DNA of 64,000 bases from a virus. Taxonomy: Duplodnaviria; Caudoviricetes. The DNA is taken from positions 16,708 to 80,707 of IMG/VR virus record IMGVR_UViG_3300037310_000564, one strand, 5' to 3'. Each line of letters opens with the position of its first letter. Within the stretch, counting starts at the first letter, position 1. Shown in pieces: positions 1-64,000 of this stretch. A program made the translations under genes and the position numbers. The notes under the pieces were generated by a model, which was given only the letters and a program-made list of their open reading frames with translations, was not told the origin of the DNA and searched no databases.

Positions 1-388
1 AAGGGCCTGGAGTAGTTGGCGTATTGGCACACGCTCCAGTTATCTGGCCGGCCGTAAAGGAAACTGTTCCTGTTAGGAAGTGAGCGGCCATGCCATTGGC
101 CATTCCCAAAACTTGAGGAGTTGGTGGCCCAAAAGCTAAAGCTAAAAAAGGCATGAAGGCGGCAGGGATTAACACAATCATTCCTCCGCTACCCTCGCCT
201 GCAATAAGGGGTCCGCCTGATGGTGGTGCCGTACCGGTAATTGTGCCGGGCAGAAAGCTTACAATCCCGGTTTGCAAAAAACTCACAATAGCCGTAGCAA
301 ACTGCAGATTGACCACGGCGGTATCTTCGCTGCCTTGCCCCGCTGCCTCTTTTATTTCATCCGCCAGTTTTGATGGATTAAGTGGCAT
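1..388 (-). CDS. Partial virion/baseplate-associated protein, runs off the left edge; not in ORF track
   Basis: ATG at 388 overlaps the TGA of the upstream gene (TGATG). Open frame MPLNPSKLADEIKEAAGQG...GIVSFLPGTITGTAPPSGGPL...GTVSFTAGQITGACANTPTTPGP to base 1; Gly/Pro-rich with an internal repeat. Confidence 0.6.
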   Translation of the reverse strand, partial: MPLNPSKLADEIKEAAGQGSEDTAVVNLQFATAIVSFLQTGIVSFLPGTITGTAPPSGGPLIAGEGSGGMIVLIPAAFMPFLALAFGPPTPQVLGMANGMAAHFLTGTVSFTAGQITGACANTPTTPGP

Positions 389-1635
389 CAAATACCGCCC
401 TTAATAGATTCTAGTTTTGCCTTAAGCTGTGCTAAGGTTGTGGTTGCTTTGACAAAATCAGCAACATTTATGGGCGGTGAGGTGGGATATCCCAAATTTC
501 CAAGCACAGTGAGCGCCTGAATAGCGATCAGTGTATCGTTAAGTACCGCCATTAATTGAACCACACTATCCACTAATTCCGCCGACTTTCCCCCCATCCC
601 AACCTTGCCTTTACCCAGCTTTATGGTGGCGCCGGACGCTTCAATTGTGGCGCTCCCATTTACCGAAATGGTCCAATCTTTTCCAACAGACTCTTCGAGT
701 TTGCCGCTAATTTCATTGGTGTTATTGCCGGAAATCTTATTTTCAACATCTTTACTAACACTAACTACCTGATTTCCTGAAACATTTACTTCAAAATCCT
801 TTTCAACCACATCGGTGCGCGTTCCATCAGAAGTCAAAAGCAACTCATTACGTGCCCGTAAGGTGGCTGACTTGTCGTCTTTATTGAGAGTTAATGATTC
901 ATTGTCTGGATCACCAATAGAGGGGATTGCCTCTTCATCGACTGACGATAGACCATTATTATTAAGAGAAATGGTTTTGGCTGTGCGGTCAATCTCAATC
1001 ATTTGACCTTCATGGTCACGAACCCTAAAAATGCCTTCAGAGAGCATCTCAATGATTGTTGTTTCGGTTTCGTCCTTTGGAGTAAGTGCTGGATTGTCCA
1101 CGCCAAGAGCAGAAGTCAAGGAAGATGCCAATCCCGTTAAGGCGGAAAGTCCTCCGGAGTCAGTCCCTGTGTACTTAACTTCTGGCGCTCCTTTGTGGAT
1201 GATTTGAAGCTGCCCATCCTCATCAATGGTAATTCTAACACCTAAATATTGAAAAACAGCCTGTGGTTTTAGTGATTTAGCTTCGCTGCCAACAATTTCT
1301 TTAGTTTGGTTGGGGTGTGGGTGAAAGCCAATTATCATAGGTCGCAAAAATGAGCCACCAAGGAATGCTATAAGAACGCGGTCCCCAATACGCGCATTTT
1401 CATTTTTTTGAGATGTGTAGTTAATTTTATTGCCAGAATCAGAGGAGGCCCTGGCTCGGTGTTGAAAAAAATCACCAATGCCGCCAAACATTGTGCAGCA
1501 CTCAACATTATCCACAATTAATTGCTGACTATTTCCCAAATGAATTAGGCATTTATATCGTACAAAAGGGACTGGGCTTTCATTTTGCTCCACTACCTCT
1601 TGAATCTCGCCTTCATAAATAAACGGTAATTCCAT
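388..1635 (-). CDS. Baseplate central spike (gp5/gpV/VgrG-like): N-terminal OB-fold plus C-terminal beta-helix
   Basis: GDRVLIAFLGGSFLRPMIIG is typical of gp5/gpV OB-folds; C-terminal short repeats (VSGNQVVSVSKD, ISGNNTNEISGK, VGKDWTISVNGS); follows hub and tape measure. Confidence 0.65.
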   Translation of the reverse strand: MELPFIYEGEIQEVVEQNESPVPFVRYKCLIHLGNSQQLIVDNVECCTMFGGIGDFFQHRARASSDSGNKINYTSQKNENARIGDRVLIAFLGGSFLRPMIIGFHPHPNQTKEIVGSEAKSLKPQAVFQYLGVRITIDEDGQLQIIHKGAPEVKYTGTDSGGLSALTGLASSLTSALGVDNPALTPKDETETTIIEMLSEGIFRVRDHEGQMIEIDRTAKTISLNNNGLSSVDEEAIPSIGDPDNESLTLNKDDKSATLRARNELLLTSDGTRTDVVEKDFEVNVSGNQVVSVSKDVENKISGNNTNEISGKLEESVGKDWTISVNGSATIEASGATIKLGKGKVGMGGKSAELVDSVVQLMAVLNDTLIAIQALTVLGNLGYPTSPPINVADFVKATTTLAQLKAKLESIKGGI

Positions 1636-1646
1636 AAATACTCACT

Positions 1647-3566
1647 TTAAGACAAAAATGACCCAGAATTTCCCAGCAAGTTCTTGGGAAGGGATGGAAT
1701 GTTGCCAAGCAAGTTGCTGATTGGTGAAGATTTGTCTGACTGTTGTGGCAAATTAATCAAATCCCCCAATGATTCCGGTGGTATATAAAATAACACACCC
1801 GATCCCAAATCCAAAAACATTACCCTGGATAGGGCCACGGTCATGACCGTTTCCTCTAATCCATTAGGCAACACCCTAAACGATACCGAAATGTTTTCAA
1901 TATGTCCAACAAAATCATTCTTGCCAAAAGTAAAATGCAAATTAAAACCAATAGTTAAGGCTATTGAAGGATCCTTGATAATTAGTGTGGCGGAGGGCTG
2001 TTTATAATTAAATGCCTGCCATGCCTTAATAACAGCATTGGCTGTTTTAACCCATTCCTCTAATCCAATCCCAGATTTGTCATGGGCTGTTGAAAGAGAT
2101 ACCGGATTGTACTGTGAGGCAGCGTCCAATTGTTGACCGCCAAACCGACGCACATGCTTATCTAAACGAAAACGGGAAAAGGAAGCAACTGATTGTTCCA
2201 GTTCATGCCGTCCAGCCATTGATTGTGGAGCAAAAGTAAAGTAATTCGGGGAGTTAAGCATTGTTCTTTGAAAGGATATCTTCTGGATATACTCAGAAGG
2301 AATAAAGATTCGGGGAATGTGATCGTATCGCGTCCAGTTCTTCTGAAGCAGAGCTCCTTCCTTTGCATCAAGCTCGAATTTAGCCGGATTGTTGACTATA
2401 ACGGATGGCAAAAAGGGTTTATCTCGCACAAATAAAACAGGACGTACAGTTAGTGCTCCATTAGACTCTTCATAAAGCAAATCTGTGAAAGTTTCGTGAA
2501 AAAGTGAATCAACATACTGACTTAACAAACTCCAAATTGAAGTTGTTCCAAGGCTGGCCAACAAACCACTACCAGGAGCTAAAGGTCTAACATCACTCTC
2601 TTTGGCAAATTTTTGCTTAAATTCCTCAATCTCCCCTGTGCCAAAGACGCCATCCCAAGACTCAATTGACCTATGCTCATCAGTTTGCACTCCACTAATG
2701 ACATCCAACAGCCCTCTACCGGAATTTGTTTGAAAGGGATTAAGGGGATTGTCGACTGAATACCCTAGACGCTTTAGTAAGGCGTCTGGGATACTTGGCA
2801 TGGAGACACCCAGCTGTGAAAAATTACCGGCCTTTAGTGCCTTAACCGTATCTACCATGTCTTTTTGATTAATACAGCCAACTAAGGACAATATAACTTG
2901 CGCAAATTCAAAGCAATTAAAGGTTTTTGACACAATATTATTTAAGGTTTTGGCGGGAGACTCACCCGTAATGGCTTTAATCATTCCGGCCGCGCCAGAA
3001 ATATCCTTTTTGACAGCGTCCGCAAAACTGCCCACATCAAACTTAACTGGAGTGGTTAGCATTGATGCCCATGATCGGATTCCAATGCTGTTTTGTTGCG
3101 CAACAAGACCATTTTCTAGTGTTACATAGTCCACATTGATGGTGTGGATTTGTCCAAAGAACTTAATTAGGTGTTTTTCCGAATTATTTGTGGCTGTTAC
3201 AATTGATGAAATCAAAACCCATGTACCCTCAACTACCGCCTTAGGCAATGGACCGACCATGGTCATTGTGCATGGGTGTTCCGGCGTTCCCTTTGACCTT
3301 TCAAAATTAAGTGAGGTAATTCCATTTTGGATATATTGTGTTTTATCATCGCCAGCAAACCCTTGTTCTTGCAGCTGTTTTTTGATTTTGGCGACATTTG
3401 AGTTTTTAGAGCCCACCACCTGAATTGGCAAAATATTATTAATGCTGGGTCGAATTGGGCCAGGAATACCGGGGGGCAACGTGATTTCCTGGTCGTCCAG
3501 CGGATCGGCCTTTTCATATGGATAAAACTCAACTATCCAATTTTGTTTTGTTGATACTGTTGTCAT
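1647..3566 (-). CDS. Baseplate hub-like protein (gp27/GPD-like)
   Basis: 639 aa between tape measure and spike; beta-rich pattern (ITSLNFERSK..., GHIENISVSF) typical of hub proteins; positional inference. Confidence 0.55.
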   Translation of the reverse strand: MTTVSTKQNWIVEFYPYEKADPLDDQEITLPPGIPGPIRPSINNILPIQVVGSKNSNVAKIKKQLQEQGFAGDDKTQYIQNGITSLNFERSKGTPEHPCTMTMVGPLPKAVVEGTWVLISSIVTATNNSEKHLIKFFGQIHTINVDYVTLENGLVAQQNSIGIRSWASMLTTPVKFDVGSFADAVKKDISGAAGMIKAITGESPAKTLNNIVSKTFNCFEFAQVILSLVGCINQKDMVDTVKALKAGNFSQLGVSMPSIPDALLKRLGYSVDNPLNPFQTNSGRGLLDVISGVQTDEHRSIESWDGVFGTGEIEEFKQKFAKESDVRPLAPGSGLLASLGTTSIWSLLSQYVDSLFHETFTDLLYEESNGALTVRPVLFVRDKPFLPSVIVNNPAKFELDAKEGALLQKNWTRYDHIPRIFIPSEYIQKISFQRTMLNSPNYFTFAPQSMAGRHELEQSVASFSRFRLDKHVRRFGGQQLDAASQYNPVSLSTAHDKSGIGLEEWVKTANAVIKAWQAFNYKQPSATLIIKDPSIALTIGFNLHFTFGKNDFVGHIENISVSFRVLPNGLEETVMTVALSRVMFLDLGSGVLFYIPPESLGDLINLPQQSDKSSPISNLLGNIPSLPKNLLGNSGSFLS

Positions 3567-6500
3567 GGTTTAGACCTAATATCTTTCGGAACAAGCTCTT
3601 TTTTATCTGCATCTAACCAAATACGCATGTCAGCCCAGTTCTCGATACGGACAGACTGAATTTTAGACTCCATTATCTCAGTGTTCAGGGACATATTACG
3701 TGCTAAGGTTAATGTATTGATATCCTTCATACTTTCTTCCGCAGCTTGCAGGAATGATGTGTCGCCGTCCTTTTGTGCCTGTGCAATCGCCTTTTGGGTG
3801 ATTCTTGTTCCCTTCAGGCTTTCTTTTCCGGCCGCTTTTGCCGCCTGCTCTGAAATAGAAAAGGCATTTCCGCCAGCATCAAGGAAGTCACTGTATACTT
3901 TAGAAGTTGGAGTTACACGCTCCACGGTTGTTGTGAAGTCTGCCAAAACTTTATTCAAGAATTCTCTACGATTCCTAATGGCAGGATCAACGCCTTTGGC
4001 TTTACCAAGTTTCAAATCCTTGTCCAGCCTTTCGATATCTCCAGACGAAAACAAATCCTTGCCGGCATCATCTTTTAGACCTGAAGCGTATACCATGGCA
4101 GCCGCCGAAGCTGAGTCCGCCCCCATGTCTAATCCAGCACCTATTGCTCCGGAACGATTAACAAATTCCTGCAGAAGAGCTTGTCGTTTTTTTGGATCTT
4201 TTTCGTTTTTTAACCTCTCTGCCCACGCCTTAGATGTAGTCCCTAACCCGCCGCCTTCAATGGCACTCATTAAGGATCCGGTCTCAGACAGGTTCATAGA
4301 CTTAAGACGTTCAATAAGAGTTTTTTTATCCCCGCCGCCTGCCGCCAACAACCTGCGGGTCTCTGGAGACATGTTTTGACCTGTCTCTAATTGTTTAATC
4401 ATGTCCATTCGTTGTATGATGTTTGTGTCAGCCACGGCAGCAAAGCCTGAATTCAAATCAAAGCCTGCCGCTGAAGCCGCTGCGGCCTTGACCATCCCCG
4501 GAAGACCCGAAAGACGTCCGGAATATCCCGACAATCCCTGAATGCCACGCGCTGCCGCCTGAAGGTCGAGGTCATTGCCTTTACCGCCGCCTGCCGCCAA
4601 TGATAAGTTAGATAGCAATCCTGAAGTTAGGCCTGTTGTTGCTTTCGATGCTTCCATTAAGTCCGCAGCAATATTAACAAAACGGGACGCCCTGGACTTG
4701 TCAAAACCAGCAGAAACGGCGTCAGAAAACATTGAGGTTAACATCTTAATATTGTTTTGATTTCCGGTTGTAGCATTAAGCTTAGCCAAGTTTTGGAGTT
4801 GTTGGTCAAAATTGCCATATCCTGACAAAGAAAGCATGGACATTTGGGTAAAGTCTTCTGAGTTGGCTATTTTGTCAAAACCCAATACAGAGGTAATTCT
4901 GTTCTTTCTGCTCATCCCCTCAGCTTCAGAAAGGCCAAACTTAGAATAAGCGGTTGATAATCTTGAGACTTCTGTGGGGACATCATATTCTTTGCTGAGG
5001 ACTCCGGCTACCTGCCCGCGTTCCATTGTAAGTAGTCTTTGTTGCTTATAAATACGATCATAAGCATCCATTTGAGCATCACTAAACACCCGTCTGGAAA
5101 CGGCAGACAAACCATCCAGACCATCCTTCTTAGTCCTAGGGTCGTTAGCCATGGCGCTGTATTTGGCAAAATCTCTATAATTTGAATCTTTGGCTTCAAG
5201 GTCGTTAAGCTTAGATATTTTAACCTCCAAAGCCTCTAATTTCGCCACGTTAGGATCGTTGTTGGCTCGGGCCTTATTTAAGATGTCCTCCCGTGATCCG
5301 CGCTCAGCTTTTGCCTGCTGAATATCTTGGAAGCTTTTAGAGCCATACTTATTTAGAGACATTAATTCACTTTGTGCAGAGGCAGCGTATCGACCCCCAA
5401 CCATTTCAACACCTTGAGTTTGCGCCTGCATCATGGCCTGAAACTCTTTAAGTGCCAGTAAGGTATATGGATTTTTCTTAACCTCAGCTTCCATATATTG
5501 ATCGGCTCTTTGTTGAAGGTCGCTGACAATCCCTCCTTGTGCGGCTTTTTGTGCCATGGCCGCTCGACGTTGCCAATCAGGTCCATACATTAACTCACCA
5601 GCAGCGCCGGTTAGGCCAGATCCAAGCCCACCAGTAAGGGCCGTGTAAGGATTTTTTATATAATCGGATATGCCACTGGACGCACTATTAATAACCGAGG
5701 CAGCTCCTAAGCCAAGCCCGGCAAGCGCACCAGGTACATTTCCAACCACGGCGCCTATCGCTGTGGCGCCCGCAGTCTTAAGAACGCCCTCAGCGACATT
5801 TCCAATAGATCCAAATATATGGCCTAAGCGGTCCTTTTCTTTTAAATCGATATTCTCTTGAACATCTCGATTGGCCAAATCCAAAGCATTTTGGTATCCA
5901 CGTGTGCCAATGTTTGTAAACTCTCGACTTGGCTGTAATAAATTGGCCCGGTATTTCAATATGTTTTCAGGATTGGTCATGTCATTGGCGTCAAGAACTT
6001 GCTGGGCATATCTCTGAATAATGTCAGCCTTAGCTTGATCGGCGGCTATTTGCTTATCTATAGTTGCACTACCCATGGCAGTATAAGTGCTGAAACCAGC
6101 CTGAACCGCAGATCCAGCTACCACAACTCCTGCGGTGGCTAAACCAAGCATACGATTCAATACAGCGGCTTTAGCTGGACTATCATCTTTATTGGTGCCA
6201 CCACCATCCCCGCCGGATTGTTTTATAATTTCTTTTGCCTGAGTTTGAGTTTGGTCTAAGCGTCCAATAGCATTGACCAAATTTCTCATGGCATTTGTTT
6301 TTTCGCTCTCAGAAGCCGTCTCAGACTGGGAAACCTCTTGATAGTTTTTAGTTGCCTCGTCCAACTTTTCTGTGTTTTGGGCAATAGCAAGCTGTAACGT
6401 CTTTAGGTGATTGCCTAAAATGGTGGAAACATTGTCATTTTTTGACGCAAAGGCTTTAATCGCACTTTCAATTTTGCTACCGCCTTCGCCTAAGATGGAG

Positions 6501-7198
6501 GAGGTTGCTCCCCTGACCTTTACCAGGTCAGTGATGCCGTAGCCAATTCCAGAAAAATCATGGGACGATGCCACTGTTCGCGTTGGCTGTGCTGCTTTTC
6601 TTTTCTCAACAGCTATACCCAAATCATCTTTTATTGATGCAGCTAAATACTCGGGATCCATCCCAGAAACATATTCTGAAGCGGACGATGCCACTGTTCG
6701 CGTTGGCTGTGCTGCTTCTCTTTTCTCAACAGCTATGCCCAAATCATCTTTTATTGATGCAGCCAAATACTCGGGATCCATCCCAGAAACATATTCCGAG
6801 GCTTTCGACAAAAACTGCTGTTTTCGTTTTTGGTCATCAAGAGAAATCGTATGCAAGCCCATTCCGGGCGCAACCAAAATGCCGCGACCAGGCTTAAACA
6901 CAAGATTATTATTGGAACCGACCATAACATCTGGGTTGATTGTGGCCGTCGCCTTTTTAAAATTAGCTTCGGCCTGAGAGGCTAAATGTTGGGTATATAC
7001 CTCTTGTGCAGACACTCCTTGTGGTGTCATGTACTCAATGCGCGAATTTTGCTGAGCAACTTTTGATCCAAGACCGTCTGACAAAGAACCGAGCATGCCA
7101 AATAAAGAGGATGCGACGCTTTGCAATCCCTTCATTGCCTCGGACAAAGAATTAACATCACTGACGGTAGTGCGTAGGTTCTTTTGGATCTCGGCCAT
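3563..7198 (-). CDS. Tape measure protein
   Basis: About 1211 aa from ATG 7198 (GGAG RBS); Ala/Gly/Ser-rich and helical with hydrophobic Gly-rich segments; downstream of tubes and chaperones, upstream of hub. Confidence 0.7.
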   Translation of the reverse strand: MAEIQKNLRTTVSDVNSLSEAMKGLQSVASSLFGMLGSLSDGLGSKVAQQNSRIEYMTPQGVSAQEVYTQHLASQAEANFKKATATINPDVMVGSNNNLVFKPGRGILVAPGMGLHTISLDDQKRKQQFLSKASEYVSGMDPEYLAASIKDDLGIAVEKREAAQPTRTVASSASEYVSGMDPEYLAASIKDDLGIAVEKRKAAQPTRTVASSHDFSGIGYGITDLVKVRGATSSILGEGGSKIESAIKAFASKNDNVSTILGNHLKTLQLAIAQNTEKLDEATKNYQEVSQSETASESEKTNAMRNLVNAIGRLDQTQTQAKEIIKQSGGDGGGTNKDDSPAKAAVLNRMLGLATAGVVVAGSAVQAGFSTYTAMGSATIDKQIAADQAKADIIQRYAQQVLDANDMTNPENILKYRANLLQPSREFTNIGTRGYQNALDLANRDVQENIDLKEKDRLGHIFGSIGNVAEGVLKTAGATAIGAVVGNVPGALAGLGLGAASVINSASSGISDYIKNPYTALTGGLGSGLTGAAGELMYGPDWQRRAAMAQKAAQGGIVSDLQQRADQYMEAEVKKNPYTLLALKEFQAMMQAQTQGVEMVGGRYAASAQSELMSLNKYGSKSFQDIQQAKAERGSREDILNKARANNDPNVAKLEALEVKISKLNDLEAKDSNYRDFAKYSAMANDPRTKKDGLDGLSAVSRRVFSDAQMDAYDRIYKQQRLLTMERGQVAGVLSKEYDVPTEVSRLSTAYSKFGLSEAEGMSRKNRITSVLGFDKIANSEDFTQMSMLSLSGYGNFDQQLQNLAKLNATTGNQNNIKMLTSMFSDAVSAGFDKSRASRFVNIAADLMEASKATTGLTSGLLSNLSLAAGGGKGNDLDLQAAARGIQGLSGYSGRLSGLPGMVKAAAASAAGFDLNSGFAAVADTNIIQRMDMIKQLETGQNMSPETRRLLAAGGGDKKTLIERLKSMNLSETGSLMSAIEGGGLGTTSKAWAERLKNEKDPKKRQALLQEFVNRSGAIGAGLDMGADSASAAAMVYASGLKDDAGKDLFSSGDIERLDKDLKLGKAKGVDPAIRNRREFLNKVLADFTTTVERVTPTSKVYSDFLDAGGNAFSISEQAAKAAGKESLKGTRITQKAIAQAQKDGDTSFLQAAEESMKDINTLTLARNMSLNTEIMESKIQSVRIENWADMRIWLDADKKELVPKDIRSKP
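6563..6802. repeat. Tandem 120-bp (40-codon) duplication inside the tape measure gene
   Basis: 6563-6682 and 6683-6802 are identical at 115/120 positions; peptide ASEYVSGMDPEYLAASIKDDLGIAVEKR(E/K)AAQPTRTVASS twice. Confidence 0.97.
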
Positions 7199-7230
7199 TA
7201 AAAACTCCAAATAAAACAATAACCTACGTT

Positions 7231-7239
7231 ATTTTAGCA
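7231..7239 (-). promoter_or_regulatory. TGNTAAAAT late-type/extended -10 motif upstream of tape measure
   Basis: TGCTAAAAT on minus strand, 33 bp before ATG 7198; motif recurs before other late genes. Confidence 0.5.
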
Positions 7240-7247
7240 TTTTTTGC

Positions 7248-7550
7248 TTAGTCAAAGCTTTTGATAAAGTCTGGAGAAACCATCGCTATTGCGCCATCAG
7301 AGTGGTTCTTGAGGATAAAAATCAAGGCCGGTCCTTGGGGGGTTTGTAAAAGCGACGACCCAATTAAAGATGCCTTATTTACCGCCTTGGTAGCTCCAGT
7401 TAACTGGATGCCCGACGGAGTTTTGTCCGCTTCCCAGGTGAGTGTGCTTAGTAGCGGTGATTTGCTAATCCTATCAAGTATTTGGTCGATTTTGGCGGAC
7501 AATTCCGCTACTTCCCTTTTAATTTCATTAAGTTGGTCTAAATTTGACAT
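7248..7550 (-). CDS. Hypothetical protein (N-terminal coiled coil)
   Basis: 100 aa ORF with GGAG RBS, in gene run. Confidence 0.6.
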   Translation of the reverse strand: MSNLDQLNEIKREVAELSAKIDQILDRISKSPLLSTLTWEADKTPSGIQLTGATKAVNKASLIGSSLLQTPQGPALIFILKNHSDGAIAMVSPDFIKSFD

Positions 7551-7559
7551 AAAAACTCC

Positions 7560-8222
7560 TTAATTATGCTCAACACTTAATCTGTCATAGATGTTTGGTA
7601 ATGTTCCACCAACCATTCCCCATTCTATATCAGGAATGAATTTATCAATAGTACTAAGATAATCGGAATTAATCATCTGTGATGTTGTTTGGAAGCACAT
7701 CACGCCATGCTTATGCCTATTGATCATGGATTGGTGCTTACTACACTCACCGATGAAAATAAAAAACATAACATCCTGTTTTTGATTGAGAATGTTAAGC
7801 ACGGCAGTAGTAATTGGCAAAAACAAATCATCCCGAATAAGGCTGGGGGATCCGGGCAAACTGCACGCCAAACTCATTGGCATCATTAAGATATTTTGCC
7901 TGGCCCAGCCCAAAAAGGAGGTGTGTTTTGGATTAATTCGCCGCCCTGTCCTTTTATGGACAGACAAAAGAATATCCTTCCCCTCATCTGAAATGGAAAA
8001 TGAATTGTCTGGACCGCCAAAGAAAAGAAAGTCTCTACCATAACTGCTGAATCTGGCTGATGCTTTTGGCTTATCAAAAACAAAAACCACACGCACTTTG
8101 GAAAATTCGGTTGCGGTAAAGCATGTGAACAAATAATCCTTATGTGGAATGCATCCGCGAGGAATTGATATTCCTCCGGATATTAATTGTTTAAGCGTGG
8201 CATTCCAACTAGAGTTGGGCAT
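7560..8222 (-). CDS. Uracil-DNA glycosylase (family 1 UNG) homolog with degenerate catalytic motifs
   Basis: Collinear UNG motifs: FTATEFSKVRVVFV (cf. FxxTxxxxVKVVIL), GWARQNILMM (cf. WARQGVLLLN), VMFFIFIG (cf. VVFLLWG), IPDIEW (cf. PIDW). GQDPY reads FDKPK and HPSPLS reads TTSQMI. Confidence 0.7.
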   Translation of the reverse strand: MPNSSWNATLKQLISGGISIPRGCIPHKDYLFTCFTATEFSKVRVVFVFDKPKASARFSSYGRDFLFFGGPDNSFSISDEGKDILLSVHKRTGRRINPKHTSFLGWARQNILMMPMSLACSLPGSPSLIRDDLFLPITTAVLNILNQKQDVMFFIFIGECSKHQSMINRHKHGVMCFQTTSQMINSDYLSTIDKFIPDIEWGMVGGTLPNIYDRLSVEHN

Positions 8223-8272
8223 CGTTTTGCCTGTCGTTAAAAGCAATCTGCAAAAGCAACTTCTTGATTTTT

Positions 8273-8509
8273 CTAATCTTTTCTGAAGTCCTGATCTTCG
8301 TTTTCTGTTCTTTGTTGATCCTGTGGCCGCTCAGATTTATAATTTTTAGCTCTTTTTTCATCAATTTCCTCGTTCACAATGGCTGCCATAAACGATGCCA
8401 CAACAATAGCCGTAGACCATAAAATAGGCAAATCGGTTCTTTGATTAACAAAAAGCACTAACAGACCAGTAACCAAGCCCGTCAAAAAATAATAAACCTT
8501 AAGTATCAT
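8273..8509 (-). CDS. Small membrane protein (2 predicted TM helices, acidic tail)
   Basis: Two hydrophobic stretches followed by a charged C-terminus. Confidence 0.55.
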   Translation of the reverse strand: MILKVYYFLTGLVTGLLVLFVNQRTDLPILWSTAIVVASFMAAIVNEEIDEKRAKNYKSERPQDQQRTENEDQDFRKD

Positions 8510-8533
8510 ATAAATGCCCTTTGTGGCAACAGC

Positions 8534-9076
8534 TTAATTTGCCAGGAGATATTTTTCTCCCAGTTCGCAAATAAAGCTCCGATAGTTGAAATTATTAATA
8601 GATATTACTGATCGCAAACAATCAACAAATAACATGCCATCAATAATTAACTTACCTTCTGGTTGCTCATTCTGGGATGGAGAGCCGTAAACAATAGACA
8701 TCCTGTTGAGGTGATTCTCAAAATTACTATAAAGTTCGTCACTTGTATTGTCCCGAACCTTATTAAGGCTTTCGTTTTTTGAAACTTCATCAGCAAACCA
8801 TAATACAAATGGAGGATTATCAGTGAAACCAACAACCAGAGCAGCGTACAATAGGTGCTCATCATTGAAGGATAGGCCTTCGCTGTTACGCACCAAAAAT
8901 TCATGGCTCAAATAGAAAACTGCATCGTCAGTAGTGGCAATTCTAGGTCCGCTTCCTTTCCCAGTCATATCACCAGCATATAACACACCTCTGTCAAAAC
9001 GTTTTTTCCAAGCTGATCGTGTTCCAAAAATGCTTTTTGAGGCTCTGGCTAATAGCTCTTTTTGTCGATATTGCAT
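8534..9076 (-). CDS. Hypothetical protein
   Basis: 180 aa ORF in minus-strand gene run. Confidence 0.6.
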   Translation of the reverse strand: MQYRQKELLARASKSIFGTRSAWKKRFDRGVLYAGDMTGKGSGPRIATTDDAVFYLSHEFLVRNSEGLSFNDEHLLYAALVVGFTDNPPFVLWFADEVSKNESLNKVRDNTSDELYSNFENHLNRMSIVYGSPSQNEQPEGKLIIDGMLFVDCLRSVISINNFNYRSFICELGEKYLLAN

Positions 9077-9118
9077 GCACTATCTCCATCTGGCGAATAA
9101 GTTTAGATTTTTGGCAAT

Positions 9119-9457
9119 TTAAGGTTGTGTTTCTTGAGCTAAAGTAGGATCTTTCACTTTCATAATTTCATTATTAAGAGCAAAAACTGGAGCTTTGTCC
9201 AATAAAGACAGGCCGTTATTTTCCCACCAACCAACATCTGGCGAACTTATGATATGAAATGTTATAAAAGCCAACATGTAATAAAACTCAATGTCTGGGG
9301 GAGAAGTAAGCCCTCTAGTATAAGTCCCGGCCAACCTTAAGGCATCTGAGCGCTCCTGAAGGTTGAGATAGGGCTTAATCTGAAAGGCACCAGTATATTG
9401 ATGGCCCGTCTCTTCGCCCTTAGTGTTCACATCAATCCATTTTGGTTCATTATTCAT
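9119..9457 (-). CDS. Tail assembly chaperone-like protein (G-like)
   Basis: 112 aa, TGHQYTGAFQIKPYL...ERSDALRL pattern recalled from myovirus chaperones; between tubes and tape measure. Confidence 0.45.
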   Translation of the reverse strand: MNNEPKWIDVNTKGEETGHQYTGAFQIKPYLNLQERSDALRLAGTYTRGLTSPPDIEFYYMLAFITFHIISSPDVGWWENNGLSLLDKAPVFALNNEIMKVKDPTLAQETQP

Positions 9458-9836
9458 TGGTCACACCCTTATCTTTTGGCTGTATAAACTCGCCAGTTTG
9501 AAAGAATTCATGAGCATTTTGCATAAACTGATCATTTTCGGGACTTAGGTCAGCAAAAAGATCCTCACCAGACTCCGCGAAGGCCTTTAATGACTCAGAC
9601 ACTTCAGAGGTTTTATCGCCTACAGACTTTAGCAACTCTAGCTCAAATATAAGATCGTCCAGTGTTCGTTGTGAGAAATAGCTGTCAAAAAACGGGATGT
9701 TATATGCCTGACTAAGCCTAAACCTCAACACATTAATGAAATCATCATCATTTTCAACAAGGCCGTCCTTGATCCTTTGAGCTTTCTTTTGCATTAGTTC
9801 AATTCGTTGCTGGATGAAAGTTTCAAGATGGATCAT
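9450..9836 (-). CDS. Tail assembly chaperone-like protein (T-like)
   Basis: RLSQAYNIPFFDSYFSQRTLDDLIFE resembles the recalled W..KYNLP..DP.F...T.E.L..E pattern of pre-TMP proteins. Confidence 0.4.
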   Translation of the reverse strand: MIHLETFIQQRIELMQKKAQRIKDGLVENDDDFINVLRFRLSQAYNIPFFDSYFSQRTLDDLIFELELLKSVGDKTSEVSESLKAFAESGEDLFADLSPENDQFMQNAHEFFQTGEFIQPKDKGVTNE

Positions 9837-9862
9837 ATGAGCCTCAACTGATAGTCTCGGTG

Positions 9863-9891
9863 ATTAGATCACAACTCTAACAAAAAGTCAA
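9863..9891 (-). promoter_or_regulatory. sigma70-like promoter
   Basis: TTGACT-N17-TCTAAT on minus strand upstream of 9836. Confidence 0.4.
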
Positions 9892-9932
9892 GTATTTTTT
9901 AATTGGGCTATTGATTAATGTGATGTGTGGAA

Positions 9933-10565
9933 TTAAACTAGTCCGCCGGTGACATCTGAGACTAAATTGCGAGCGGCGTTTGCAAATCCTGCCACCTTAC
10001 CAGTTATGCTGTAGGGCTTAAAGGCTTGGCTGACATAGTGTTGATATGAGATTCCAATAAATTTAGCTGAAATATTAGTGACTTGATTCATTGAGATTTG
10101 AGGGGACACCTCCACAAACATCCCCTTGGAGAAAAAGAGGGATGTCCCTATAGAATCCAACACTTGCATCTCAACCATAGGAGCATGAACAGCGGTGGCC
10201 ATGATGGGTATGAGGTGATCAACCTCAGGTCCTTTGGTGGGGTCCATGAATTTTGACATAGATGCCTGTATCATACAGGTGCCCATGTCTATATCCCATC
10301 CAAAAACGGTATCGATTGTGTGTAATACTGTGGGGTTATAATTAATGGACCACCTAAAGTCCATACAAACAGCGATTGGCTTGCCACCAATCTTTAGCAA
10401 GGATCGAGCTCCGGTGGAATAATAAGGAAGGATTCCTGAGCCCTCATTTAGATGGCTCAGGGGATTTAACATCTTATCTATTTGATCACGGAATTTCTCT
10501 GCCTTGGCTTCATGCCGTCCTGAGCCATACCCGGCTGTTTTTCCTGGTTTTTCAGGCGTAGACAC
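9933..10565 (-). CDS. Tail tube-like protein, paralog 3
   Basis: GTG start after GGAG; YSTGARSLLKIGGKPIAVCMDFRWSINYN aligns with the N-termini of the two adjacent tube paralogs. Confidence 0.6.
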   Translation of the reverse strand: MSTPEKPGKTAGYGSGRHEAKAEKFRDQIDKMLNPLSHLNEGSGILPYYSTGARSLLKIGGKPIAVCMDFRWSINYNPTVLHTIDTVFGWDIDMGTCMIQASMSKFMDPTKGPEVDHLIPIMATAVHAPMVEMQVLDSIGTSLFFSKGMFVEVSPQISMNQVTNISAKFIGISYQHYVSQAFKPYSITGKVAGFANAARNLVSDVTGGLV

Positions 10566-10611
10566 AAAAAACTCCAAAATTAAATAGAAAAGTGAGAAAG
10601 AAAGTCGCAAA

Positions 10612-11268
10612 TTAGCCTTGTCGCGACGTACTATCCATTTTAAATTGTGTATCAGTTGCCCCTAAATGGGTTGCCAACAAGCCTCGGAAATTCATGGGAA
10701 CGTTGACTATTTGCCCCAATGAGATGTTGGCATTTCTGCCCGTAAATCTCACTTTTTGTACCTGCAGCCAACCTACTTCCGTCAAAGCATTATTGGCCAC
10801 ATCCGGAACTTTCATGTTTACCTGAATGTCAAAAGTGCGTGACAACAAAATACTATCTGGATCTAAGTGCCTAAAAAGACTATTTTGGTTCAGGATTGCG
10901 TTCGAAATACCAGATCCGGGGTTTGATCCAGCCAATTCAGTACCAGTAACGTCTGTAAAAGCCGTTTTGGCTGCAGGCGATCCACCAACAGCGGAACTAA
11001 CACGATCCAAGGTGTTGGCGGCATCTGTTGCCGTGGCTGTCAACTCTGCAGCCACCGATGCCGTAATTAGCCTTTGAACTTGCAATGTTCCAGTTATAAC
11101 AGAGAGCATCGTCCTCTCAAGTGTAATTGGTCTATAGGAACCAAACACATATATAGGACGAACCTCAACGTTAACACTAATATTCAATCCTAATGCATAC
11201 GCAACCAGCTTTTGATCAACATAAAGTTTGATACGCGGAGCGGTTGCAAATAATGGGCTTTGAGCCAT
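10612..11268 (-). CDS. Tail tube-like protein, paralog 2
   Basis: FATAPRIKLYVDQKLVAYALGLNISVNVEVRPIYVFGSYRP is a contractile tube-type N-terminus; ATG 11268 after GGGAG. Confidence 0.65.
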   Translation of the reverse strand: MAQSPLFATAPRIKLYVDQKLVAYALGLNISVNVEVRPIYVFGSYRPITLERTMLSVITGTLQVQRLITASVAAELTATATDAANTLDRVSSAVGGSPAAKTAFTDVTGTELAGSNPGSGISNAILNQNSLFRHLDPDSILLSRTFDIQVNMKVPDVANNALTEVGWLQVQKVRFTGRNANISLGQIVNVPMNFRGLLATHLGATDTQFKMDSTSRQG

Positions 11269-11287
11269 GATAAAAAATCTCCCTTTA

Positions 11288-11830
11288 TTAACCGACCTGG
11301 TGGTCGCGTACTTTGATTGCCAAAAATCCAATCTGGTGCTGGACTAACTGAGCTGACTGTATAGACACATTAAAGCTATTAATGACAGCGTCTTCTATAG
11401 TGTATGAAGGCACGGCCGGAACAGGCATTTTTGTAACCGGGTCAAACTTCTTTTCATACACAACAATATCTATTGTCCTAGAAATCATAAACAGAATTGG
11501 ATTAAAACTTCCTGGTAATAACAGGGAGTTACCATCAGACCCATCAGCCCCTTGATTGGCATTGGTGACCCGGGAGGGGCCTAGACCGGTTGCACTGCCA
11601 GCGCCAATGGCATTGGCCGCTCCGGTAGAATAAGCGGTTATAACCAAACTTCCCCTGGCAATGTAACTGAGTGGCTCATCGGCATCGTATGAATAAGAGC
11701 CAATTCCACCAACTTCGCCATGGGCCACATCATCACTAAAATTCAAACTGGTTCCATACGCAAGTATGGTATTTCCCAATTTGATCTCCAGGTTTGATCC
11801 TGAAGAAAAACTGTTAATAAAACCTGCCAC
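11288..11830 (-). CDS. Tail tube protein, paralog 1
   Basis: FSSGSNLEIKLGNTILAYGTSLNFS...VGGIGSY; C-terminal YTIEDAVINSFNVSIQSAQLVQHQIGFLA; 180 aa; GAGGAG RBS before GTG. Confidence 0.7.
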   Translation of the reverse strand: MAGFINSFSSGSNLEIKLGNTILAYGTSLNFSDDVAHGEVGGIGSYSYDADEPLSYIARGSLVITAYSTGAANAIGAGSATGLGPSRVTNANQGADGSDGNSLLLPGSFNPILFMISRTIDIVVYEKKFDPVTKMPVPAVPSYTIEDAVINSFNVSIQSAQLVQHQIGFLAIKVRDHQVG

Positions 11831-11939
11831 TTAAATTCTCCTCTGAGGGTTAGAGAGTACGCCTCACTGGTTGTTTTCATTCCCAACTTGACAAAAAGAT
11901 GGGATTGTGATACCTATATATTTTAACAGAGGAGGTGCC

Positions 11940-12173
11940 ATGAAAAAGGGCGATTTCATAACAACTAGATGTGGGGTTGGTGGAGTGGTGGCCTCTGTAG
12001 CCCCATGGCCGCTTAAATATTTTTTAAAATATCCGGTTAGGGTAACACTGGACTTTATGGGATATGGCACCACATGCAAATACACATTGAATGGAAAATA
12101 TTCAACAAGTGGTTATAACATATCAAGCCTAGATATTATCGAAGTTATCACACCTTCACAAAAATACTATTAA
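11940..12173 (+). CDS. Hypothetical protein
   Basis: ATG 11940 after GGAGG RBS; 77 aa. Confidence 0.6.
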   Translation: MKKGDFITTRCGVGGVVASVAPWPLKYFLKYPVRVTLDFMGYGTTCKYTLNGKYSTSGYNISSLDIIEVITPSQKYY

Positions 12174-12190
12174 AATCAAAAGGATAAGCA

Positions 12191-12688
12191 ATGCATGTCA
12201 TTAAATTTATTAAAACGCAGACCTGCCCATTTGATCAAACCCCAGTCAGAGCCCACGATTCAGATCTGGGATATGACTTGGTGGCTTGCGACATTGATTA
12301 TATAGATGCGTCCGGTATCAGCTACCCATCCTACCAGACAGGGTGTGTTCAGTTGCGAGTCTGTTTTGGGGTTGCAATGGAAATACCTGATTGTTTGGGA
12401 GGTTTTATATTTCCACGATCTTCTATTAAAAACTACCCATTCCTCCTGACTAACTCAGTTGGCGTAATTGATCCACACTATAGAGGCGAAATTAAAGCGT
12501 TTTTTCACATAACCACCCCACAAGCAGAATGTCTTTCCCGCACATTTAATGTTGGCGAAAGATGCGCACAATTGGTATTTTTTGAGCGACCAAAGACACA
12601 AATGGAGCAATGTGACCAATTAACCCCCTCTAAAAGAGGTAGTGGCGGATATGGATCTTCAGGAACTGGGCAAATTACAAGGCAATAA
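12191..12688 (+). CDS. dut: dUTP diphosphatase (trimeric dUTPase)
   Basis: Motifs DLGYDL, PRSS, NSVGVIDPHYRGE, AQLV and RGSGGYGSSG. Confidence 0.95.
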   Translation: MHVIKFIKTQTCPFDQTPVRAHDSDLGYDLVACDIDYIDASGISYPSYQTGCVQLRVCFGVAMEIPDCLGGFIFPRSSIKNYPFLLTNSVGVIDPHYRGEIKAFFHITTPQAECLSRTFNVGERCAQLVFFERPKTQMEQCDQLTPSKRGSGGYGSSGTGQITRQ

Positions 12689-13278
12689 TGATGATTTTTT
12701 TCTCAAGTGATAGTCATTTTTTCCACCATAACATCATTTCTTACTGTGACAGGCCCTTTTCCTCCAAAGAGCATATGAACGAGGTTATGGTCCAAAGATG
12801 GAATGAGAGTATAGGTCCTGACGACACCATTTACTATTTGGGGGATTTTAGCCTGTCATTTATGGCAGTAGAGAAGATTATGCCCAAGCTAAATGGAATC
12901 AAGTACTTAATTCCAGGCAACCATGACCTATGCCATTCTTTCAACAAAAAGAGCCGAAAGCCAGAAAACCTTCTTATGTGGAAACAAAAGTATCAAGACC
13001 ATGGATGGATTGTATTGCCGGAACGTGTAGACATAGACCTGCCTGGTATTGGTAATATTCAAATGTGCCACCACCCTTTTATGGAAAACAATGTGGGTGA
13101 TTTTGTTGACAAATATGCCAAATGGAGACCGCAGGATGATGGTAGGTGGCTATTATGTGGACATATTCATGAGAAATGGCTTACCAAAGGCCGACAGATC
13201 AATGTTGGTGTTGATGTTTGGGACTTCCGACCCGTTAGTTTAACGCAAATAGTCGACATTATTAACTTTTCCTTATAA
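12688..13278 (+). CDS. Calcineurin-like metallophosphoesterase
   Basis: SDSHFFH, YLGDFS, PGNHD, CHHP and CGHIH motifs. Confidence 0.9.
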   Translation: MMIFFSSDSHFFHHNIISYCDRPFSSKEHMNEVMVQRWNESIGPDDTIYYLGDFSLSFMAVEKIMPKLNGIKYLIPGNHDLCHSFNKKSRKPENLLMWKQKYQDHGWIVLPERVDIDLPGIGNIQMCHHPFMENNVGDFVDKYAKWRPQDDGRWLLCGHIHEKWLTKGRQINVGVDVWDFRPVSLTQIVDIINFSL

Positions 13279-13306
13279 ATCTCCCAAAGAAAATCTCCCA
13301 AAGAAA

Positions 13307-13336
13307 AAACCCACCTTTGAGGATTAAGGTGGGTTT
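13307..13336. terminator. Bidirectional intrinsic terminator between convergent genes
   Basis: AAACCCACCTT-N8-AAGGTGGGTTT 11-bp stem; preceded by a duplicated AAATCTCCCAAAGAA. Confidence 0.8.
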
Positions 13337-13361
13337 AAGTAACGAGGAGGTGATCTATTGT

Positions 13362-16166
13362 TTAGATAGAACGAACTGCTTCAACATCGATGGTGATCGC
13401 TTCAAGCGATTCAGCAGGGGTGATCTGCACTTTGGCTTTGTATTGATTACCCAGAGATACCACAGACAGAACTTTGAAAGAAATCAAGGCTCCGGAACTA
13501 ACAAACGCTGACAGGCCAGACTCAATGTCGGTTTGAACCAGGGCAGGGGAAACGTTTGTTGTCCTGCTTCCAATTCTGTTATCCAAAATTGCTTGTAGGG
13601 TGTCGCGAACTTCATCGGTTACAAACAACACACTGGCCCTTTCCCAAACCCATCCTTCTGGATCTAGGGTCCTGGATCTGGTGGTTAGGTCTGGAGACTC
13701 CAACCGAACACCAACTCCGCGAACACTTCGGAATACCAACAAACCAGCCTTAATGGCAGCTTCAAGGTGAGACTGGTCGTCTGGGTTAAAGTCTGGCACT
13801 TGGCTATCACTGAACAAGCTGAGCTGTCCAATGTGATAAGCGCTTGATAAGTTGAATGGTTTTCGGAGCATTGGCTCGCCTAATGCAGCTTGAGCTCGAC
13901 CAGCAGCCATCACACAAGCAGCCATCCAAGGCAAGAAGTTTTTAGCTTCGCCGGCACCATCCAGTGCACTATGTCTCTCAAAGGCCATTTGGCATCTTTC
14001 AAAACCAAGCTCGCCCGCTTTTTGCTGCGCATCATCAAAAGATCCGTCAAAAGATACCATTGCAAATCGATACTTACGCTCAAAGTCGTTGCTGGCAGAC
14101 GCAACGTGGGCCTTAGCAGCAGCATTAATTGAGTCGATGCTGTATGAGCTATCAACATCAGTGAGACCGTCTGCAATGTCATATTGAGCATCACGGCTAA
14201 ACAGAGGCACAACAAACCGAACGTCAATTTTGCTAGCGGCATCCAAACCAGCTTGGACTGAAGCGCTTGAGGTAGAGCCAATAACCGCTCCAGAAAGGAA
14301 TCCGGCAGCAGACTCTGCGTTAGGTAGGCCGGCTTTAAGAACCAAAGTTCCTTCAATGAAGCTTAAGAATCCGGTATTATTGTCGAAAAAGGTCTTCCAG
14401 TCATAATAGTCTTTTTTGAGTTTGCCGTTGTAAGCGGAGGCGGCATGAGCAGAAAGAATGCCTACACCAGAAACCATGTCCAAGACAGTAGTTGGAAGTG
14501 TCTTAAACCGTGAATCCAAAACTCTTGCAAAAACGCCGGATTGTGTATTGAGGAAGTCTGCCAAATCCTGTAGGGTTTTGTATTTTAAGGTTTTTAATGA
14601 AATTGTGGTGCCGGCACCTGTTGGTACGATGGTCATAGTCCTAGTTGCATCGATGCTTACAACGGCAGCGGTTGCACCAGCCAAGTAAAAGCCGATCTCT
14701 AGTGCGGTTTCCCCACCAATTAGAGTGGCTGGGAAAACAGATCCGTCAGTAGAGCGGGAAGCCTCTACTTTTACTTTTCTTTCTGCGGATGAGTCAATTC
14801 GCTTCCCAACAACACTGGAAGATACAAAACCAGGAGCGAAGGTGAGGACATCATCAGCGCCATTGAGGGATACTGAAGTAACCGCTTCGGTAGTTAAGCC
14901 GGTGAAAAGATGGGCCAAAGTTAGAGATTGAGCATTGGCTGCCTCAACCACAAACAACCCAACATTCTTAAGGGTTGCACCTTGAAGTAAAGAACCTCGT
15001 TGAATACGCACAACATCACCAACTTTAGGTACTGACGTCATGGAGCCGCCAGAGAAGGTAACGGCCAATTTGCCAGCTGAAGGTACGGTGGCTGCCACGG
15101 TGGCAACGGCGGCGGTAGCTGAAGATAGGGCTTTAACCAAATCAGCATCGCGCACCAACATTCCAAGGGCAAGCTTGTCGCCGGTATTTTCTGCAATCTC
15201 TAGAGTGGCTGCAGATCCGGTAATAGTAGTAGCGGTAACAGTCAACACCACAGGAGCATTGATTTTAAGGTCAGCGGCTGGAAGTGTAATCCCGGTGAGC
15301 ACCGCTAATGCTACGGCGTTGGCTTCGTTGGCCTTAAGTTGCTTAAGGACAAGAGTGGTGGTAGTGAGGGACACTACAATGAATGATCCGGCGTTTTGGT
15401 TAGATCCGCCAGAGATGGCGAGTGCGGTATCAATCCAGCACACATCGCCGACTTGGATAGAGGAGGTATCAAAAGTGGCAGTGCCTGATGCACGGGTAAT
15501 GGTTAATTGGTCATTAGATACAGCGGTATCAACAGTCATTGGGCCAGAAGTAATAGTGGTCCTGGCAGCTCCACCGGTTACAGAAAGACCGGATACTGCG
15601 CCTAAGGCGGTTACAAAGTCAGAGGCCAACCCTTCGGCGGCAACGGCAAGAGCCCCGGTTACAACGCCATTAACTGACACTCGGAAAGATCGGGCAGAAG
15701 GAGATGGGAGATAAAGCACTGTTTTAGTTGGCTTTGTTTCTGCCTGTCCGTTTTTGATTTGTGATTTAATAAGATTGCCGGCTTCACCATATCGAGCAGC
15801 GGCCAACTTACCAAAATTAGTAGGGGAGGAGATGTCCTTTTCTGCGCGAGTAGAGTTGTTGGTTTTGTAAACAAACAAAGACTCTATTCTGCCAGGAAAT
15901 GCGTTGGATGGTTGGTTGGTAAACATTGCCCTAGCGGCATCAACAATTGGCCCGGCTTTGTAAAAATCACGAACTTCATCAAAGCTAGTAAATGCCATAC
16001 CCCTAAGATCAAGTAATGATCCTGGGACTCCCTCTTCTGCCTCACCCAAAATAACCGCTGATCTTCCCGTAGGTGCTGGATTAGGCAAAGATCCTTGAAC
16101 CTTAAAGGTAGAGTAAACACCAGGAATAACGGCAGCGGCGCCATTAATGTTATAAGACAAGGTCAT
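13362..16166 (-). CDS. Tail sheath protein with large internal insertions
   Basis: N-terminal PGVYS...AVILGEAEEG and C-terminal sheath domain (WERASVLFVTDEVRDTL...IGSRTT...YKAKVQITPAESLEAITIDV); ATG 16166 after GAGGAG; about 934 aa. Confidence 0.9.
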   Translation of the reverse strand: MTLSYNINGAAAVIPGVYSTFKVQGSLPNPAPTGRSAVILGEAEEGVPGSLLDLRGMAFTSFDEVRDFYKAGPIVDAARAMFTNQPSNAFPGRIESLFVYKTNNSTRAEKDISSPTNFGKLAAARYGEAGNLIKSQIKNGQAETKPTKTVLYLPSPSARSFRVSVNGVVTGALAVAAEGLASDFVTALGAVSGLSVTGGAARTTITSGPMTVDTAVSNDQLTITRASGTATFDTSSIQVGDVCWIDTALAISGGSNQNAGSFIVVSLTTTTLVLKQLKANEANAVALAVLTGITLPAADLKINAPVVLTVTATTITGSAATLEIAENTGDKLALGMLVRDADLVKALSSATAAVATVAATVPSAGKLAVTFSGGSMTSVPKVGDVVRIQRGSLLQGATLKNVGLFVVEAANAQSLTLAHLFTGLTTEAVTSVSLNGADDVLTFAPGFVSSSVVGKRIDSSAERKVKVEASRSTDGSVFPATLIGGETALEIGFYLAGATAAVVSIDATRTMTIVPTGAGTTISLKTLKYKTLQDLADFLNTQSGVFARVLDSRFKTLPTTVLDMVSGVGILSAHAASAYNGKLKKDYYDWKTFFDNNTGFLSFIEGTLVLKAGLPNAESAAGFLSGAVIGSTSSASVQAGLDAASKIDVRFVVPLFSRDAQYDIADGLTDVDSSYSIDSINAAAKAHVASASNDFERKYRFAMVSFDGSFDDAQQKAGELGFERCQMAFERHSALDGAGEAKNFLPWMAACVMAAGRAQAALGEPMLRKPFNLSSAYHIGQLSLFSDSQVPDFNPDDQSHLEAAIKAGLLVFRSVRGVGVRLESPDLTTRSRTLDPEGWVWERASVLFVTDEVRDTLQAILDNRIGSRTTNVSPALVQTDIESGLSAFVSSGALISFKVLSVVSLGNQYKAKVQITPAESLEAITIDVEAVRSI

Positions 16167-16212
16167 AAAAAATATCTCCTCAAAACGGACTAAATAACCA
16201 AATGTCTGTTGA

Positions 16213-16263
16213 ATTTTACCATGTATGAAAAAAAAAGACAGCAACCCGTTATGAATTTTATCA
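16213..16263 (-). promoter_or_regulatory. Two TGNTAAAAT motifs upstream of sheath
   Basis: TGGTAAAAT (16213-16221) and TGATAAAAT (16255-16263) on minus strand. Confidence 0.5.
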
Positions 16264-16416
16264 TTTTTGTAATGTCCTGATTTTATTGAAAACTATTTAA
16301 TTGAAGGAAAGGGCCTAATAAAGTAAAATAAACAATGATGTTTTGTCTTTTTTCAGTAAAAATAATATCTTAAGAAATACATCGCACAAAACCAACAAAC
16401 AACACAGGGACTGAGT

Positions 16417-17154
16417 ATGGCAAGGATAAATAAGGATCGGATTGATAGGTTTTTCGATTATAGCTTAGATAGCGACAGCAGGACAATATATTTGGGATGT
16501 GCGGCTTACTGCGATTCAGGAGATGGTAATGGCGTTGACTTCTATATGACAGAGCGTTTAATTAAAGGACTTCATTTGCTGGAATCAGCAGCTCCCAACG
16601 GAGACCAGCCCATTACCATTATTGCAAATAGTCCTGGAGGCTCATGGTTTCATGGAATGGCCCAGTATGGTGCAATAAAGAATTGTCGAAACCAGGTCAT
16701 TATTAAAATGTATGGCCATGCAATGAGTATGGGTTCTATTATTCCCCAGGCTGCGGACGAGCGCCTTATTGATGCCAATGCCTCCTTCATGATCCATTAT
16801 GGAAGCGATGCTTTTCATGGCCACTCAAAAATAATGTCCAAGGTGGGCGATATTGGCAAAAAAATCAACCACATGATGGAAAACATCTATCTTGACCGTA
16901 TGATGGAAAAGGATGAAGAAATGACACAAGCGGGGTTTCCAGACCATATGGAGATTACGCTGTCCGAAATCATTCATCACCAACAAGAGATGGATTATCC
17001 AAAACCCCCCAAGCCCAAGTATCGACTCTCAAAAGAGCCGACTAAAAGACGAGAAGAAGTTAGAAAAATACTAAAAGAATTGCTCAATTTTGACAGTTAC
17101 TTAAGTGCTCAAGAGGCTGTCGACCTTGGTTTTGCGGACGAAATTATATTGTAG
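16417..17154 (+). CDS. clpP: ClpP-like serine protease
   Basis: SRTIYL, ITIIANSPGGS, AMSMGS (Ser), FMIHYG (His), DSYLSAQEAVDLGFADEI (Asp region); about 50-aa insertion before the Asp. Confidence 0.9.
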   Translation: MARINKDRIDRFFDYSLDSDSRTIYLGCAAYCDSGDGNGVDFYMTERLIKGLHLLESAAPNGDQPITIIANSPGGSWFHGMAQYGAIKNCRNQVIIKMYGHAMSMGSIIPQAADERLIDANASFMIHYGSDAFHGHSKIMSKVGDIGKKINHMMENIYLDRMMEKDEEMTQAGFPDHMEITLSEIIHHQQEMDYPKPPKPKYRLSKEPTKRREEVRKILKELLNFDSYLSAQEAVDLGFADEIIL

Positions 17155-17157
17155 TTT

Positions 17158-17355
17158 ATGATGGATCAAATATCACCACCCAAAGACCTACAAAAAGCAC
17201 TAGAGGCTATCGATCAACTCCCTGACGACTGGTTTGGTAATGAAGAGGCTAGTTTCGAAGATCTCCTTGATATTTTTGACATTTCCACGCCACAGCACTA
17301 TTTTGATGGCGATGTGTTGGTTTCCGACTCACTATCGGAAGACGACGGAGCATAA
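17158..17355 (+). CDS. Small acidic hypothetical protein
   Basis: 65 aa directly after clpP; overlaps the 3' end of the convergent gene. Confidence 0.45.
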   Translation: MMDQISPPKDLQKALEAIDQLPDDWFGNEEASFEDLLDIFDISTPQHYFDGDVLVSDSLSEDDGA

Positions 17356-18104
17356 GCCTGAATCACCAATGGGCACTCACTTCCCCTCATCTCCAATAAA
17401 GACCCCTGATCATCCTCTCGCTCAATAATTTTGGTAGTTTTGATTAATTCTTTGTCACAGCGCAAAGATATGACTTTGTGAGCCAAATTGGCCTTGACGG
17501 CAGCGCTACCATACCAATACAAATTGTTATTTAAGAGAGCTAAATAGGCATCAAGACTCATGTTTAGTATTTTTGCCTGCTTGGCCAATAATGGCTTTTC
17601 CACACTTTCAATTATGGATGTTGTATAGGATAGGTATTTTTCATGACCACCAACGGCCACAAGACTAACTCTGTGGTGCATTAGTTCGGAAAACTCCAAT
17701 ACAAACCGATGCTTACATTCCATAAACAAAACAAAGGCAGACGATGCGGCCCGCAAAGCCACGCAAGTAAATTCTTTTCCAGAAGACCTCATGGCCCAAA
17801 TAAGAGAGATTAGTGCATCCAAGTCTCCGCCCGGGGAATCCAAAATCAATAGTGATGGAGAATCAGGATCTAAAATTTGCATCGAAGCATTGCTCAGCTC
17901 TGAAGAGAAAGGCTTTATGTCAGAGACAATACTAATAAAATTGCCTTTTGATAGCTGAATAACATTGTTGGCATCAGGCATAACTGCAGCGGGCTTATTA
18001 ACGACAGGCGTCTCGCCCCCGGCAATAGCAACAACAATATGGAAAACACCAAACACCAGGGTTAACAATAAGAGGCCCATGTGCCAAAAACGATATTTTT
18101 TCAT
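17298..18104 (-). CDS. Second ClpP/crotonase-fold protease with N-terminal TM or signal anchor
   Basis: MKKYRFWHMGLLLLTLVFGVFHIVVAIAG anchor; LILDSPGGD, RAASSAFVLF (Ser), LMHHRV (His). Confidence 0.75.
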   Translation of the reverse strand: MKKYRFWHMGLLLLTLVFGVFHIVVAIAGGETPVVNKPAAVMPDANNVIQLSKGNFISIVSDIKPFSSELSNASMQILDPDSPSLLILDSPGGDLDALISLIWAMRSSGKEFTCVALRAASSAFVLFMECKHRFVLEFSELMHHRVSLVAVGGHEKYLSYTTSIIESVEKPLLAKQAKILNMSLDAYLALLNNNLYWYGSAAVKANLAHKVISLRCDKELIKTTKIIEREDDQGSLLEMRGSECPLVIQAYAPSSSDSESETNTSPSK

Positions 18105-18144
18105 CTTTTGCTCCAACCTATAAAAATACAAAGACTCAATGATA

Positions 18145-18171
18145 TTATCGGCCTTTTTCTAAAAAACTTTA
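18145..18171 (-). promoter_or_regulatory. sigma28/FliA-type promoter
   Basis: TAAAGTTT-N11-GCCGATAA, an exact consensus match, 41 bp before ATG 18104. Confidence 0.85.
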
Positions 18172-18177
18172 GTCAAT

Positions 18178-18205
18178 AAAAAACCCCCTGATATATCAGG
18201 GGGTT
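18178..18205 (-). terminator. Intrinsic terminator after major capsid gene
   Basis: Perfect 24-bp palindrome AACCCCCTGATATATCAGGGGGTT plus a U-tract on minus; second hairpin TCCCGG-N5-CCGGGA at 18222-18238. Confidence 0.85.
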
Positions 18206-18254
18206 AGTATGCCATAATGTATCCCGGTTTTGCCGGGACCTTATTGTGACACTA

Positions 18255-19778
18255 TTACTGATCTACTCCGCGTCGTTTTTGGAACACGTTATCAATCACA
18301 GAAAAAGAACGAGGAGCTTGAACCATACAAGCAAAGTAGCTTACGAACAAGGTCTGTAATGCAAGACCGTTACGGCCAAGCTCAAGCTTGTTCATCATGC
18401 TGTTAGAACCAATGGTCAACATTTTTGCCCTGTTTTTGTCTTTTGGAACCAACAACATAGAGCAAAGACCTGGAAGCAACCGACCAGCATCGCGGAAAAT
18501 GGTTGAGCCACCGTTTGACTTCATGATATTGCCAATGAACATTTCTGTTCCAGCCAAGCCAGAAGTTTCCACTGGAGTGCGGAATACCGCGTAGTATTCA
18601 ACCTCAGCGCTATTGGTGATGGTCACATCTATTGGGAAGTTGTCTTGGCCTGCACCAACAGTGATCGAAGTGGCGGTAGATGCCAAAGATCGTCCATTGA
18701 TGTTAATAGCCTGAACTCGGTATCGGAAAACGTTGCCAGCAACAAATCCGGAACCAACCGCTGCACCGCCCATAGCCGTAGAGTGGGCAGGAGTGCTTGG
18801 CAAAGGACCAGAAGAGGTTGCCGAAGTAGCATTAGGGAAATCTCGTAGGTATTTGAACCTATTAGCGATCAAGGTAATGGTGCCGGCGCAAGTATCAATT
18901 GGTAATCCGCCGTGCTCATCATTAGTAACAGCAGCTCCACGGATTGCAAAAGGAGTATTGATATCTCCACGCTCTACTGGGAAGAAAGTAGCCCTAAATG
19001 CTTGCAAAGCAGAAGAGGTGGTATGACCTTCTGCAACTCGATTTCCATTGTCCCTAACGGCTGTTACATAAGTATCAAGACTTTCTCGACCGATAGCAGC
19101 GCCGCGTTGGTCAAAAACCACGCCTCGTGAAGCTTGTGTTGCTTCCCAGTCTTGTGGGATACCTCTAGCAGAGGCGTTACCTTCACGAACATTGGCTTGG
19201 ATACCTCGAATAGAACGAAGCCGGCTATTCACGGAAGCAGCAACCATTGGATCGATGGCACCAGAAGAATCCATGAAGTAGTCGCCACCATGATAAAAGT
19301 CACGCTCCATTTGTTGTGACATCAATAGAGCTGCATCTCGCTCATTTTCTTCTTCAACATCAATGGCATAACCATTAAGGTCATTTATCATTTCAGTCAT
19401 GTGGCCAATAGTTTTGGCGGTTCCGTACACTTTTAGAACCTCAGAAACCATCATGTACTGAGAGCTAACTTCTGCAGGCATGAAATTTTCAAAACCAGCT
19501 AAGTCATGGTCACCCAAGCCGATTTTGATGCGATAGTGATGAACTGAGCCCCTAACTGCTTGAGTTGGGATGTCTTTGATCAACAAAAAGTCTTTGTCTT
19601 CGATCGTAATAGATCGAATCACTTCATCCAAGCTATCAATGGTCAATGCGGCTTGACCTACACGACCACCCACTTCTAAGTTTTGATAACCAGCGCTTGG
19701 CCAAGATTTGGCGAGGGTGTCCATCGCCGTTTTTGCTTGTTGGATAAGATCCAACGAGAGATTTTTTAATGCTGACAT
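18255..19778 (-). CDS. Major capsid protein, Herelleviridae Cps-like
   Basis: TLAKSW...GQAALTIDSLDEVIRSITIEDKDFLLIKDI parallels the recalled phage K/A511 Cps N-terminus (VVKSF...AGALRREILDDQITMLTW..DLIFYRDI); C-terminal beta insertion; strong terminator follows. Confidence 0.85.
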   Translation of the reverse strand: MSALKNLSLDLIQQAKTAMDTLAKSWPSAGYQNLEVGGRVGQAALTIDSLDEVIRSITIEDKDFLLIKDIPTQAVRGSVHHYRIKIGLGDHDLAGFENFMPAEVSSQYMMVSEVLKVYGTAKTIGHMTEMINDLNGYAIDVEEENERDAALLMSQQMERDFYHGGDYFMDSSGAIDPMVAASVNSRLRSIRGIQANVREGNASARGIPQDWEATQASRGVVFDQRGAAIGRESLDTYVTAVRDNGNRVAEGHTTSSALQAFRATFFPVERGDINTPFAIRGAAVTNDEHGGLPIDTCAGTITLIANRFKYLRDFPNATSATSSGPLPSTPAHSTAMGGAAVGSGFVAGNVFRYRVQAININGRSLASTATSITVGAGQDNFPIDVTITNSAEVEYYAVFRTPVETSGLAGTEMFIGNIMKSNGGSTIFRDAGRLLPGLCSMLLVPKDKNRAKMLTIGSNSMMNKLELGRNGLALQTLFVSYFACMVQAPRSFSVIDNVFQKRRGVDQ

Positions 19779-19831
19779 TTGATAATATTCCTATAAAAAA
19801 TAAAAAATAGTGCCGGACTGACACAATAAAA

Positions 19832-19840
19832 ATTTTAACA
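19832..19840 (-). promoter_or_regulatory. TGNTAAAAT motif upstream of capsid gene
   Basis: TGTTAAAAT on minus strand, flanked by a duplicated ACACAATAAAA. Confidence 0.5.
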
Positions 19841-19887
19841 CAATAAAATAGTGTAATTTCGCCGCGTTGTCGGTCGTCTGAACAAAC

Positions 19888-19916
19888 TTGACAAATCATT
19901 ATTAAAACAATAAAAT
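19888..19916 (+). promoter_or_regulatory. sigma70-like promoter
   Basis: TTGACA-N17-TAAAAT upstream of 19937. Confidence 0.75.
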
Positions 19917-19936
19917 CAACATGATGGAGGGTGTCT

Positions 19937-20713
19937 ATGGCCAACAAGCCAACGAAAAAGTCTAAATTTTGCGTGTTTTGTCAAACTCACCACAAAATAA
20001 GCGCAAAATTCTGGTATATAACCCAAACAAAGAAAGGATACCAGGCACTTAAATGCAAGGCACAAAAAAGAGAAATAAATTCAAGGTATTACTCACAAAG
20101 AGTCGCATTCTTGGTAGAGCGGAGAAGGAAGCAATATCAATCTCGCGGACTAGAGGCCGGCAACATCAAAAAAAGACAGTCACACACAATCTCCTGGCAA
20201 GAATTATTGACCAGGGCTGGGCTGTCACCAAGAATCCCTGAAAATTCCGAAATTCTACAGATAGCCAAAATTAGCATATCTTTAGGAATATCAATACTTT
20301 ACCGCAAATACTATCCAAAAAATATCAAAAATGTATATGCTCATCAGTGCTTTCTGGGCACCGTGACAAAAAAGACGGCCCGCAGCTTTATTGAGGAGTA
20401 TGGATTTTATGCCTATCAGACCAACAAAAGACATATGGGCTTGTTTTATGGTAGAGATTTGGTTATGCTATTTGTCTTGGTGGACCATCCAGATGGTGTG
20501 GAGGTCATTAATACTGTTCAACATGCCATGTACTGCGTAATTGGCGGAATTGACAAACTAATTCTTAATATGGCAATAGTTAAAATTCATAAGCCCAATC
20601 CATTGATGGGAATTGTTATCAATGAAGGACTTCTGCATGACCACCATTTCATTAATCTATTGACTTTTTTTGAAAAACCTCGTAACTTAAAATTAACTGA
20701 GTGTGATGATTAA
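19937..20713 (+). CDS. Putative homing-endonuclease-derived protein (Cys-rich N-terminus, Hef-like C-terminal domain)
   Basis: FCVFC...KC N-terminus; ARSFIEEYGFYAY...MGLFYGRDLVMLFV resembles the recalled FL..NHLQG...GLYY..ELV.LMTF domain. Confidence 0.4.
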   Translation: MANKPTKKSKFCVFCQTHHKISAKFWYITQTKKGYQALKCKAQKREINSRYYSQRVAFLVERRRKQYQSRGLEAGNIKKRQSHTISWQELLTRAGLSPRIPENSEILQIAKISISLGISILYRKYYPKNIKNVYAHQCFLGTVTKKTARSFIEEYGFYAYQTNKRHMGLFYGRDLVMLFVLVDHPDGVEVINTVQHAMYCVIGGIDKLILNMAIVKIHKPNPLMGIVINEGLLHDHHFINLLTFFEKPRNLKLTECDD

Positions 20714-20731
20714 TAATATTAAGGAGTTACA

Positions 20732-21733
20732 ATGTCTGAAGAATCAAAACCCTTTTTCCGACTAATCAAAAAAACAACACTAGCAAACATGGCGGAGGGA
20801 GATACCATCTCCTCTTCTGATTTATGCCTTCAGGATGATAACTGCCTATATCAATTTAAGTATATTGATGATGCTAAGCCCAAACAGACCATTATTACTC
20901 CTGGATTTTTTGTACTAGAAGAAGGCGATGACGGACTGTACCTCAATAAGGCTGAATATAATCACCACGAAATTGTAACCGATGTGATCAATACGCAATT
21001 AATATCAAATGAAATCGGCATTTTAAAGAAAAAAATGGAAAGCTTTAAGAAAAGAAAAATTGATCCTGTTCGCAAGGTATTGTGTTGCTCTAAGCCCGGA
21101 CAAGGAAAAACTGCCGCTTTGTTATATTGCGCTCACCAAGAGATAACCACTAACCCTGGGTGTGTGGTTATTGTTTGGCCTACCAGTAGCATCAAAGCAT
21201 CAAGAGTCGCCTCTTTCTTTAATAACCGAAGTGTATATGACCCTTCATGTAATTTTCTGATCTTTCTTATGGAGGATATTGGAGGTCTATCTCATGAGGG
21301 GCACTCAGGACCAAGACATGCCAGCCCTGAGTTGTTGGAAATTCTGGAAGGGGTTAGGAAAATATTCAAACTGCCTACCGTAATTTGTGCCACCACAAAC
21401 TACCCAGAAAATTTACCAGAAACATTGGGGGACCGATATGGGAGATTTGACACAACCATTGAATTACAATCACCAAATCATGATAACCAACTAAAAATAC
21501 TGGAATTTTATTTGCAGAGACCGACAACCGAAGAAGAAAAACAAGCAATGAAAAGAAGGGAAGTAAGGGATTTTTCTATTGCCCACATTAAAAAAATAGG
21601 AATAGATTCAGACCTTTATGACAAAACAGTCGAGGAAATGATAAATGATATTATCAATCACAGGAAGCGATTCAAGAACAATTTCGAGTCACAGAAAAAA
21701 AGTAATTTTGGGTTTGGTATAGATGACAATTAA
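20732..21733 (+). CDS. AAA+ ATPase
   Basis: Walker A KPGQGKT, Walker B IFLMEDI, sensor ATTNYPENL and DRYGRFD second region of homology. Confidence 0.85.
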   Translation: MSEESKPFFRLIKKTTLANMAEGDTISSSDLCLQDDNCLYQFKYIDDAKPKQTIITPGFFVLEEGDDGLYLNKAEYNHHEIVTDVINTQLISNEIGILKKKMESFKKRKIDPVRKVLCCSKPGQGKTAALLYCAHQEITTNPGCVVIVWPTSSIKASRVASFFNNRSVYDPSCNFLIFLMEDIGGLSHEGHSGPRHASPELLEILEGVRKIFKLPTVICATTNYPENLPETLGDRYGRFDTTIELQSPNHDNQLKILEFYLQRPTTEEEKQAMKRREVRDFSIAHIKKIGIDSDLYDKTVEEMINDIINHRKRFKNNFESQKKSNFGFGIDDN

Positions 21734-22575
21734 ACACCAACAAACCAACAATTAACACTTTGCACAAAATGAGACTTAAATGCCTGACTTTGTGCCATTT
21801 TTTTCGCTTCAAGGTTAGCTATGCGCTCAGACAAAGTTTGAGAAATATTTAGCTGCGATGATTGCGACACACCATCAATCCCAACCACCACACCATTAGT
21901 AGGAAACAATACCGGCAAAACATCAACCAACATTCTCCATGTAGCCCAGCTCTCTATAAGGTCGGCCACCATATATGGCAAATGGTCATGTGGGAATCCC
22001 GCCTTATAAATGATCTGTATTGACTCAGGACGATAGGTATTGGTGTATCCAACCAAACCGCCTGGCCCAAAGCCCGTGGGTATGGAAGTGTTTGAATTTA
22101 CATAATATGTCCCAGAATATCCTGAGCCAGGCAAAATATTGACTTTATTTTGCCTAAGGGATAGCCATGATGGAGGGATTTGCTGAACTTTATAGTTATC
22201 CTGAGTATTTACATGTGCGTATTTATACTCATAAGAAATAATTTGTGTTGCCGGCCATTGAGGCAGCTGATGTCCTGAAAAACGACGGTCTTGATCTGGG
22301 TACCAATCTTCGGAATGAAAGTGCTGAACTTCAGACAAATTACACCCAAGAGACATCTCAATCTCTACAACAGCAGAATTCAATGCCTTAGCCGCCAACT
22401 CCATCGGTATGACTTCTCCAGTTAGCGGGAGTGTCTTAGGGATTCCTAATAGAGCTGAATCATAAACTGATTTTGGCGTAGGGAATGAGGTAAAGCGCTT
22501 AAAGCTGCCCTCAATTGACATTTCCTCAGCAAACAGTGGATACTGATGAAATGGATGTGACTTATAATCCTGCAT
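21730..22575 (-). CDS. Head completion / head-tail adaptor-like protein
   Basis: ALNSAVVEIEMSLG, IIYKAGFP..LPYMVADLI, GIDGVSQS; in head cluster. Confidence 0.55.
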   Translation of the reverse strand: MQDYKSHPFHQYPLFAEEMSIEGSFKRFTSFPTPKSVYDSALLGIPKTLPLTGEVIPMELAAKALNSAVVEIEMSLGCNLSEVQHFHSEDWYPDQDRRFSGHQLPQWPATQIISYEYKYAHVNTQDNYKVQQIPPSWLSLRQNKVNILPGSGYSGTYYVNSNTSIPTGFGPGGLVGYTNTYRPESIQIIYKAGFPHDHLPYMVADLIESWATWRMLVDVLPVLFPTNGVVVGIDGVSQSSQLNISQTLSERIANLEAKKMAQSQAFKSHFVQSVNCWFVGV

Positions 22576-22576
22576 T

Positions 22577-23002
22577 TTAGAATCCTGGTGATGTAAGTTG
22601 TCGAGATATCAAGTGGTTTTGGACCCATACAGTCGTGGTCCCACTTTCCACCAACTGAAACTTTACCGTCCCTGATAGTATCTTAGTGGATTCATCGGCA
22701 GTTAAAGCAAAGCTTAGCATGGATCGATCACTGGTATTAAAGGCTGCTATTTTAGTGATTGATTGTGCTGTATTGGTTGGTACTCCAAAAGAGACAGAAT
22801 TCGAAATTAAGTCCGCTCTTTGGAAAATAACACTAAGCGCTGATCCTGAGGCAGCGATATAACGACGCTCCCCCAGGCTGTCGGAAATCAGTAGTTGAAA
22901 CCATAGCGTCACAGCGTTAGGAACAGTAATTTTCCAACTTTCTTGTGGCGCAAAAAAGTTTGGCGCTGAAATAACATCTAGTGGTTGTGCGATAAAAGTC
23001 AT
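22577..23002 (-). CDS. Putative virion structural protein
   Basis: 141 aa, beta-rich, in minus-strand head cluster. Confidence 0.5.
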   Translation of the reverse strand: MTFIAQPLDVISAPNFFAPQESWKITVPNAVTLWFQLLISDSLGERRYIAASGSALSVIFQRADLISNSVSFGVPTNTAQSITKIAAFNTSDRSMLSFALTADESTKILSGTVKFQLVESGTTTVWVQNHLISRQLTSPGF

Positions 23003-23017
23003 AATAATCTCACTTGC

Positions 23018-24427
23018 TTAGTCTTTAACGACTGTTTTCTTGGCCTTAGGTTCGGTTTGTTTTTTATAAGCCATGATGAACATTTTGACCATGTCACATA
23101 AGCGATGATCAGGGCCTGTGCTTGACAAGGCTTCTTGATCTTTGGTAATATCGTCATCTTTTTTAAGCTTTGTCTTCCATACGGGCTCTGATTTTGGTGA
23201 TGATAAATCCTTATAATTAATCACATTTTTTGAAGCTGTTGGTTTTATGGAGCTCATATCTTTGTAATTAAGTGTTGGCGTCATGTCGTGAAACAGTTGT
23301 TTATCACCCTTGGCAGAAAGAGGGTCGATACCTTTAACCCTGGGAGAATCTGACTTTTTCAATTCCACTGTATGAGCCTGAGACGCAACTTCTTGAGTCT
23401 TATTTCTGACCCTTTCTTTTGGAGCCTCGTTTTTGATATTGCCGGAATGGTCCCAAACAACAAACCCAGATTTGTCGGATTTACCCTCTCCCTTGGCCTT
23501 TAAACCAACAACCTTTCCACCCTTCTCATCCAAGAACCTAAGGTCGTGTTCATCCCCTGAGATGACAGGAAATCCATGCCATTCCTTGGGCAACTCCTTT
23601 CCACCAAAAACCACAGCAGCATTATGGCCATGAGAAAGGACCTTCTTTACCATATGCTCGTTGGATTCAGACCTTGAAAATGTAAGATGGTAATTTGGAT
23701 GATTATTTTTCATAACCCGATCAGGTCTTTTAGTGTAATCATAGAACTGAACATTAGGAAAAGCCTCAAAAATGTTTTTACCACCAAGGTGTGGCAATTG
23801 CATTTTTTCCCACGCGAGATCAGACGTTCCGTTTAACCTAACCACAGGAATTGCACCCGCTTGATCAGCCGCACTAACAGTTTTGTGGATGTCATTCAGC
23901 AAATCTGTAAAAAAACCATGAGGATCTTGGACTAGCCTCTTTGTTTTTTGAATCCTGGCCTTTTGAATGGTATTGATAGGAGCATCCTCGGTAAACATTC
24001 CGCCACGACCAGCTGTATTTAAGCAAGCGTCTTTACAGCCATCTGATGCTGCCATACATACATTCCCAACACCGGCCAACGATGACGGTGCAAGGTGGAG
24101 AATTGCTGAGACATAGCCACCAACATGTGCATTTTTTGCCGTTTTGGCATTACTTTCCATGTTGGTAAGTATTTTATAACTTGGCGATATTGCAGCAGTT
24201 CTTTTAGGAGGAGTGTATGGTTTAGCTGAATTTTCTTGACTAAGCCTGTCCTGAACAGAATCTTCAATAAATTTGCGTTGTTGCATTTCTTTAATTGGAT
24301 TGTCCGCCTTTTGAAGGGGGCTTTGATGCAACTTCCGTTTTAGATACTCTTCTAGTAAGAGCTCCATCATCAAATCTTTATGCGACAACTCAGGATCATG
24401 CCATGGCTCTTTTGGAGCTAGGATCAT
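23018..24427 (-). CDS. Gp88-like (radical-SAM-related) domain protein with charged N- and C-terminal extensions
   Basis: ILHLAP...CMAASDGCKDACLNTAGRG (Cx6Cx3C), VRLNGTSDLAWE, FPNVQFYDYTK, YHLTFSRSE, GDEHDLRFLD, VVGLKAKG; start at 24427 uncertain (track gives 24511). Confidence 0.75.
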   Translation of the reverse strand: MILAPKEPWHDPELSHKDLMMELLLEEYLKRKLHQSPLQKADNPIKEMQQRKFIEDSVQDRLSQENSAKPYTPPKRTAAISPSYKILTNMESNAKTAKNAHVGGYVSAILHLAPSSLAGVGNVCMAASDGCKDACLNTAGRGGMFTEDAPINTIQKARIQKTKRLVQDPHGFFTDLLNDIHKTVSAADQAGAIPVVRLNGTSDLAWEKMQLPHLGGKNIFEAFPNVQFYDYTKRPDRVMKNNHPNYHLTFSRSESNEHMVKKVLSHGHNAAVVFGGKELPKEWHGFPVISGDEHDLRFLDEKGGKVVGLKAKGEGKSDKSGFVVWDHSGNIKNEAPKERVRNKTQEVASQAHTVELKKSDSPRVKGIDPLSAKGDKQLFHDMTPTLNYKDMSSIKPTASKNVINYKDLSSPKSEPVWKTKLKKDDDITKDQEALSSTGPDHRLCDMVKMFIMAYKKQTEPKAKKTVVKD

Positions 24428-24630
24428 CGGGATGAGTTTTTTTAAAATCTCTTGCACTAGAATGCTCCAGTAAAACGTTCTGATTGGCCCAGCGTGAATA
24501 AAAATCGCCACATTAATTTTATCAAAGCGGGGAGCATTATAAAAAGAAAAAGGATTTGCTCAGTACAAGCAAATCCTTAAAAACAAACAACAAAGGCACA
24601 AATGAGTGGCTGACCAAATCAGCCCATCAT

Positions 24631-25359
24631 TTATTTTTTCTCAGGAATTTTAAGCCCAAGAGTTTGGATGTGCTGAACAATCGCAGCAACCTCTTCATCG
24701 GTCCGGCATCGAGCAACCTTGGCCAACAATCCAGAATTGACTTTAAGGTTCCCGTTTCGCTGTTCGTTTAACAAAAACTTACTTACATCAGATTTTGCTA
24801 ACTTTTCAGCCATTGGGGGATTTTTTTCTCGAACAACCACTTCAGATGAATTAGATGCTGGCATTTGGGTTTTCAAGTTGACTGTTGGTTTGGCAACAGG
24901 AGCAGGAGCAGCAATGGATTTTTCCAATTTTTGCTCAAGTTTTTCAACTTGTTTCGCCAATGCACCAATGGATTTCATGAGCATGTCATAGTTTTTATCC
25001 ATTGGGGCAGCGCCTGCAGCAGCAGACTTTCGCTTTTCCATCTCTGCCACAAAGGTATCGATAAGCTTTTGAAGGTCTTCGTCAGACATTGAAGCCATGT
25101 GGGCTGCCATGTCTGCCATAGGATCTTCTTTTGCTTCATCGTGTGGGGCAGGAGCTTCACCCTCTGGAGCAGGAGCAGGAGCGGGAGCTTCACCTTCTGG
25201 AGCAGGAGCGGGAGCTTCAGGGGAAGGAGCAGGAGCTTCTTTATCCTCGTCTTCCTTGTCTATTGCCGACTTAGCTAATTTTTCAATTTCACCCAAGGTA
25301 TCAATGACCGCACCTATTACTTCTTGGTAAGATGCTGGTTTTTTGTTTTTAGTTGTCAT
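24631..25359 (-). CDS. Capsid scaffold-like protein
   Basis: Acidic, Ala-Pro linker, coiled coil, four LxKS motifs; in head cluster. Confidence 0.6.
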   Translation of the reverse strand: MTTKNKKPASYQEVIGAVIDTLGEIEKLAKSAIDKEDEDKEAPAPSPEAPAPAPEGEAPAPAPAPEGEAPAPHDEAKEDPMADMAAHMASMSDEDLQKLIDTFVAEMEKRKSAAAGAAPMDKNYDMLMKSIGALAKQVEKLEQKLEKSIAAPAPVAKPTVNLKTQMPASNSSEVVVREKNPPMAEKLAKSDVSKFLLNEQRNGNLKVNSGLLAKVARCRTDEEVAAIVQHIQTLGLKIPEKK

Positions 25360-25388
25360 GGCGGTTTCCCTCTAATTTTGTTTAACTA

Positions 25389-25901
25389 TTAGATCCCACC
25401 GACATAAGATACGCCACCATAAGGTGCGTACAAGCCAGCAGAGGTAAAGGATGCGTCAGCCACTCCGCCATTCACACCTTGTAGAACAGGCTCAGTATCG
25501 TTGGCACAATAAAAAAGCTCGTAAGGTGCGCCATTTTGACCAAGCAAAACATGTTGAAGCACTCGCTGGAACTTATGTTGAGTACCAGTATAGTCTTCTG
25601 GGGTTTCAAAATAAACTTTAAAAGAACTTGAACCATCAATGAATTGACCAGCTCGATGTGATTGTGTGCGGTAAGCATCACCACCAACAACTCCAGGCTC
25701 AGCCAAAAGGATTACCCTTCGGTTATTGTCTGCCCAGGTAGAGCTGTCCAGATCTAGAACAGCGGCAACTTTGCCAATGTTGGCACCTGCAGTTACCGTA
25801 CCTTGCCATACGATGATATCGGATAGCGCGATCGTGGCACCTGTAAGCCTTTTAAGTTGATCAGGCAAGGTTTTGATAAACGATTGTAATCGCGTAGACA
25901 T
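25389..25901 (-). CDS. Putative head structural protein
   Basis: 170 aa with GGAG RBS in head cluster. Confidence 0.5.
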   Translation of the reverse strand: MSTRLQSFIKTLPDQLKRLTGATIALSDIIVWQGTVTAGANIGKVAAVLDLDSSTWADNNRRVILLAEPGVVGGDAYRTQSHRAGQFIDGSSSFKVYFETPEDYTGTQHKFQRVLQHVLLGQNGAPYELFYCANDTEPVLQGVNGGVADASFTSAGLYAPYGGVSYVGGI

Positions 25902-25947
25902 TTGTAAAACTCCAAAAAGAAAAAAGTAATATACCCTTTGTTTATTG

Positions 25948-26427
25948 TTATGGCTTGATGTAAGCCAACATAACCCTAATTTTACCAGCAGTTAAGGCGG
26001 CGCCAGCAATCACAACTTCCAAATTTCCACCATTGACGGTTTTAATTGGTAAGCCTGTTTGAGCATCCAAGCCGGTTAAGGATGCGTCGTTAAATGCTGT
26101 TGCGGCTTTTAATACATCTGATCCTACCTCAATTGCCACCGTGGCAGCGCCGCCGGATGTTAGTGAGGTGAGAGCATCTGTATATAATTGAGTCACAATA
26201 GATCCTGCTGGCAAACTTTTACCCAAACTGATAGTGCCTACTGCTCCACCCATAGATGCAAAATCATAAGTCGCTTCAATCATTACCAATTTAGATGCAT
26301 AGGCAACATCTAAAGCGTCGCCCAACATAGGGTTGGACTTGGTCAGAGGCAGCCCTGGCAGCCGAAGAGCTATTTGCGTATCAGCAAATTTGTTTAGTAT
26401 TGACTTTATGTTTGCTGGAAGGCTCAT
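25948..26427 (-). CDS. Capsid decoration/cement-like protein
   Basis: ATYDFASMGGAVGTISLGKSLPAGSIV...LTAGKIRVMLAY is typical of small beta-sandwich head proteins. Confidence 0.55.
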   Translation of the reverse strand: MSLPANIKSILNKFADTQIALRLPGLPLTKSNPMLGDALDVAYASKLVMIEATYDFASMGGAVGTISLGKSLPAGSIVTQLYTDALTSLTSGGAATVAIEVGSDVLKAATAFNDASLTGLDAQTGLPIKTVNGGNLEVVIAGAALTAGKIRVMLAYIKP

Positions 26428-26542
26428 TTTTTATCTCCACCCTTATGCTTTAAAAAGGTAACTATGTATTTTAACTGAAAGAATCCTAACAAACATGGTG
26501 CGCAATAAAGACGCACGACTGCGAAGATTCGGCACAATGAAG

Positions 26543-26551
26543 ATTTTATCA
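26543..26551 (-). promoter_or_regulatory. TGNTAAAAT motif upstream of decoration/scaffold unit
   Basis: TGATAAAAT on minus strand. Confidence 0.45.
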
Positions 26552-26569
26552 TAAGCAAGAACTTTGAAG

Positions 26570-26596
26570 TTAAGTTTTTTGGAATAATGCCGATAG
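26570..26596 (+). promoter_or_regulatory. sigma28/FliA-type promoter
   Basis: TTAAGTTT-N11-GCCGATAG. Confidence 0.7.
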
Positions 26597-26615
26597 TGAG
26601 ATTATTACACGGGCA

Positions 26616-26753
26616 ATGGATGGACAACACTTTAACAGAATGGATAGACAAAGAATGAAAACAGCAATTACCGCTTATGCATTAATGGCTCTGTCAGTTA
26701 TGGCTGGGTATTTTTTAGCCTATGGTGTCTATGTGACATTTTTAACACCATAG
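26616..26753 (+). CDS. 45-aa single-TM peptide (below ORF-track cutoff)
   Basis: MDGQHFNRMDRQRMKTAITAYALMALSVMAGYFLAYGVYVTFLTP; sits directly behind a sigma28-type promoter; alternative start 26655. Confidence 0.5.
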   Translation: MDGQHFNRMDRQRMKTAITAYALMALSVMAGYFLAYGVYVTFLTP

Positions 26754-26766
26754 GCGCATTTAGGAT

Positions 26767-28638
26767 TTATTTGATAGGACAGGCCCCGCCCTCACAATCA
26801 TCAACAGAAGATGCCCCAGATAAAAACATAGCCTCAACATCCACTTCTTTCAGTTTGCTGCTTTTCTCCTCAAACACTTCTTTGGTAATAGCTTCCCATG
26901 GTGCCTGTTTGAACCCATGGTCATTATGACACAGAAAAGAAATGGTTTTTAGTTTGCTGTAATTATCTGCAAGCCATTGTTTTATAAAAGGAATTTCTTC
27001 TTTTCGATAATAAACCGTCACGGAAACGGCTTGGTCAGACCAACACTCTTGGGCCATAAGCAAGGTATCGAGCTGTTTTTGCAAAGTCCATCCCTCGTCT
27101 ACACAAGGAACAACATCTGGAACTTGTTCATAAAAATCAAATACTTGAGTATTGTGATTAAGAGATCCATCAAACTTAACCTCGGGTTCGCTATAATATC
27201 CGGCCGCCTTCAGGATCGGAACAAGGCGGTCGTTTGATGCCAACCTTACTCGCTGGATCATATACCGAGAATATCCACCATGGATACCAGCCGACCATAA
27301 ATGATCAAAAACCTTACTTAAGGTCCCGCTTGGCTTAATCACAGTAGTCCGAATGGATTCAGGTTGGTTAAGTTGCTTAGAATATTCGTAATTTTCCTTT
27401 TGAATGACTTTGTATACCCTATCAAGAACCTGTTTATTGAACAGGTCTGGTCTAGCCAGACATCCTGTTATGCCAACGCCCACTCTTTGATTTTTAGAAA
27501 TGATGGCATGGCAGTTCTCGTGATGGTAGTTTTCCAAGGCCACCCTTTTTGCATAACGGAAACCTAGTGTGGCCGCCAGCTCAAAATCCACGACCGAATT
27601 TAGATTTGGTAGGGAGATCTCAAAAAGATTGCAACTTTCTCCATCCTCTAAGGTTGCTTCGGCACATGGATTAACCCCAACAGCATCATCATTCTTTAGT
27701 TCACCCATCCTTCCATATTTTTGCATATTCTTTCGGTTACATAGTCCAATAGGCTCTCCATTTAAATAAGATTCCCAAAACAGGGGATGGAGATCTTCAA
27801 CGTTCTCAGCAACTACGCTCCAGTTGCCCATGGCTCTTTCTGTAGGAAGGGTTCCAAGATCCCACCTTTTACACTTCAGGTATTCTTTATCCCATGGATC
27901 TCCTAGGAGGAGGAGTGCTGATCTGCGTATGTTTCCTGAAACGATCAGCTCGCCGGTGCAGCAAATCAAGTCGGCGACATCAATGGGTCGTAAATGTTTT
28001 TTCCCCCTGGCTTGCAAAATTCTACACACCTTTTCAACAAAAAGATGCATGGCCATTGGCCCTGAAGATACGCCACCAAATCCTTTTATAGGCTCGCCGG
28101 CGCCCCGAATACATACCGTGCTATATGAGAAGCTTTTCCCTGTAATAAAGAAAGATTCCAAAATCTTCTTTGTGAGCTCACACCAACCCTCTCGGGAGTC
28201 AGGGACAATAAAGTCAGCGTCCTTGGTGTTCTTCAAAACAACATTAACACCAGGCTTCACTTTTTTAATTTTGGAAACAAAGCGGTGCTCCACCGATGCA
28301 CCAATCCCACCCCCAAGCATCAAAAGATCTTCAATTGTGACCAGCTTGAAAATATCATCCATAGAAAAATACCAACAATTACATAAGGCTGCTCCGCCCA
28401 AACGACTATGAGTTGTGGTGCCCGACATCCACAGACCGCGTCCAGCGGGCGTACCTTTACGTTTCATCATCAGGTCTGTAAGCAGTTCCCGCTCATTGAT
28501 AAAAATATGGTCTGGGTTGCTGGTATTTCCTGCCACGACCCTTTTAGTCATTTGCTCCCAGTTCTCAAAGTATCCATTGTCATTTCTTGAATACGTCCTT
28601 GCAAACACAAATTTGGCAAAATTAGACCACTGAGTCAT
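26767..28638 (-). CDS. nrdJ: Class II (B12-dependent) ribonucleotide reductase
   Basis: FVFARTYSR, PAGRGLW, LCNCW, GNIRRSA, VNPCAEATL, TTVIKPSGT, C-terminal CEGGACPIK. Confidence 0.93.
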   Translation of the reverse strand: MTQWSNFAKFVFARTYSRNDNGYFENWEQMTKRVVAGNTSNPDHIFINERELLTDLMMKRKGTPAGRGLWMSGTTTHSRLGGAALCNCWYFSMDDIFKLVTIEDLLMLGGGIGASVEHRFVSKIKKVKPGVNVVLKNTKDADFIVPDSREGWCELTKKILESFFITGKSFSYSTVCIRGAGEPIKGFGGVSSGPMAMHLFVEKVCRILQARGKKHLRPIDVADLICCTGELIVSGNIRRSALLLLGDPWDKEYLKCKRWDLGTLPTERAMGNWSVVAENVEDLHPLFWESYLNGEPIGLCNRKNMQKYGRMGELKNDDAVGVNPCAEATLEDGESCNLFEISLPNLNSVVDFELAATLGFRYAKRVALENYHHENCHAIISKNQRVGVGITGCLARPDLFNKQVLDRVYKVIQKENYEYSKQLNQPESIRTTVIKPSGTLSKVFDHLWSAGIHGGYSRYMIQRVRLASNDRLVPILKAAGYYSEPEVKFDGSLNHNTQVFDFYEQVPDVVPCVDEGWTLQKQLDTLLMAQECWSDQAVSVTVYYRKEEIPFIKQWLADNYSKLKTISFLCHNDHGFKQAPWEAITKEVFEEKSSKLKEVDVEAMFLSGASSVDDCEGGACPIK

Positions 28639-28678
28639 ACAACCCCTCAACTAAGTTTTTAATATTATTAAGAAATCT

Positions 28679-29008
28679 TTATTTATCTTGATTTGATACA
28701 GCCCAACCACGGTGCCCGCAGCCCAAACAATTAATCATCCTTTTGGACAACAAGACGAATGAATGGACATTATACACACCACAACCTGGACATGTCAACT
28801 TCTCTGCCTCATTGTCTTTTTTAGCAAAAAGACCGGCAGTCACACCATCCACATAAGCGGCATCCTCATCCACTTCCGCTTCATACATACTATTTTCAAA
28901 ACGCAACAACTGTTTTCGTAAGTGTGCGTTTTCTCTTTTTAATTTTGAATTTTGCTTTCGTAATTCGCGCATTTGTCGGGTTTCCATTTTTTGCTCAACG
29001 GTCTGCAA
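28679..29008 (-). CDS. Coiled-coil plus Zn-ribbon protein
   Basis: CPGCG...CLGCGH; TGATAAAAT motif at 29060-29068 upstream. Confidence 0.6.
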   Translation of the reverse strand: MQTVEQKMETRQMRELRKQNSKLKRENAHLRKQLLRFENSMYEAEVDEDAAYVDGVTAGLFAKKDNEAEKLTCPGCGVYNVHSFVLLSKRMINCLGCGHRGWAVSNQDK

Positions 29009-29132
29009 GGCGCAAACTCCATGGTAAGAGGGTGAAGGGATAAGACGCCATCACAAAATATTTTATCACTGTTTGGCGTACAATCATCACTCATAATCAT
29101 GGATAACACACTGTTTTAATTACAAAATTCAT

Positions 29133-29160
29133 AACTGGCTAATTAGCCGGTTTATTTTTT
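29133..29160. terminator. Hairpin/intrinsic terminator
   Basis: AACTGGCT-AATT-AGCCGGTT followed by a T-run. Confidence 0.55.
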
Positions 29161-29498
29161 TAAACTTTGGCGCCCCAGCGACGAAATACGGCTAAGCATT
29201 CAGAAACTGTGCCTGATCCTGAAAACCCCATAGATTTCGCCTCGGCCAAAATGCCAGGAAACCATCTTTCTTGGAACCCAGGAATGAACCTTCTGGCGGC
29301 ATCGTGGAGGTCCAACACCTGCTCAGGGACAGGATCGGGAACGACAGCCGGTTGTGGTTGCGGCGCCACATCCGCGACTGGCTCTTCAGACTCAAAAATG
29401 TCCCATGCATCAGAGCTAATCTCATCACCCAGCGGCAGCGTATCCTCTATAGCCGAAGCTGACGTTTTTATTTCTCTTGGTTCTTTCTTTTTAGCCAT
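29160..29498 (-). CDS. Hypothetical protein
   Basis: Acidic/Pro-rich N-terminus and small helical C-terminus; in gene run. Confidence 0.55.
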   Translation of the reverse strand: MAKKKEPREIKTSASAIEDTLPLGDEISSDAWDIFESEEPVADVAPQPQPAVVPDPVPEQVLDLHDAARRFIPGFQERWFPGILAEAKSMGFSGSGTVSECLAVFRRWGAKV

Positions 29499-29671
29499 TT
29501 GTACCACCCTAATGAAACAATATTTGATGATTCTTCAGTGTCAACATCCTCATCACGATCAATGTCATAATAAGGAATTAACTCCACTAGACCCTCTTCA
29601 TCCTCACCCAAAACATACTCCGGGAAAACCTCTAAAGCAAAGTATTTCTTTTTTTTGCTATAAAAATCCAT
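29468..29671 (-). CDS. Small acidic hypothetical protein
   Basis: 67 aa in gene run. Confidence 0.5.
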   Translation of the reverse strand: MDFYSKKKKYFALEVFPEYVLGEDEEGLVELIPYYDIDRDEDVDTEESSNIVSLGWYKWLKRKNQEK

Positions 29672-29674
29672 ACA

Positions 29675-30571
29675 TTAGCCAAGAGGAACATCGGATTTAC
29701 CAGGAGATGTGGCAATCCACTCAATTGTCATTCTGCTAGTACGATCCGTTGCGTTTCTTTCTCCCTCAATCCAAGCATCGACGAACAAACCACTGATACT
29801 GATCATTGACTCAAACCGCATTAGGTCAGTGTCCACTAACTGACAAGCAGAATAAGAAAAAGTTGGATTATACAATCCATAACTAATTAATTGCATTCGT
29901 GATCTTTTTAAAATATACCTAGTCATGACTGAATATAAACGATGCACTGAAGGATCGCCGTGGGTAAGCAAAGAGAGGGACACCTGAACATCATCCATTG
30001 ACTGCCCAACATCACCGACCACACCTGACACATCACTAAAAGTGCTCCATCCCCTAAGATCAGTTCCTTCTGGCACAACATCCCTTAAACATATCATGTA
30101 GTTAGAGGTTGTTTTGACCAGCCCAACAATCACGGATGAAAATTGATGATTTCCAATAAACTGCCCAATCCACACGGTTTTTTCTAAATTATAGGACAAG
30201 GGCACAATCAGGCCATCTCTTTCAGCCGTAAATCCCTGGGCCGTAAATGAGGAATACGTGGTGGCGCTGCCCTGCAACTCAGCTATTTCTTGGGAATACC
30301 CAACATCCCCAATGAACTGTTCTTTCTCCCTGCCTTGGGCCTGTACGGCCAAAGAAATTTGATCCTCAGCCTTTAGCTCATGATAAGGGCCAATGTAAAT
30401 CCTATTATTCTTAATAAATTCAACACTTTCTTTAAAAATATGCTCAGAAACCATCAGCGGGCATGACTGATACCCACCTAAAGCAAATCGAATATGGTGT
30501 GGATTTTTGGAAACAAAATCAAAACCATCCCTAAGTGTCTGAATTACAATTAAATCAACAATACCAATCAT
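29675..30571 (-). CDS. Tail terminator/neck-like virion protein
   Basis: Follows neck genes; SLLTHGDP...LYSVMTRYIL pattern; positional inference. Confidence 0.45.
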   Translation of the reverse strand: MIGIVDLIVIQTLRDGFDFVSKNPHHIRFALGGYQSCPLMVSEHIFKESVEFIKNNRIYIGPYHELKAEDQISLAVQAQGREKEQFIGDVGYSQEIAELQGSATTYSSFTAQGFTAERDGLIVPLSYNLEKTVWIGQFIGNHQFSSVIVGLVKTTSNYMICLRDVVPEGTDLRGWSTFSDVSGVVGDVGQSMDDVQVSLSLLTHGDPSVHRLYSVMTRYILKRSRMQLISYGLYNPTFSYSACQLVDTDLMRFESMISISGLFVDAWIEGERNATDRTSRMTIEWIATSPGKSDVPLG

Positions 30572-31320
30572 AAATCCCCCAACTTGTCCACTTCAGCCTT
30601 AATATAAGAATCCAGCAAGGTGTCCATGTTTTGTTCTAGCCACCTATCAACCGTTCTCATTATTCTCTTTTCTTCAATTCCGGGATGTTCCCATTTGGAA
30701 ACAGAAAGCGGATTTTCAGACATGGTCCTGAACATCATATACTGCCATGGCTTGTTCTTTTTGGTGGCCATTTCTTGAGCAGAATCAAAAACCCTAACCC
30801 TATGCAGTCCTTGCAAAAATGGATCTCCATGGATAACTTGCTGAGATTCCACCAACTTACCAGACACCCTAGACTTAAGTTGTCGTATTCCAAACTTAGG
30901 GGCAGCCAGAACCTCATTAATTCGTTTTTGGTAAAAAGCGCCCTTGTCAGTTCCCTTATGATCAGGATTACCAACCTTCGCAGACAAAGGGATGGCCATA
31001 TACCGATATCCCTGCTTAGATATTTTTGCCTTGGGGGACTTTAAATGGCCTTGCTTTAAACTAAACCCGGAGACACCCTTCTCAAGGGCATTGGCTAGCC
31101 AATCATCCTTATCAATATCCACAACTAGAACATAATCATCCAACTTAACAGACACTTTTGACATATAATGGTCTTTAGTATCGTGTAATACTTTGGCAGC
31201 CTCTCGGTCTATTTGCTGACGAGTCAATATAGGCAATACCTGAATAAAGTTGTGAACACCGGTCTTAACGGCATCCACATACTCTACCATAAAATCAATT
31301 GTGTCTTTTAAGTCCTTCAT
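30568..31320 (-). CDS. Neck/tail completion-like virion protein
   Basis: ANALEKGVSGFSLK...YMAIPL...FRTMSE...WEHPG resembles recalled myovirus neck proteins. Confidence 0.5.
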   Translation of the reverse strand: MKDLKDTIDFMVEYVDAVKTGVHNFIQVLPILTRQQIDREAAKVLHDTKDHYMSKVSVKLDDYVLVVDIDKDDWLANALEKGVSGFSLKQGHLKSPKAKISKQGYRYMAIPLSAKVGNPDHKGTDKGAFYQKRINEVLAAPKFGIRQLKSRVSGKLVESQQVIHGDPFLQGLHRVRVFDSAQEMATKKNKPWQYMMFRTMSENPLSVSKWEHPGIEEKRIMRTVDRWLEQNMDTLLDSYIKAEVDKLGDL

Positions 31321-31321
31321 T

Positions 31322-32206
31322 TTACTCTTCTATTTGAAACTCAGGCAATTCAGGCTCACCAATTACGCCCCCAGCCATTTGCATCTCTTCACGCACAATT
31401 TCCCTAACACGAGCCTCAATCTTTTTATCCAAAGAACGATCAAGGCAAGCTGACCAAATCTTTTTAAAAACATCCTCACCAGGAGTAATCATCTCGTCAT
31501 CAGAAATGTCCAACTCATGGTGACTTAAGCCAGACGCTTTAAGCAATGAGGTCATAAAAGTTAAGGCATCTTCAGATTTCACAAGAGGTTCTGCCGTCTC
31601 TTGATCAGACATCCCCTCAAGCTGCTTGGAATATTCATGAGCATGACTAGAAAGCTCCCACAATCTTTTGCAAGTATCTGACATTAAACCGTTTTTATCC
31701 AAAAGCCTAAAATCACGATCTGAAACCTGACCATGTAAAATTGCATGCACTAAATCTTTGTCATGTACTTCAAGAGGCCTACTAGGTAGGCTGTCTAACC
31801 ATAATGGTTTACCATCAAGAGTAGTCTTATTGTGGCAGTCATAGCAACGACCATCCTTGCCTTCATAAAAAAGAATTTTGGAAGGATCTGGCTTACCACC
31901 CTCACCTATTCCGTAATAGGCCTTAGTATGAATCAAATCTGGCTCGGCATTATCATCCTCAATCTCAGACTCTTCCGGCACAGAAGGTGGGACAGAATCA
32001 ACACCAGACCCATTGGATGGGGCATTTTCAACCGCATTACCTTCCTCAACATCCCCATCCCCCAAATCAACTTCCCCATTCAAAAACTTCATCAAATCCT
32101 CTAAGGAAGGTGTTCGGCCAAGCTTATGGGTAGCTACCGTCACATAAGAGCTAAGCACCTTCTGAAGCTCTTTTTGTTGGTCTTTGTTCTGAATCTTAAT
32201 AGTCAT
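31322..32206 (-). CDS. Acidic putative head-internal protein
   Basis: Acidic; LVKS motif; in virion cluster. Confidence 0.45.
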   Translation of the reverse strand: MTIKIQNKDQQKELQKVLSSYVTVATHKLGRTPSLEDLMKFLNGEVDLGDGDVEEGNAVENAPSNGSGVDSVPPSVPEESEIEDDNAEPDLIHTKAYYGIGEGGKPDPSKILFYEGKDGRCYDCHNKTTLDGKPLWLDSLPSRPLEVHDKDLVHAILHGQVSDRDFRLLDKNGLMSDTCKRLWELSSHAHEYSKQLEGMSDQETAEPLVKSEDALTFMTSLLKASGLSHHELDISDDEMITPGEDVFKKIWSACLDRSLDKKIEARVREIVREEMQMAGGVIGEPELPEFQIEE

Positions 32207-32243
32207 ACATAAATCCCTAATTTAACTAAACTAATTCTAAAAA

Positions 32244-33092
32244 TTAAGTTCCACCCGTTGAATTGTTTGAGTCAGGATATTCGGAATAGTCCGGCAAAGC
32301 CAACCAATCCAACAAATCCGCCTCCTCACTTATATTTGATGGCTTAGCCACAAACTGCTGCGACACATAAGTAGCATCCCTGGGAGATCCACCATGACCA
32401 ATCTCATTACTTGGAACCATCCTTAAGGAGTGTAGCATGTTTTGCACCACATAAATCGGTGTATGCCAATAAACAATACTTAAAATGGGTGGTTTTCCTA
32501 ATTCTATTACTGGTTTACGTCCATTATCACGCCACTGTACCATGCCATTATCAACATCAAAATCAAACCCTTGCTGAAAAGAAGTAACTCCATCTGTCAA
32601 ATAGTCCACTCCCAAACATCGATACTTAAGTTTTAAAACCCCCGTAACATGATAGGGAACTTTCTCTTTCATTTTATCAGTCAAAGTAGGTATAACTATC
32701 AGATCTCTATGAGAAATATGAACTTGTTCCTTATCACCATCAAAATAATGACCAGTTACATTCATTAATACACTGCCAATTCCCCAAATGCCCTGAGCAT
32801 TAAGGCGATCTTCAATCTTAAACTGCTGAGGTATAACACCAAGCTTACGGGCAGAGTAGTAGATTAATCCTCTCTTTGCTCCCTGAGTATTAGGATCAAC
32901 AGGCATACCCATGTAATCTTGTTCAGGAAAATAGGCTCCTGAATAATGAATGGCATCAAAAGACTTGGTCTCTAAAAGGTTATTTATACCAGAAATATTA
33001 AAACTAGCCACTGGGGCTTTACCTGGAATAGGCCCTAACCCAATAAGTCCTGTTTTGCTGTTCCTGTCCTTTAGAGGTGGTCTATTTGTCAT
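32244..33092 (-). CDS. Head closure/neck-like virion protein
   Basis: FQQGFDFDVDNGMVQW...SIVYWHTPIYVVQNMLHSLR; first gene of the leftward operon. Confidence 0.5.
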   Translation of the reverse strand: MTNRPPLKDRNSKTGLIGLGPIPGKAPVASFNISGINNLLETKSFDAIHYSGAYFPEQDYMGMPVDPNTQGAKRGLIYYSARKLGVIPQQFKIEDRLNAQGIWGIGSVLMNVTGHYFDGDKEQVHISHRDLIVIPTLTDKMKEKVPYHVTGVLKLKYRCLGVDYLTDGVTSFQQGFDFDVDNGMVQWRDNGRKPVIELGKPPILSIVYWHTPIYVVQNMLHSLRMVPSNEIGHGGSPRDATYVSQQFVAKPSNISEEADLLDWLALPDYSEYPDSNNSTGGT

Positions 33093-33170
33093 TTAACTAA
33101 ACTCTCTTAGGTTTCTTCCCAATCACTTTCAAATTTTATCTTAATACTCTCTATCAGCACAACTCACATC

Positions 33171-33548
33171 TCACATCTTATTCCTATCTATATTCTCCTA
33201 ATGGCGATAATTTATAATGACCTGATGATAGTCCGAGAAAATCATTGATAAAAAAGTATCCCCTAAAGGTTTTTTTAAAAATATCCGATAAGAGTATTAG
33301 CTTTCTTGTTGTACTCCTGAAAGGGGCAGAGAAAGCACTTTCGCCTGGTCTTCCGAGGTTGGATCACCTAATTCATTTTGGGTGGTCCTTTTTTTATTCC
33401 TCTCAAGTCTATCGCCTTGGCACTCTGTTAAGGTCCATGGTGCCTATGGTAACATTGCCTCACCTTCACATCTTATTCCTATCTATATTCTCCTAATGGC
33501 GATAATTTATAATGACCTGATGATAGTCCGAGAGAATCATTGCTAAAA
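33171..33548. repeat. 83-bp direct repeat, two copies (33171-33253 and 33466-33548); candidate replication origin
   Basis: TCACATCTTATTCCTATCTATATTCTCCTAATGGCGATAATTTATAATGACCTGATGATAGTCCGAGA(A/G)AATCATTG(A/C)TAAAA; 2 mismatches; period 295 bp. Confidence 0.95.
33264..33291 (+). promoter_or_regulatory. sigma28/FliA-type promoter
   Basis: TAAAGGTT-N12-TCCGATAA immediately after the first repeat copy. Confidence 0.6.
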
Positions 33549-33684
33549 TGTTGTTCAGGACTGGCATAAGCCACTTTTTGGGTTATGATCTAGTAATCTA
33601 ACTATATACAAACCCTCACCAATATGGCAAAATACAGTCTGGGAAATTTGTTTTTGTCTTTTGTTGTTTCTGCCAAGGATATTG

Positions 33685-35793
33685 ATGTTTTACGTTAAAC
33701 CTAAAAGAAAAAAACGACATGAAAAAGGTCTAGAGAAGTTAGTCCAACAGAAGAGTTTGCCTGAAGACTTCCCCCTTAAAGAGATTTGGGAATCAGAGGT
33801 TAGTAGTGGTGATAATACTTATGGCACCCCTTATCTGTTTAAGCCAATATCTTTAGTTCAGCCACAAAAAGACCCTAAAACAGCAAAACCATTGTCAGAA
33901 TTAGGATTTGAGTATACTTGTGTACGCAAATATACCACTACTTCTGGTAGGGTATACAGCACCCATTACTATAGAAAAGTCAAAAAGAGATCTGCCAAAG
34001 AAATAGAAGCTGACCAAAACAACAAGAGCCCTACTAGGTTAGTAAAGCCTAGATGGCATCAGGTACCCGCTCATCCCAATAGTGTCTTTCTGCCTATAGA
34101 TAGTAGCAAGATTTATCAAGCCATGGCTAAGACTAACTTTTTTCTTAAGCATTATCAAGACATGAGATTTACCATCAGCTCACGCAGAGATGCTTGTATT
34201 GATGGCAATACTGGACCGAGATGGTCCAATGTTTCTGTACAGACCTTCCAAAAAGCAGTAGTAAACGTCCCGGACTTACAGGCCTGGGCCTTTTTTACCA
34301 AATGGGCAATTAAGGTTCCTGAAGCCAAGGATAGTGCAGAAGAGTTGTATGACTCTTTCACGGGATACCACAATGACTATCCAACCATGGTTCCTAATAA
34401 CCATGAGTATTATGTTGTTGATATTGATGATCACCCAACATACAAACAACCAACCGATATTGTTGAAGATTTTGAAAATAGAAGTGTGCCAATGCCAATT
34501 ATCATTGCGCAGACTGGTCCATGTAATTTCCATCTATTGTTTTGGTTCCCTAAAAGGGAAGGTGTTCTTGGTACCCATCAGAATAGAGTGTTCTTTTGTT
34601 CCAAAATAGCTGGAATGGTTAAGTTTCCTAAGACCGACAAGGAAGCTGAACAGGAGTTAATTAAAAGGGGCATTGATTACAGGCACTTAAGTAATGGGTA
34701 CTTTCAGCCTAAAATTAGAATGGCTGGAATTACCAAAAGAAAAGAAAATAAAGATCCTTATTTGGTTCATTGGTTTTTTACAGGATCTTTAAATAAAAAC
34801 AATCACTTAGGGGAAGAAGTTTATTTAGGGTGGGATAGTTTCTATCATAATTTGGATAATATGGTTCTTAATCCTGCCAGGCCAGCCAAACTCCTTTATC
34901 CTAGGGCCAATATCGATAATCCAGACTTAACCCCTGATGAAAGGGATCGATTAGCAGCAAAAGTTGCACAACGCCACTTAGACAATATTCATATGCTTAT
35001 GGAAGAGGCTAAAACAGCAGATGCTGAAAGGTATGAAGAAATTGTCCAACATATTGAAAATTCACAAACAATCATCAAAGAACGCATTGAACAAGAAATA
35101 GAGGCTAAGGCAAAAAAACAAAGGCAAAAGCGCACTCTACAAAAGGAAAAAAAAGAAAACAAATGGAAGACTTATATTGGACCAATAGCCAAGTCCATAA
35201 GAAACGCTGGTCTTTTTCAAACCAAAAACGCTCACATTATTGCCTCACACCTTACCCAACATTTGGGCTTCCTATTTAGGAAAAATTGCTTTTTACATCA
35301 AAGCTTTATGGCGAAAGAGACGGGACTTGAGCAGCCATATTGCTCACTTGCTCTCAAGAAATTAGTTCAAAGCGGATATTTGGTTGTTATTAAAGAGACT
35401 AAGATAGTTATAGATAGTGCTGGCTTGTGTAGAAAGACACCTAAGGTTTATGGAATTGGTCCACGACTGCAAAAAGTAATTGATCAGGTAGATGAGAGGC
35501 TTTCCAAAGAAAAGCCAAAAGAGTTTGTTAAAAAACAAAAAGAAAATTACGATGTTGAGGCTCCATACCAAGACGGGAAGGCCAACGAACACATCATGGC
35601 CGATGCTCGTCACTTTATTAAACATCTGGAGATGTCTCCATTGGAGGCGGCAACCAAGATAATTAAAAAGCAGGAAGTGCGACCACGACATAAGCGACGG
35701 TCTTATAGAGAAATCATGAGAATGTGTGAGAAATACCTCTTTTTTCTTAAGGAGTATCGCAAAGATAGGCCATTTCTTTGCCCCTCAGGATAG
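33685..35793 (+). CDS. AEP-superfamily primase-like protein with C-terminal winged HTH (Rep-like)
   Basis: YYVVDIDD (motif I hhhDhD), QTGPCNFHLLF (motif II His), coiled coil, then SFMAKETGLEQPYCSLALKKLVQSGYL wHTH. Confidence 0.6.
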   Translation: MFYVKPKRKKRHEKGLEKLVQQKSLPEDFPLKEIWESEVSSGDNTYGTPYLFKPISLVQPQKDPKTAKPLSELGFEYTCVRKYTTTSGRVYSTHYYRKVKKRSAKEIEADQNNKSPTRLVKPRWHQVPAHPNSVFLPIDSSKIYQAMAKTNFFLKHYQDMRFTISSRRDACIDGNTGPRWSNVSVQTFQKAVVNVPDLQAWAFFTKWAIKVPEAKDSAEELYDSFTGYHNDYPTMVPNNHEYYVVDIDDHPTYKQPTDIVEDFENRSVPMPIIIAQTGPCNFHLLFWFPKREGVLGTHQNRVFFCSKIAGMVKFPKTDKEAEQELIKRGIDYRHLSNGYFQPKIRMAGITKRKENKDPYLVHWFFTGSLNKNNHLGEEVYLGWDSFYHNLDNMVLNPARPAKLLYPRANIDNPDLTPDERDRLAAKVAQRHLDNIHMLMEEAKTADAERYEEIVQHIENSQTIIKERIEQEIEAKAKKQRQKRTLQKEKKENKWKTYIGPIAKSIRNAGLFQTKNAHIIASHLTQHLGFLFRKNCFLHQSFMAKETGLEQPYCSLALKKLVQSGYLVVIKETKIVIDSAGLCRKTPKVYGIGPRLQKVIDQVDERLSKEKPKEFVKKQKENYDVEAPYQDGKANEHIMADARHFIKHLEMSPLEAATKIIKKQEVRPRHKRRSYREIMRMCEKYLFFLKEYRKDRPFLCPSG

Positions 35794-35802
35794 TATCCCT
35801 TA

Positions 35803-35831
35803 TTGACATTCCCCAAAAAAACAGATAGAGT
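35803..35831 (+). promoter_or_regulatory. sigma70-like promoter
   Basis: TTGACA-N17-TAGAGT. Confidence 0.7.
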
Positions 35832-35894
35832 TTTAAAAGTTCCCCATTCAGGGGTAAACACTTAATTCTTTTACTCTTTTCCAAAGAGATTGCC

Positions 35895-36554
35895 ATGTTA
35901 TCATCCAAAGACGGTCTAATCCATGTAGACCAGACCAATGATTTGTCTAAGATTGTTTTTCCTCAAGCGGCCTGGTCTGTAATCAACATTCCCACCGATG
36001 AAGCAGAGGCGCGCGACTTACAAGAACGCCTGTACAATTCTTTTTCCTCTAGGCACTTAGTGCTTGGCCTGTTTAGGCACAAAAAGAATGAAAAGCCAGC
36101 AGCTCTTCGCAACATTAAGAGCCTGTTTCATATCTACGATTACATCACCCTGTCATATGAAAAGGCAACAGGAAGTAGTAATGGCTTATTGTCCCTGTCT
36201 GAATGGGCCGTTATCCTTTATAAGGGACAGTCTCCTGATGGGGAAAAGACGCAATGGTTTGCCGAGGCTGGCCACAGGGCAGCTGCGAACATATGGGCAT
36301 TGGGACAGCAAGAGCATGAGCCATTTGCGCCAACTTACCAACGGTTTTCTTGGGAAGCAAATTTAATGATGCTCTCTCTTGCCAAACCTCTAGAAACCGT
36401 TAAGTTTATTTATGCCACAGGGTGGCAACAGTCAGAATTACCAAGCATCTTTGGTTTTTGTCAGGCACACAATGTAAGTGTGCAATTATACACAAAAACT
36501 ATCGAAGAGGCTAAAAAAGTCATTACGTTGTATGAGGGCAAACAGAATGGATAA
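35895..36554 (+). CDS. Hypothetical protein, possibly a degenerate N4/N6 DNA methyltransferase fold
   Basis: Motif order resembles beta-class MTases but lacks DPPY and FxGxG. Confidence 0.4.
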   Translation: MLSSKDGLIHVDQTNDLSKIVFPQAAWSVINIPTDEAEARDLQERLYNSFSSRHLVLGLFRHKKNEKPAALRNIKSLFHIYDYITLSYEKATGSSNGLLSLSEWAVILYKGQSPDGEKTQWFAEAGHRAAANIWALGQQEHEPFAPTYQRFSWEANLMMLSLAKPLETVKFIYATGWQQSELPSIFGFCQAHNVSVQLYTKTIEEAKKVITLYEGKQNG

Positions 36555-38160
36555 AGAGTTTAAAACAGTTAAGGTTGGTCAGGAAGCTAGGGATGAGCTG
36601 GTGAAGGCTTTGGGGTTAATAGCTAGTGCCGTTGGCAGCACTCTGGGGCCTGGAGGTAGGCCATGGGGGTTTGATAAGAAAAGCATTTATGGGAAACTAT
36701 CCCCAACCTGGTCTAAAGACGGGTTGACGGTTTTGCGGTCGCTATGGTTTTCTGATCCGGCCGTACAGGCTGTGCTGCATTATTGCAAACAGGCATCCAA
36801 TAATTCAGTTTTAGCCTCAGGGGATGGATCAACCTCAAGCATTATTTTGGCGTCTGCAGTGGCAAACGCCATTCACCAACTTCAAAAGAAAAAAATTGGA
36901 TCGCCACAGGCCAAAGCAAGGCAATTAGAGATTGAGGCGGAGCATGCCATTGAGGCTATTAAGAAAGATGCAATTAAGTCTGATGAGGCTGTTCGGTCAG
37001 TAGCACTTACTAGCTCTAATGGGGATGAGGAGCTTACTAATGTGGTTATGGAAGCTATTGGCTATACATCCGCTTATGGAACCTTGCATGTAGAAAAAAA
37101 CCCAGCAACATCAACTCGATACAGCATACATAGACAAGATGGGTATGGCAATGTTGGTGGCTATCAATACAATTTGGTCGTGGCAGGTACTGCGGATCAA
37201 AAAGCGGCTTCGTTTGCCCCTATTGTATGGGCCAATCCTATTGTGGCGCTTTTTAATGGCAATATGTTACTAAAAGAGCAGTTAGATCCAATACTTAAAG
37301 CATGGGGTGGATCAAAAGCGCCACTGCTGATTGTTGCTTATGATGTATCCGATGAACTCATGAATAAAATCATGATTTTAAACAGAACAGTGGTTCCTCA
37401 GGGTGGATATCCGGCTTTTGTAGTTAAGCCAAAACTAACTGCTGAAATGTATTCACAATTACAAATACTTAAAGATATTGCGTCTTATTGCGGCATTGAT
37501 GATAAGTACCTAATTGATGGTGGCACCTATAAAAATGTTGATGCCACATTTTTTGGCACCTGTAAGAGCGTAACCATAACTCCAAATTCGACCATGTTTA
37601 TGGGTCGTTCAAATGACCATTGGGTAGAAAAGCGGGTAGCTCAAAATAACTCCATCATTGCGGCGGCCAAAACCGACTTTGATCGTCAATTCACATCATT
37701 GAGAAATGCTGAATTGGCTGAGGGTTTAGTTAGGATTGAGATTGGCGGCGGTACATTGCCGGATTTGTGCGAAAGAGCGGATCGTTTTGATGATGCCTCT
37801 AAGGCTGCGCAAGCATGCCTTAAGTCCGGCGCTCTACCTGGTGGCGGCCTGTCTTATATCAGGGCAGGGCAGCTAGCCAACGTCAGCCCGGAGCTATTTG
37901 GTGCACTTTCTAAAATACACACAACCGTCATGGAGAATTATGACACCAACAAAACCATTTCCGTGCCCATAGACGGCGTTAGTGGTTTTAGGATTGGGAA
38001 AAATGGCGTAGAGTTTGGTTTAGCTACCGATCTTAAAGTCCTGGACTCGGTGGAGACAGTTGTGGGAGTGATCCGCAATGGTGTGGCACTGGGATGCAAC
38101 ATAGCCACATTGGGTGGATACGCCTTCAGAGATTTGAGTCGGGATGAAGAGGAGGCGTAA
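36547..38160 (+). CDS. groEL: Chaperonin GroEL
   Basis: STLGPGGR, SKDGLTV, GDGSTS, ERADRFDDA, ALPGGG, VLDSVETV; no GGM tail. Confidence 0.93.
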   Translation: MDKEFKTVKVGQEARDELVKALGLIASAVGSTLGPGGRPWGFDKKSIYGKLSPTWSKDGLTVLRSLWFSDPAVQAVLHYCKQASNNSVLASGDGSTSSIILASAVANAIHQLQKKKIGSPQAKARQLEIEAEHAIEAIKKDAIKSDEAVRSVALTSSNGDEELTNVVMEAIGYTSAYGTLHVEKNPATSTRYSIHRQDGYGNVGGYQYNLVVAGTADQKAASFAPIVWANPIVALFNGNMLLKEQLDPILKAWGGSKAPLLIVAYDVSDELMNKIMILNRTVVPQGGYPAFVVKPKLTAEMYSQLQILKDIASYCGIDDKYLIDGGTYKNVDATFFGTCKSVTITPNSTMFMGRSNDHWVEKRVAQNNSIIAAAKTDFDRQFTSLRNAELAEGLVRIEIGGGTLPDLCERADRFDDASKAAQACLKSGALPGGGLSYIRAGQLANVSPELFGALSKIHTTVMENYDTNKTISVPIDGVSGFRIGKNGVEFGLATDLKVLDSVETVVGVIRNGVALGCNIATLGGYAFRDLSRDEEEA

Positions 38161-38165
38161 CAGCC

Positions 38166-38432
38166 GTGTTGAGGTATTTTAAATGTCTTTGTTGTCAAAA
38201 CCCGGTCACTGTGCTAGGTTTTGTGAGTGAAGTGTCTGAGAGGTTCCCCCAACATAAATGGGGGAAACCAGAACCAGTTAATTTTGTTACTGTTTTGTCG
38301 ACAAACACTTATATGAATATCCCCTTGTTGGATAGTTGGGAACAATTAGATACGAAAACATCCGAAAATATAATTGATGCAGAGCGGACGGCTGACCTTA
38401 AAGCATACTCAGAGGCGATAAAACACTCCTAA
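38166..38432 (+). CDS. Small hypothetical protein (CxxC)
   Basis: 88 aa between groEL and helicase. Confidence 0.55.
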   Translation: MLRYFKCLCCQNPVTVLGFVSEVSERFPQHKWGKPEPVNFVTVLSTNTYMNIPLLDSWEQLDTKTSENIIDAERTADLKAYSEAIKHS

Positions 38433-38441
38433 GGACTTGAC

Positions 38442-39863
38442 ATGACTGAAAAATCACACATAGTCTCGAAGTATGAAGCTTCGAGCTTAGCGGCGGGTTT
38501 TTGCCTTTTGGTAGAAAAGGGTAAAGTACAAGACTATAAAAAACAATTTGAAAACCCGCATTTTTTAAGTAGTGATGTTAGGCCATTAGCAAAGGGGTTG
38601 ATTGTAGCTCTTCATGCGGTGACTAAGGATATTTCCAAAATCCCCAGCTTTCCAACGATTGACCAGGCCGTTAAGAACTTTAGCCTTGAAACCCCCAATA
38701 AAGATTATGAATTTTTTAAAAATGCCATTAATAATGACACAGAATTACTGCAAAAAAGAAAAGATGATGGATATATTGATGTGTTTATTCAATATATGCA
38801 ACTTATGGTTATTGCTAATAATTCTAAATTTTTGGCCAGTAAGTATGGGGTTGGGGATTACGAGTCATGCCTAAATATTTTGGAACAAACTGCCTCAGAA
38901 ATGACTCGGCTTAAGGCTGCGGAATTCCAAAGATTTGATATTCGTAATTACTATGATGTTATGGATAAGGAGTGGAAAGACAGGCAGATGGGCATTATTA
39001 AAACCACCCTGTTTCTTTCCAGCCAAACAACTCAAGGCGGTAGGGAATTTGACGAAGCAATTGGAGGCGGACTGGAAAGACAGACTTTAAATGTTTTTAT
39101 TGCCGCCACTGGCGGTGGAAAATCAGTCATGGCCCATCACATTTTGGTACGCTGTATTAAGCAGAAAATCCATGCACATATTACCGTAGTGGAAGATCGA
39201 GAAAAATCCTTCTTTTCTAAGTTAATGTCAGCACTTACTGGAATTGAAGCCAGTAGGATTAAGCAGCATTTTGGCTCTTTAACCATAGAAGAGCGCGGAA
39301 AGATAAAACAAGCCATTGCGGATGTGGAAACGTACATAACGATCGATTTTTGTTATTCTTATGGCATTGATCAGATACACCAAATCAAACTCGAAGCAGA
39401 TGAGGAAAAGCGCAGATTAGGTCTGCCTGTGCCGGCAGTAGACATTGTGGACTACACCGGCCATATCGCAAAATACAGCAAAGGGGATAAAAAACACGAA
39501 CAAATGCATCTGGCCTATAGCGCCAGAAAGGATTTTGCGCTAAAGTACGATAAAATCTGCGTAGACTTTGCGCAAGTAAATCGCGAAGGCGGAAAAAGAC
39601 ACAGGGACAGCGAAACATTGGGCATCACGGATTTGGCAGGATCTTACGACTTATCTCAAGTATGTGATTTAATTATATCTATTAATCGCAGTGAAAAAGA
39701 TAAGGCAGACAATCAAGCCGTTCTCTCTCTAGAGAAGACAAGGGACGGGGTTGGTCGTAAATTTATTGTTAAAACAAATTTTGCGTCAATGCAGTACCTT
39801 ACAGATCAAGTTATGGACTACAAAGCTTTCACCGTCAACAAACAATCAATCAGCATCAGATAA
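38442..39863 (+). CDS. Replicative DnaB-like (SF4) helicase
   Basis: GGLERQTLNVFIAATGGGKS Walker A, IVDYTG Walker B, AQVNREG, LAGSYDLSQVCD, KTRDG. Confidence 0.9.
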   Translation: MTEKSHIVSKYEASSLAAGFCLLVEKGKVQDYKKQFENPHFLSSDVRPLAKGLIVALHAVTKDISKIPSFPTIDQAVKNFSLETPNKDYEFFKNAINNDTELLQKRKDDGYIDVFIQYMQLMVIANNSKFLASKYGVGDYESCLNILEQTASEMTRLKAAEFQRFDIRNYYDVMDKEWKDRQMGIIKTTLFLSSQTTQGGREFDEAIGGGLERQTLNVFIAATGGGKSVMAHHILVRCIKQKIHAHITVVEDREKSFFSKLMSALTGIEASRIKQHFGSLTIEERGKIKQAIADVETYITIDFCYSYGIDQIHQIKLEADEEKRRLGLPVPAVDIVDYTGHIAKYSKGDKKHEQMHLAYSARKDFALKYDKICVDFAQVNREGGKRHRDSETLGITDLAGSYDLSQVCDLIISINRSEKDKADNQAVLSLEKTRDGVGRKFIVKTNFASMQYLTDQVMDYKAFTVNKQSISIR

Positions 39864-39876
39864 GAAGGAGTTTTAA

Positions 39877-41040
39877 GTGACGACTAAAAATAAACAAACA
39901 AATGACCCGAAGGTTGTGGATGGTGTGGTGTGGACCAAGCAGATGATTTTTAAGCTTGGGCATTTGCGCCTTAAAAAAGAGATGAGCTTTGCGGAAATTG
40001 GTGAATATTTGGGCTTTTCTGAATCTGCTGTTAAAAATGCTTATTACCGAGCTGTTGCCAAAGGTTATATGCCACAACTAGGCTTAACAAAAGAGATTCC
40101 TGACAGCCACCAACTCAAAAGAGTGTCCACTAATTACGATAGCGATGGCAAACTAAGGCAGCAATGGGTAATCCAAGTACCTAAAATGGAGCACATAAAG
40201 AAATTTATGGACGCGGCCTTGGATGTTTTATCATCCAGAATGCCCGATAATGTTGTGAAGCCGGTTATTCCAGCTCCTCAATACGACCCAACTAAAGTTG
40301 CCGTATACCCAATAGGGGACGCCCATTTTGGCTTATTGTCATGGGGAGAAGAGACCGGCGAGGATTATGACCTAAAAATTGCCCAGAGATTGTATAAAGA
40401 GGTATTTAGTACCTTGATTAACAACTCCCCAAGTTGCGGCACTGCGGTGCTGGTAAACGTAGGTGACTGGTTTCATTGCGAAAACACGAAGGGCATTACA
40501 GAAAGGTCTGGCCACCATTTGGATAAAGATAGTCGTTACGACAAAATGGTTAGGATTGGGCTTCAAGTCCAGGTAATGCTCATCGAAACCCTTAGAAAAA
40601 AACACAAACATGTTCATGTCATTAATGCTAAAGGAAACCATGATGAAACCATGGCCACTTGGCTCAATCAGGCACTAGCACTAAGATATAAAGGGGAAAA
40701 AAACATATCTGTCGATACTAAGCCTGGAGCCTTTTCCTTTTTTAGGTTTGGAAAGAATTTGATTGGCGTAACCCACGGATTAATTAAAAAAGAGCGATTA
40801 CTTGGGGTTATGGCAGCACACAAAGACTGGAGTGCAACAAAATATCGCATTTGGCTAACTGGCCATATTCACCATAAAACGGTCATAGAGGATGGCGGAC
40901 TGACCATAGAGTCTTTCAATACCCTAACAGCAAAAGACGCATATACGGTTGAAAATGGATATATTGCAAAACGCAACACTTCGTGTATTATCTTTGATAA
41001 GGAGCGTGGTGAAGTAATGCGCCTCACCATTAACCTATAA
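39877..41040 (+). CDS. HTH plus metallophosphoesterase
   Basis: MSFAEIGEYLGFSESAVKNAYYR HTH; IGDAHFG, VGDWFH, GNHD, THG and GHIHH motifs. Confidence 0.8.
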   Translation: MTTKNKQTNDPKVVDGVVWTKQMIFKLGHLRLKKEMSFAEIGEYLGFSESAVKNAYYRAVAKGYMPQLGLTKEIPDSHQLKRVSTNYDSDGKLRQQWVIQVPKMEHIKKFMDAALDVLSSRMPDNVVKPVIPAPQYDPTKVAVYPIGDAHFGLLSWGEETGEDYDLKIAQRLYKEVFSTLINNSPSCGTAVLVNVGDWFHCENTKGITERSGHHLDKDSRYDKMVRIGLQVQVMLIETLRKKHKHVHVINAKGNHDETMATWLNQALALRYKGEKNISVDTKPGAFSFFRFGKNLIGVTHGLIKKERLLGVMAAHKDWSATKYRIWLTGHIHHKTVIEDGGLTIESFNTLTAKDAYTVENGYIAKRNTSCIIFDKERGEVMRLTINL

Positions 41041-41055
41041 CTTTTTGGAGTTTTT

Positions 41056-41535
41056 ATGAGTAAATTATGTTGGTTATTCTTTATCTTACTAACGCTTTTT
41101 GGGTGTGTTTCTGCAAATCCAACACCACCAAAGGATGATGTCCTATCCCACTCTGAGGTGATTTGGTTTTTGTCACATTCTTCTGGTATTGGCTCTGTCA
41201 ATACTGTTAAAAATAACAATTTAGGCCCTGATGCTTGTGAATCCTATTTGTTGGAAATTCATGATGTTGCCAAAATTGCTGATGTGCCATTTTATATTGG
41301 GATTCAGAATCCAGCATTTATTATTGCACTCTCGATCAAGCCGCTATCTGGTTCTTCTTTCTTTGCGGATGGTTATGTTTTTACAGGGGATCGTGACAAA
41401 GCAGTAATAAAGCTGTTTGGTGGCCAAAAATATGACACGTGCTTCGAAAGCACTCCAGACCATACAGCCATAGACAGAAATAAGCCATTACGTGTTTACC
41501 GCGTTTCAGGAAAGGTCAATGCCAATGAAAAATAA
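41056..41535 (+). CDS. Lipoprotein
   Basis: Signal peptide with lipobox LFGC. Confidence 0.7.
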   Translation: MSKLCWLFFILLTLFGCVSANPTPPKDDVLSHSEVIWFLSHSSGIGSVNTVKNNNLGPDACESYLLEIHDVAKIADVPFYIGIQNPAFIIALSIKPLSGSSFFADGYVFTGDRDKAVIKLFGGQKYDTCFESTPDHTAIDRNKPLRVYRVSGKVNANEK

Positions 41536-41863
41536 TTACACCACAGCGCTAGTATTGTTATTTGTACTATCTGTTATTAACATGACTGGAATTATTATGG
41601 TTGGAGTAGACATTAACCATAAAACATCTGAATTATTCAGAATTATGGACATGATGGACATGAAATTCTCCAGAATAGAAAAGTTAATGAATGACACGTC
41701 CAAGTCCACCCAGGAGGCCCAAACAAGCACGGAAGACAGAATTAATACTCTAAATGAAAACCTCCACTCTTTGCACCAAGACATCCTCACCACATTAGAG
41801 CCTGAAAATTTTAAAATGATGGTGTATGATGGGTGTAAACCAGCCAAATCATTCAAAAAATAA
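41525..41863 (+). CDS. Membrane-anchored coiled-coil protein
   Basis: N-terminal TM helix followed by heptads. Confidence 0.65.
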   Translation: MKNNYTTALVLLFVLSVINMTGIIMVGVDINHKTSELFRIMDMMDMKFSRIEKLMNDTSKSTQEAQTSTEDRINTLNENLHSLHQDILTTLEPENFKMMVYDGCKPAKSFKK

Positions 41864-41869
41864 AAACTC

Positions 41870-41897
41870 TTAAGTTTTTAAGTAGATTTGCCGATAA
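41870..41897 (+). promoter_or_regulatory. sigma28/FliA-type promoter
   Basis: TTAAGTTT-N12-GCCGATAA. Confidence 0.7.
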
Positions 41898-41929
41898 GTA
41901 ATTGAGACTTCACCTTATTGGGGGGCTTT

Positions 41930-42697
41930 ATGTTTCAATTATTTATCGTTTTTTTGGTATTGGCTATATCATGCCGACCATCGCCTTGGCAAGTAAACAT
42001 ATCTGACTCAGATCTGACCAGGAAGCACATGGAAGCTCTATACAAAATTGACAAAAAAACACCTCTTGTTTTTGCAATTATTGGCGATACCCAAGCCGTT
42101 CCTGAATCTTTTTATCAATCTATTCAATATCTTAATGAACGTGACGACCTACATTTTATAGCCATTGCTGGAGATCTAACAGACGTTGGTTGGAGCGCCG
42201 AATGGGACATCCTTGGAAAAATCATTAAAAAAAGCAGGGTTCCGGTTTTTACAGTGGTGGGAAATCACGATGGACTGAATTATGGCAAAAAAATTTACAA
42301 AAAGATGTTTGGTCCATTAAATTACTGGTTTGAGTATAACGGCTATCGTTTTGTGTTCTGGAACAACAATAGTTATGAATGGGAAAATGAAGTTGATATT
42401 GGGTGGTTAGAGGAAAGTATTACACCCAACTCTATTGTATTTGCACATCAGCCCCCAAACAGCAAAGCATTACCAATAGAGGCTGAGCAACGATGGTTGG
42501 TGGCTCGTCAGAAAGCTGTAATGTCTTTACATGGCCACACACACAAAGAGCAAAACCCGGGGAATCGAGTTTATGTGGTGGGCAGAGTGCCGGAATATGC
42601 AATTGTCTCAATTAATGGCCGGGCCGTGTCTATTGAGAATTGTAAGCCACAAGACAAGCATATTTGTAAACAGGCGGTATCATATGAAAATCAGTAA
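41930..42697 (+). CDS. Lipoprotein metallophosphoesterase (CpdA/Icc-like)
   Basis: Lipobox LAISC; IGDTQ, AGDLTD, VGNHD, AHQP and HGHTH motifs. Confidence 0.85.
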   Translation: MFQLFIVFLVLAISCRPSPWQVNISDSDLTRKHMEALYKIDKKTPLVFAIIGDTQAVPESFYQSIQYLNERDDLHFIAIAGDLTDVGWSAEWDILGKIIKKSRVPVFTVVGNHDGLNYGKKIYKKMFGPLNYWFEYNGYRFVFWNNNSYEWENEVDIGWLEESITPNSIVFAHQPPNSKALPIEAEQRWLVARQKAVMSLHGHTHKEQNPGNRVYVVGRVPEYAIVSINGRAVSIENCKPQDKHICKQAVSYENQ

Positions 42698-43196
42698 AAT
42701 AATTGCAACAATAGGTTTGTTTTCGGCACCATTGACATCCAATCTGGCACTGGGAATGGAAAATTTGTACTGCTCGGCACAGAGCGGCGCCTTTTTGGGA
42801 GCCCTGTCACTTGGGTGCGGTTTGTATGAGCGGCACTATCAGTTATTTTTCATGAGGGCTTATACGCCACCGATTATTGTGTCTGACTATCCAATTCATA
42901 CTTTTGGTTTAAAAAGCTCCTTAAAATTCAGTAACTTATATATCGGAACCTCTATTTTATACAACACAGACAACAAAAACACCTTTGCCAAATTGCCTGA
43001 CAAATACCCTGCAAAATACTATCCCCTCACCGGGATTAGGACAGTTCCACATTTGGGGATAATCCTTTCTGACTCGAATTTTGTAGAAGTGGGAACTGTA
43101 GATTATCTTTTAGAACTAAGAGTCAGAAATTCCCAATATATTCAGTACTATGACGTTATTTCTATTGGCATAGGACACACCTTTTTGGCCAAATAG
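42684..43196 (+). CDS. Secreted, probable small outer-membrane beta-barrel protein
   Basis: Signal peptide; alternating aromatic beta-strands; C-terminal ISIGIGHTF strand. Confidence 0.55.
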   Translation: MKISKIIATIGLFSAPLTSNLALGMENLYCSAQSGAFLGALSLGCGLYERHYQLFFMRAYTPPIIVSDYPIHTFGLKSSLKFSNLYIGTSILYNTDNKNTFAKLPDKYPAKYYPLTGIRTVPHLGIILSDSNFVEVGTVDYLLELRVRNSQYIQYYDVISIGIGHTFLAK

Positions 43197-43225
43197 TTGC
43201 GCCACTGCCAATAAGCTGTTATTGT
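43197..43225 (+). promoter_or_regulatory. sigma70-like promoter
   Basis: TTGCGC-N17-TATTGT with extended TG. Confidence 0.55.
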
Positions 43226-43255
43226 CTCCATGTCTAATTTAGGTATGGAGATTGT

Positions 43256-44233
43256 ATGATCCTATGTGTTGGCGACGCTCACTATAAGAAAAACAATGCT
43301 TTATTGACGGATATGTTTCAGCAAGAGCTGCTAATGCTGATCGAGCAAAGGAAAATAAAAAACATAGTACTTTTAGGGGATTACCATGATTCATGGGACA
43401 TGATCTCCTCCCCGGTCCTGAACAGGTTATTTAATTTTTTCGTTGAATTAAGTACCGTGACCAATGTTTATTATGTCGTCGGCAATCACGACCTTATTAA
43501 CAATAACCAATTTTGCTCTGAAGAACATTTTTTTAATTCTTTCAAGACCATTCCCAATGTTTTCATTATTGATAAGCCAGTGACATATATGGTTGGAGAT
43601 GTATTGGCTGCTTTTATTCCTTTTGTGGTGGATGGGAAATTTAATGAGGCATTGCAGCAAATTAATCAAAAATATCACATACTTTTCACCCACAATGAAT
43701 TCAGTGGTGCAATAATGGGCAGTTTAGTCAGCACCTCTGCCAACTCATGGCCAATTACCAACCCACTTTTGGTGTCTGGCCATATTCACACCAAACAGTG
43801 GCTACAAAAAAACTTGTATTATCCAGGAGTTCCGTACGACATCCATTTTGAAAATGAAGACTCAGCTGACAAAACCGTGTCTATACTCACCACCAACCAA
43901 AGAGGATTTGACGTCGAGGAAATTTGTCTTGGATTGCCCACAAAAAGAATCTTGAAGATGACCATTCAGGAATTTGAGTCGCACAAATGGAATGAAAAAA
44001 CACTCTCTTCCATAAAAGTCCTGGTTTCTGGAACGCAGGAAGATCTAACGGCATTAAGCAAAAGGATGAAAAACATCCCCAAAAACATTAAAGTGGTGTT
44101 TACTCCAATTAACTCCACATCCCAGCAAAGAGAAAAAAGAGCTGTTTCTTTTATCGACTCTTTGATGGAACTGACACAAACAGAGTCTGAAGAGATTAGG
44201 GATTTAGTTAAACAGGTGGTGGATGAGACATGA
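43256..44233 (+). CDS. SbcD/Mre11/gp47-like nuclease
   Basis: VGDAHY, LGDYHD, VGNHD, FTHNE and SGHIH motifs; adjacent to SbcC-like gene. Confidence 0.9.
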   Translation: MILCVGDAHYKKNNALLTDMFQQELLMLIEQRKIKNIVLLGDYHDSWDMISSPVLNRLFNFFVELSTVTNVYYVVGNHDLINNNQFCSEEHFFNSFKTIPNVFIIDKPVTYMVGDVLAAFIPFVVDGKFNEALQQINQKYHILFTHNEFSGAIMGSLVSTSANSWPITNPLLVSGHIHTKQWLQKNLYYPGVPYDIHFENEDSADKTVSILTTNQRGFDVEEICLGLPTKRILKMTIQEFESHKWNEKTLSSIKVLVSGTQEDLTALSKRMKNIPKNIKVVFTPINSTSQQREKRAVSFIDSLMELTQTESEEIRDLVKQVVDET

Positions 44234-46392
44234 TCCACCTAAATCTAAAAAAATTCAAGCAATTTAGTGACTTATCCATAGAATTACCCGAAACTGGCTT
44301 AGTCATGCTTTCAGGGCCTTCTGGTGCGGGCAAAACATCAGTCTTTGAGGCCATGCGGGAAGCGTTGTGGGGAGATGGGGATGATGTTCAACCATGGGGC
44401 AGCACAAAGAGTTGTGTTGAATTGAAGGCATGGGGACTTAACATCACACGATCACGTGGCTCTAGGTCTTTGTTGGTAAATGGTAAGCCAGACGCTCAAG
44501 GGGAAGAGCTAATTGAAAATGCTTTAAGAATGGATGTTCATGAATTCATGGCCAGTTCCTATATACAACAAAAGCAGAAAAACTCTCTTTTATCACTAAC
44601 CCCGGCAGAACAATTAAGGTTTGTGCAGCGGTTAGTGGCTGGTTCAGTGGACCCTGAGCTGTTTAGGTCCAAACTTGCTGTAATTAAGCAACAGGTGGAT
44701 GCTGCGCTGGATGCTATGAAATGGCAACAGGCCAAAATGGAAAGTGAAAAAGAGTCTTTGCAAAATCAGGTTGGTGTGTTGTTAATTCAACTGAATGCCA
44801 CAGTCACACCAAATGGTATGACGGATGAACAAATTATTAATAATTACAATATGTTGAATAAGGCAAATGAAGAGATCTTAGCCTGCTCTAAAACGATTGC
44901 GCAGCTATCTGCGGCAATTCAGCAAAATCACTTCAACAAAACGCAAAAAAACAATCTTAACAACAGAAGGGTGGAACTGTTAGACTCTATTGCCAAAAAA
45001 CAACAAACGCTCCAAACTCTTCAGCAAAAAATCAATAAAAGGGATGACTTAGAGCAAAAATTGATTGAAAATACTCACCAAAAAGAACAATATCAAAAGG
45101 TAATTGAGTTTTGGCATTGGAATGAAAAAAAAGACAGCTTCGTTACCTCTTTGGGATTGGAGCTGGGAGGATCTACTGTTGGCGATGCATTACAGAGATC
45201 AATCCAGGAACTCGAGAATAGACATGGTGCTTACCAGCAGAGCGCCCGAGACCTCTCGCGTACAGTGGATCTAATGCAGCTCAACAAAGGTAGCCATTCC
45301 TGCCCAGAGTGCGGCACTGCCTTGGGTATCGACAAGGGGAACATTGTCAAAAAAACAGCATTTGATCATGCGATGTTTCAGGCCAAGACCGATGAATTGT
45401 CCGCTCTAACAACTAAAATCACTAAGACCGGCGATGAGATTAGGGTGCGGCAATCTCATCTTATTCAATATAATGATTTAATAGGAATTTATAAAAACCT
45501 TTTAGTAAAAAAAGCCACCATTCCGAAAGAAGAGGCGCAAAAACAAATCCAATTCCTTTCCCAGGAAAATGAAAAAATAACTAATATTCTTGAGGATGTG
45601 CGGGCAAATTCAAAAGCCATCAGTTTATTAGATGACGACTTAACAGTTTTTGCTAAAAAGGTGGCCGAAATTGATTCTGAGATTTCTGCCATTGGACAGA
45701 TCGATGAGTCTTCCATGTTGGCCGAAAAGGAGGCGATGGATAATAAGCTTAAGGATTGGCACTCTATTAAGTTGACAGTTTTTAATGCCGCCGAAGACTT
45801 TCAAAATTGGAGCCAAACAAAGGCCAAAAAAGAAAGCATAGAAATGACCGTTAAGTCATTAAACCACACGATTCAACAAAAAGAACGGGATATTCAAGCA
45901 CTTAGCATAGATATAAAAAAACAGGCAGCAAAGGCCGGAGCCTGTAGGCGATTATTGGACCTAAGCAAACAAGCCTCCATGATGGCCATTAATCATTTGC
46001 TTGAAGAAATCAACTTTTACGCCACCACGACTCTTTCTGGCTTCTTTCCCTCTGAGGGAACATCCATCCGATTAAGAAACTCATACGAAACGCAAAAAGG
46101 TGAGCAAAAACCAAAAATTAGCTTAGAGATATTCCACAAAGGACAAACACCTAAGAAGCTTTCCTCCTTATCCGGAGGGGAGGAATCAAGGGTGACTTTG
46201 GCTTTTCAGATGGCCCTGTCTGAGCTATATAACTCTCCAATATTATTAGTAGATGAAGGATTTGTAGGCCTACCTTTGGAACAAAAACTGGAATGCCTTG
46301 AGATGCTTAAGCCAATATCCCAAAAGAAATTGGTTTGTGTAATTGAGCATGGCATGCCTGAGCACGTTTTTGACCAAATAATCTATATCTAA
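44230..46392 (+). CDS. SbcC/Rad50/gp46-like SMC ATPase
   Basis: GPSGAGKT, YIQQ Q-loop, coiled coil with CPEC zinc hook, LSGGE, LVDEG, IEH. Confidence 0.93.
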   Translation: MIHLNLKKFKQFSDLSIELPETGLVMLSGPSGAGKTSVFEAMREALWGDGDDVQPWGSTKSCVELKAWGLNITRSRGSRSLLVNGKPDAQGEELIENALRMDVHEFMASSYIQQKQKNSLLSLTPAEQLRFVQRLVAGSVDPELFRSKLAVIKQQVDAALDAMKWQQAKMESEKESLQNQVGVLLIQLNATVTPNGMTDEQIINNYNMLNKANEEILACSKTIAQLSAAIQQNHFNKTQKNNLNNRRVELLDSIAKKQQTLQTLQQKINKRDDLEQKLIENTHQKEQYQKVIEFWHWNEKKDSFVTSLGLELGGSTVGDALQRSIQELENRHGAYQQSARDLSRTVDLMQLNKGSHSCPECGTALGIDKGNIVKKTAFDHAMFQAKTDELSALTTKITKTGDEIRVRQSHLIQYNDLIGIYKNLLVKKATIPKEEAQKQIQFLSQENEKITNILEDVRANSKAISLLDDDLTVFAKKVAEIDSEISAIGQIDESSMLAEKEAMDNKLKDWHSIKLTVFNAAEDFQNWSQTKAKKESIEMTVKSLNHTIQQKERDIQALSIDIKKQAAKAGACRRLLDLSKQASMMAINHLLEEINFYATTTLSGFFPSEGTSIRLRNSYETQKGEQKPKISLEIFHKGQTPKKLSSLSGGEESRVTLAFQMALSELYNSPILLVDEGFVGLPLEQKLECLEMLKPISQKKLVCVIEHGMPEHVFDQIIYI

Positions 46393-46424
46393 TCCAATAA
46401 ATTCCAATGCTTATGTATTAGTTG

Positions 46425-46451
46425 TAAAGTTTTTCCCAAAAAGGCCGATAA
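46425..46451 (+). promoter_or_regulatory. sigma28/FliA-type promoter
   Basis: TAAAGTTT-N11-GCCGATAA, an exact consensus match. Confidence 0.85.
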
Positions 46452-46508
46452 GGTTAATGGTAGTTGGTTGAAGTCACTTAAACTGGCTTTTTAAAACAGG
46501 GGGGTTAT

Positions 46509-46721
46509 GTGTATGTAAAAAAAGCCAAATTTATTCTGAGGATGGCATTTATTAGGCAGTGGGCTATTCCGGATCTCATTGAGATTTATTACCCGGATCT
46601 TTCGCTGGACGAAAAATGCCAAATTTTGGACGAAGTGGAAAAATTAACATTTGGAGCAATGAATCATGAAAACTCTTACAACTATTGCATTAACGATGTG
46701 TGCGGCAATTTCTTGCACTAA
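46509..46721 (+). CDS. Small hypothetical protein
   Basis: 70 aa with GGGGG RBS behind the sigma28-type promoter; overlaps the next gene by 56 bp. Confidence 0.45.
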   Translation: MYVKKAKFILRMAFIRQWAIPDLIEIYYPDLSLDEKCQILDEVEKLTFGAMNHENSYNYCINDVCGNFLH

Positions 46722-47346
46722 TTCTCAGGAGTTAGACCAAGCAACTAAGAAAATAGAGCAACTGGTAAAACAAAACAAAGAACTTCAGGGAAGGGTGGAC
46801 AACCTAAACTTTATTAACACCATTCCTTTGTCCGAGATTGTGCTGCATACTTTGCAGGCCTGTAACACCAAACAATCTGAGGCAATGATTAATTATTACT
46901 CAGAAATGATTCCGCGCGTTTTAGAAAAACGCATTCCAAATGACCGATATGGCCAAATGTCTTTATTGTCAATGTTTTGCAAAGAGTCGGGATTTAATCC
47001 TCAAGCCCAATCCCCAACTGGTCCAAAAGGTTTGGGTCAAGTGGCCAAGGCGGCTTTTCATGAAGGTCTATCACGATGTGGCCTGCCGGCGGCCAAAGAC
47101 GATGATGTTTGGGTCCCAGAGCTAAATGTAACTGCTGCGGCTTGCTATTTTCAGCACCTATTGACGTTAGCTGGACCGGGGCGATATACTGTGGCCATGG
47201 CGGCATACAACCAAGGACCTAACTCCGAAGCTGTTAAAAACCTCCAAAAACACGGGAACTTACGTGGAGAAGAGCCAACAGCCTATGTATCTGGAGTGCA
47301 CAACCTGATTGAAAAGGTTAAAGTTTCCATTGCTGCGACCAAGTGA
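46666..47346 (+). CDS. Lipoprotein lytic transglycosylase (SLT domain)
   Basis: Lipobox AISC, coiled coil, KESGFNPQAQS..GPKGLGQV (catalytic Glu), AYNQG. Confidence 0.88.
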   Translation: MKTLTTIALTMCAAISCTNSQELDQATKKIEQLVKQNKELQGRVDNLNFINTIPLSEIVLHTLQACNTKQSEAMINYYSEMIPRVLEKRIPNDRYGQMSLLSMFCKESGFNPQAQSPTGPKGLGQVAKAAFHEGLSRCGLPAAKDDDVWVPELNVTAAACYFQHLLTLAGPGRYTVAMAAYNQGPNSEAVKNLQKHGNLRGEEPTAYVSGVHNLIEKVKVSIAATK

Positions 47347-47356
47347 TGATGTGGTC

Positions 47357-47403
47357 TGTCCCAATCATCCTTATTTTTGAAGGAAAAGGCAGGGATTGGG
47401 ACA
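47357..47403. repeat. Inverted repeat upstream of the CRISPR promoter
   Basis: TGTCCCAATC-N27-GATTGGGACA. Confidence 0.7.
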
Positions 47404-47414
47404 GGGTTTTTGGA

Positions 47415-47444
47415 TTGCAATGGCTTTATTTATAGTGCTAAAGT
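47415..47444 (+). promoter_or_regulatory. sigma70-like promoter of the array
   Basis: TTGCAA-N18-TAAAGT with extended TG; predicted +1 near 47451, at the first repeat. Confidence 0.55.
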
Positions 47445-47451
47445 GTTGTCA

Positions 47452-47658
47452 GTTGTGCCCCTATGCGGGGCGGAGAAAGGCCGAAGTCATGTCGCAGGTG
47501 TATGATGTGCCGTTGTGCCCCTATGCGGGGCGGAGAAAGCCTTTGTTGATATAGTTGGGCCAAAAGATGCTGTTGTGCCCCTATGCGGGGCGGAGAAAGA
47601 TGACGATACCACTTTCCTTGCCCAGGCAGAGTTGTGCCCCTATGCGGGGCGGAGAAAG
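47452..47658 (+). CRISPR. CRISPR mini-array: 4 identical 28-bp repeats, 3 spacers (32, 32, 31 bp), type I-F-like
   Basis: GTTGTGCCCCTATGCGGGGCGGAGAAAG at 47452, 47512, 47572 and 47631; 5-bp stem GCCCC/GGGGC, 5-nt loop, 8-nt handle; no cas gene in the window. Confidence 0.93.
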
Positions 47659-47677
47659 ACAAAGGCGAGGAGAAAAC

Positions 47678-50600
47678 ATGAGCATTTTTAAACCTTTAGC
47701 GTGCGGATTTCACTCACACACTGACATTGGCAGTTTAGATGGCGGCTCCACAGTAGAGCGCAAAATCAAATATGCCAATAAAATTGGACGTATTGCTGAC
47801 TGTGTAACCGATCATGGCTTCATGCACGCATTGGCTCGCCATTGGGAATTTGCAGAAAAATGCAAAAAAGACAAAGAAAATCCATTCCATATCAAGAGTA
47901 TACATGGAATAGAATTGTATATGGTCGACCCAGACAGGCCATGGAAGGAAAACCGATCCAAAAAAATGGAGCCGCAATACTACCACGTCACGGTTCATTT
48001 CAAAACCCAAAAGGCCTATCAATATTTCTGTTCACTATCAAAAGCCATGAATGAAAGAAAAGTGGTTCGTTATGGAGAAGCTAAGCCTTTAATATTATGG
48101 GAAGAGTTGCTCCAAATCTCTGGCGAAATCACCGTTGGTAGTAGCTGTTTGGTAGGACCAGTTCAAAAAAACATATTGGCTGGACGGTCAGATTTAGCCA
48201 AAAAATGGTATGAAAAGCTTAGACACTTGGCCGGTAATGGCAATTTCTTTGTGGAGCTTTTCCCCCACATTATTGATAAGCAGTGGGAATCCCCAGTCAC
48301 TGCCAAGACCATGGTCTCCAAAATCAAAAAACAGATTAAGGAAGCATCACAGGCCGGACAGAGCACGGAATTACTGGAAAAAGAACTGGAGCGACTATCG
48401 CACATAAAAGAGCGGCAGATTATCATCCCCGGCGAGTTTGTTCCGGCAATCCAAAGAATGGATGAAGATGCCATAGACCCACCATTTATTGATGAATGCG
48501 GAAGTGGACTCATCGACATTCAGAAAAAGCCCAATGAATTTGTGCTAGAAATGGCAAGGCGCCATAACGATCCGGTTATTATTTCCTTGGATGATCACTA
48601 TGCTGCCAAATCTGACCAAATAATCCAAAATGCACGCCTCAGTAACGGCGGAAGTAGCTGGAAATTTTACGGTCTTTATGACATGAAAACATCAGAGGAT
48701 TGTGCCATTGCCTTAAAAAAACAACTGGGCTTGGTCGATTCTGACATTGAAAAGTTCATTGATAACAGCTACTTATTTGTAGAGCAATTTAAAGATTATA
48801 AATTTCAAACCATTAAGGATGGCATCCTGCTGCCAACCACAGACATGGTGTATGGAAATTTGTATACAGGAATGTCCACCAAGGACATTTTTAGGTCTTT
48901 GGTGGTAAAGCATAAGCGTTGGAAACCAGAGTGGGGACAGGAATATATTGACAGGATTCGCTACGAATTAGATGTGCTAACAAATAACGGTAAAGGCGAC
49001 TTTTTGCCGTACTTCTTTGTGGTTGAGGATGCCGTTGCGTTTTGTAAACAGCACGACAAACTGTTTAATGTTCGTGGATCAGCCGGCGGATCATTGGCCC
49101 TTTATCTATTGGGAGCATCTGTTACAGACCCCATAGCCTGGAACCTTCCCTTTGAGCGCTTCATGACCAAAGAGAGGATCGCTGAGGGCGCCATGATGGA
49201 CGCAGATTGTGACGTAGAGGAGAGAGATTTTGTCCTTAACTATTTGAAAAATAAGTACAAAGAAAACTTTGCCTTAATTAGTACAGACTTAAATCTAAAA
49301 TTCAAAAGCGCCATTAAGGACGTGCACCGAGATCTTATTGGGGTTGTTCCTCCCGAAATCGAAGAAATGTGCGTAATGATGCCGGCGGCTCCACAGGGCA
49401 TGTCCGACACTGACTTTTTGTTTGGGTATGTTGATAAAACCACCAAGACATATATGCCAGGGTTTTTAGAAAAAGAATCTATCGGCGCCACAATATTCAA
49501 ACAATGGATTGAGGAACATCCGGATCGGTGGGAAGTTGTAAAGACTTGTCTTGGTGTCAATAGGGCTCATGGCGTACATGCCGGGGGAGTATTACTAACC
49601 CCCAATCCCGTAACTAATTATATTCCCTGCTCTTATGATGATGGCATGCCTATTGCCAGCTATACGATGAAGGGCGTGGAATATGTTGGCGGTGTGAAGT
49701 ATGACTTTTTGGGTGTATCAACCCTTTTGGCCCTTGGTATTACCATGAGGTCAATTAAAAAGCATTTAGGGATTGAGTTGAAGTGGGAAGAGTTTCCACA
49801 CGACCCAGAGGTATTTGCCAAAGTATTGCACAACAATAAACTTACCTCTATCTTTCAACTTCATACACGCCTGGTTAGGCCTTTTGTAGTCAAAACATTG
49901 CCTAAATCTGTGCGCGACATTTCTGGCCTAATTGCGTTGGTACGTCCTGGAGCTCTGGACGCTGCTTCCCCTGACCCATCCTTTAATGGCAATGCCGCAG
50001 ACTTTTATTGTGCCGTAGCAAAAGGTGAAAAACAGCCATACTACATCCATCCTGACCTGGAGCCTATTTTTGGTGAAACAAATGGCATCTGTCTGTATCA
50101 AGAGCAATTACTGAGGTGTTTTAGGGATTTAGCCGGATATAGCTATGGCGAAGCTGAGGCCGTCAGGAGAGCTGTAGGTAAAAAAGTTAAAGAACTTATG
50201 GACTTACACTTAGGCATTTTGAAAAGCAGATTGTTAGAGCGGGGATGGAGTAACAGTCAGGCTACCGATCTATGCGAAACCTTAGTTAAGTCTGCCAGGT
50301 ACTCTTTCAATAAAGCCCATAGCGCCAGCTACGCCATTGTAGGATATAACGGCGCTTGGCTGAAACATCATTACCCGTTGCATTTTTGGCTGGGTGAGTT
50401 TGCAGTCAACACAGACAAAAGAGAGAAATTACGCATACTTATGATGGAAGCCCGTCATTTGGTTTTGCCGGTCAACATTAAGCACTCCCATGTTTCTGAG
50501 TGGACCATTGAGGGGGATAAGTTGCGTCCGCCACTATCTCTTCTGAAGGGCTGTGGCGAGAAAACCGCAATTAGTATTAAAAACGCAGTGTTGGGTATTT

Positions 50601-50692
50601 TTGGTGAAGGAAGTGGCGATATTGACATTGATGAGCATGAGGAATATGATCATGCCAGCGATGTTGAGGGTGAGCAGTATGGCGACAAATGA
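47678..50692 (+). CDS. dnaE: DNA polymerase III alpha, N-terminal part (PHP, palm, thumb, fingers, HhH)
   Basis: FHSHT, TDHG, RGSAGGS, DADCD, GVHAGG, KYDFLG, YQEQL, YSFNKAHSASYA; true start 47678 after GAGGAG. Confidence 0.95.
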   Translation: MSIFKPLACGFHSHTDIGSLDGGSTVERKIKYANKIGRIADCVTDHGFMHALARHWEFAEKCKKDKENPFHIKSIHGIELYMVDPDRPWKENRSKKMEPQYYHVTVHFKTQKAYQYFCSLSKAMNERKVVRYGEAKPLILWEELLQISGEITVGSSCLVGPVQKNILAGRSDLAKKWYEKLRHLAGNGNFFVELFPHIIDKQWESPVTAKTMVSKIKKQIKEASQAGQSTELLEKELERLSHIKERQIIIPGEFVPAIQRMDEDAIDPPFIDECGSGLIDIQKKPNEFVLEMARRHNDPVIISLDDHYAAKSDQIIQNARLSNGGSSWKFYGLYDMKTSEDCAIALKKQLGLVDSDIEKFIDNSYLFVEQFKDYKFQTIKDGILLPTTDMVYGNLYTGMSTKDIFRSLVVKHKRWKPEWGQEYIDRIRYELDVLTNNGKGDFLPYFFVVEDAVAFCKQHDKLFNVRGSAGGSLALYLLGASVTDPIAWNLPFERFMTKERIAEGAMMDADCDVEERDFVLNYLKNKYKENFALISTDLNLKFKSAIKDVHRDLIGVVPPEIEEMCVMMPAAPQGMSDTDFLFGYVDKTTKTYMPGFLEKESIGATIFKQWIEEHPDRWEVVKTCLGVNRAHGVHAGGVLLTPNPVTNYIPCSYDDGMPIASYTMKGVEYVGGVKYDFLGVSTLLALGITMRSIKKHLGIELKWEEFPHDPEVFAKVLHNNKLTSIFQLHTRLVRPFVVKTLPKSVRDISGLIALVRPGALDAASPDPSFNGNAADFYCAVAKGEKQPYYIHPDLEPIFGETNGICLYQEQLLRCFRDLAGYSYGEAEAVRRAVGKKVKELMDLHLGILKSRLLERGWSNSQATDLCETLVKSARYSFNKAHSASYAIVGYNGAWLKHHYPLHFWLGEFAVNTDKREKLRILMMEARHLVLPVNIKHSHVSEWTIEGDKLRPPLSLLKGCGEKTAISIKNAVLGIFGEGSGDIDIDEHEEYDHASDVEGEQYGDK

Positions 50693-51461
50693 GTGGGAAA
50701 CGTTACTAGAAAACCTAAAGGGCGCCAAAGCCAATAAGGTGTCATTTCCTGTCCCTAAATTGGGGGTTATGTTATTTGCCGGAGCATTTGACGACTTTAT
50801 TCCACCCGGAATGTCGCGCAGCATTAATACATACAGATTTATGTTTGAAGAGATAAAAAAAGCCCTAAAATCAACAGCAAAATTACCCAAAAAGACCAAA
50901 ACTGAATCTGTGGACCTGAATGACGGCGACTTAACGCCACTTAAACTAATGCTTTGGCGCCAAGATGTAAATCCTGTTTGTGCCAGTGATGTGTTAAATC
51001 TCTATAGAGCAAAAATAATCAGTGATTATGGGTTTTTAACTGCCCATCCTGACATAGATCATTTTCATTTTGTGGAAATGGCCGGACCATCCAAGAAAAA
51101 TGATAAAGTTATCAATCACTTAGTTATAAATACTGCAGAGGCGATGGACCAATTCCTGCTATATAAAGATGGGATGAAACAACTTCACATCTTTGGGTTG
51201 GTAGAGTCCAGGACTTTTAAGAAATTTGGTAAAGACAGTCCACAAAGAACCCGCATGATATTGACACTTAATACCGGGCACGGCATTACACCTCCTATCA
51301 CAGTATGGCCAAATAAAAATGGTGTTGTTGACCCTTACCATTTGGCCGTATATACTGTTGGAAAGCCTGTGCTGATGCACATCTCTGTTAAAGATTGGCA
51401 AGGCTCACCATCACTGTCGCTTGCGCCTGGAGGGACATTGTGGCTAGCTTTAGGGAATTAG
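50679..51461 (+). CDS. DnaE C-terminal part (AGAFD motif plus OB-fold) as a separate ORF
   Basis: MLFAGAFDDF matches DnaE LIxAGAFD; HIFGLVESRTFKK...MILTLNTG...ITVWP OB-fold; overlaps the N-part by 14 bp. Confidence 0.75.
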   Translation: MATNEWETLLENLKGAKANKVSFPVPKLGVMLFAGAFDDFIPPGMSRSINTYRFMFEEIKKALKSTAKLPKKTKTESVDLNDGDLTPLKLMLWRQDVNPVCASDVLNLYRAKIISDYGFLTAHPDIDHFHFVEMAGPSKKNDKVINHLVINTAEAMDQFLLYKDGMKQLHIFGLVESRTFKKFGKDSPQRTRMILTLNTGHGITPPITVWPNKNGVVDPYHLAVYTVGKPVLMHISVKDWQGSPSLSLAPGGTLWLALGN

Positions 51462-51937
51462 GTAAAAAAGCTGACATACCAAAACCAAAGACAAAAAAGA
51501 AAAAGGAGTTTGTGTTAGATGTTTTTCTAAAGGCCACGCTCCGGGGAGCTTTCAAGAAAACACCGATGTTTCAGGAAGCAAAAAGAAGAGCGAAGGTGGA
51601 AGTTTTTGAAAAAAGCAAGCATGGCAAGGACTTACGTCGTGTTAAGTATAGATGCGCGCATTGCCAACAGCTGTTTAGTGACAAGATAGGCCAGAGGGAT
51701 ATTGCTGTAGACCATATTGAGCCAGTTATTCCGGTGGACCATGAACTAAAACACTCATTAGATTGGATATTTAGGTTGTTTTGTAGCACCACAAATTTGC
51801 AAGTGCTGTGCAATTATAAGGGGGAAAGAGACGGAACACCTTCTTGTCATGCCATAAAAACCAAAAAGGAACGAGCCGCATTGGCAGAATTTAATAGGTC
51901 AAAGCTAGCGCAACATGAGGATTTTACTAATGAATAA
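51440..51937 (+). CDS. HNH endonuclease
   Basis: YRCAHC...VDHIEPV...NLQVLC...CHAIKT. Confidence 0.85.
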   Translation: MASFRELGKKADIPKPKTKKKKEFVLDVFLKATLRGAFKKTPMFQEAKRRAKVEVFEKSKHGKDLRRVKYRCAHCQQLFSDKIGQRDIAVDHIEPVIPVDHELKHSLDWIFRLFCSTTNLQVLCNYKGERDGTPSCHAIKTKKERAALAEFNRSKLAQHEDFTNE

Positions 51938-52553
51938 GTTATATTACAAAACCCATAAAGTCCCTGGTTGGGTTGTTCTGGGAAAAATGAGCAAAAAGAA
52001 TCGAAATTCTTTAATTAAATTTGTTACTTCGGAGTTAGGTGGCTATCACTTCGACTCATATCCCAATGCACAAACTGCTTTGCAAATTGCTATGAACATT
52101 AGAAAAAATCTTGGTCAAACCCAAATTCCTACCACAGGTGTTGGGTATAGGCTGTATCCCACTTTGTGCCAGTTAATAATTAAAGAGATGATATACAGCA
52201 TTCATCCGCATGCAGCCTTATCCTCAGCAATCCGATACCCTCCTGGCAAATCATGGCTCATTGAAAAGCCAGAAGATTATTTGGGCTGCCTAGAGGAATA
52301 TTACATGGCTGTCGACCCTATATTCCTATCTCAAAACTTCAAAGTGCTTGAAATTACTGAGAAAGGTTTTTGGGGATGGATTTCATACCAACAACCACGC
52401 AAGGAGGTATTGACAAAAATTGCAAACAGGGTTACGGTGGTTGCAGATGATGATTCCGGGGATGTAAAAATCTCTAGCGATAATCTGATTCCATCTTTTA
52501 TTGACGCACTATCTGCCAATGGCACAATTAAAGCAAACAACATAAAGGAATAA
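51930..52553 (+). CDS. Hypothetical protein
   Basis: 207 aa in replication gene run. Confidence 0.6.
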   Translation: MNKLYYKTHKVPGWVVLGKMSKKNRNSLIKFVTSELGGYHFDSYPNAQTALQIAMNIRKNLGQTQIPTTGVGYRLYPTLCQLIIKEMIYSIHPHAALSSAIRYPPGKSWLIEKPEDYLGCLEEYYMAVDPIFLSQNFKVLEITEKGFWGWISYQQPRKEVLTKIANRVTVVADDDSGDVKISSDNLIPSFIDALSANGTIKANNIKE

Positions 52554-52557
52554 TCAA

Positions 52558-53574
52558 ATGAGTGACCAACAAATCAGTTTTGCCCAACAATCAGCTAATG
52601 GTTTAGTGTTTCCAGAGGAAACTAAGCGGATCTTTTTTTCTCCGCCTGTGACAAACACCGAACCATTGGTCTTTAAGATCTTGGCGGATCCGCGTTATAA
52701 CGGCGGCACTAGCCTATACAGGCCGGTAAGGACCCATTCCCATGTAGTGAATGGCAATACTTACAAACATACCTGCAGGTCTTTTTTTGGCGATGAACCT
52801 GTTGAACAAAACTACTTTTTTGAACTGCACCGAAAACTCAAGTCAATGGAAAAAAACGGCCTAAAGGGCTCTATGGAATATCTTAAGCTTGAGCATCTGA
52901 AAAAGCTATTCAGGGGGAGTGACGGCGGTTGGGTTTTGTATATTGTTCCAAATAATCCAACTATTTACGCAATGAAGGTTGGTCCTCAAATTATTAATAA
53001 GCTGGAAGGTCGCAAAGGTACCGCCACAGCCCAAGAAATTCCAAGCTGCATTAAAACAATGCTAGCCAGCGGCCTCTGTCCTTGGGATGTATCTTCTCCC
53101 AACTGTGATAAGGGATGGATTGTTTTGTCTAAAACAGGTGAAGGCATGGCGACTGAATATTTTGTCAATGCGGCACAAACCAGAAAGGCCATTAAGGATG
53201 CCGACGGCACAGAATACACAAAAGATGTACCAGCTTCATATCCTGTGCATTCAAAATTTAAAGGCCCAATGTCGATCAATGATTTGCCTAAATATGACGA
53301 ATTGGAAGAAAAAATGGCATGGAGTAAAGAAGAAGTGGAGGCCTTTGTGCGATCTAATGGCAATGAACTGCCTGCACAGGTATTAGAGCGGGCAGCTCAG
53401 CAAAATGATGACAATGGCAATAACAGTGCCGCAAATATCAATGGTGGATTTGGTGCCCCCGTCATGTCCGCCAATGATGTTTTGGGTGGAATGTCATTGC
53501 CCACAGGGCAGCTTGCTCCTACGGCAGGGCTTGTGAATGTCCAATCTGAGACTTATGGCGACATACCTTTCTAA
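52558..53574 (+). CDS. Single-stranded DNA-binding protein (gp32-like)
   Basis: H...C metal-site-like segment, MKVGPQIINK, GWIVLSKTGEG.ATEY, flexible tail ending YGDIPF; followed by a strong terminator. Confidence 0.75.
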   Translation: MSDQQISFAQQSANGLVFPEETKRIFFSPPVTNTEPLVFKILADPRYNGGTSLYRPVRTHSHVVNGNTYKHTCRSFFGDEPVEQNYFFELHRKLKSMEKNGLKGSMEYLKLEHLKKLFRGSDGGWVLYIVPNNPTIYAMKVGPQIINKLEGRKGTATAQEIPSCIKTMLASGLCPWDVSSPNCDKGWIVLSKTGEGMATEYFVNAAQTRKAIKDADGTEYTKDVPASYPVHSKFKGPMSINDLPKYDELEEKMAWSKEEVEAFVRSNGNELPAQVLERAAQQNDDNGNNSAANINGGFGAPVMSANDVLGGMSLPTGQLAPTAGLVNVQSETYGDIPF

Positions 53575-53591
53575 GAAGACTCCTTTGATTT

Positions 53592-53624
53592 GGCCATGGG
53601 CCTGTTGTCCCATGGCCTTTTTTT
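53592..53624 (+). terminator. Intrinsic terminator
   Basis: GGCCATGGG-N8-CCCATGGCC followed by T7. Confidence 0.85.
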
Positions 53625-53649
53625 CCAACCACAAAAGGACTTGTCAACC

Positions 53650-54297
53650 ATGCCTTATCAAATTCCCGCTAACAGTGCTATTTTTTCATATAACGAAGAG
53701 GTTTTTTTAAATACACCTCAAAATAATGGCAATGCCACTAAACCAAATGATTATATTCCTGAAGAGTCGCCGCTGCCACCTGCCATTGAGGCAATTGATA
53801 TACAATACAGCGCCATTTATAATAAACAAATTAATATGTTGCGCGAAGTTTTGGTTTTAGCAGAAAATGCTCAGGATTTGAATGATCCCTATCATCGCAT
53901 AAAAATTATGGCCAAGTTATCATGGGGACTAAGAAAGGCTGGCGAATTTCTGGGCGTAGCCAGGACTCAATATAAGCTAGCGTACGCTGCGCGAAAAAAA
54001 GCCGAAGGTATTGCGGCATTAGAAAATTTTGCCAATTATATTGCTAGCCGTAAGGCTGAAGGCAAAGAGGCTAAAGCAACTGAAGAAATGCGTAAGCATT
54101 ACATTCACTTAGATGTTAATGTGCATGCAGCAGTGTCCAAAGAAGCATATATGGAAGCGGTTTTAGAGCAACTGCAGACATATAAGCAGGAGTTTTTTAT
54201 GGCACTTTCCTTAATAAAAGCCTCTTCATATGGAGTGCACACACAAGAGGCCAATTTGATGTCCGGAGCGTCTGTGGCAGTAAATGATGGTGAGTAA
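53650..54297 (+). CDS. Helical protein, possible UvsY-like recombination mediator
   Basis: All-helical/coiled coil; lies between SSB and RecA-like genes; weak. Confidence 0.4.
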   Translation: MPYQIPANSAIFSYNEEVFLNTPQNNGNATKPNDYIPEESPLPPAIEAIDIQYSAIYNKQINMLREVLVLAENAQDLNDPYHRIKIMAKLSWGLRKAGEFLGVARTQYKLAYAARKKAEGIAALENFANYIASRKAEGKEAKATEEMRKHYIHLDVNVHAAVSKEAYMEAVLEQLQTYKQEFFMALSLIKASSYGVHTQEANLMSGASVAVNDGE

Positions 54298-54300
54298 TAG

Positions 54301-54501
54301 ATGTATCCTGCCGTTTTAAAAACCTTATGTGGCTGCTCTAAAATTGTGGACTTGCCACGTGGATTGGAAATGATTAGGATACCACTATCAGACGGATCAT
54401 CCAGGATATTCCGCAGAACAAGTAGTTACGACAAAGGCAACCCAGTGTTTTTAGAGGACAAAGATGTCAAAGTTTCTGAAGAATTTAATAAAAAAGGATG
54501 A
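54301..54501 (+). CDS. Small hypothetical protein
   Basis: 66 aa between flanking genes. Confidence 0.45.
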   Translation: MYPAVLKTLCGCSKIVDLPRGLEMIRIPLSDGSSRIFRRTSSYDKGNPVFLEDKDVKVSEEFNKKG

Positions 54502-55654
54502 TGAGGCAAGGTCATTGATCGCCGCCAGACTGCAGGGTCAGGATGTTTTGGCTTTTGATGATCCAACGCTGCAGTGGGCTACCGGTGGGTGGAGCCGTGG
54601 AAGGGTTAACCTTATTTGGGGACCTTCCGGTTCCGGCAAAACTGGTATTGTGCTAAAGCAGGCCGCCAAAGAAATGCAAATGGTCCCCGGGGATGGGATA
54701 GTTTTGGTGTTTGACTCTGAATATGCCCATCCTGGAGCATTATGTGCTGATGAAAAGAAGGCAAAACAGAGATATATGCAGGCTGGTCTTGATCCTGATC
54801 GTTGCCATGTCATTCAGTCTAACAAAATGGACGAATTGTTCGGTGATATTGGTACCTTAGAGACAGAAATCAAAAATCGCACACTAAATGTCGCAGCAAT
54901 AATTGTAGATAGTTGGGGCGGAGTACAATCCGAACAGGCCTACAATAAGATTGTTGAAGGTAATGTAGCAGCCGCCGGCAATGCTTTTGGGGGCAATGCC
55001 AAAACCATGGGCCCGGTTCTGCAGACCCTACTCAGAATTGCGGCGGAAAATGGAATAACAATGTTTTGTGTACAACACTGCATTAACAACATGGAGCAAT
55101 ATGGTCCCAAATACATACTGATTGGTGGCCAAAAACTCCGATTCTTAGTGCATTCGTCTCTATTTGTGGAGTCTATTACGGCCAAAGACGCTTCCTTACT
55201 GTCTGGCGACCAAGCGTCTGTAAATAATGATTTTATGTACAGAATTGGCAAAAAGATTAGGTCAAAATGTGAAAAATCCCGTTTTGTGGTGGAGGGCCGC
55301 AAAGCAGAATTCTGGATGGATTTTGAGAACTTAAGATTTGCATTGCCAGAGGAAAGTCTAACTGAGTTGGCTCTAGAGTTGGGTGTTGTGGGCAAAGTGA
55401 ATAATGTGACCTATGAATATCCTGTTGGAGCTCCAACTCCAGTCAGATTTACTGGAAGAGCGGCATTAACAGATGCCATTAAAAAAGACAAACAGCTATA
55501 TGACGCCATTTTTGCGTCTTGCAATCAAAGCAAAAAACTTGATACACTCAATATGCCAATCGGTGATGAGTTGGGGATTGTCAACAATGATGAGGGGGAT
55601 GAAGATGGAGCCAATGCAGAAACTCTCAAAGCCAAAGGTCGTAAAAAGAAGTAG
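54464..55654 (+). CDS. RecA/UvsX-like recombinase
   Basis: WGPSGSGKT, VFDSEYA, IIVDSWG, GGQKLRFLVHS. Confidence 0.9.
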   Translation: MSKFLKNLIKKDDEARSLIAARLQGQDVLAFDDPTLQWATGGWSRGRVNLIWGPSGSGKTGIVLKQAAKEMQMVPGDGIVLVFDSEYAHPGALCADEKKAKQRYMQAGLDPDRCHVIQSNKMDELFGDIGTLETEIKNRTLNVAAIIVDSWGGVQSEQAYNKIVEGNVAAAGNAFGGNAKTMGPVLQTLLRIAAENGITMFCVQHCINNMEQYGPKYILIGGQKLRFLVHSSLFVESITAKDASLLSGDQASVNNDFMYRIGKKIRSKCEKSRFVVEGRKAEFWMDFENLRFALPEESLTELALELGVVGKVNNVTYEYPVGAPTPVRFTGRAALTDAIKKDKQLYDAIFASCNQSKKLDTLNMPIGDELGIVNNDEGDEDGANAETLKAKGRKKK

Positions 55655-55682
55655 TAAAGCTGTTTTTGATGGTGCGGCATCG

Positions 55683-56216
55683 ATGGGAATGGTGTCCAGC
55701 ACATCTTCAACAGCCAAAGAAGTTTTTTATCCAATAGAACTGACCAATAGCGGCTTTCAAATTAGCCCTAGAGCGAAGGATTTGATTCGTGAGATAAGAC
55801 TGAGATCTGGTCTGACGTGGGAAACACTTTCGATTGTACTTAAGGTTAGTCGACGGAGCCTTCATGCGTGGGCTAATGGAGCTGAGATTAAGAGCGAAAA
55901 TTTTGCTCACCTTGAAGCTGTGTACCGGGCTATTTCTGAAATTGATCAGGGGGATACCTCTGCTAATAGGGCTCTGCTATTAGCTACGATTAAAGGACAA
56001 AAGCCAATCCATCTCCTCAAAGATGGTCGATTCGTTGAGGTTATAGATCTAATCAAATCGACAGAACGTGTAAATCCTCGACGAAAGGAATTAGCTGCTG
56101 AAGAAAAGGCTGCGAGGGCTCCATTTTCTCCGGAAAGCATTGTTGACGCGAATCAGGAGCCAGTACACAAGCCTTTGCGTTCCAAGCGGATGAGCATGAA
56201 GGCAAGGAAGTCCTAA
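55683..56216 (+). CDS. XRE-like HTH protein of bacterial type
   Basis: IREIRLRSGLTWETLSIVLKVSRRSLHAWANG...IDQGDTSANRALL. Confidence 0.8.
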   Translation: MGMVSSTSSTAKEVFYPIELTNSGFQISPRAKDLIREIRLRSGLTWETLSIVLKVSRRSLHAWANGAEIKSENFAHLEAVYRAISEIDQGDTSANRALLLATIKGQKPIHLLKDGRFVEVIDLIKSTERVNPRRKELAAEEKAARAPFSPESIVDANQEPVHKPLRSKRMSMKARKS

Positions 56217-56220
56217 TTGT

Positions 56221-56784
56221 ATGAATCGCGATGAAACTTGTGGGCTAATTGATGAGATACTGAAAGGTTGGCAGCAAGGTCAGATTTTGGATGAGGCTTT
56301 TGCGGAGACTATGGGTGGCACATCGCTGACGACGGAACCTCCAATTCATAATAAGGAAATAAAGCCCGTGATAACGCCAGAAATACCAGAAACCATCAGA
56401 AAAGCCAAACTAACCAGTGACTTATACGCAGTTTGGTGCAATAATGAGGTTAAGAGTGTACTTACTAAACAACCAAATGGCGAAGCTGTTTGGGATGTAT
56501 TTACCCAGGCAATTCAAAAAGAAATTGAAACCATCATGACCGGCCAAGGGCCTAGTATTGTTGAAATTTCTGAAAAGATCCGCCTCACTGCCAATGAAAC
56601 GCAAGAAATATATGAAAAGATAAAGGCGATGAGTAACTCGCCTCTATTAAGTACGCTTAACTTGTTGCTGGATAGGCTTGGAGGTAGTACACCTGAGATA
56701 CGACAAAAAGAAGTTCCAGCGCCAATGCCACGTAAGCCCATTGGATATTCAGATCCAGAATATGACTTAGAAGGACTCCCATGA
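56221..56784 (+). CDS. Hypothetical protein, possibly chimeric
   Basis: Internal GGAG-ATG at 56311 suggests an alternative start. Confidence 0.55.
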   Translation: MNRDETCGLIDEILKGWQQGQILDEAFAETMGGTSLTTEPPIHNKEIKPVITPEIPETIRKAKLTSDLYAVWCNNEVKSVLTKQPNGEAVWDVFTQAIQKEIETIMTGQGPSIVEISEKIRLTANETQEIYEKIKAMSNSPLLSTLNLLLDRLGGSTPEIRQKEVPAPMPRKPIGYSDPEYDLEGLP

Positions 56785-57080
56785 AGCTAACACGTCTTAA
56801 AAATGTTTCTTTTGATGAGTTCTTTGAGAACGACAGTAAAAACAGCCCTTTAACCGAATATGGTGAATTGGCTTTGTTTGCTATGAAAGAACTTCTTAGC
56901 CAACACGTTTTTCTCAATAGTGACGGCGAGTTATTTTCCAATCTTGGTGAGGTGTGCCAAAAATTCAATCAACAAACATGTCAATGGGAAGTTTATGGCG
57001 GCGCTATTGCTTTCATGCATGACACCAAAACCATTGAGTGGATACCTCAATCAGTGTACGTAGATCAATTACTTCATTAA
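56781..57080 (+). CDS. Hypothetical protein
   Basis: ATGA overlap with the upstream gene. Confidence 0.6.
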   Translation: MKLTRLKNVSFDEFFENDSKNSPLTEYGELALFAMKELLSQHVFLNSDGELFSNLGEVCQKFNQQTCQWEVYGGAIAFMHDTKTIEWIPQSVYVDQLLH

Positions 57081-57114
57081 TATCACACTATTAAACAAAC
57101 AAAGGAAAACAACA

Positions 57115-57435
57115 ATGGCAACAATCGAACTGAATGAGCAGGAACTAAAATTACGAAAAAAGGCCGTTAATTTGATCGGCGAGGATGTGGTTTCACAAAC
57201 CGAAAAAATGAGCTTGGAGGAGCTTAAGGAGGTTATTGCTAATTGTGAGCTGTCGGTTGGGGAGCACACCGATGAAATGAAGGCCAATGAGGAATTTAGA
57301 AAGGCGTCGGATGTTTGTAAACTGATGCGACAGGGCTTGACGGCCGCTATTAAGCCATATAAAGTCAGAAAACAATACGCCGCAATGATTGCCGGCTTTG
57401 TCTCTAAATCAGAAAATGGCGACAAAACTTGGTGA
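57115..57435 (+). CDS. Small coiled-coil protein
   Basis: 106 aa, helical, AAGGA RBS. Confidence 0.65.
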   Translation: MATIELNEQELKLRKKAVNLIGEDVVSQTEKMSLEELKEVIANCELSVGEHTDEMKANEEFRKASDVCKLMRQGLTAAIKPYKVRKQYAAMIAGFVSKSENGDKTW

Positions 57436-57439
57436 TTCA

Positions 57440-58408
57440 ATGGAAGTCCAAGATTTTATTGACTTTTTAGATAAGCACGACATTTCATATAACAGGGCAG
57501 GACAGTCTATTGTCCTTAAGCACTGTCCTGCCTGCGGGCGTGATGACTATAAAGTCTATCTTAGGGCCATTATAGAGGATGACGTCCTGTTAGGTCGATG
57601 CTATGCCGGTAATTGCCAGGAGAATTATTCATCATTTAAGTATTTGAAAATGATCGGTATTGATGAGCAGGCAGTGCGCGCTCTTCATGTGTGTGACGCA
57701 CAAGAGAATTTAAACAAAATTCTTCAAATTACCAGTCATGATCAACAACTTAAAATGCCCAACTCTATAGAGCAGTTAGGCACACAAGGCATGGATTATG
57801 TTGACCTTTCAGAGTTTAAGTACTTTTTGGAATGTGAATCGCATCCGGTGGTTAAATACGCCTATTCACGCGGTGTTACGCCCGCCCATTTCAACAAAAT
57901 CATGGTATGCCCCAAAAGCAATGCTGTTGTGTTTGTTGTCTTTAAGGGAATGATTCCGGTGGGTTGGCAAAAACGCTATCTTAACCCTATTGAAAACAGA
58001 AAAACCAAAACCTCACCTGGATTCAAAAGGGGATTGGCCCTATTAGACTTTCCTAATACTGGGCCTATAGCCATATGTGAAGGGCCATTTACCGCACTTT
58101 CCGCATGGCATTTTGGATACCATGGTGTGTGCACCTTTGGGTCTGCCGTTACTGATGATCAGGTTGTGTTGCTAAAGACTTTGATCCAACAAACCGATAA
58201 AGAAGTTGTGATCGCTTTTGATTTGGATGATGCAGGCAAAAAAGGAGCTCAATTAATTAGGCGTGGATTAAATAATTTGATTATTAATGATTTAGTCCCC
58301 GAAACTGGCAATGATCTTAATGAGTCATGGATGAATAAGACTGGAGCCATAATAGTCCCGTACATTAACAATCCATTGCCAAAGCTGGAGTTTGAAAATG
58401 AAGGGTAA
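57440..58408 (+). CDS. DNA primase (zinc-binding domain plus TOPRIM)
   Basis: HCPACG...GRCYAGNC, IAICEGPF, IAFDLDDAG. Confidence 0.88.
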   Translation: MEVQDFIDFLDKHDISYNRAGQSIVLKHCPACGRDDYKVYLRAIIEDDVLLGRCYAGNCQENYSSFKYLKMIGIDEQAVRALHVCDAQENLNKILQITSHDQQLKMPNSIEQLGTQGMDYVDLSEFKYFLECESHPVVKYAYSRGVTPAHFNKIMVCPKSNAVVFVVFKGMIPVGWQKRYLNPIENRKTKTSPGFKRGLALLDFPNTGPIAICEGPFTALSAWHFGYHGVCTFGSAVTDDQVVLLKTLIQQTDKEVVIAFDLDDAGKKGAQLIRRGLNNLIINDLVPETGNDLNESWMNKTGAIIVPYINNPLPKLEFENEG

Positions 58409-58829
58409 AACAAAAAACGACCCCTCCTCTTGGACTTTTTTTGATGTTGTATATGACATGCCGAAATCATCTGTGAAGGTCATATTTAAGCTACGAATTG
58501 AACACCCAAACCAAAAATGGCCAATCATTCAGGAGATTTACTCAGCAAAAATCCCAATGAGGATGGTTAATTTTGTTGGAATCTTTTCAGTCCCAATAGC
58601 TTTGCGCCTTTTTCGCGCATTGATTATGCATAAGGTAGTAACAATGAGTAACAAATATGAACAAAAAAGGGCACTTATGGAAGGCATTTCCTGTACTGCT
58701 GCCATACTAAGCAAAGATCCTGTTTGGTACGCCACGCGACCTATTGCCAATATATTTCAAAACGAGTTAGATAAAGCGGCACAGTCTGTCATAGCTAGGA
58801 ACAACAAAATATTTACAAAGAAGGACTAA
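58398..58829 (+). CDS. Hypothetical protein
   Basis: 143 aa in gene run. Confidence 0.55.
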   Translation: MKGKTKNDPSSWTFFDVVYDMPKSSVKVIFKLRIEHPNQKWPIIQEIYSAKIPMRMVNFVGIFSVPIALRLFRALIMHKVVTMSNKYEQKRALMEGISCTAAILSKDPVWYATRPIANIFQNELDKAAQSVIARNNKIFTKKD

Positions 58830-58832
58830 AAA

Positions 58833-59504
58833 ATGAAAACAACTATCGTTGCCTTATCGGGCACCAAAGGGTCGGGAAAAGACACAGCATGCTCAGCCAT
58901 GCTACAAATATTTCAGCCCAATATGGCCCAAAAAATAGCCTTTGCGGGCAGCATGAAGGCGGCCATATCTTCTGTTTTTGACATCCCTCTTGATAAATTA
59001 GAGGATCCGGTGGAAAAAGAGCGCCATGTGCGCATACCTTATACGCTGGAAGACCATTATCGAATGTTTGCCGCAATGGGTGTTACGTTTGGATCAAATA
59101 CCACATCCAAAATTGAAAAATTATACCATGATAATGGATTTACTGAATTTTTATCGATTCGGCAGGCAATGCAATTGTTGGGAACGGAAATATTAAGGGG
59201 ATTTGACGACCAAATTCATGTGAAGGCCGCGCTCAACAAAATTAAAACAGGTGGATTAAATATATTCACTGATTGCAGATTTAATAATGAAGTCCAGGCG
59301 TTAAAGAATTATGCTAAGACTGGCGCTAATTATGTGCATATTTGGATTGAGCGGGAGGGATATGAGGCTGACACTAACAGTCATGCTTCAGAGCCTAAGG
59401 ATAAGCTGGGTGCCCATATTACCATAAAGAACTGTAATTACGACACATTTTGTAGTACTGCACAATCAATAGCCATAGCTGCATGTATGGGCTTATACCA
59501 ATAA
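58833..59504 (+). CDS. Deoxynucleoside monophosphate kinase
   Basis: SGTKGSGKDT, RQAMQLLGTEILR, TDCRFNNE, HASE. Confidence 0.9.
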   Translation: MKTTIVALSGTKGSGKDTACSAMLQIFQPNMAQKIAFAGSMKAAISSVFDIPLDKLEDPVEKERHVRIPYTLEDHYRMFAAMGVTFGSNTTSKIEKLYHDNGFTEFLSIRQAMQLLGTEILRGFDDQIHVKAALNKIKTGGLNIFTDCRFNNEVQALKNYAKTGANYVHIWIEREGYEADTNSHASEPKDKLGAHITIKNCNYDTFCSTAQSIAIAACMGLYQ

Positions 59505-59637
59505 GGACGATGGACTATGAGTGAGGAACGGCCGGTAGATACGGCAGAGAAAGATGTGCAGGATATTAATCATCCACCTGTTAGTAAAAAATTTACCTTA
59601 CCGGTGAGCAGGAGAATTTTTACAAAAAGGGGCGACT

Positions 59638-59949
59638 CTAATTCTTAAAAAAGCTTATGGCGCCTGATACTACTGTAGCTATCATGGCGCCAATTAAGCC
59701 ACTTACCTTATAAATCAGCCCAACTTTATGGTCCAGTCTGTCTATGTCACGAATTCTATTGTGCTTTTCATTATTAATGGACAGATTAAGGTCTAAGATA
59801 TTGCGGTCAAGTTTGTCGTGGATCTCTTTAAGAACCCGTTTAATGTCAACCAATTCTTGATTAATGCGCTCTTGCTGAGTGGCCATGAACAAATCTCGTT
59901 CTTTTATTATGGCAATATCTGTTTTTATTGCCGAAATTTGCTCATCCAT
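59638..59949 (-). CDS. Coiled-coil protein with C-terminal TM (holin/antiholin or XhlA-like candidate)
   Basis: Heptads plus a C-terminal hydrophobic helix; in lysis cassette. Confidence 0.55.
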   Translation of the reverse strand: MDEQISAIKTDIAIIKERDLFMATQQERINQELVDIKRVLKEIHDKLDRNILDLNLSINNEKHNRIRDIDRLDHKVGLIYKVSGLIGAMIATVVSGAISFFKN

Positions 59950-60039
59950 CTTTGTTCCATCTCTGTTTTAAGAAGCCTTAAGGCCAAAAATCCAACACCT
60001 GTAAAAAATTTTAACATAGGTGCTGGAAAATTAGATAAC

Positions 60040-60531
60040 CTAAAACATCCAATCAAAACCAACACTTATGTCATGTTTTTTGATGTCGTAATCACCACGA
60101 ATCCACAGCGGTTTCCAGATCTTATAACCAGCGGAAATGGCGTAAGAAGAGGGGGGAATCCGTAAAGGATCTGAAAGGTCAATTACAGCTCGTGCACCAA
60201 TGGCATAAGATGGGCCGGGGGAAGTGGTGGTGCTGATTTCAGCCTTCTTTTCTTCGAGACGGACGGACTCTTTTTGTGTGTCGGTCTCTGAGTTTTCCAC
60301 GATGGTAGTAGTTTCAGTGCCGTCCTTTTGTTTTGTAATTACAGTCTTAACTTTTCTTTTTTCATGCTTTTTTTCAACTTCTTTTTCAACAATTTTTTCA
60401 ACAATCTTTTCTTGAATTTCGACACGACTATTTTGCTTGCCACGGTAATATCCTCCCAAAAATAAGGCACATCCTGCCACTAAAATTAATAATTGTTTCC
60501 AATACTTAAATAAAATGCTTATGGCTTGCAT
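60040..60531 (-). CDS. Membrane-anchored protein, i-spanin (Rz-like) candidate
   Basis: N-terminal TM, EKIVEKIVEKEVEKK; directly after the endolysin. Confidence 0.5.
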   Translation of the reverse strand: MQAISILFKYWKQLLILVAGCALFLGGYYRGKQNSRVEIQEKIVEKIVEKEVEKKHEKRKVKTVITKQKDGTETTTIVENSETDTQKESVRLEEKKAEISTTTSPGPSYAIGARAVIDLSDPLRIPPSSYAISAGYKIWKPLWIRGDYDIKKHDISVGFDWMF

Positions 60532-61013
60532 ATAGTACCTTTTAAATACAGCTCTTTTTCTGCCAAACGTCTTTTAGTAAGGCCTGGCAATTCTTTTCCG
60601 CCAGCCTTGTTCCATTTTAAAAACTCATCAGCGGCAGCGCCAAATTCATTGTTATTAATCAACTTAAGTAGCGTAGATGACTGGAAGTTTCCTGGCCCTA
60701 AATTGTAGGTAAATGATACCAACGCATCAAATTGCTCTTGTGATATTGATGACTTAACGGCTCGATTAACAACATCCTCAAACTTAACCAAATCTGCTTT
60801 GAGAATCTCTTCCGCCGCCTCTTTGGTGATAACATCTCCCTTTTTGACGTCAGGAAGGCCGGCTTTGGCTGTATGTCCATATCCAATTGTCCAAACGCCA
60901 GCGGAACATGTATAGGCATTAAGCATCAGGCCTTCCCATCGCTTAATAAGAGCCAACCCTTCCGGGCCGGTTCGGAATGCGTTTTTTGGTGTAGAGGTTA
61001 ACTTTTTGGCCAT
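60519..61013 (-). CDS. Endolysin, GH24 lysozyme
   Basis: WEGLMLNAYTCSAGVWTIGYGHT, QFDALVSFTYNLG, LPGLTKRRLAE. Confidence 0.95.
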   Translation of the reverse strand: MAKKLTSTPKNAFRTGPEGLALIKRWEGLMLNAYTCSAGVWTIGYGHTAKAGLPDVKKGDVITKEAAEEILKADLVKFEDVVNRAVKSSISQEQFDALVSFTYNLGPGNFQSSTLLKLINNNEFGAAADEFLKWNKAGGKELPGLTKRRLAEKELYLKGTICKP

Positions 61014-61049
61014 AAAAACTCCAATTCATTAATAAATTACCCAATTCGC

Positions 61050-61058
61050 ATTTTATCA
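61050..61058 (-). promoter_or_regulatory. TGNTAAAAT motif upstream of the endolysin
   Basis: TGATAAAAT on minus strand, back-to-back with the sigma28-type promoter. Confidence 0.5.
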
Positions 61059-61060
61059 AC

Positions 61061-61087
61061 TAAAGGTTTGCCTCAATCTTCCGATAA
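61061..61087 (+). promoter_or_regulatory. sigma28/FliA-type promoter
   Basis: TAAAGGTT-N11-TCCGATAA. Confidence 0.7.
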
Positions 61088-61137
61088 GGATGATGGAGTC
61101 AGAGATTGGCTTAAATGCCGACCAAAGAGGTAAATAT

Positions 61138-61380
61138 ATGTTTTTATTGATTTTAGCGGCATCGATGATGGGCAGCACCAACCCCCCAAAATATCCAAGA
61201 CATGTGGAAATTCAATGCTTTAATATTGGTGAGATCGTTCAAACTGATTGCAAAGTAGACAAATCTGCCCTATGCTTGGTCCAGTTCTTAGAGCGAATAC
61301 CGGCCCGGACCGGTTACGTGGAAGCATCTAAATTAACCAATAATAAAATCCAATGCCCTAATTTAATTCCAGTTTTTTAG
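61138..61380 (+). CDS. Small secreted Cys-containing protein
   Basis: MFLLILAASMMGS signal-like N-terminus; four Cys; AGAGG RBS. Confidence 0.55.
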   Translation: MFLLILAASMMGSTNPPKYPRHVEIQCFNIGEIVQTDCKVDKSALCLVQFLERIPARTGYVEASKLTNNKIQCPNLIPVF

Positions 61381-61389
61381 GAGATTGCC

Positions 61390-62739
61390 ATGCATACTGA
61401 CTCATTTTCAGTACAGATAATCAAAGACTCGATTTCTTTACAAGGGGTTAGGTTAACGACATTTTTAGTCACTTATCCGCGCTTCATCCATTCGGAAACC
61501 ATGACACACAGGGCACTGAGTCGAAATTCAAGTTCGTGTTTGTCAGGCGATACGATGGTTTACACCACCCATCCCAACGGCGCCTTAATGAAGGTGGCCA
61601 TACAAGATCTATACAACAAATTTGTGGCCGGAGCTAGTCGAGATGAAATGTCGGTCCGTACCCTCAACGAGGACACAGGGGAGTTCACAGTCACAACAAT
61701 AAAAAACGTAATACATTCTGGCATCAAAGATGTATTTAGGGTTGAGTTGGAGGGGGGATATGTCCTTAAGTGCACAGATGAGCATAGGATATTTACAGAC
61801 CATGGATGGAAAACCCTTAAAGATATGGGACTAAGCGTCGGAAAATTAATTTCTTGGAGCGACGCATACAAAATAGCCACAAATGGTGTGGAACTTTTAT
61901 TAAAAAACAGCCACTTTAGCACTGGACGCAAATTAGTATGCAAATATGAAAAAATACTGAAAATTGAGTATGTTGGGGCCATTGACACATATGACATTGA
62001 AGTTAATGGGAAATACAAGAATTTTGTGGCAAATGGCGTAGTGGTCCATAACTCTCGAGCAATACCATTCAAACGTATGGTAAAAAACACTCTTAGCAAC
62101 ATGGGCCGACCTTTGTCCTTTAAGTCAAATAAGCCCGGCATGCAGGCCGGTGAAGCTCTTTCCCCATGGCGCGAGTTTTTGTGCAGCCTGTTTTGGAAGT
62201 TAGGTGGTTATTTTTCCGCCTATTGCGTGTCATGGCCAATGCATTTATTAGGAGCTCACAAGCAATACGTCAATAGGCCATTAGAGCCATACAGCACCAT
62301 CACGGTTGTTATTTCGGCCACAGACTATAACAACTTTTTTGCCTTACGTGACCATAAGGACGCCCAGCCAGAAATTCAATATTTGGCCAAGCAGATGAAG
62401 CGTGCATTGTCAGAATCAGAGCCAGAGGTTTTAGAGCGTGGACAGTGGCATTTGCCTTTTGTTCTGCCGTTTGAGCAAGAATTGCTGTCTACTCAAGAGG
62501 CCATAAACTTGAGCATAGCCAGGTGTGCACGGACATCCTATAACAACTTTGATGGCAAACCAGCTCCTTTTGAGAAAGATTTGGAGCTGTGCAATAAATT
62601 GTTAAAGTCTGAGCCATTACATGCCTCCCCAGCGGAACATCAGGGTACCCCAGCCTTAACTGCCGAATACAAATCAGGAAATTTTAGGGGATGGGAACAA
62701 TATCGCAAACAACTCCCCAACGAGAATGTTCCTGGGTAG
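61390..62739 (+). CDS. thyX: FAD-dependent thymidylate synthase interrupted by an intein
   Basis: YPRFIHSETMTHRALSRNSSS|SRAIP after removing the insert; ARCARTSY, HASPAEH. Confidence 0.92.
   Translation: MHTDSFSVQIIKDSISLQGVRLTTFLVTYPRFIHSETMTHRALSRNSSSCLSGDTMVYTTHPNGALMKVAIQDLYNKFVAGASRDEMSVRTLNEDTGEFTVTTIKNVIHSGIKDVFRVELEGGYVLKCTDEHRIFTDHGWKTLKDMGLSVGKLISWSDAYKIATNGVELLLKNSHFSTGRKLVCKYEKILKIEYVGAIDTYDIEVNGKYKNFVANGVVVHNSRAIPFKRMVKNTLSNMGRPLSFKSNKPGMQAGEALSPWREFLCSLFWKLGGYFSAYCVSWPMHLLGAHKQYVNRPLEPYSTITVVISATDYNNFFALRDHKDAQPEIQYLAKQMKRALSESEPEVLERGQWHLPFVLPFEQELLSTQEAINLSIARCARTSYNNFDGKPAPFEKDLELCNKLLKSEPLHASPAEHQGTPALTAEYKSGNFRGWEQYRKQLPNENVPG
61537..62052 (+). mobile_element. 172-aa mini-intein (no endonuclease domain)
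   Basis: Block A CLSGDTMV, block B CTDEHRIF, block F TYDIEV, block G FVANGVVVHN followed by Ser+1. Confidence 0.93.
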
Positions 62740-62769
62740 TCAATATGGCGCCACAAAAGGATTATAGAA

Positions 62770-62964
62770 ATGAATAAGGCTGTAACGAAAAAACGTCGAG
62801 TGACGGTTATTAAGCCGCCTGTCCGTCCATATTGTGCGAAATTTTTGCATGAAAGGGTGGATGGTTTACTTTTTATTTATGTGGAGCATTTCATATCAAA
62901 TATGATTGATGCTCAAATTAACAGCCCTATAGATCAGATAAAACAAAGAATATTGAGGAGATAG
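62770..62964 (+). CDS. Small hypothetical protein
   Basis: 64 aa between thyX and the helicase. Confidence 0.45.
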   Translation: MNKAVTKKRRVTVIKPPVRPYCAKFLHERVDGLLFIYVEHFISNMIDAQINSPIDQIKQRILRR

Positions 62965-64000
62965 TGGTGCAACAGGATATTTTGCAATATGTGCCATATG
63001 GCATAACTTTGCGGAATGTGCAGGAAAAAGCTTTATTGTGGTACCAACAAAGCCAAAAAAGCAAAAAAATCAACATTTTAAATATGCCGGTTGGAGCAGG
63101 CAAAGGCCATGTGGCAATTACTATTGCCAATTATTTAGCAGCAAAAAAAACGGGAGGCACTGCTGCGGTATTGGTGCCTACCAAAATACTACAGGACCAG
63201 TTTGAAAATGACTATCCCTTTATACCCCTGGTAAAGGGTATGGCTAACTATTCATGTAACACTTCGTCCTCAATACTGAATGATGCGCCGGCAGAGACAA
63301 TGAGCTGCGCCGTCTCAAAGCTACTCTTTCATCAATTCTGTGATGGATGTCCATATATTGCCACCATTAAGCAAGCACAAGTCTCACCCGTCTCTATTTT
63401 TAACATCCATTCATATCATAGCCTGGATCTGAAAAGTAAAAATATTATCATCGACGAAGGCCATAATATTATTAAGTTTTTATTTGATATGGCTTCCATT
63501 ATTTTGTGGGAACCTGAGTGGAAATTTGACGTATCTGTGAGTTATGGTCCCCACAACACCATACCTGTTTTGTCGGCCGCCATATCCTCTCTGCAATCGG
63601 CCCTTGAGGATGCATTGGTAAAAAAGCTTATCAAACAAATAGAGACTCTTGAATATCAAATAAAGCTGTATTCCATGGTCATGAGCTGTTTAAAGCAACA
63701 TCCCGAGGATTTTTTAATTGTCCTAAAAGAGATGGAATATGACAACCCAAAACACCAAAACCTCAAAGGAACTCAACAAAAACAGATATTTATAAAACCA
63801 AAAACAGTTAAAAACCTGTCTAACTTATTTTTTTCTGGTGTGGATAATGTCGTCTTACTATCAGCTACCATTGGCATAGAAAAGATGGAAGAGTTGGGGT
63901 TTGATGCCAATGATGTTGGTATTTTTGAGAGCGACAGCCCCATTCCTACTGAAAAACGACCGCTGTATCTCTATCCTGTGGCTTCTATGGCATACAGACA
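62964..64000 (+). CDS. DinG/XPD-like SF2 helicase, partial, runs off the right edge; not in ORF track
   Basis: GTG after GAGGAG; LRNVQEKAL Q-motif, MPVGAGKGH Walker A variant, PTKILQDQ, four Cys (NYSC..C..CDGCPY), IIDEGHN, LLSATI. Confidence 0.85.
   Translation, partial: MVQQDILQYVPYGITLRNVQEKALLWYQQSQKSKKINILNMPVGAGKGHVAITIANYLAAKKTGGTAAVLVPTKILQDQFENDYPFIPLVKGMANYSCNTSSSILNDAPAETMSCAVSKLLFHQFCDGCPYIATIKQAQVSPVSIFNIHSYHSLDLKSKNIIIDEGHNIIKFLFDMASIILWEPEWKFDVSVSYGPHNTIPVLSAAISSLQSALEDALVKKLIKQIETLEYQIKLYSMVMSCLKQHPEDFLIVLKEMEYDNPKHQNLKGTQQKQIFIKPKTVKNLSNLFFSGVDNVVLLSATIGIEKMEELGFDANDVGIFESDSPIPTEKRPLYLYPVASMAYR

Follow-up and report, generated by a model that had tools for sequence, protein, structure and literature searches.

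Lytic phages have been described as using the housekeeping sigma factor of their host, a sigma factor of their own or their own polymerase. Transcription cascades with phage-encoded sigma factors are those of SPO1, with gp28 and gp33/34, and of T4, with gp55. The flagellar sigma factor FliA (sigma-28), in turn, is scarce in well-studied hosts, where it is held by the anti-sigma factor FlgM. Regarding a phage promoter class of the sigma-28 type, no published description was found in the literature searched.

In bacteria such promoters are well described. The E. coli sigma-28 consensus, as seen in the class 3 flagellar promoters of E. coli and Salmonella, is TAAAGTTT-n11-GCCGATAA (PMC2859248). 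In the attack phase of Bdellovibrio bacteriovorus, the motif TTAAG-N16-CCGATA was found in 92 of 140 promoters (PMC3627812), so the dominance of FliA-type promoters mentioned in an earlier note on the present DNA is right as literature.

The DNA analyzed here, called the window in the following, is a stretch of 64,000 nucleotides, with positions counted from its first letter. It belongs to an 80.7-kb contig of an uncultured large phage from freshwater, a myovirus, which is 49% complete and to which Myxococcus phage Mx1 is a distant relation. The comparison set consisted of this contig and 12 related IMG/VR contigs (37-56% GC), and the complete motif-bearing relatives were two, of 162.7 kb and 182.7 kb, found in the IMG samples 3300043427 and 3300029288. 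Within the motif-bearing set, identity is 40-53% for the major capsid protein and about 42% for DnaE. Like this lineage, SPO1, T4 and Mx1 (the latter with a sigma factor of 335-350 aa) are large, lytic and have separate promoter classes for separate sets of genes. Unlike them, the motif-bearing lineage has no detected sigma gene, and its promoter is the cellular consensus and not a phage-specific one.

Two-box sites in the contig and its relatives

The six sites reported in the earlier note were all recovered in the window with the sequences given there, including two exact copies of the consensus. These two are S1 (18145-18171, minus strand) and S5 (46425-46451, plus strand), both TAAAGTTT-N11-GCCGATAA and 16/16, with predicted transcript starts near 18137 and 46459, respectively. 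The others lie on the plus strand: S2 (26570-26596; TTAAGTTT-N11-GCCGATAG, 14/16) between two minus-strand genes, S3 (33264-33291; TAAAGGTT-N12-TCCGATAA, 14/16) in a 590-nt gap where the coding strand switches, S4 (41870-41897; TTAAGTTT-N12-GCCGATAA, 15/16) and S6 (61061-61087; TAAAGGTT-N11-TCCGATAA, 14/16). A seventh site, TAAAGTTT-N12-GACGATAA, was detected outside the window, 2.8 kb upstream, at contig positions 13843-13870 on the minus strand. Thus, two of the seven sites are perfect and five near-perfect (14-16/16 in the window, spacers N11 or N12), where matches are counted out of 16 against the E. coli consensus. A T-purine step at the expected start position is common to five of the six window sites. 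Several sites of the window and of close relatives also have spacers that look alike (TTTTT..AAAA.G).

As a chance control, forty dinucleotide-preserving shuffles of the 80.7-kb contig were scanned. The excess was clear: seven sites of at least 14/16 in the whole contig, compared to 0.1 on average and at most 1 in the shuffles. The CCGATA hexamer alone was not enriched in this contig (21 occurrences, 15.4 expected), and the signal is therefore the combination of the two boxes.

The two-box signal was present in all 12 related contigs scanned. When up to two mismatches were allowed and a reversed pattern served as control, three relatives gave 8 vs 1, 17 vs 0 and 7 vs 1 matches; matches were found in all nine further relatives as well (47 in total vs 1 for the control). 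Pooling the contig with its 12 relatives resulted in 86 sites of at least 14/16, 67 of them intergenic, in genomes with an intergenic share of just 5-15%. All but one of these 67 point toward the next gene, and in 43 of these 66 gene-facing sites, about two thirds, the start codon follows 19-50 nt downstream; in a complete relative, 21 nt is the distance seen most often, and a ribosome site is present. Of the gene-facing sites, 52 have an N11 spacer and 14 an N12 spacer. Further positions were conserved: a C preceding TAAAG and a G following GCCGATAA, each in 47 of 66 pooled sites, and, where a sigma-28 transcript should start, a T at +7 (46/66) and a purine at +8 (62/66). Judged from sequence, these additional positions fit known sigma-28 promoters. 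Intrinsic terminator hairpins lie directly upstream of S1 and of several sites in the relatives. Altogether the sites behave as a real and conserved sigma-28-type promoter class, a reading that the above evidence supports.

In the relatives, the sigma-28-type sites mainly head blocks of small, lineage-specific genes of an early type. The large structural genes of the related phages are headed by a second promoter class, TGnTAAAAT, a housekeeping-type extended -10. Dual promoters in which a housekeeping and a sigma-28 promoter overlap were considered and discarded, as TTGnnn was found at the right distance in only 8 of 66 sites compared to 4% expected, and in none of the window.

Compared to the class 3 flagellar promoters (PMC2859248), the phage sites show the same octamers and the 11-nt spacer, S1 and S5 being identical to the consensus; the C ahead of the first box fits too, as does the place of the likely start base. 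What differs is the setting: the genome has no flagellar or chemotaxis genes, and the sites head replication, nucleotide-metabolism and envelope genes in the window and small early-type genes in the relatives. In Bdellovibrio, too, the use of a sigma-28-type motif extends well past the flagellar genes. S2 and S4 share the initial TTAAG of the Bdellovibrio motif, and S4 its N16 spacing as well. Unlike that motif, most phage sites read TAAAG with E. coli-type spacing, and no link of the phage to Bdellovibrio-like hosts was found.

Genes behind the window sites

That all six sites are intergenic and face the next gene, as originally described, holds for S1, S4, S5 and S6, whereas S2 faces only a mini-ORF and S3 lies 393 nt from the next gene. 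In each case, a transcript would be expected to start about 8 nt past the GCCGATAA box, which for S2, S3, S4 and S6 predicts starts near 26604, 33299, 41905 and 61095, respectively.

Upstream of S1, an intrinsic terminator hairpin (CCCCCTGATATATCAGGGGG followed by a T-run; 18180..18205, minus strand) closes the gene of the major capsid protein. The hairpin stops about 9 nt short of the -35 box of S1, and the 70 nt upstream of the site fold with -29.5 kcal/mol. With a terminator in this position, S1 opens a fresh transcription unit. Its first gene (17298..18104, minus strand, ATG at 18104, 40 nt from S1) encodes a ClpP-family protease of 268 aa with an N-terminal hydrophobic segment (phrog_1684, E 2e-10; PF00574, E 1e-7), which PHROGs labels, weakly, as a head maturation protease. 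The S1 transcript would thus carry a membrane ClpP-like protease. In the case of S2, the only gene ahead on the plus strand is the mini-ORF at 26616..26753, which runs toward the minus-strand gene of ribonucleotide reductase (26767-28638). It encodes a single-pass membrane peptide of 45 aa, or of 32 aa if it starts at 26655, and this small peptide would be the product of the S2 transcript.

Downstream of S3 and ahead of the next gene, another promoter-like box, TGCTAAAAT, was located at 33541-33549. The gene itself (33685..35793, plus strand) encodes a 702-aa protein without a Pfam or PHROG match. Its language-model neighbours are RepB_primase, AEP-TOTE and DnaD_N (score 0.93), and as a lead only, this model-based comparison suggests that the protein may most resemble replication initiators with primase-polymerase and winged-helix parts. 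S3 could then drive a replication initiator jointly with a housekeeping-type promoter. S4 is followed by a calcineurin-like metallophosphatase (41930..42697, plus strand), the long form of which has a lipoprotein-like signal, MFQLFIVFLVLAISC, and then by SbcD (43256-44233) and SbcC (44230-46392); its transcript would be expected to cover the lipoprotein-like phosphatase and SbcCD.

The first solid gene after S5 (46666..47346, plus strand) encodes an SLT lytic transglycosylase of 226 aa (PF01464, E 1e-13) with the lipoprotein-like N-terminus LTMCAAISC. It is followed by a repeat array without cas genes (47448-47658) and by the DnaE polymerase gene (47678-50692), and these three would make up the S5 transcript. 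Only 2 nt separate the S6 box from the first ATG. The ATG at 61138, with the ribosome site AAGAGG, is the likelier start of the S6 gene, which in this form (61138..61380, plus strand) encodes a protein of about 80 aa that has several cysteines and a signal-like N-terminus. Behind it come an intein-bearing ThyX (61390-62739) and, from 62964 onwards, a helicase, so that the S6 transcript would comprise a small secreted protein, ThyX and the helicase. Scanned with Rfam and for tRNAs, the window gave no match.

As a whole, the window sites precede a mixed set of genes: a membrane ClpP-like protease, a replication initiator, a phosphatase with SbcCD, a transglycosylase with DnaE, and ThyX with a helicase. 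The term regulon, under which the sites had been introduced, is therefore loose here. A preference of the sites for envelope-targeted genes was also considered; it holds loosely in the window (four to five of seven first genes compared to about 9% of all genes). In a complete relative the preference fails (1/17), and it was consequently not treated as a rule.

Search for a sigma factor and possible readers of the sites

The statement that no sigma factor gene is visible in the window proved right. The only sigma-like match, there and in the contig, is a region-4-type helix-turn-helix on a metallophosphatase of 387 aa (39877..41040, plus strand), whose N-terminal residues 30-62 match sigma region 4 with an hhalign probability of 19%. 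This protein was rejected as a sigma factor, being a metallophosphatase (phrog_704) without region 2, and a homologue is missing from the complete relative G002. HMM searches of three genomes, Pfam and TIGRFAM genome scans and a profile-profile comparison of five genomes, the two complete relatives among them, all failed to detect a sigma-70-family protein with region 2. Specifically, the 162.7-kb relative, which is complete, had no match to the Pfam models for regions 2, 4 and 4_2, to TIGR02937 or to TIGR02479 (FliA/WhiG). Two HMMs built locally, one for FliA and one for the Mx1-type phage sigma family, also found nothing when the six-frame ORFs from three genomes were searched with all filters off. 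The positive control worked: the divergent Mx1-type sigmas, which Pfam barely sees (17-20 bits), are recognised by the local FliA HMM. Profile-profile comparison of 452 protein clusters from the five genomes, with shallow alignments through which very divergent phage sigmas can slip, resulted only in a 97-aa ORF with region 4 alone, in the 182.7-kb relative. A gene with regions 2 and 4, as expected of a phage-encoded sigma regulon, was thus found neither in the 49% complete contig of the window nor in the two complete but distant relatives that carry this negative result.

Mx1 and a 158.6-kb contig each encode a sigma factor of 335-350 aa, and these two scanned sigma carriers have no motif match; conversely, the Mx1-type sigma gene is absent from the motif-bearing genomes searched. 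A diverged Mx1-type sigma was also rejected by synteny, as the slot is occupied by GroEL, DnaB and nucleases and the family HMM finds nothing. Weak HMM matches at 56221-56784 of the window, at its homologue in G002 (115130-115609) and at the adjacent 114740-115117 turned out to be acidic coiled-coil proteins. Regarding polymerases, the motif-bearing phages searched had no match to a multisubunit (beta-prime-type) RNA polymerase. The Pfam model of the single-subunit, T7-type enzyme gave no match as well; it was silent in every control genome too, so this null result shows little. A FlgM-like gene was looked for in these phages and not found.

The 97-aa ORF of the 182.7-kb relative is FliA/WhiG-like (37 bits to NF005809, hhalign 95%) and lies directly behind a sigma-28-type site. 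Some phage factor may therefore take part in the use of these promoters. The ORF that follows it looks region-4-like by eye and has no family match.

Near-perfect promoter copies, with no matching sigma gene found in these phages, make a borrowed host sigma-28 the most likely explanation. We consider it reasonably probable, from the sequences at hand, that the sites are sigma-28 (FliA/SigD/WhiG) promoters read by the host polymerase with the host flagellar sigma, and that the lineage encodes none itself. The earlier note had left the choice between host FliA and a FliA-like sigma encoded elsewhere, and the two complete motif-bearing relatives, with no region-2 sigma, now favour the former. What counts against host FliA is that a scarce factor held by FlgM would be an odd choice for replication genes. 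A phage-encoded sigma of sigma-28 specificity, hidden in the missing genome half or too divergent to detect, is a rather unlikely alternative. The incomplete contig and the divergent sigmas of Mx1-type relatives, with their low Pfam scores, speak for it; it is countered by the two complete relatives, which lack one by HMM, six-frame and profile-profile searches, and by the FliA HMM, which picks up even the Mx1-type family. Moreover, exact FliA specificity for -35 and -10 should keep regions 2.4 and 4.2 recognisable.

Quite improbable, in our judgement, is that a small phage protein reprogrammes or frees the host sigma, e.g. a region-4-only mimic that titrates FlgM or replaces region 4 of the host sigma, the sites then being middle promoters that are turned on once early genes have been expressed. 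The 97-aa ORF behind its site and the region-4-like helix-turn-helix fused to the window phosphatase would suit this mechanism, which is speculative and would still need host FliA for the -10 box. In addition, the mini-protein has no homologue in the contig of the window or in three other relatives, and a search for full-length relatives found none. That the motif is no promoter at all, being instead the binding site of a phage regulator or a repeat element spread by duplication, is very doubtful. The similar spacers mentioned above would agree with duplication, but in distant relatives the spacers vary while both boxes stay constant. The fixed box spacing, the orientation of the intergenic sites toward the next gene, their usual distance from the start codon, the purine kept at the expected start and the terminators directly upstream argue for promoters as well.

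Host and implications

If host FliA reads the sites, infection would be linked to a host cell that is motile and FliA-active. A broader scenario, which we regard as an even call, is that an uncultured myovirus lineage of about 160-180 kb gave up its Mx1-type sigma and placed early and accessory genes and part of its replication genes under the host sigma-28, making infection conditional on such a cell. This conditional infection would fit a flagellum-dependent phage or a host with a FliA-run free-swimming stage. Regarding the identity of that host, the repeat of the array at 47448-47658 gave one chance match in species-representative genomes and nothing in metagenomes, where a looser pattern gave only single matches outside arrays; the names on capsid or sigma homologues gave no usable taxon.

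Routine use of the host flagellar sigma, if true, would be a different phage strategy, in which phage gene expression is coupled to the motile state of the host. Non-motile or fliA mutants would then be predicted to resist infection at the transcription step, and the sites would be a source of compact, portable sigma-28 promoters. Exact copies of the consensus are present in at least 118 IMG/VR stretches, often three to four of them in the same orientation within a few kb, and the phenomenon therefore looks general and not special to the window.

Sigma-28-type sites and their placement

The six sigma-28/FliA-type promoter-like sites that the earlier note had described could all be located with the sequences it gave, namely S1 (18145-18171, minus strand) and, on the plus strand, S2 (26570-26596), S3 (33264-33291), S4 (41870-41897), S5 (46425-46451) and S6 (61061-61087). 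Two of them show no deviation from the sigma-28 consensus of E. coli, printed as TAAAGTTT-n11-GCCGATAA (PMC2859248), and a seventh site is found just beyond the window edge (contig 13843-13870, minus). When the 16 bases of both octamers were scored with a cut-off of at least 14 matches, the whole contig showed 7 sites compared to 0.1 on average over 40 shuffles that preserved dinucleotides, a real excess over chance.

Allowing up to two mismatches, three relatives gave 8, 17 and 7 matches against 1, 0 and 1 for a reversed control. Nine further relatives gave 47 matches against 1, all nine records being positive, and the scanned genomes span 37-56% GC. In the pooled set, in which the window's contig was combined with its 12 relatives, 86 sites reached at least 14/16. 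Intergenic DNA makes up 5-15% of these genomes, and 67 of the 86 sites lie in it; 66 of these 67 are directed towards the following gene, and about two thirds of them (43/66) lie 19-50 nt ahead of its start codon. In the case of the complete 162.7-kb relative, this distance is most often 21 nt and includes a ribosome site. Outside both octamers, a C before TAAAG, a G after GCCGATAA and a T-purine at +7/+8 are conserved, the latter being where a predicted sigma-28 transcript would begin. Intrinsic terminators directly precede S1 and several sites in the relatives. Such geometry is not expected from a regulator-binding site or a repeat family, the two explanations that would dispense with a promoter. 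Judged from sequence and placement, the sites are a conserved promoter class.

Within the window, the sites mostly face the next gene, as the earlier note had claimed for all six, with reservations for S2 and S3. For S2 the only target is a 45-aa membrane mini-ORF set between two opposing genes. S3 and its gene are 393 nt apart, and a further promoter-like box lies in that gap. At S6 the annotated ATG is too near the box, and the start is more likely to be the ATG at 61138, which has a strong ribosome site.

The phage and the genes behind the sites

The window stems from a contractile-tailed phage, represented by an IMG/VR viral contig of 80.7 kb (42% GC, CheckV 49% complete; window at bases 16708-80707). 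It encodes a tail sheath (13362-16166, minus), a major capsid protein (18255-19778, minus) and a DnaE-type polymerase (47678-50692), as well as DnaB helicase, SbcCD, GroEL, ribonucleotide reductase and ThyX. The gene of this thymidylate synthase (61390-62739) is split by an intein, whose splicing domain (PF14890) spans residues 67-221. The closest named phage is Myxococcus phage Mx1 (DnaE identity 31.5%). Closer kin in IMG/VR are four contigs at about 41-42% DnaE identity, one of them the 162.7-kb record, which has terminal repeats and is rated complete. A further IMG/VR set at 40-53% capsid identity includes a 182.7-kb record (CheckV 100% complete).

S1 heads a membrane-anchored ClpP-like protease, S2 the membrane mini-peptide, S3 a replication-initiator-like gene, S4 a lipoprotein-like phosphatase and SbcCD, S5 an SLT transglycosylase with a repeat array and DnaE behind it, and S6 a small secreted protein, ThyX and a helicase. 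A preference for envelope-targeted genes was considered and rejected, as it fits the window loosely and fails in the complete relative. The genes that follow the sites in the relatives are for the most part small, soluble and specific to their lineage, a type generally referred to as early or accessory; they are without homologue in the window, a fragment in which such small-gene blocks are missing.

Candidate readers of the promoters

The earlier note had found no sigma factor gene in the window, which was borne out, also for the whole contig. The contig's only sigma-like match is a region-4-type helix-turn-helix (residues 30-62) in a protein (39877-41040) whose remainder is a metallophosphatase (phrog_704); the complete 162.7-kb relative lacks a homologue of this protein. 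That a phage sigma escaped detection and reads the sites appears unlikely. Mx1 (L025:2071-3078) and a 158.6-kb relative (L032:1072-2121, minus) do carry a divergent sigma of 335-350 aa. Its family, which shows a weak sigma region 2, numbers at least 137 phage proteins of this length, encoded on contigs of up to 181 kb. Neither Mx1 nor the 158.6-kb relative has a motif match. Mx1-type phages, in which the motif is missing, have this family, and the lineage that bears the motif does not. With filters off, an HMM of this family gave no match in the six-frame ORFs from the window's contig and from two relatives (one complete), and neither did a FliA HMM on ORFs of the same three, built from 29 bacterial FliA sequences and picking up the Mx1-type family as positive control. 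Pfam and TIGRFAM sigma models were negative in the complete 162.7-kb relative.

A profile-profile comparison of 452 protein clusters from five genomes gave a single match above 20%, a 97-aa FliA/WhiG-like region-4-only ORF in the 182.7-kb relative (L098:1450-1743, minus), located behind a sigma-28-type site. This protein might be a FlgM decoy or a promoter competitor. A helper mechanism in which such small region-4-like proteins take part is improbable, clearly more so than an overlooked sigma. The 97-aa ORF is followed by a 113-aa ORF that looks region-4-like by eye, with no Pfam or NCBIfam match. Searches for FlgM and for a multisubunit RNA polymerase found neither; a single-subunit polymerase model had no match, yet it was silent in every control genome too and thus shows little. 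Of the two readers proposed earlier, host FliA or a phage FliA-like sigma, we lean towards the former: the host's sigma-28 holoenzyme would read these promoters, which is the simplest reading and a rather probable one.

Host clues, a second promoter class and standing in the literature

In Bdellovibrio, FliA-type promoters act in attack-phase transcription (PMC3627812), and the earlier note's remark on this agrees with the literature. Protein names yielded no host taxon. A repeat array (47448-47658) directly ahead of the DnaE gene consists of four copies of a 28-nt repeat, GTTGTGCCCCTATGCGGGGCGGAGAAAG, the spacers between them being 32, 32 and 31 nt long, and is without cas genes. As an array, the repeat was not found in species-representative genomes or JGI metagenomes and gave no host match.

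No phage promoter class of this kind was described in the literature searched. In IMG/VR, at least 118 viral stretches (e.g. L168, L139, L183) contain the exact consensus TAAAGTTT-N11-GCCGATAA, frequently in co-oriented clusters, some with 3-4 copies within 6 kb. Because of this, the window is not a unique find; it is one well-supported case of a recurring pattern that has apparently gone undescribed.

A second enriched signal, TGnTAAAAT, lies ahead of capsid, sheath and other large structural genes (minus-strand boxes at 16213, 19832, 24516, 7231 and others in the window; 6646, 21218 and 83303 in the complete 162.7-kb relative). It resembles an extended -10 with a weak or absent -35. The TAAAAT hexamer was observed 52 times in upstream regions compared to 11 expected, and a few full TTGACA-N17-TAAAAT promoters are present. 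Counting the sigma-28-type sites, the phage thus has two or more classes of promoter. At the seventh sigma-28-type site, the -10 box overlaps a TAAAAT box (GACGATAAAAT). Downstream of this site, at contig 10014-13763, which is upstream of the window, about 16 tiny genes of 67-85 aa form an array with near-identical ribosome-site regions.

Follow-up and report, generated by a model that had tools for sequence, protein, structure and literature searches.

[quoted passage not shown] Those of the Sulfolobales viruses SPV1 and SPV2 (Medvedeva et al. 2019, PMC6858448) and of other archaeal and bacterial viruses (reviewed in PMC11656645) are short, possess their own promoter or leader and have no cas genes nearby; they hold one or two spacers that target related viruses, their repeats are identical to those of the host (PMC11656645), and they are presumed to use host Cas proteins. 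Compact arrays are also found in huge phages, with a median of six repeats and usually with some cas genes or host-like repeats (Al-Shayeb et al. 2020, PMC7162821), and use of host Cas proteins has been proposed for those huge phages that encode no effector (PMC7162821). Two further phage elements are built from CRISPR repeats. Cracr arrays (Liu et al., bioRxiv 10.1101/2024.10.29.618823) are multi-unit repeat-spacer elements that hijack host Cas proteins; their repeats are degenerate, their spacers partly match cas or toxin promoters, and the described viral regulatory example has shortened spacers of 21–24 nt (bioRxiv 10.1101/2024.10.29.618823). In Racr elements (Camara-Wilpert et al. 2023, PMC10651486), which are RNA anti-CRISPRs, a solitary repeat mimic lies directly behind a promoter, unlinked to cas genes, and is expressed as a small RNA.

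The locus compared here with these systems lies in a window of 64,000 nucleotides, the last 64 kb of a linear, 80,707-bp IMG/VR record rated as about 49% complete by CheckV. The phage encodes structural proteins (sheath, major head, baseplate, lysozyme), a replication module (DnaB-type helicase, SbcCD, DnaE-type polymerase, UvsX-like recombinase, primase), ribonucleotide reductase and ThyX. Among isolates, it has one relative, Myxococcus phage Mx1 (169.6 kb; DnaE 31.5% and capsid protein 21.5% identical). The phage, which we take to be contractile-tailed and distantly Mx1-like, is uncultivated, and its genome is estimated at about 165 kb. It thus resembles the huge phages in being a large uncultivated phage with a compact array, but it is smaller, and neither a cas gene nor a host repeat is known for it.

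CRISPR arrays are recognized by at least three near-identical direct repeats of 23–47 nt, with unique spacers of almost equal length between them. In the window, a 28-nt repeat (GTTGTGCCCCTATGCGGGGCGGAGAAAG) occurs on the plus strand in four exact copies, at 47452–47479, 47512–47539, 47572–47599 and 47631–47658, on which reading of the window, a repeat finder and a pattern search agree; the last of these, the terminal repeat, is not degenerate. Between them lie three unique spacers at 47480–47511 (32 nt, 56% GC), 47540–47571 (32 nt, 41% GC) and 47600–47630 (31 nt, 52% GC), compared with 42% GC for the genome, so that the period of the array is 60/60/59. The repeat was not matched in any of 100 dinucleotide shuffles. 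As RNA, it is predicted to form a hairpin of −12 kcal/mol, with five G-C pairs between positions 6–10 and 16–20, a possible U5-G21 extension (giving a stem of 5–6 bp), a 5-nt loop and an 8-nt purine-rich tail. The first-pass annotation had proposed a CRISPR mini-array with four identical 28-bp repeats and spacers of 32, 32 and 31 nt; the repeats are borne out, the spacer sequences and lengths stand as first written, and the element is a real four-repeat, three-spacer CRISPR-type array.

The only open reading frame across the array is an in-frame upstream extension, from a TTG codon, of the gene that follows, which encodes a DnaE-type DNA polymerase III alpha subunit (47678–50692, plus strand; PHP, NTPase and finger domains). 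Counted from ATG 47678, the alignment of the dnaE product with its homologues begins at residue 4, and a ribosome-binding site, GAGGAG (47667–47672), lies 5 nt upstream of this ATG; the array is therefore non-coding. On its other side stands a unit made up of a 70-aa open reading frame and an SLT transglycosylase gene (46666–47346, called by its SLT domain match), which ends in a terminator-like hairpin at 47355–47411, read and folded on the plus strand (stem of 10–12 bp, large loop, run of T5). The array follows this hairpin behind a predicted plus-strand promoter consisting of TTGCAA at 47415–47420 and, after an 18-nt spacer, the extended −10 element TGCTAAAGT at 47436–47444. Transcription from it would start at about 47450–47453, which is the first repeat.

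This promoter was read from the sequence and was not called by a generic sigma70 scan. Its −10 motif, TGnTA[AT]A[AG]T, has 25 matches in the window, 11 of them within the roughly 5% of the DNA that is intergenic, and 9 of these 11 face the gene that follows, among them copies before the capsid, sheath and Rep-like genes. Given this intergenic enrichment and orientation toward genes, it is plausible that the array has a real promoter of its own with a start at about the first repeat. The earlier proposal of a non-coding array behind a TTGCAA/TGnTAAAGT promoter gains support from the recurrence of this motif class, though its spacing needed correction, as TTGCAA and TAAAGT (47439–47444) are 18 nt apart and not 17. 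Extended −10 sites of the form TGnTAAA(A/G)T were noted at 7239(−), 16263(−), 19840(−), 24524(−), 29068(−), 33541(+), 47436(+), 60016(−) and 61058(−), so that promoters of this class precede at least eight genes of the window besides the array. Three copies of the extended −10 motif are followed by GTTGT, the first five bases of the CRISPR repeat; one of the three (26637) falls within a called open reading frame.

No terminator was found in the 19-nt link between repeat 4 and dnaE (47659–47677, plus strand), and with so short a link the array and the polymerase gene would share one transcript. The array is thus most likely, as judged from this arrangement, the 5′ leader of the dnaE mRNA, a placement that sets it apart from known mini-arrays. 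Nucleotides 14–23 of spacer 3 (UUUCCUUGCC, 47613–47622) are predicted to form a 10-bp helix, including two G-U pairs, with GGCGAGGAGA (47664–47673). This helix would cover the dnaE Shine-Dalgarno sequence and enclose repeat 4 (chance occurrence about 1–2% by rough estimate; fold z of −2.5), and it is possible on this model that it links array processing to polymerase translation. Downstream, a 302-aa open reading frame (50553–51461) overlaps the end of dnaE and matches the C-terminal part of a relative's DnaE, which is longer (1,196 aa). In this phage, the polymerase may be split or carry a frameshift. Next comes an HNH endonuclease gene (51395–51937).

The setting of the array in the replication module, directly before dnaE, and the predicted pairing of spacer 3 with the dnaE Shine-Dalgarno sequence would also be expected if the 28-bp units had nothing to do with CRISPR, being instead sites on the DNA where a phage protein (such as an AEP/wHTH initiator) binds, or a regulatory RNA leader of dnaE, with the 60-bp spacing a coincidence. 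To the same effect, the only other related copy of the repeat in the genome, discussed below, lies in a probable origin region upstream of a Rep-like gene. However, a unit of 28 + 32 nt, unique spacers of near-constant length, the position of the hairpin and the GTT...GAAAG ends together make up a CRISPR signature, whereas iterons are usually shorter, degenerate and spaced at helical multiples. The element is also absent from relatives that share the dnaE module, and the palindrome is lost in the other copy. We therefore consider a non-CRISPR origin of the units very unlikely.

As to type, the first-pass annotation called the array type I-F-like, and for its geometry this stands: a 28-nt repeat and a 32-nt spacer form a 60-nt unit, the repeat is divided 5+5+5+5+8 with its stem at positions 6–10/16–20 and a 5-nt loop, the 8-nt 3′ tail would become the crRNA 5′ handle, and the repeat starts with GTT and has a purine-rich ...AGAAA end. 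The sequence does not bear the assignment out. The closing pair is G6-C20, compared with C6-G20 in type I-F repeats (of the Pectobacterium/P. aeruginosa type, processed by Cas6f), to which the sequence is otherwise unrelated, and neither Rfam CRISPR-DR nor other Rfam families matched at the gathering score or at E ≤ 10. Type I-F handles read CU(U/A)AGAAA, whereas the handle here is GGAGAAAG. The stem is CCCC/GGGG-rich, more in the manner of I-E or IV-A repeats. In its arrangement of stem, loop and 8-nt tail, the repeat agrees with the I-F repeat shown in work on RacrIF1, where C6 and G20 were crucial for binding and processing by Cas6f and a C6G/G20C swap abolished both binding and activity (PMC10651486). 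With G at position 6 and C at position 20, the repeat lacks one defining feature of canonical I-F, and it may still work in an I-F-like manner with a Cas6 enzyme of different specificity. The repeat string did not occur in the Racr supplementary tables or in literature string searches.

To search for cas genes, 89 open reading frames from the whole 80,707-bp record were scanned against PADLOC and Pfam. No Cas protein was found among them, which upholds the first-pass statement that no cas gene is recognizable in 64 kb and extends it to the full record; as the record represents only about 49% of the genome, this does not make the whole phage Cas-less. Profiles for Cas6f, Cas7f (PF09618, PF09615) and Cas1 likewise had no match in the record or in either of two relatives, one of which is a complete 162.7-kb genome. 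PADLOC matches to typeIV_DinG and Cas3 were dismissed, since both fall on a generic helicase gene that runs off the end of the contig and their models also ring in 14 of 14 control genomes; the gene concerned (62964–63998), DinG/XPD-like, scored 41 bits on the type IV CasDinG model. A match to Cas8e amounted to 14.9 bits on an 85-aa open reading frame. The proteins encoded after dnaE were also considered, on account of their sizes, as hidden Cas subunits and rejected: the 302-aa protein is equivalent to the C-terminal end of the longer DnaE in an array-less relative; a 338-aa protein weakly matches sequence further downstream in that relative (E of about 3 × 10−6); and the remainder have no homologue in the relatives, one of them being the HNH endonuclease. 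The 710-aa product of the gene beside the other repeat copy looks like an AEP/wHTH replication initiator and not like a nuclease.

With about half of the genome unseen, the array might belong to an ordinary phage CRISPR-Cas system whose cas genes, or a compact single effector, lie remote from it. CRISPR-Cas systems are indeed encoded by huge and large phages, many such systems being without adaptation genes (PMC7162821), and a repeat with no match in the cellular genomes searched is what a phage-specific system would lead one to expect. Yet arrays normally adjoin their cas genes, and around this one there are only replication and structural genes, over more than 16 kb on the downstream side and about 64 kb on the upstream side. 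Together with the lack of Cas6f, Cas7f and Cas1 in the complete relative and the dismissal of the DinG, Cas3 and Cas8e matches, this makes a system of the phage's own unlikely.

Known viral mini-arrays copy host repeats, and the main weakness of reading this locus as another of their kind is that no host repeat was matched. The exact repeat has no further occurrence in IMG/VR, and its 24-nt core was not found in 185,579 species genomes. A degenerate pattern (GTTNNGCCCCNNNNNGGGGCNNAGAAA) gave 7 single matches in genome_contigs and 20 in metagenome_contigs (JGI), none of them in an array; one, which resembled the other repeat copy of the phage, lay on an enterobacterial chromosome fragment and was put down to chance. 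A pattern common to the repeat and that copy was absent from IMG/VR and from the two relatives. As the nearest isolate is a Myxococcus phage, 401 + 401 genomes from two phyla were searched for the repeat with up to 3 mismatches, and these yielded single matches only, at the rate of a reversed-pattern control. The repeat search thus named no host, with no host array among species genomes, JGI metagenomes, IMG/VR or the 802 sampled genomes.

Spacer searches were equally negative. By exact or near-exact search, the spacers had no match in 50,697 phage records or 72,556 plasmids, and none of the three had a protospacer in IMG/VR, searched with 23-nt seed patterns in which every sixth base was free. 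No protospacer was present in the two relatives, which are very distant (42% DnaE identity), and there was no self-target in the phage. Since only exact and near-exact matches were sought, these results are compatible with diverged targets. In comparison with known mini-arrays, whose repeats match a host and whose spacers match related viruses, the array here thus has three spacers and neither a host match nor a target match.

In the two relatives, the gene order is sbcD, sbcC, a small 111-aa open reading frame and dnaE, with neither the array nor the SLT unit; the stretch 46393–47411 (70-aa open reading frame, SLT gene and terminator) is missing from both along with the array. The complete relative of 162.7 kb has terminal repeats. 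No relative of the SLT protein was found in IMG/VR. Given that both relatives carry the dnaE module without the array, the array is an insert acquired in this lineage and not a conserved dnaE leader. The same phage was recovered from at least five other samples at 99.2–100% identity, as contigs of 2–12 kb only; samples that hold it include JGI 3300043260, 3300037851 and 3300043268, with runs SRR12687664 and SRR12687606. In the two of these contigs that cover the region, the array and its flanks are base-for-base identical to the window; there is thus no sign of spacer turnover, although at 99.2–100% identity the populations have diverged too little for constraint to be read from this.

An acquired insert with unchanging spacers could be an inert passenger, that is, a fragment of a host array brought in by illegitimate recombination and fixed in the dnaE leader without function. 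The identity of the spacers in all samples, the lack of any target found and the lack of a host-type leader (the 40 nt upstream being a phage promoter) are in keeping with such an origin. The first of these says little in populations so nearly identical, however, and all four repeats, the terminal one included, are perfect, the array is placed exactly at the predicted start site of a phage promoter and before an essential gene, and the genome contains another element that is related to it. An inert fragment is on these grounds quite unlikely.

This second element is a solitary, diverged copy of the repeat (GTTGTACTCCTGAAAGGGGCAGAGAAAG) on the plus strand at 33308–33335, identical to the array repeat at 21 of 28 positions and at 12 of the last 13, handle included. 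No genome dinucleotide shuffle out of 300 contained a sequence with 7 or fewer mismatches to the repeat. A putative sigma28-like promoter, likewise a sequence reading (TAAAGGTT, 12 nt, TCCGATAA; 33264–33291, plus strand), ends 16 nt 5′ of the copy, and a 25-nt spacer-like stretch separates it from an intrinsic terminator (plus-strand call; stretch and terminator together 33336–33398, stem at 33361–33388, T7). Promoter and terminator would bound a structured RNA of about 100 nt (fold z of −3.0). By folding, the copy has lost the palindrome and its own hairpin is weak; for its handle, pairing with GCUUUCUU just upstream is predicted. Two direct repeats of about 83 bp (33163–33246 and 33467–33544) flank the cassette, just upstream of the AEP/wHTH Rep-like gene (33661–35793, 710 aa) in what is probably an origin region; the layout suggests either an insertion that duplicated its promoter-bearing flanks or a portion of the replication origin.

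By analogy with described elements, the unit at 33308–33398 is a candidate for a small RNA, about 100 nt long, of the Racr or Cracr kind. As in Racr, a repeat mimic would lie behind a promoter, unlinked to cas genes; in contrast to RacrIF1, which keeps C6-G20 and a good stem-loop, the stem here is weak and the copy resembles only the array of the phage itself and no known host repeat. The succession of putative promoter, repeat, short tail and terminator also resembles that of a single-spacer cracr gene, and the unit fits Cracr better than the array does: the array shares with Cracr the multi-unit repeat-spacer form, but its repeats are perfect and its spacers are 31–32 nt long.

These likenesses raise the possibility that the array and the 33308 RNA serve counter-defence, their products acting as decoys for Cas6 and Cas7 in the manner of Racr, or reprogramming the host complex so that it represses promoters of cas or other defence genes in the manner of Cracr/crlRNA. 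The first-pass annotation had suggested that the array may either supply guides to a host effector or titrate host Cas proteins, and both roles stay at the level of proposals. Phage Racrs and multi-spacer Cracr arrays are documented, often right behind a promoter (PMC10651486; bioRxiv 10.1101/2024.10.29.618823), the solitary copy has this anatomy with its handle part the best kept, and the lack of viral protospacers is as expected if host promoters were targeted. Against this, described Cracr units are degenerate with shortened spacers, whereas the array has perfect repeats and full-length spacers, and no acr-type neighbour was recognized. A counter-defence role seems on the whole somewhat unlikely. 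The full-length spacers and perfect repeats lead us to favour true guides over shortened regulatory RNAs of the described kind.

Our preferred reading, to which we would give a little less than an even chance, is that the locus is a virus-borne orphan mini-array, transcribed with dnaE, processed in trans by a Cas6-type enzyme and used to supply interference guides. We counted in its favour the exact repeats with their unique, full-length spacers, the stable repeat hairpin with its I-F layout, the lack of Cas proteins in the 80.7 kb scanned, the acquired nature of the insert, the terminator that closes off the unit upstream of it and the recurrent promoter class, and the second, diverged repeat unit fits, by analogy, a phage that deals in Cas-binding RNAs. 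Besides the unmatched repeat, what speaks against an orphan mini-array is the want of any protospacer, the identical array in two other samples and the unseen half of the genome. Like the known viral mini-arrays, the array is short, stands behind what would be its own promoter and has no cas genes nearby, and here as there host Cas proteins are presumed to be used.

For such an orphan array, we envisage that transcription would run from the phage extended −10 promoter, from about the first repeat, as the 5′ leader of the dnaE mRNA, and that each repeat would fold into its GC hairpin (positions 6–10 with 16–20). A Cas6-family endoribonuclease supplied in trans, most probably from a class 1 CRISPR-Cas system of the host, would then cut at the 3′ base of each hairpin; this enzyme is hypothetical, since canonical Cas6f needs the opposite of the G6-C20 closing pair seen here. 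The resulting crRNAs, of about 60 nt, would consist of a 5′ handle of 7–8 nt, (G)GAGAAAG, a full-length spacer of 31–32 nt and the hairpin as a 3′ tag. Loaded into a host surveillance complex, they would be aimed at sequences that the phage wants attacked, most likely those of rival phages or of other mobile elements that share the cell with it.

A more elaborate version combines an undescribed Cas6/Cascade specificity, of which the unmatched repeat with its I-F geometry and reversed closing pair would be the mark, a guide array wired into the dnaE leader, masking of the ribosome-binding site by spacer 3 and a solitary-repeat RNA that acts as decoy or regulator under a flagellar-type promoter. 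Cutting by Cas6 and loading into Cascade would then both make guides and free dnaE for translation. The conjunction of all of these is very unlikely.

Borrowing of Cas proteins by viral mini-arrays is an already known strategy, of which the array here would be one more example. What is new is a repeat type without counterpart in the cellular genomes, metagenomes and IMG/VR records searched, its location at the head of an essential replication gene, whose 5′ leader it likely forms, and, in the same genome, a putative RNA gene with a solitary repeat. Taken without a host or targets, it is one more orphan viral array. Phage orphan arrays bear on how viruses turn host adaptive immunity on their rivals or on the host itself; if the cognate Cas proteins of this one were found, it could reveal a Cas6 with reversed stem-base specificity and a natural case in which the production of guide RNAs is coupled to the expression of a phage replication gene.
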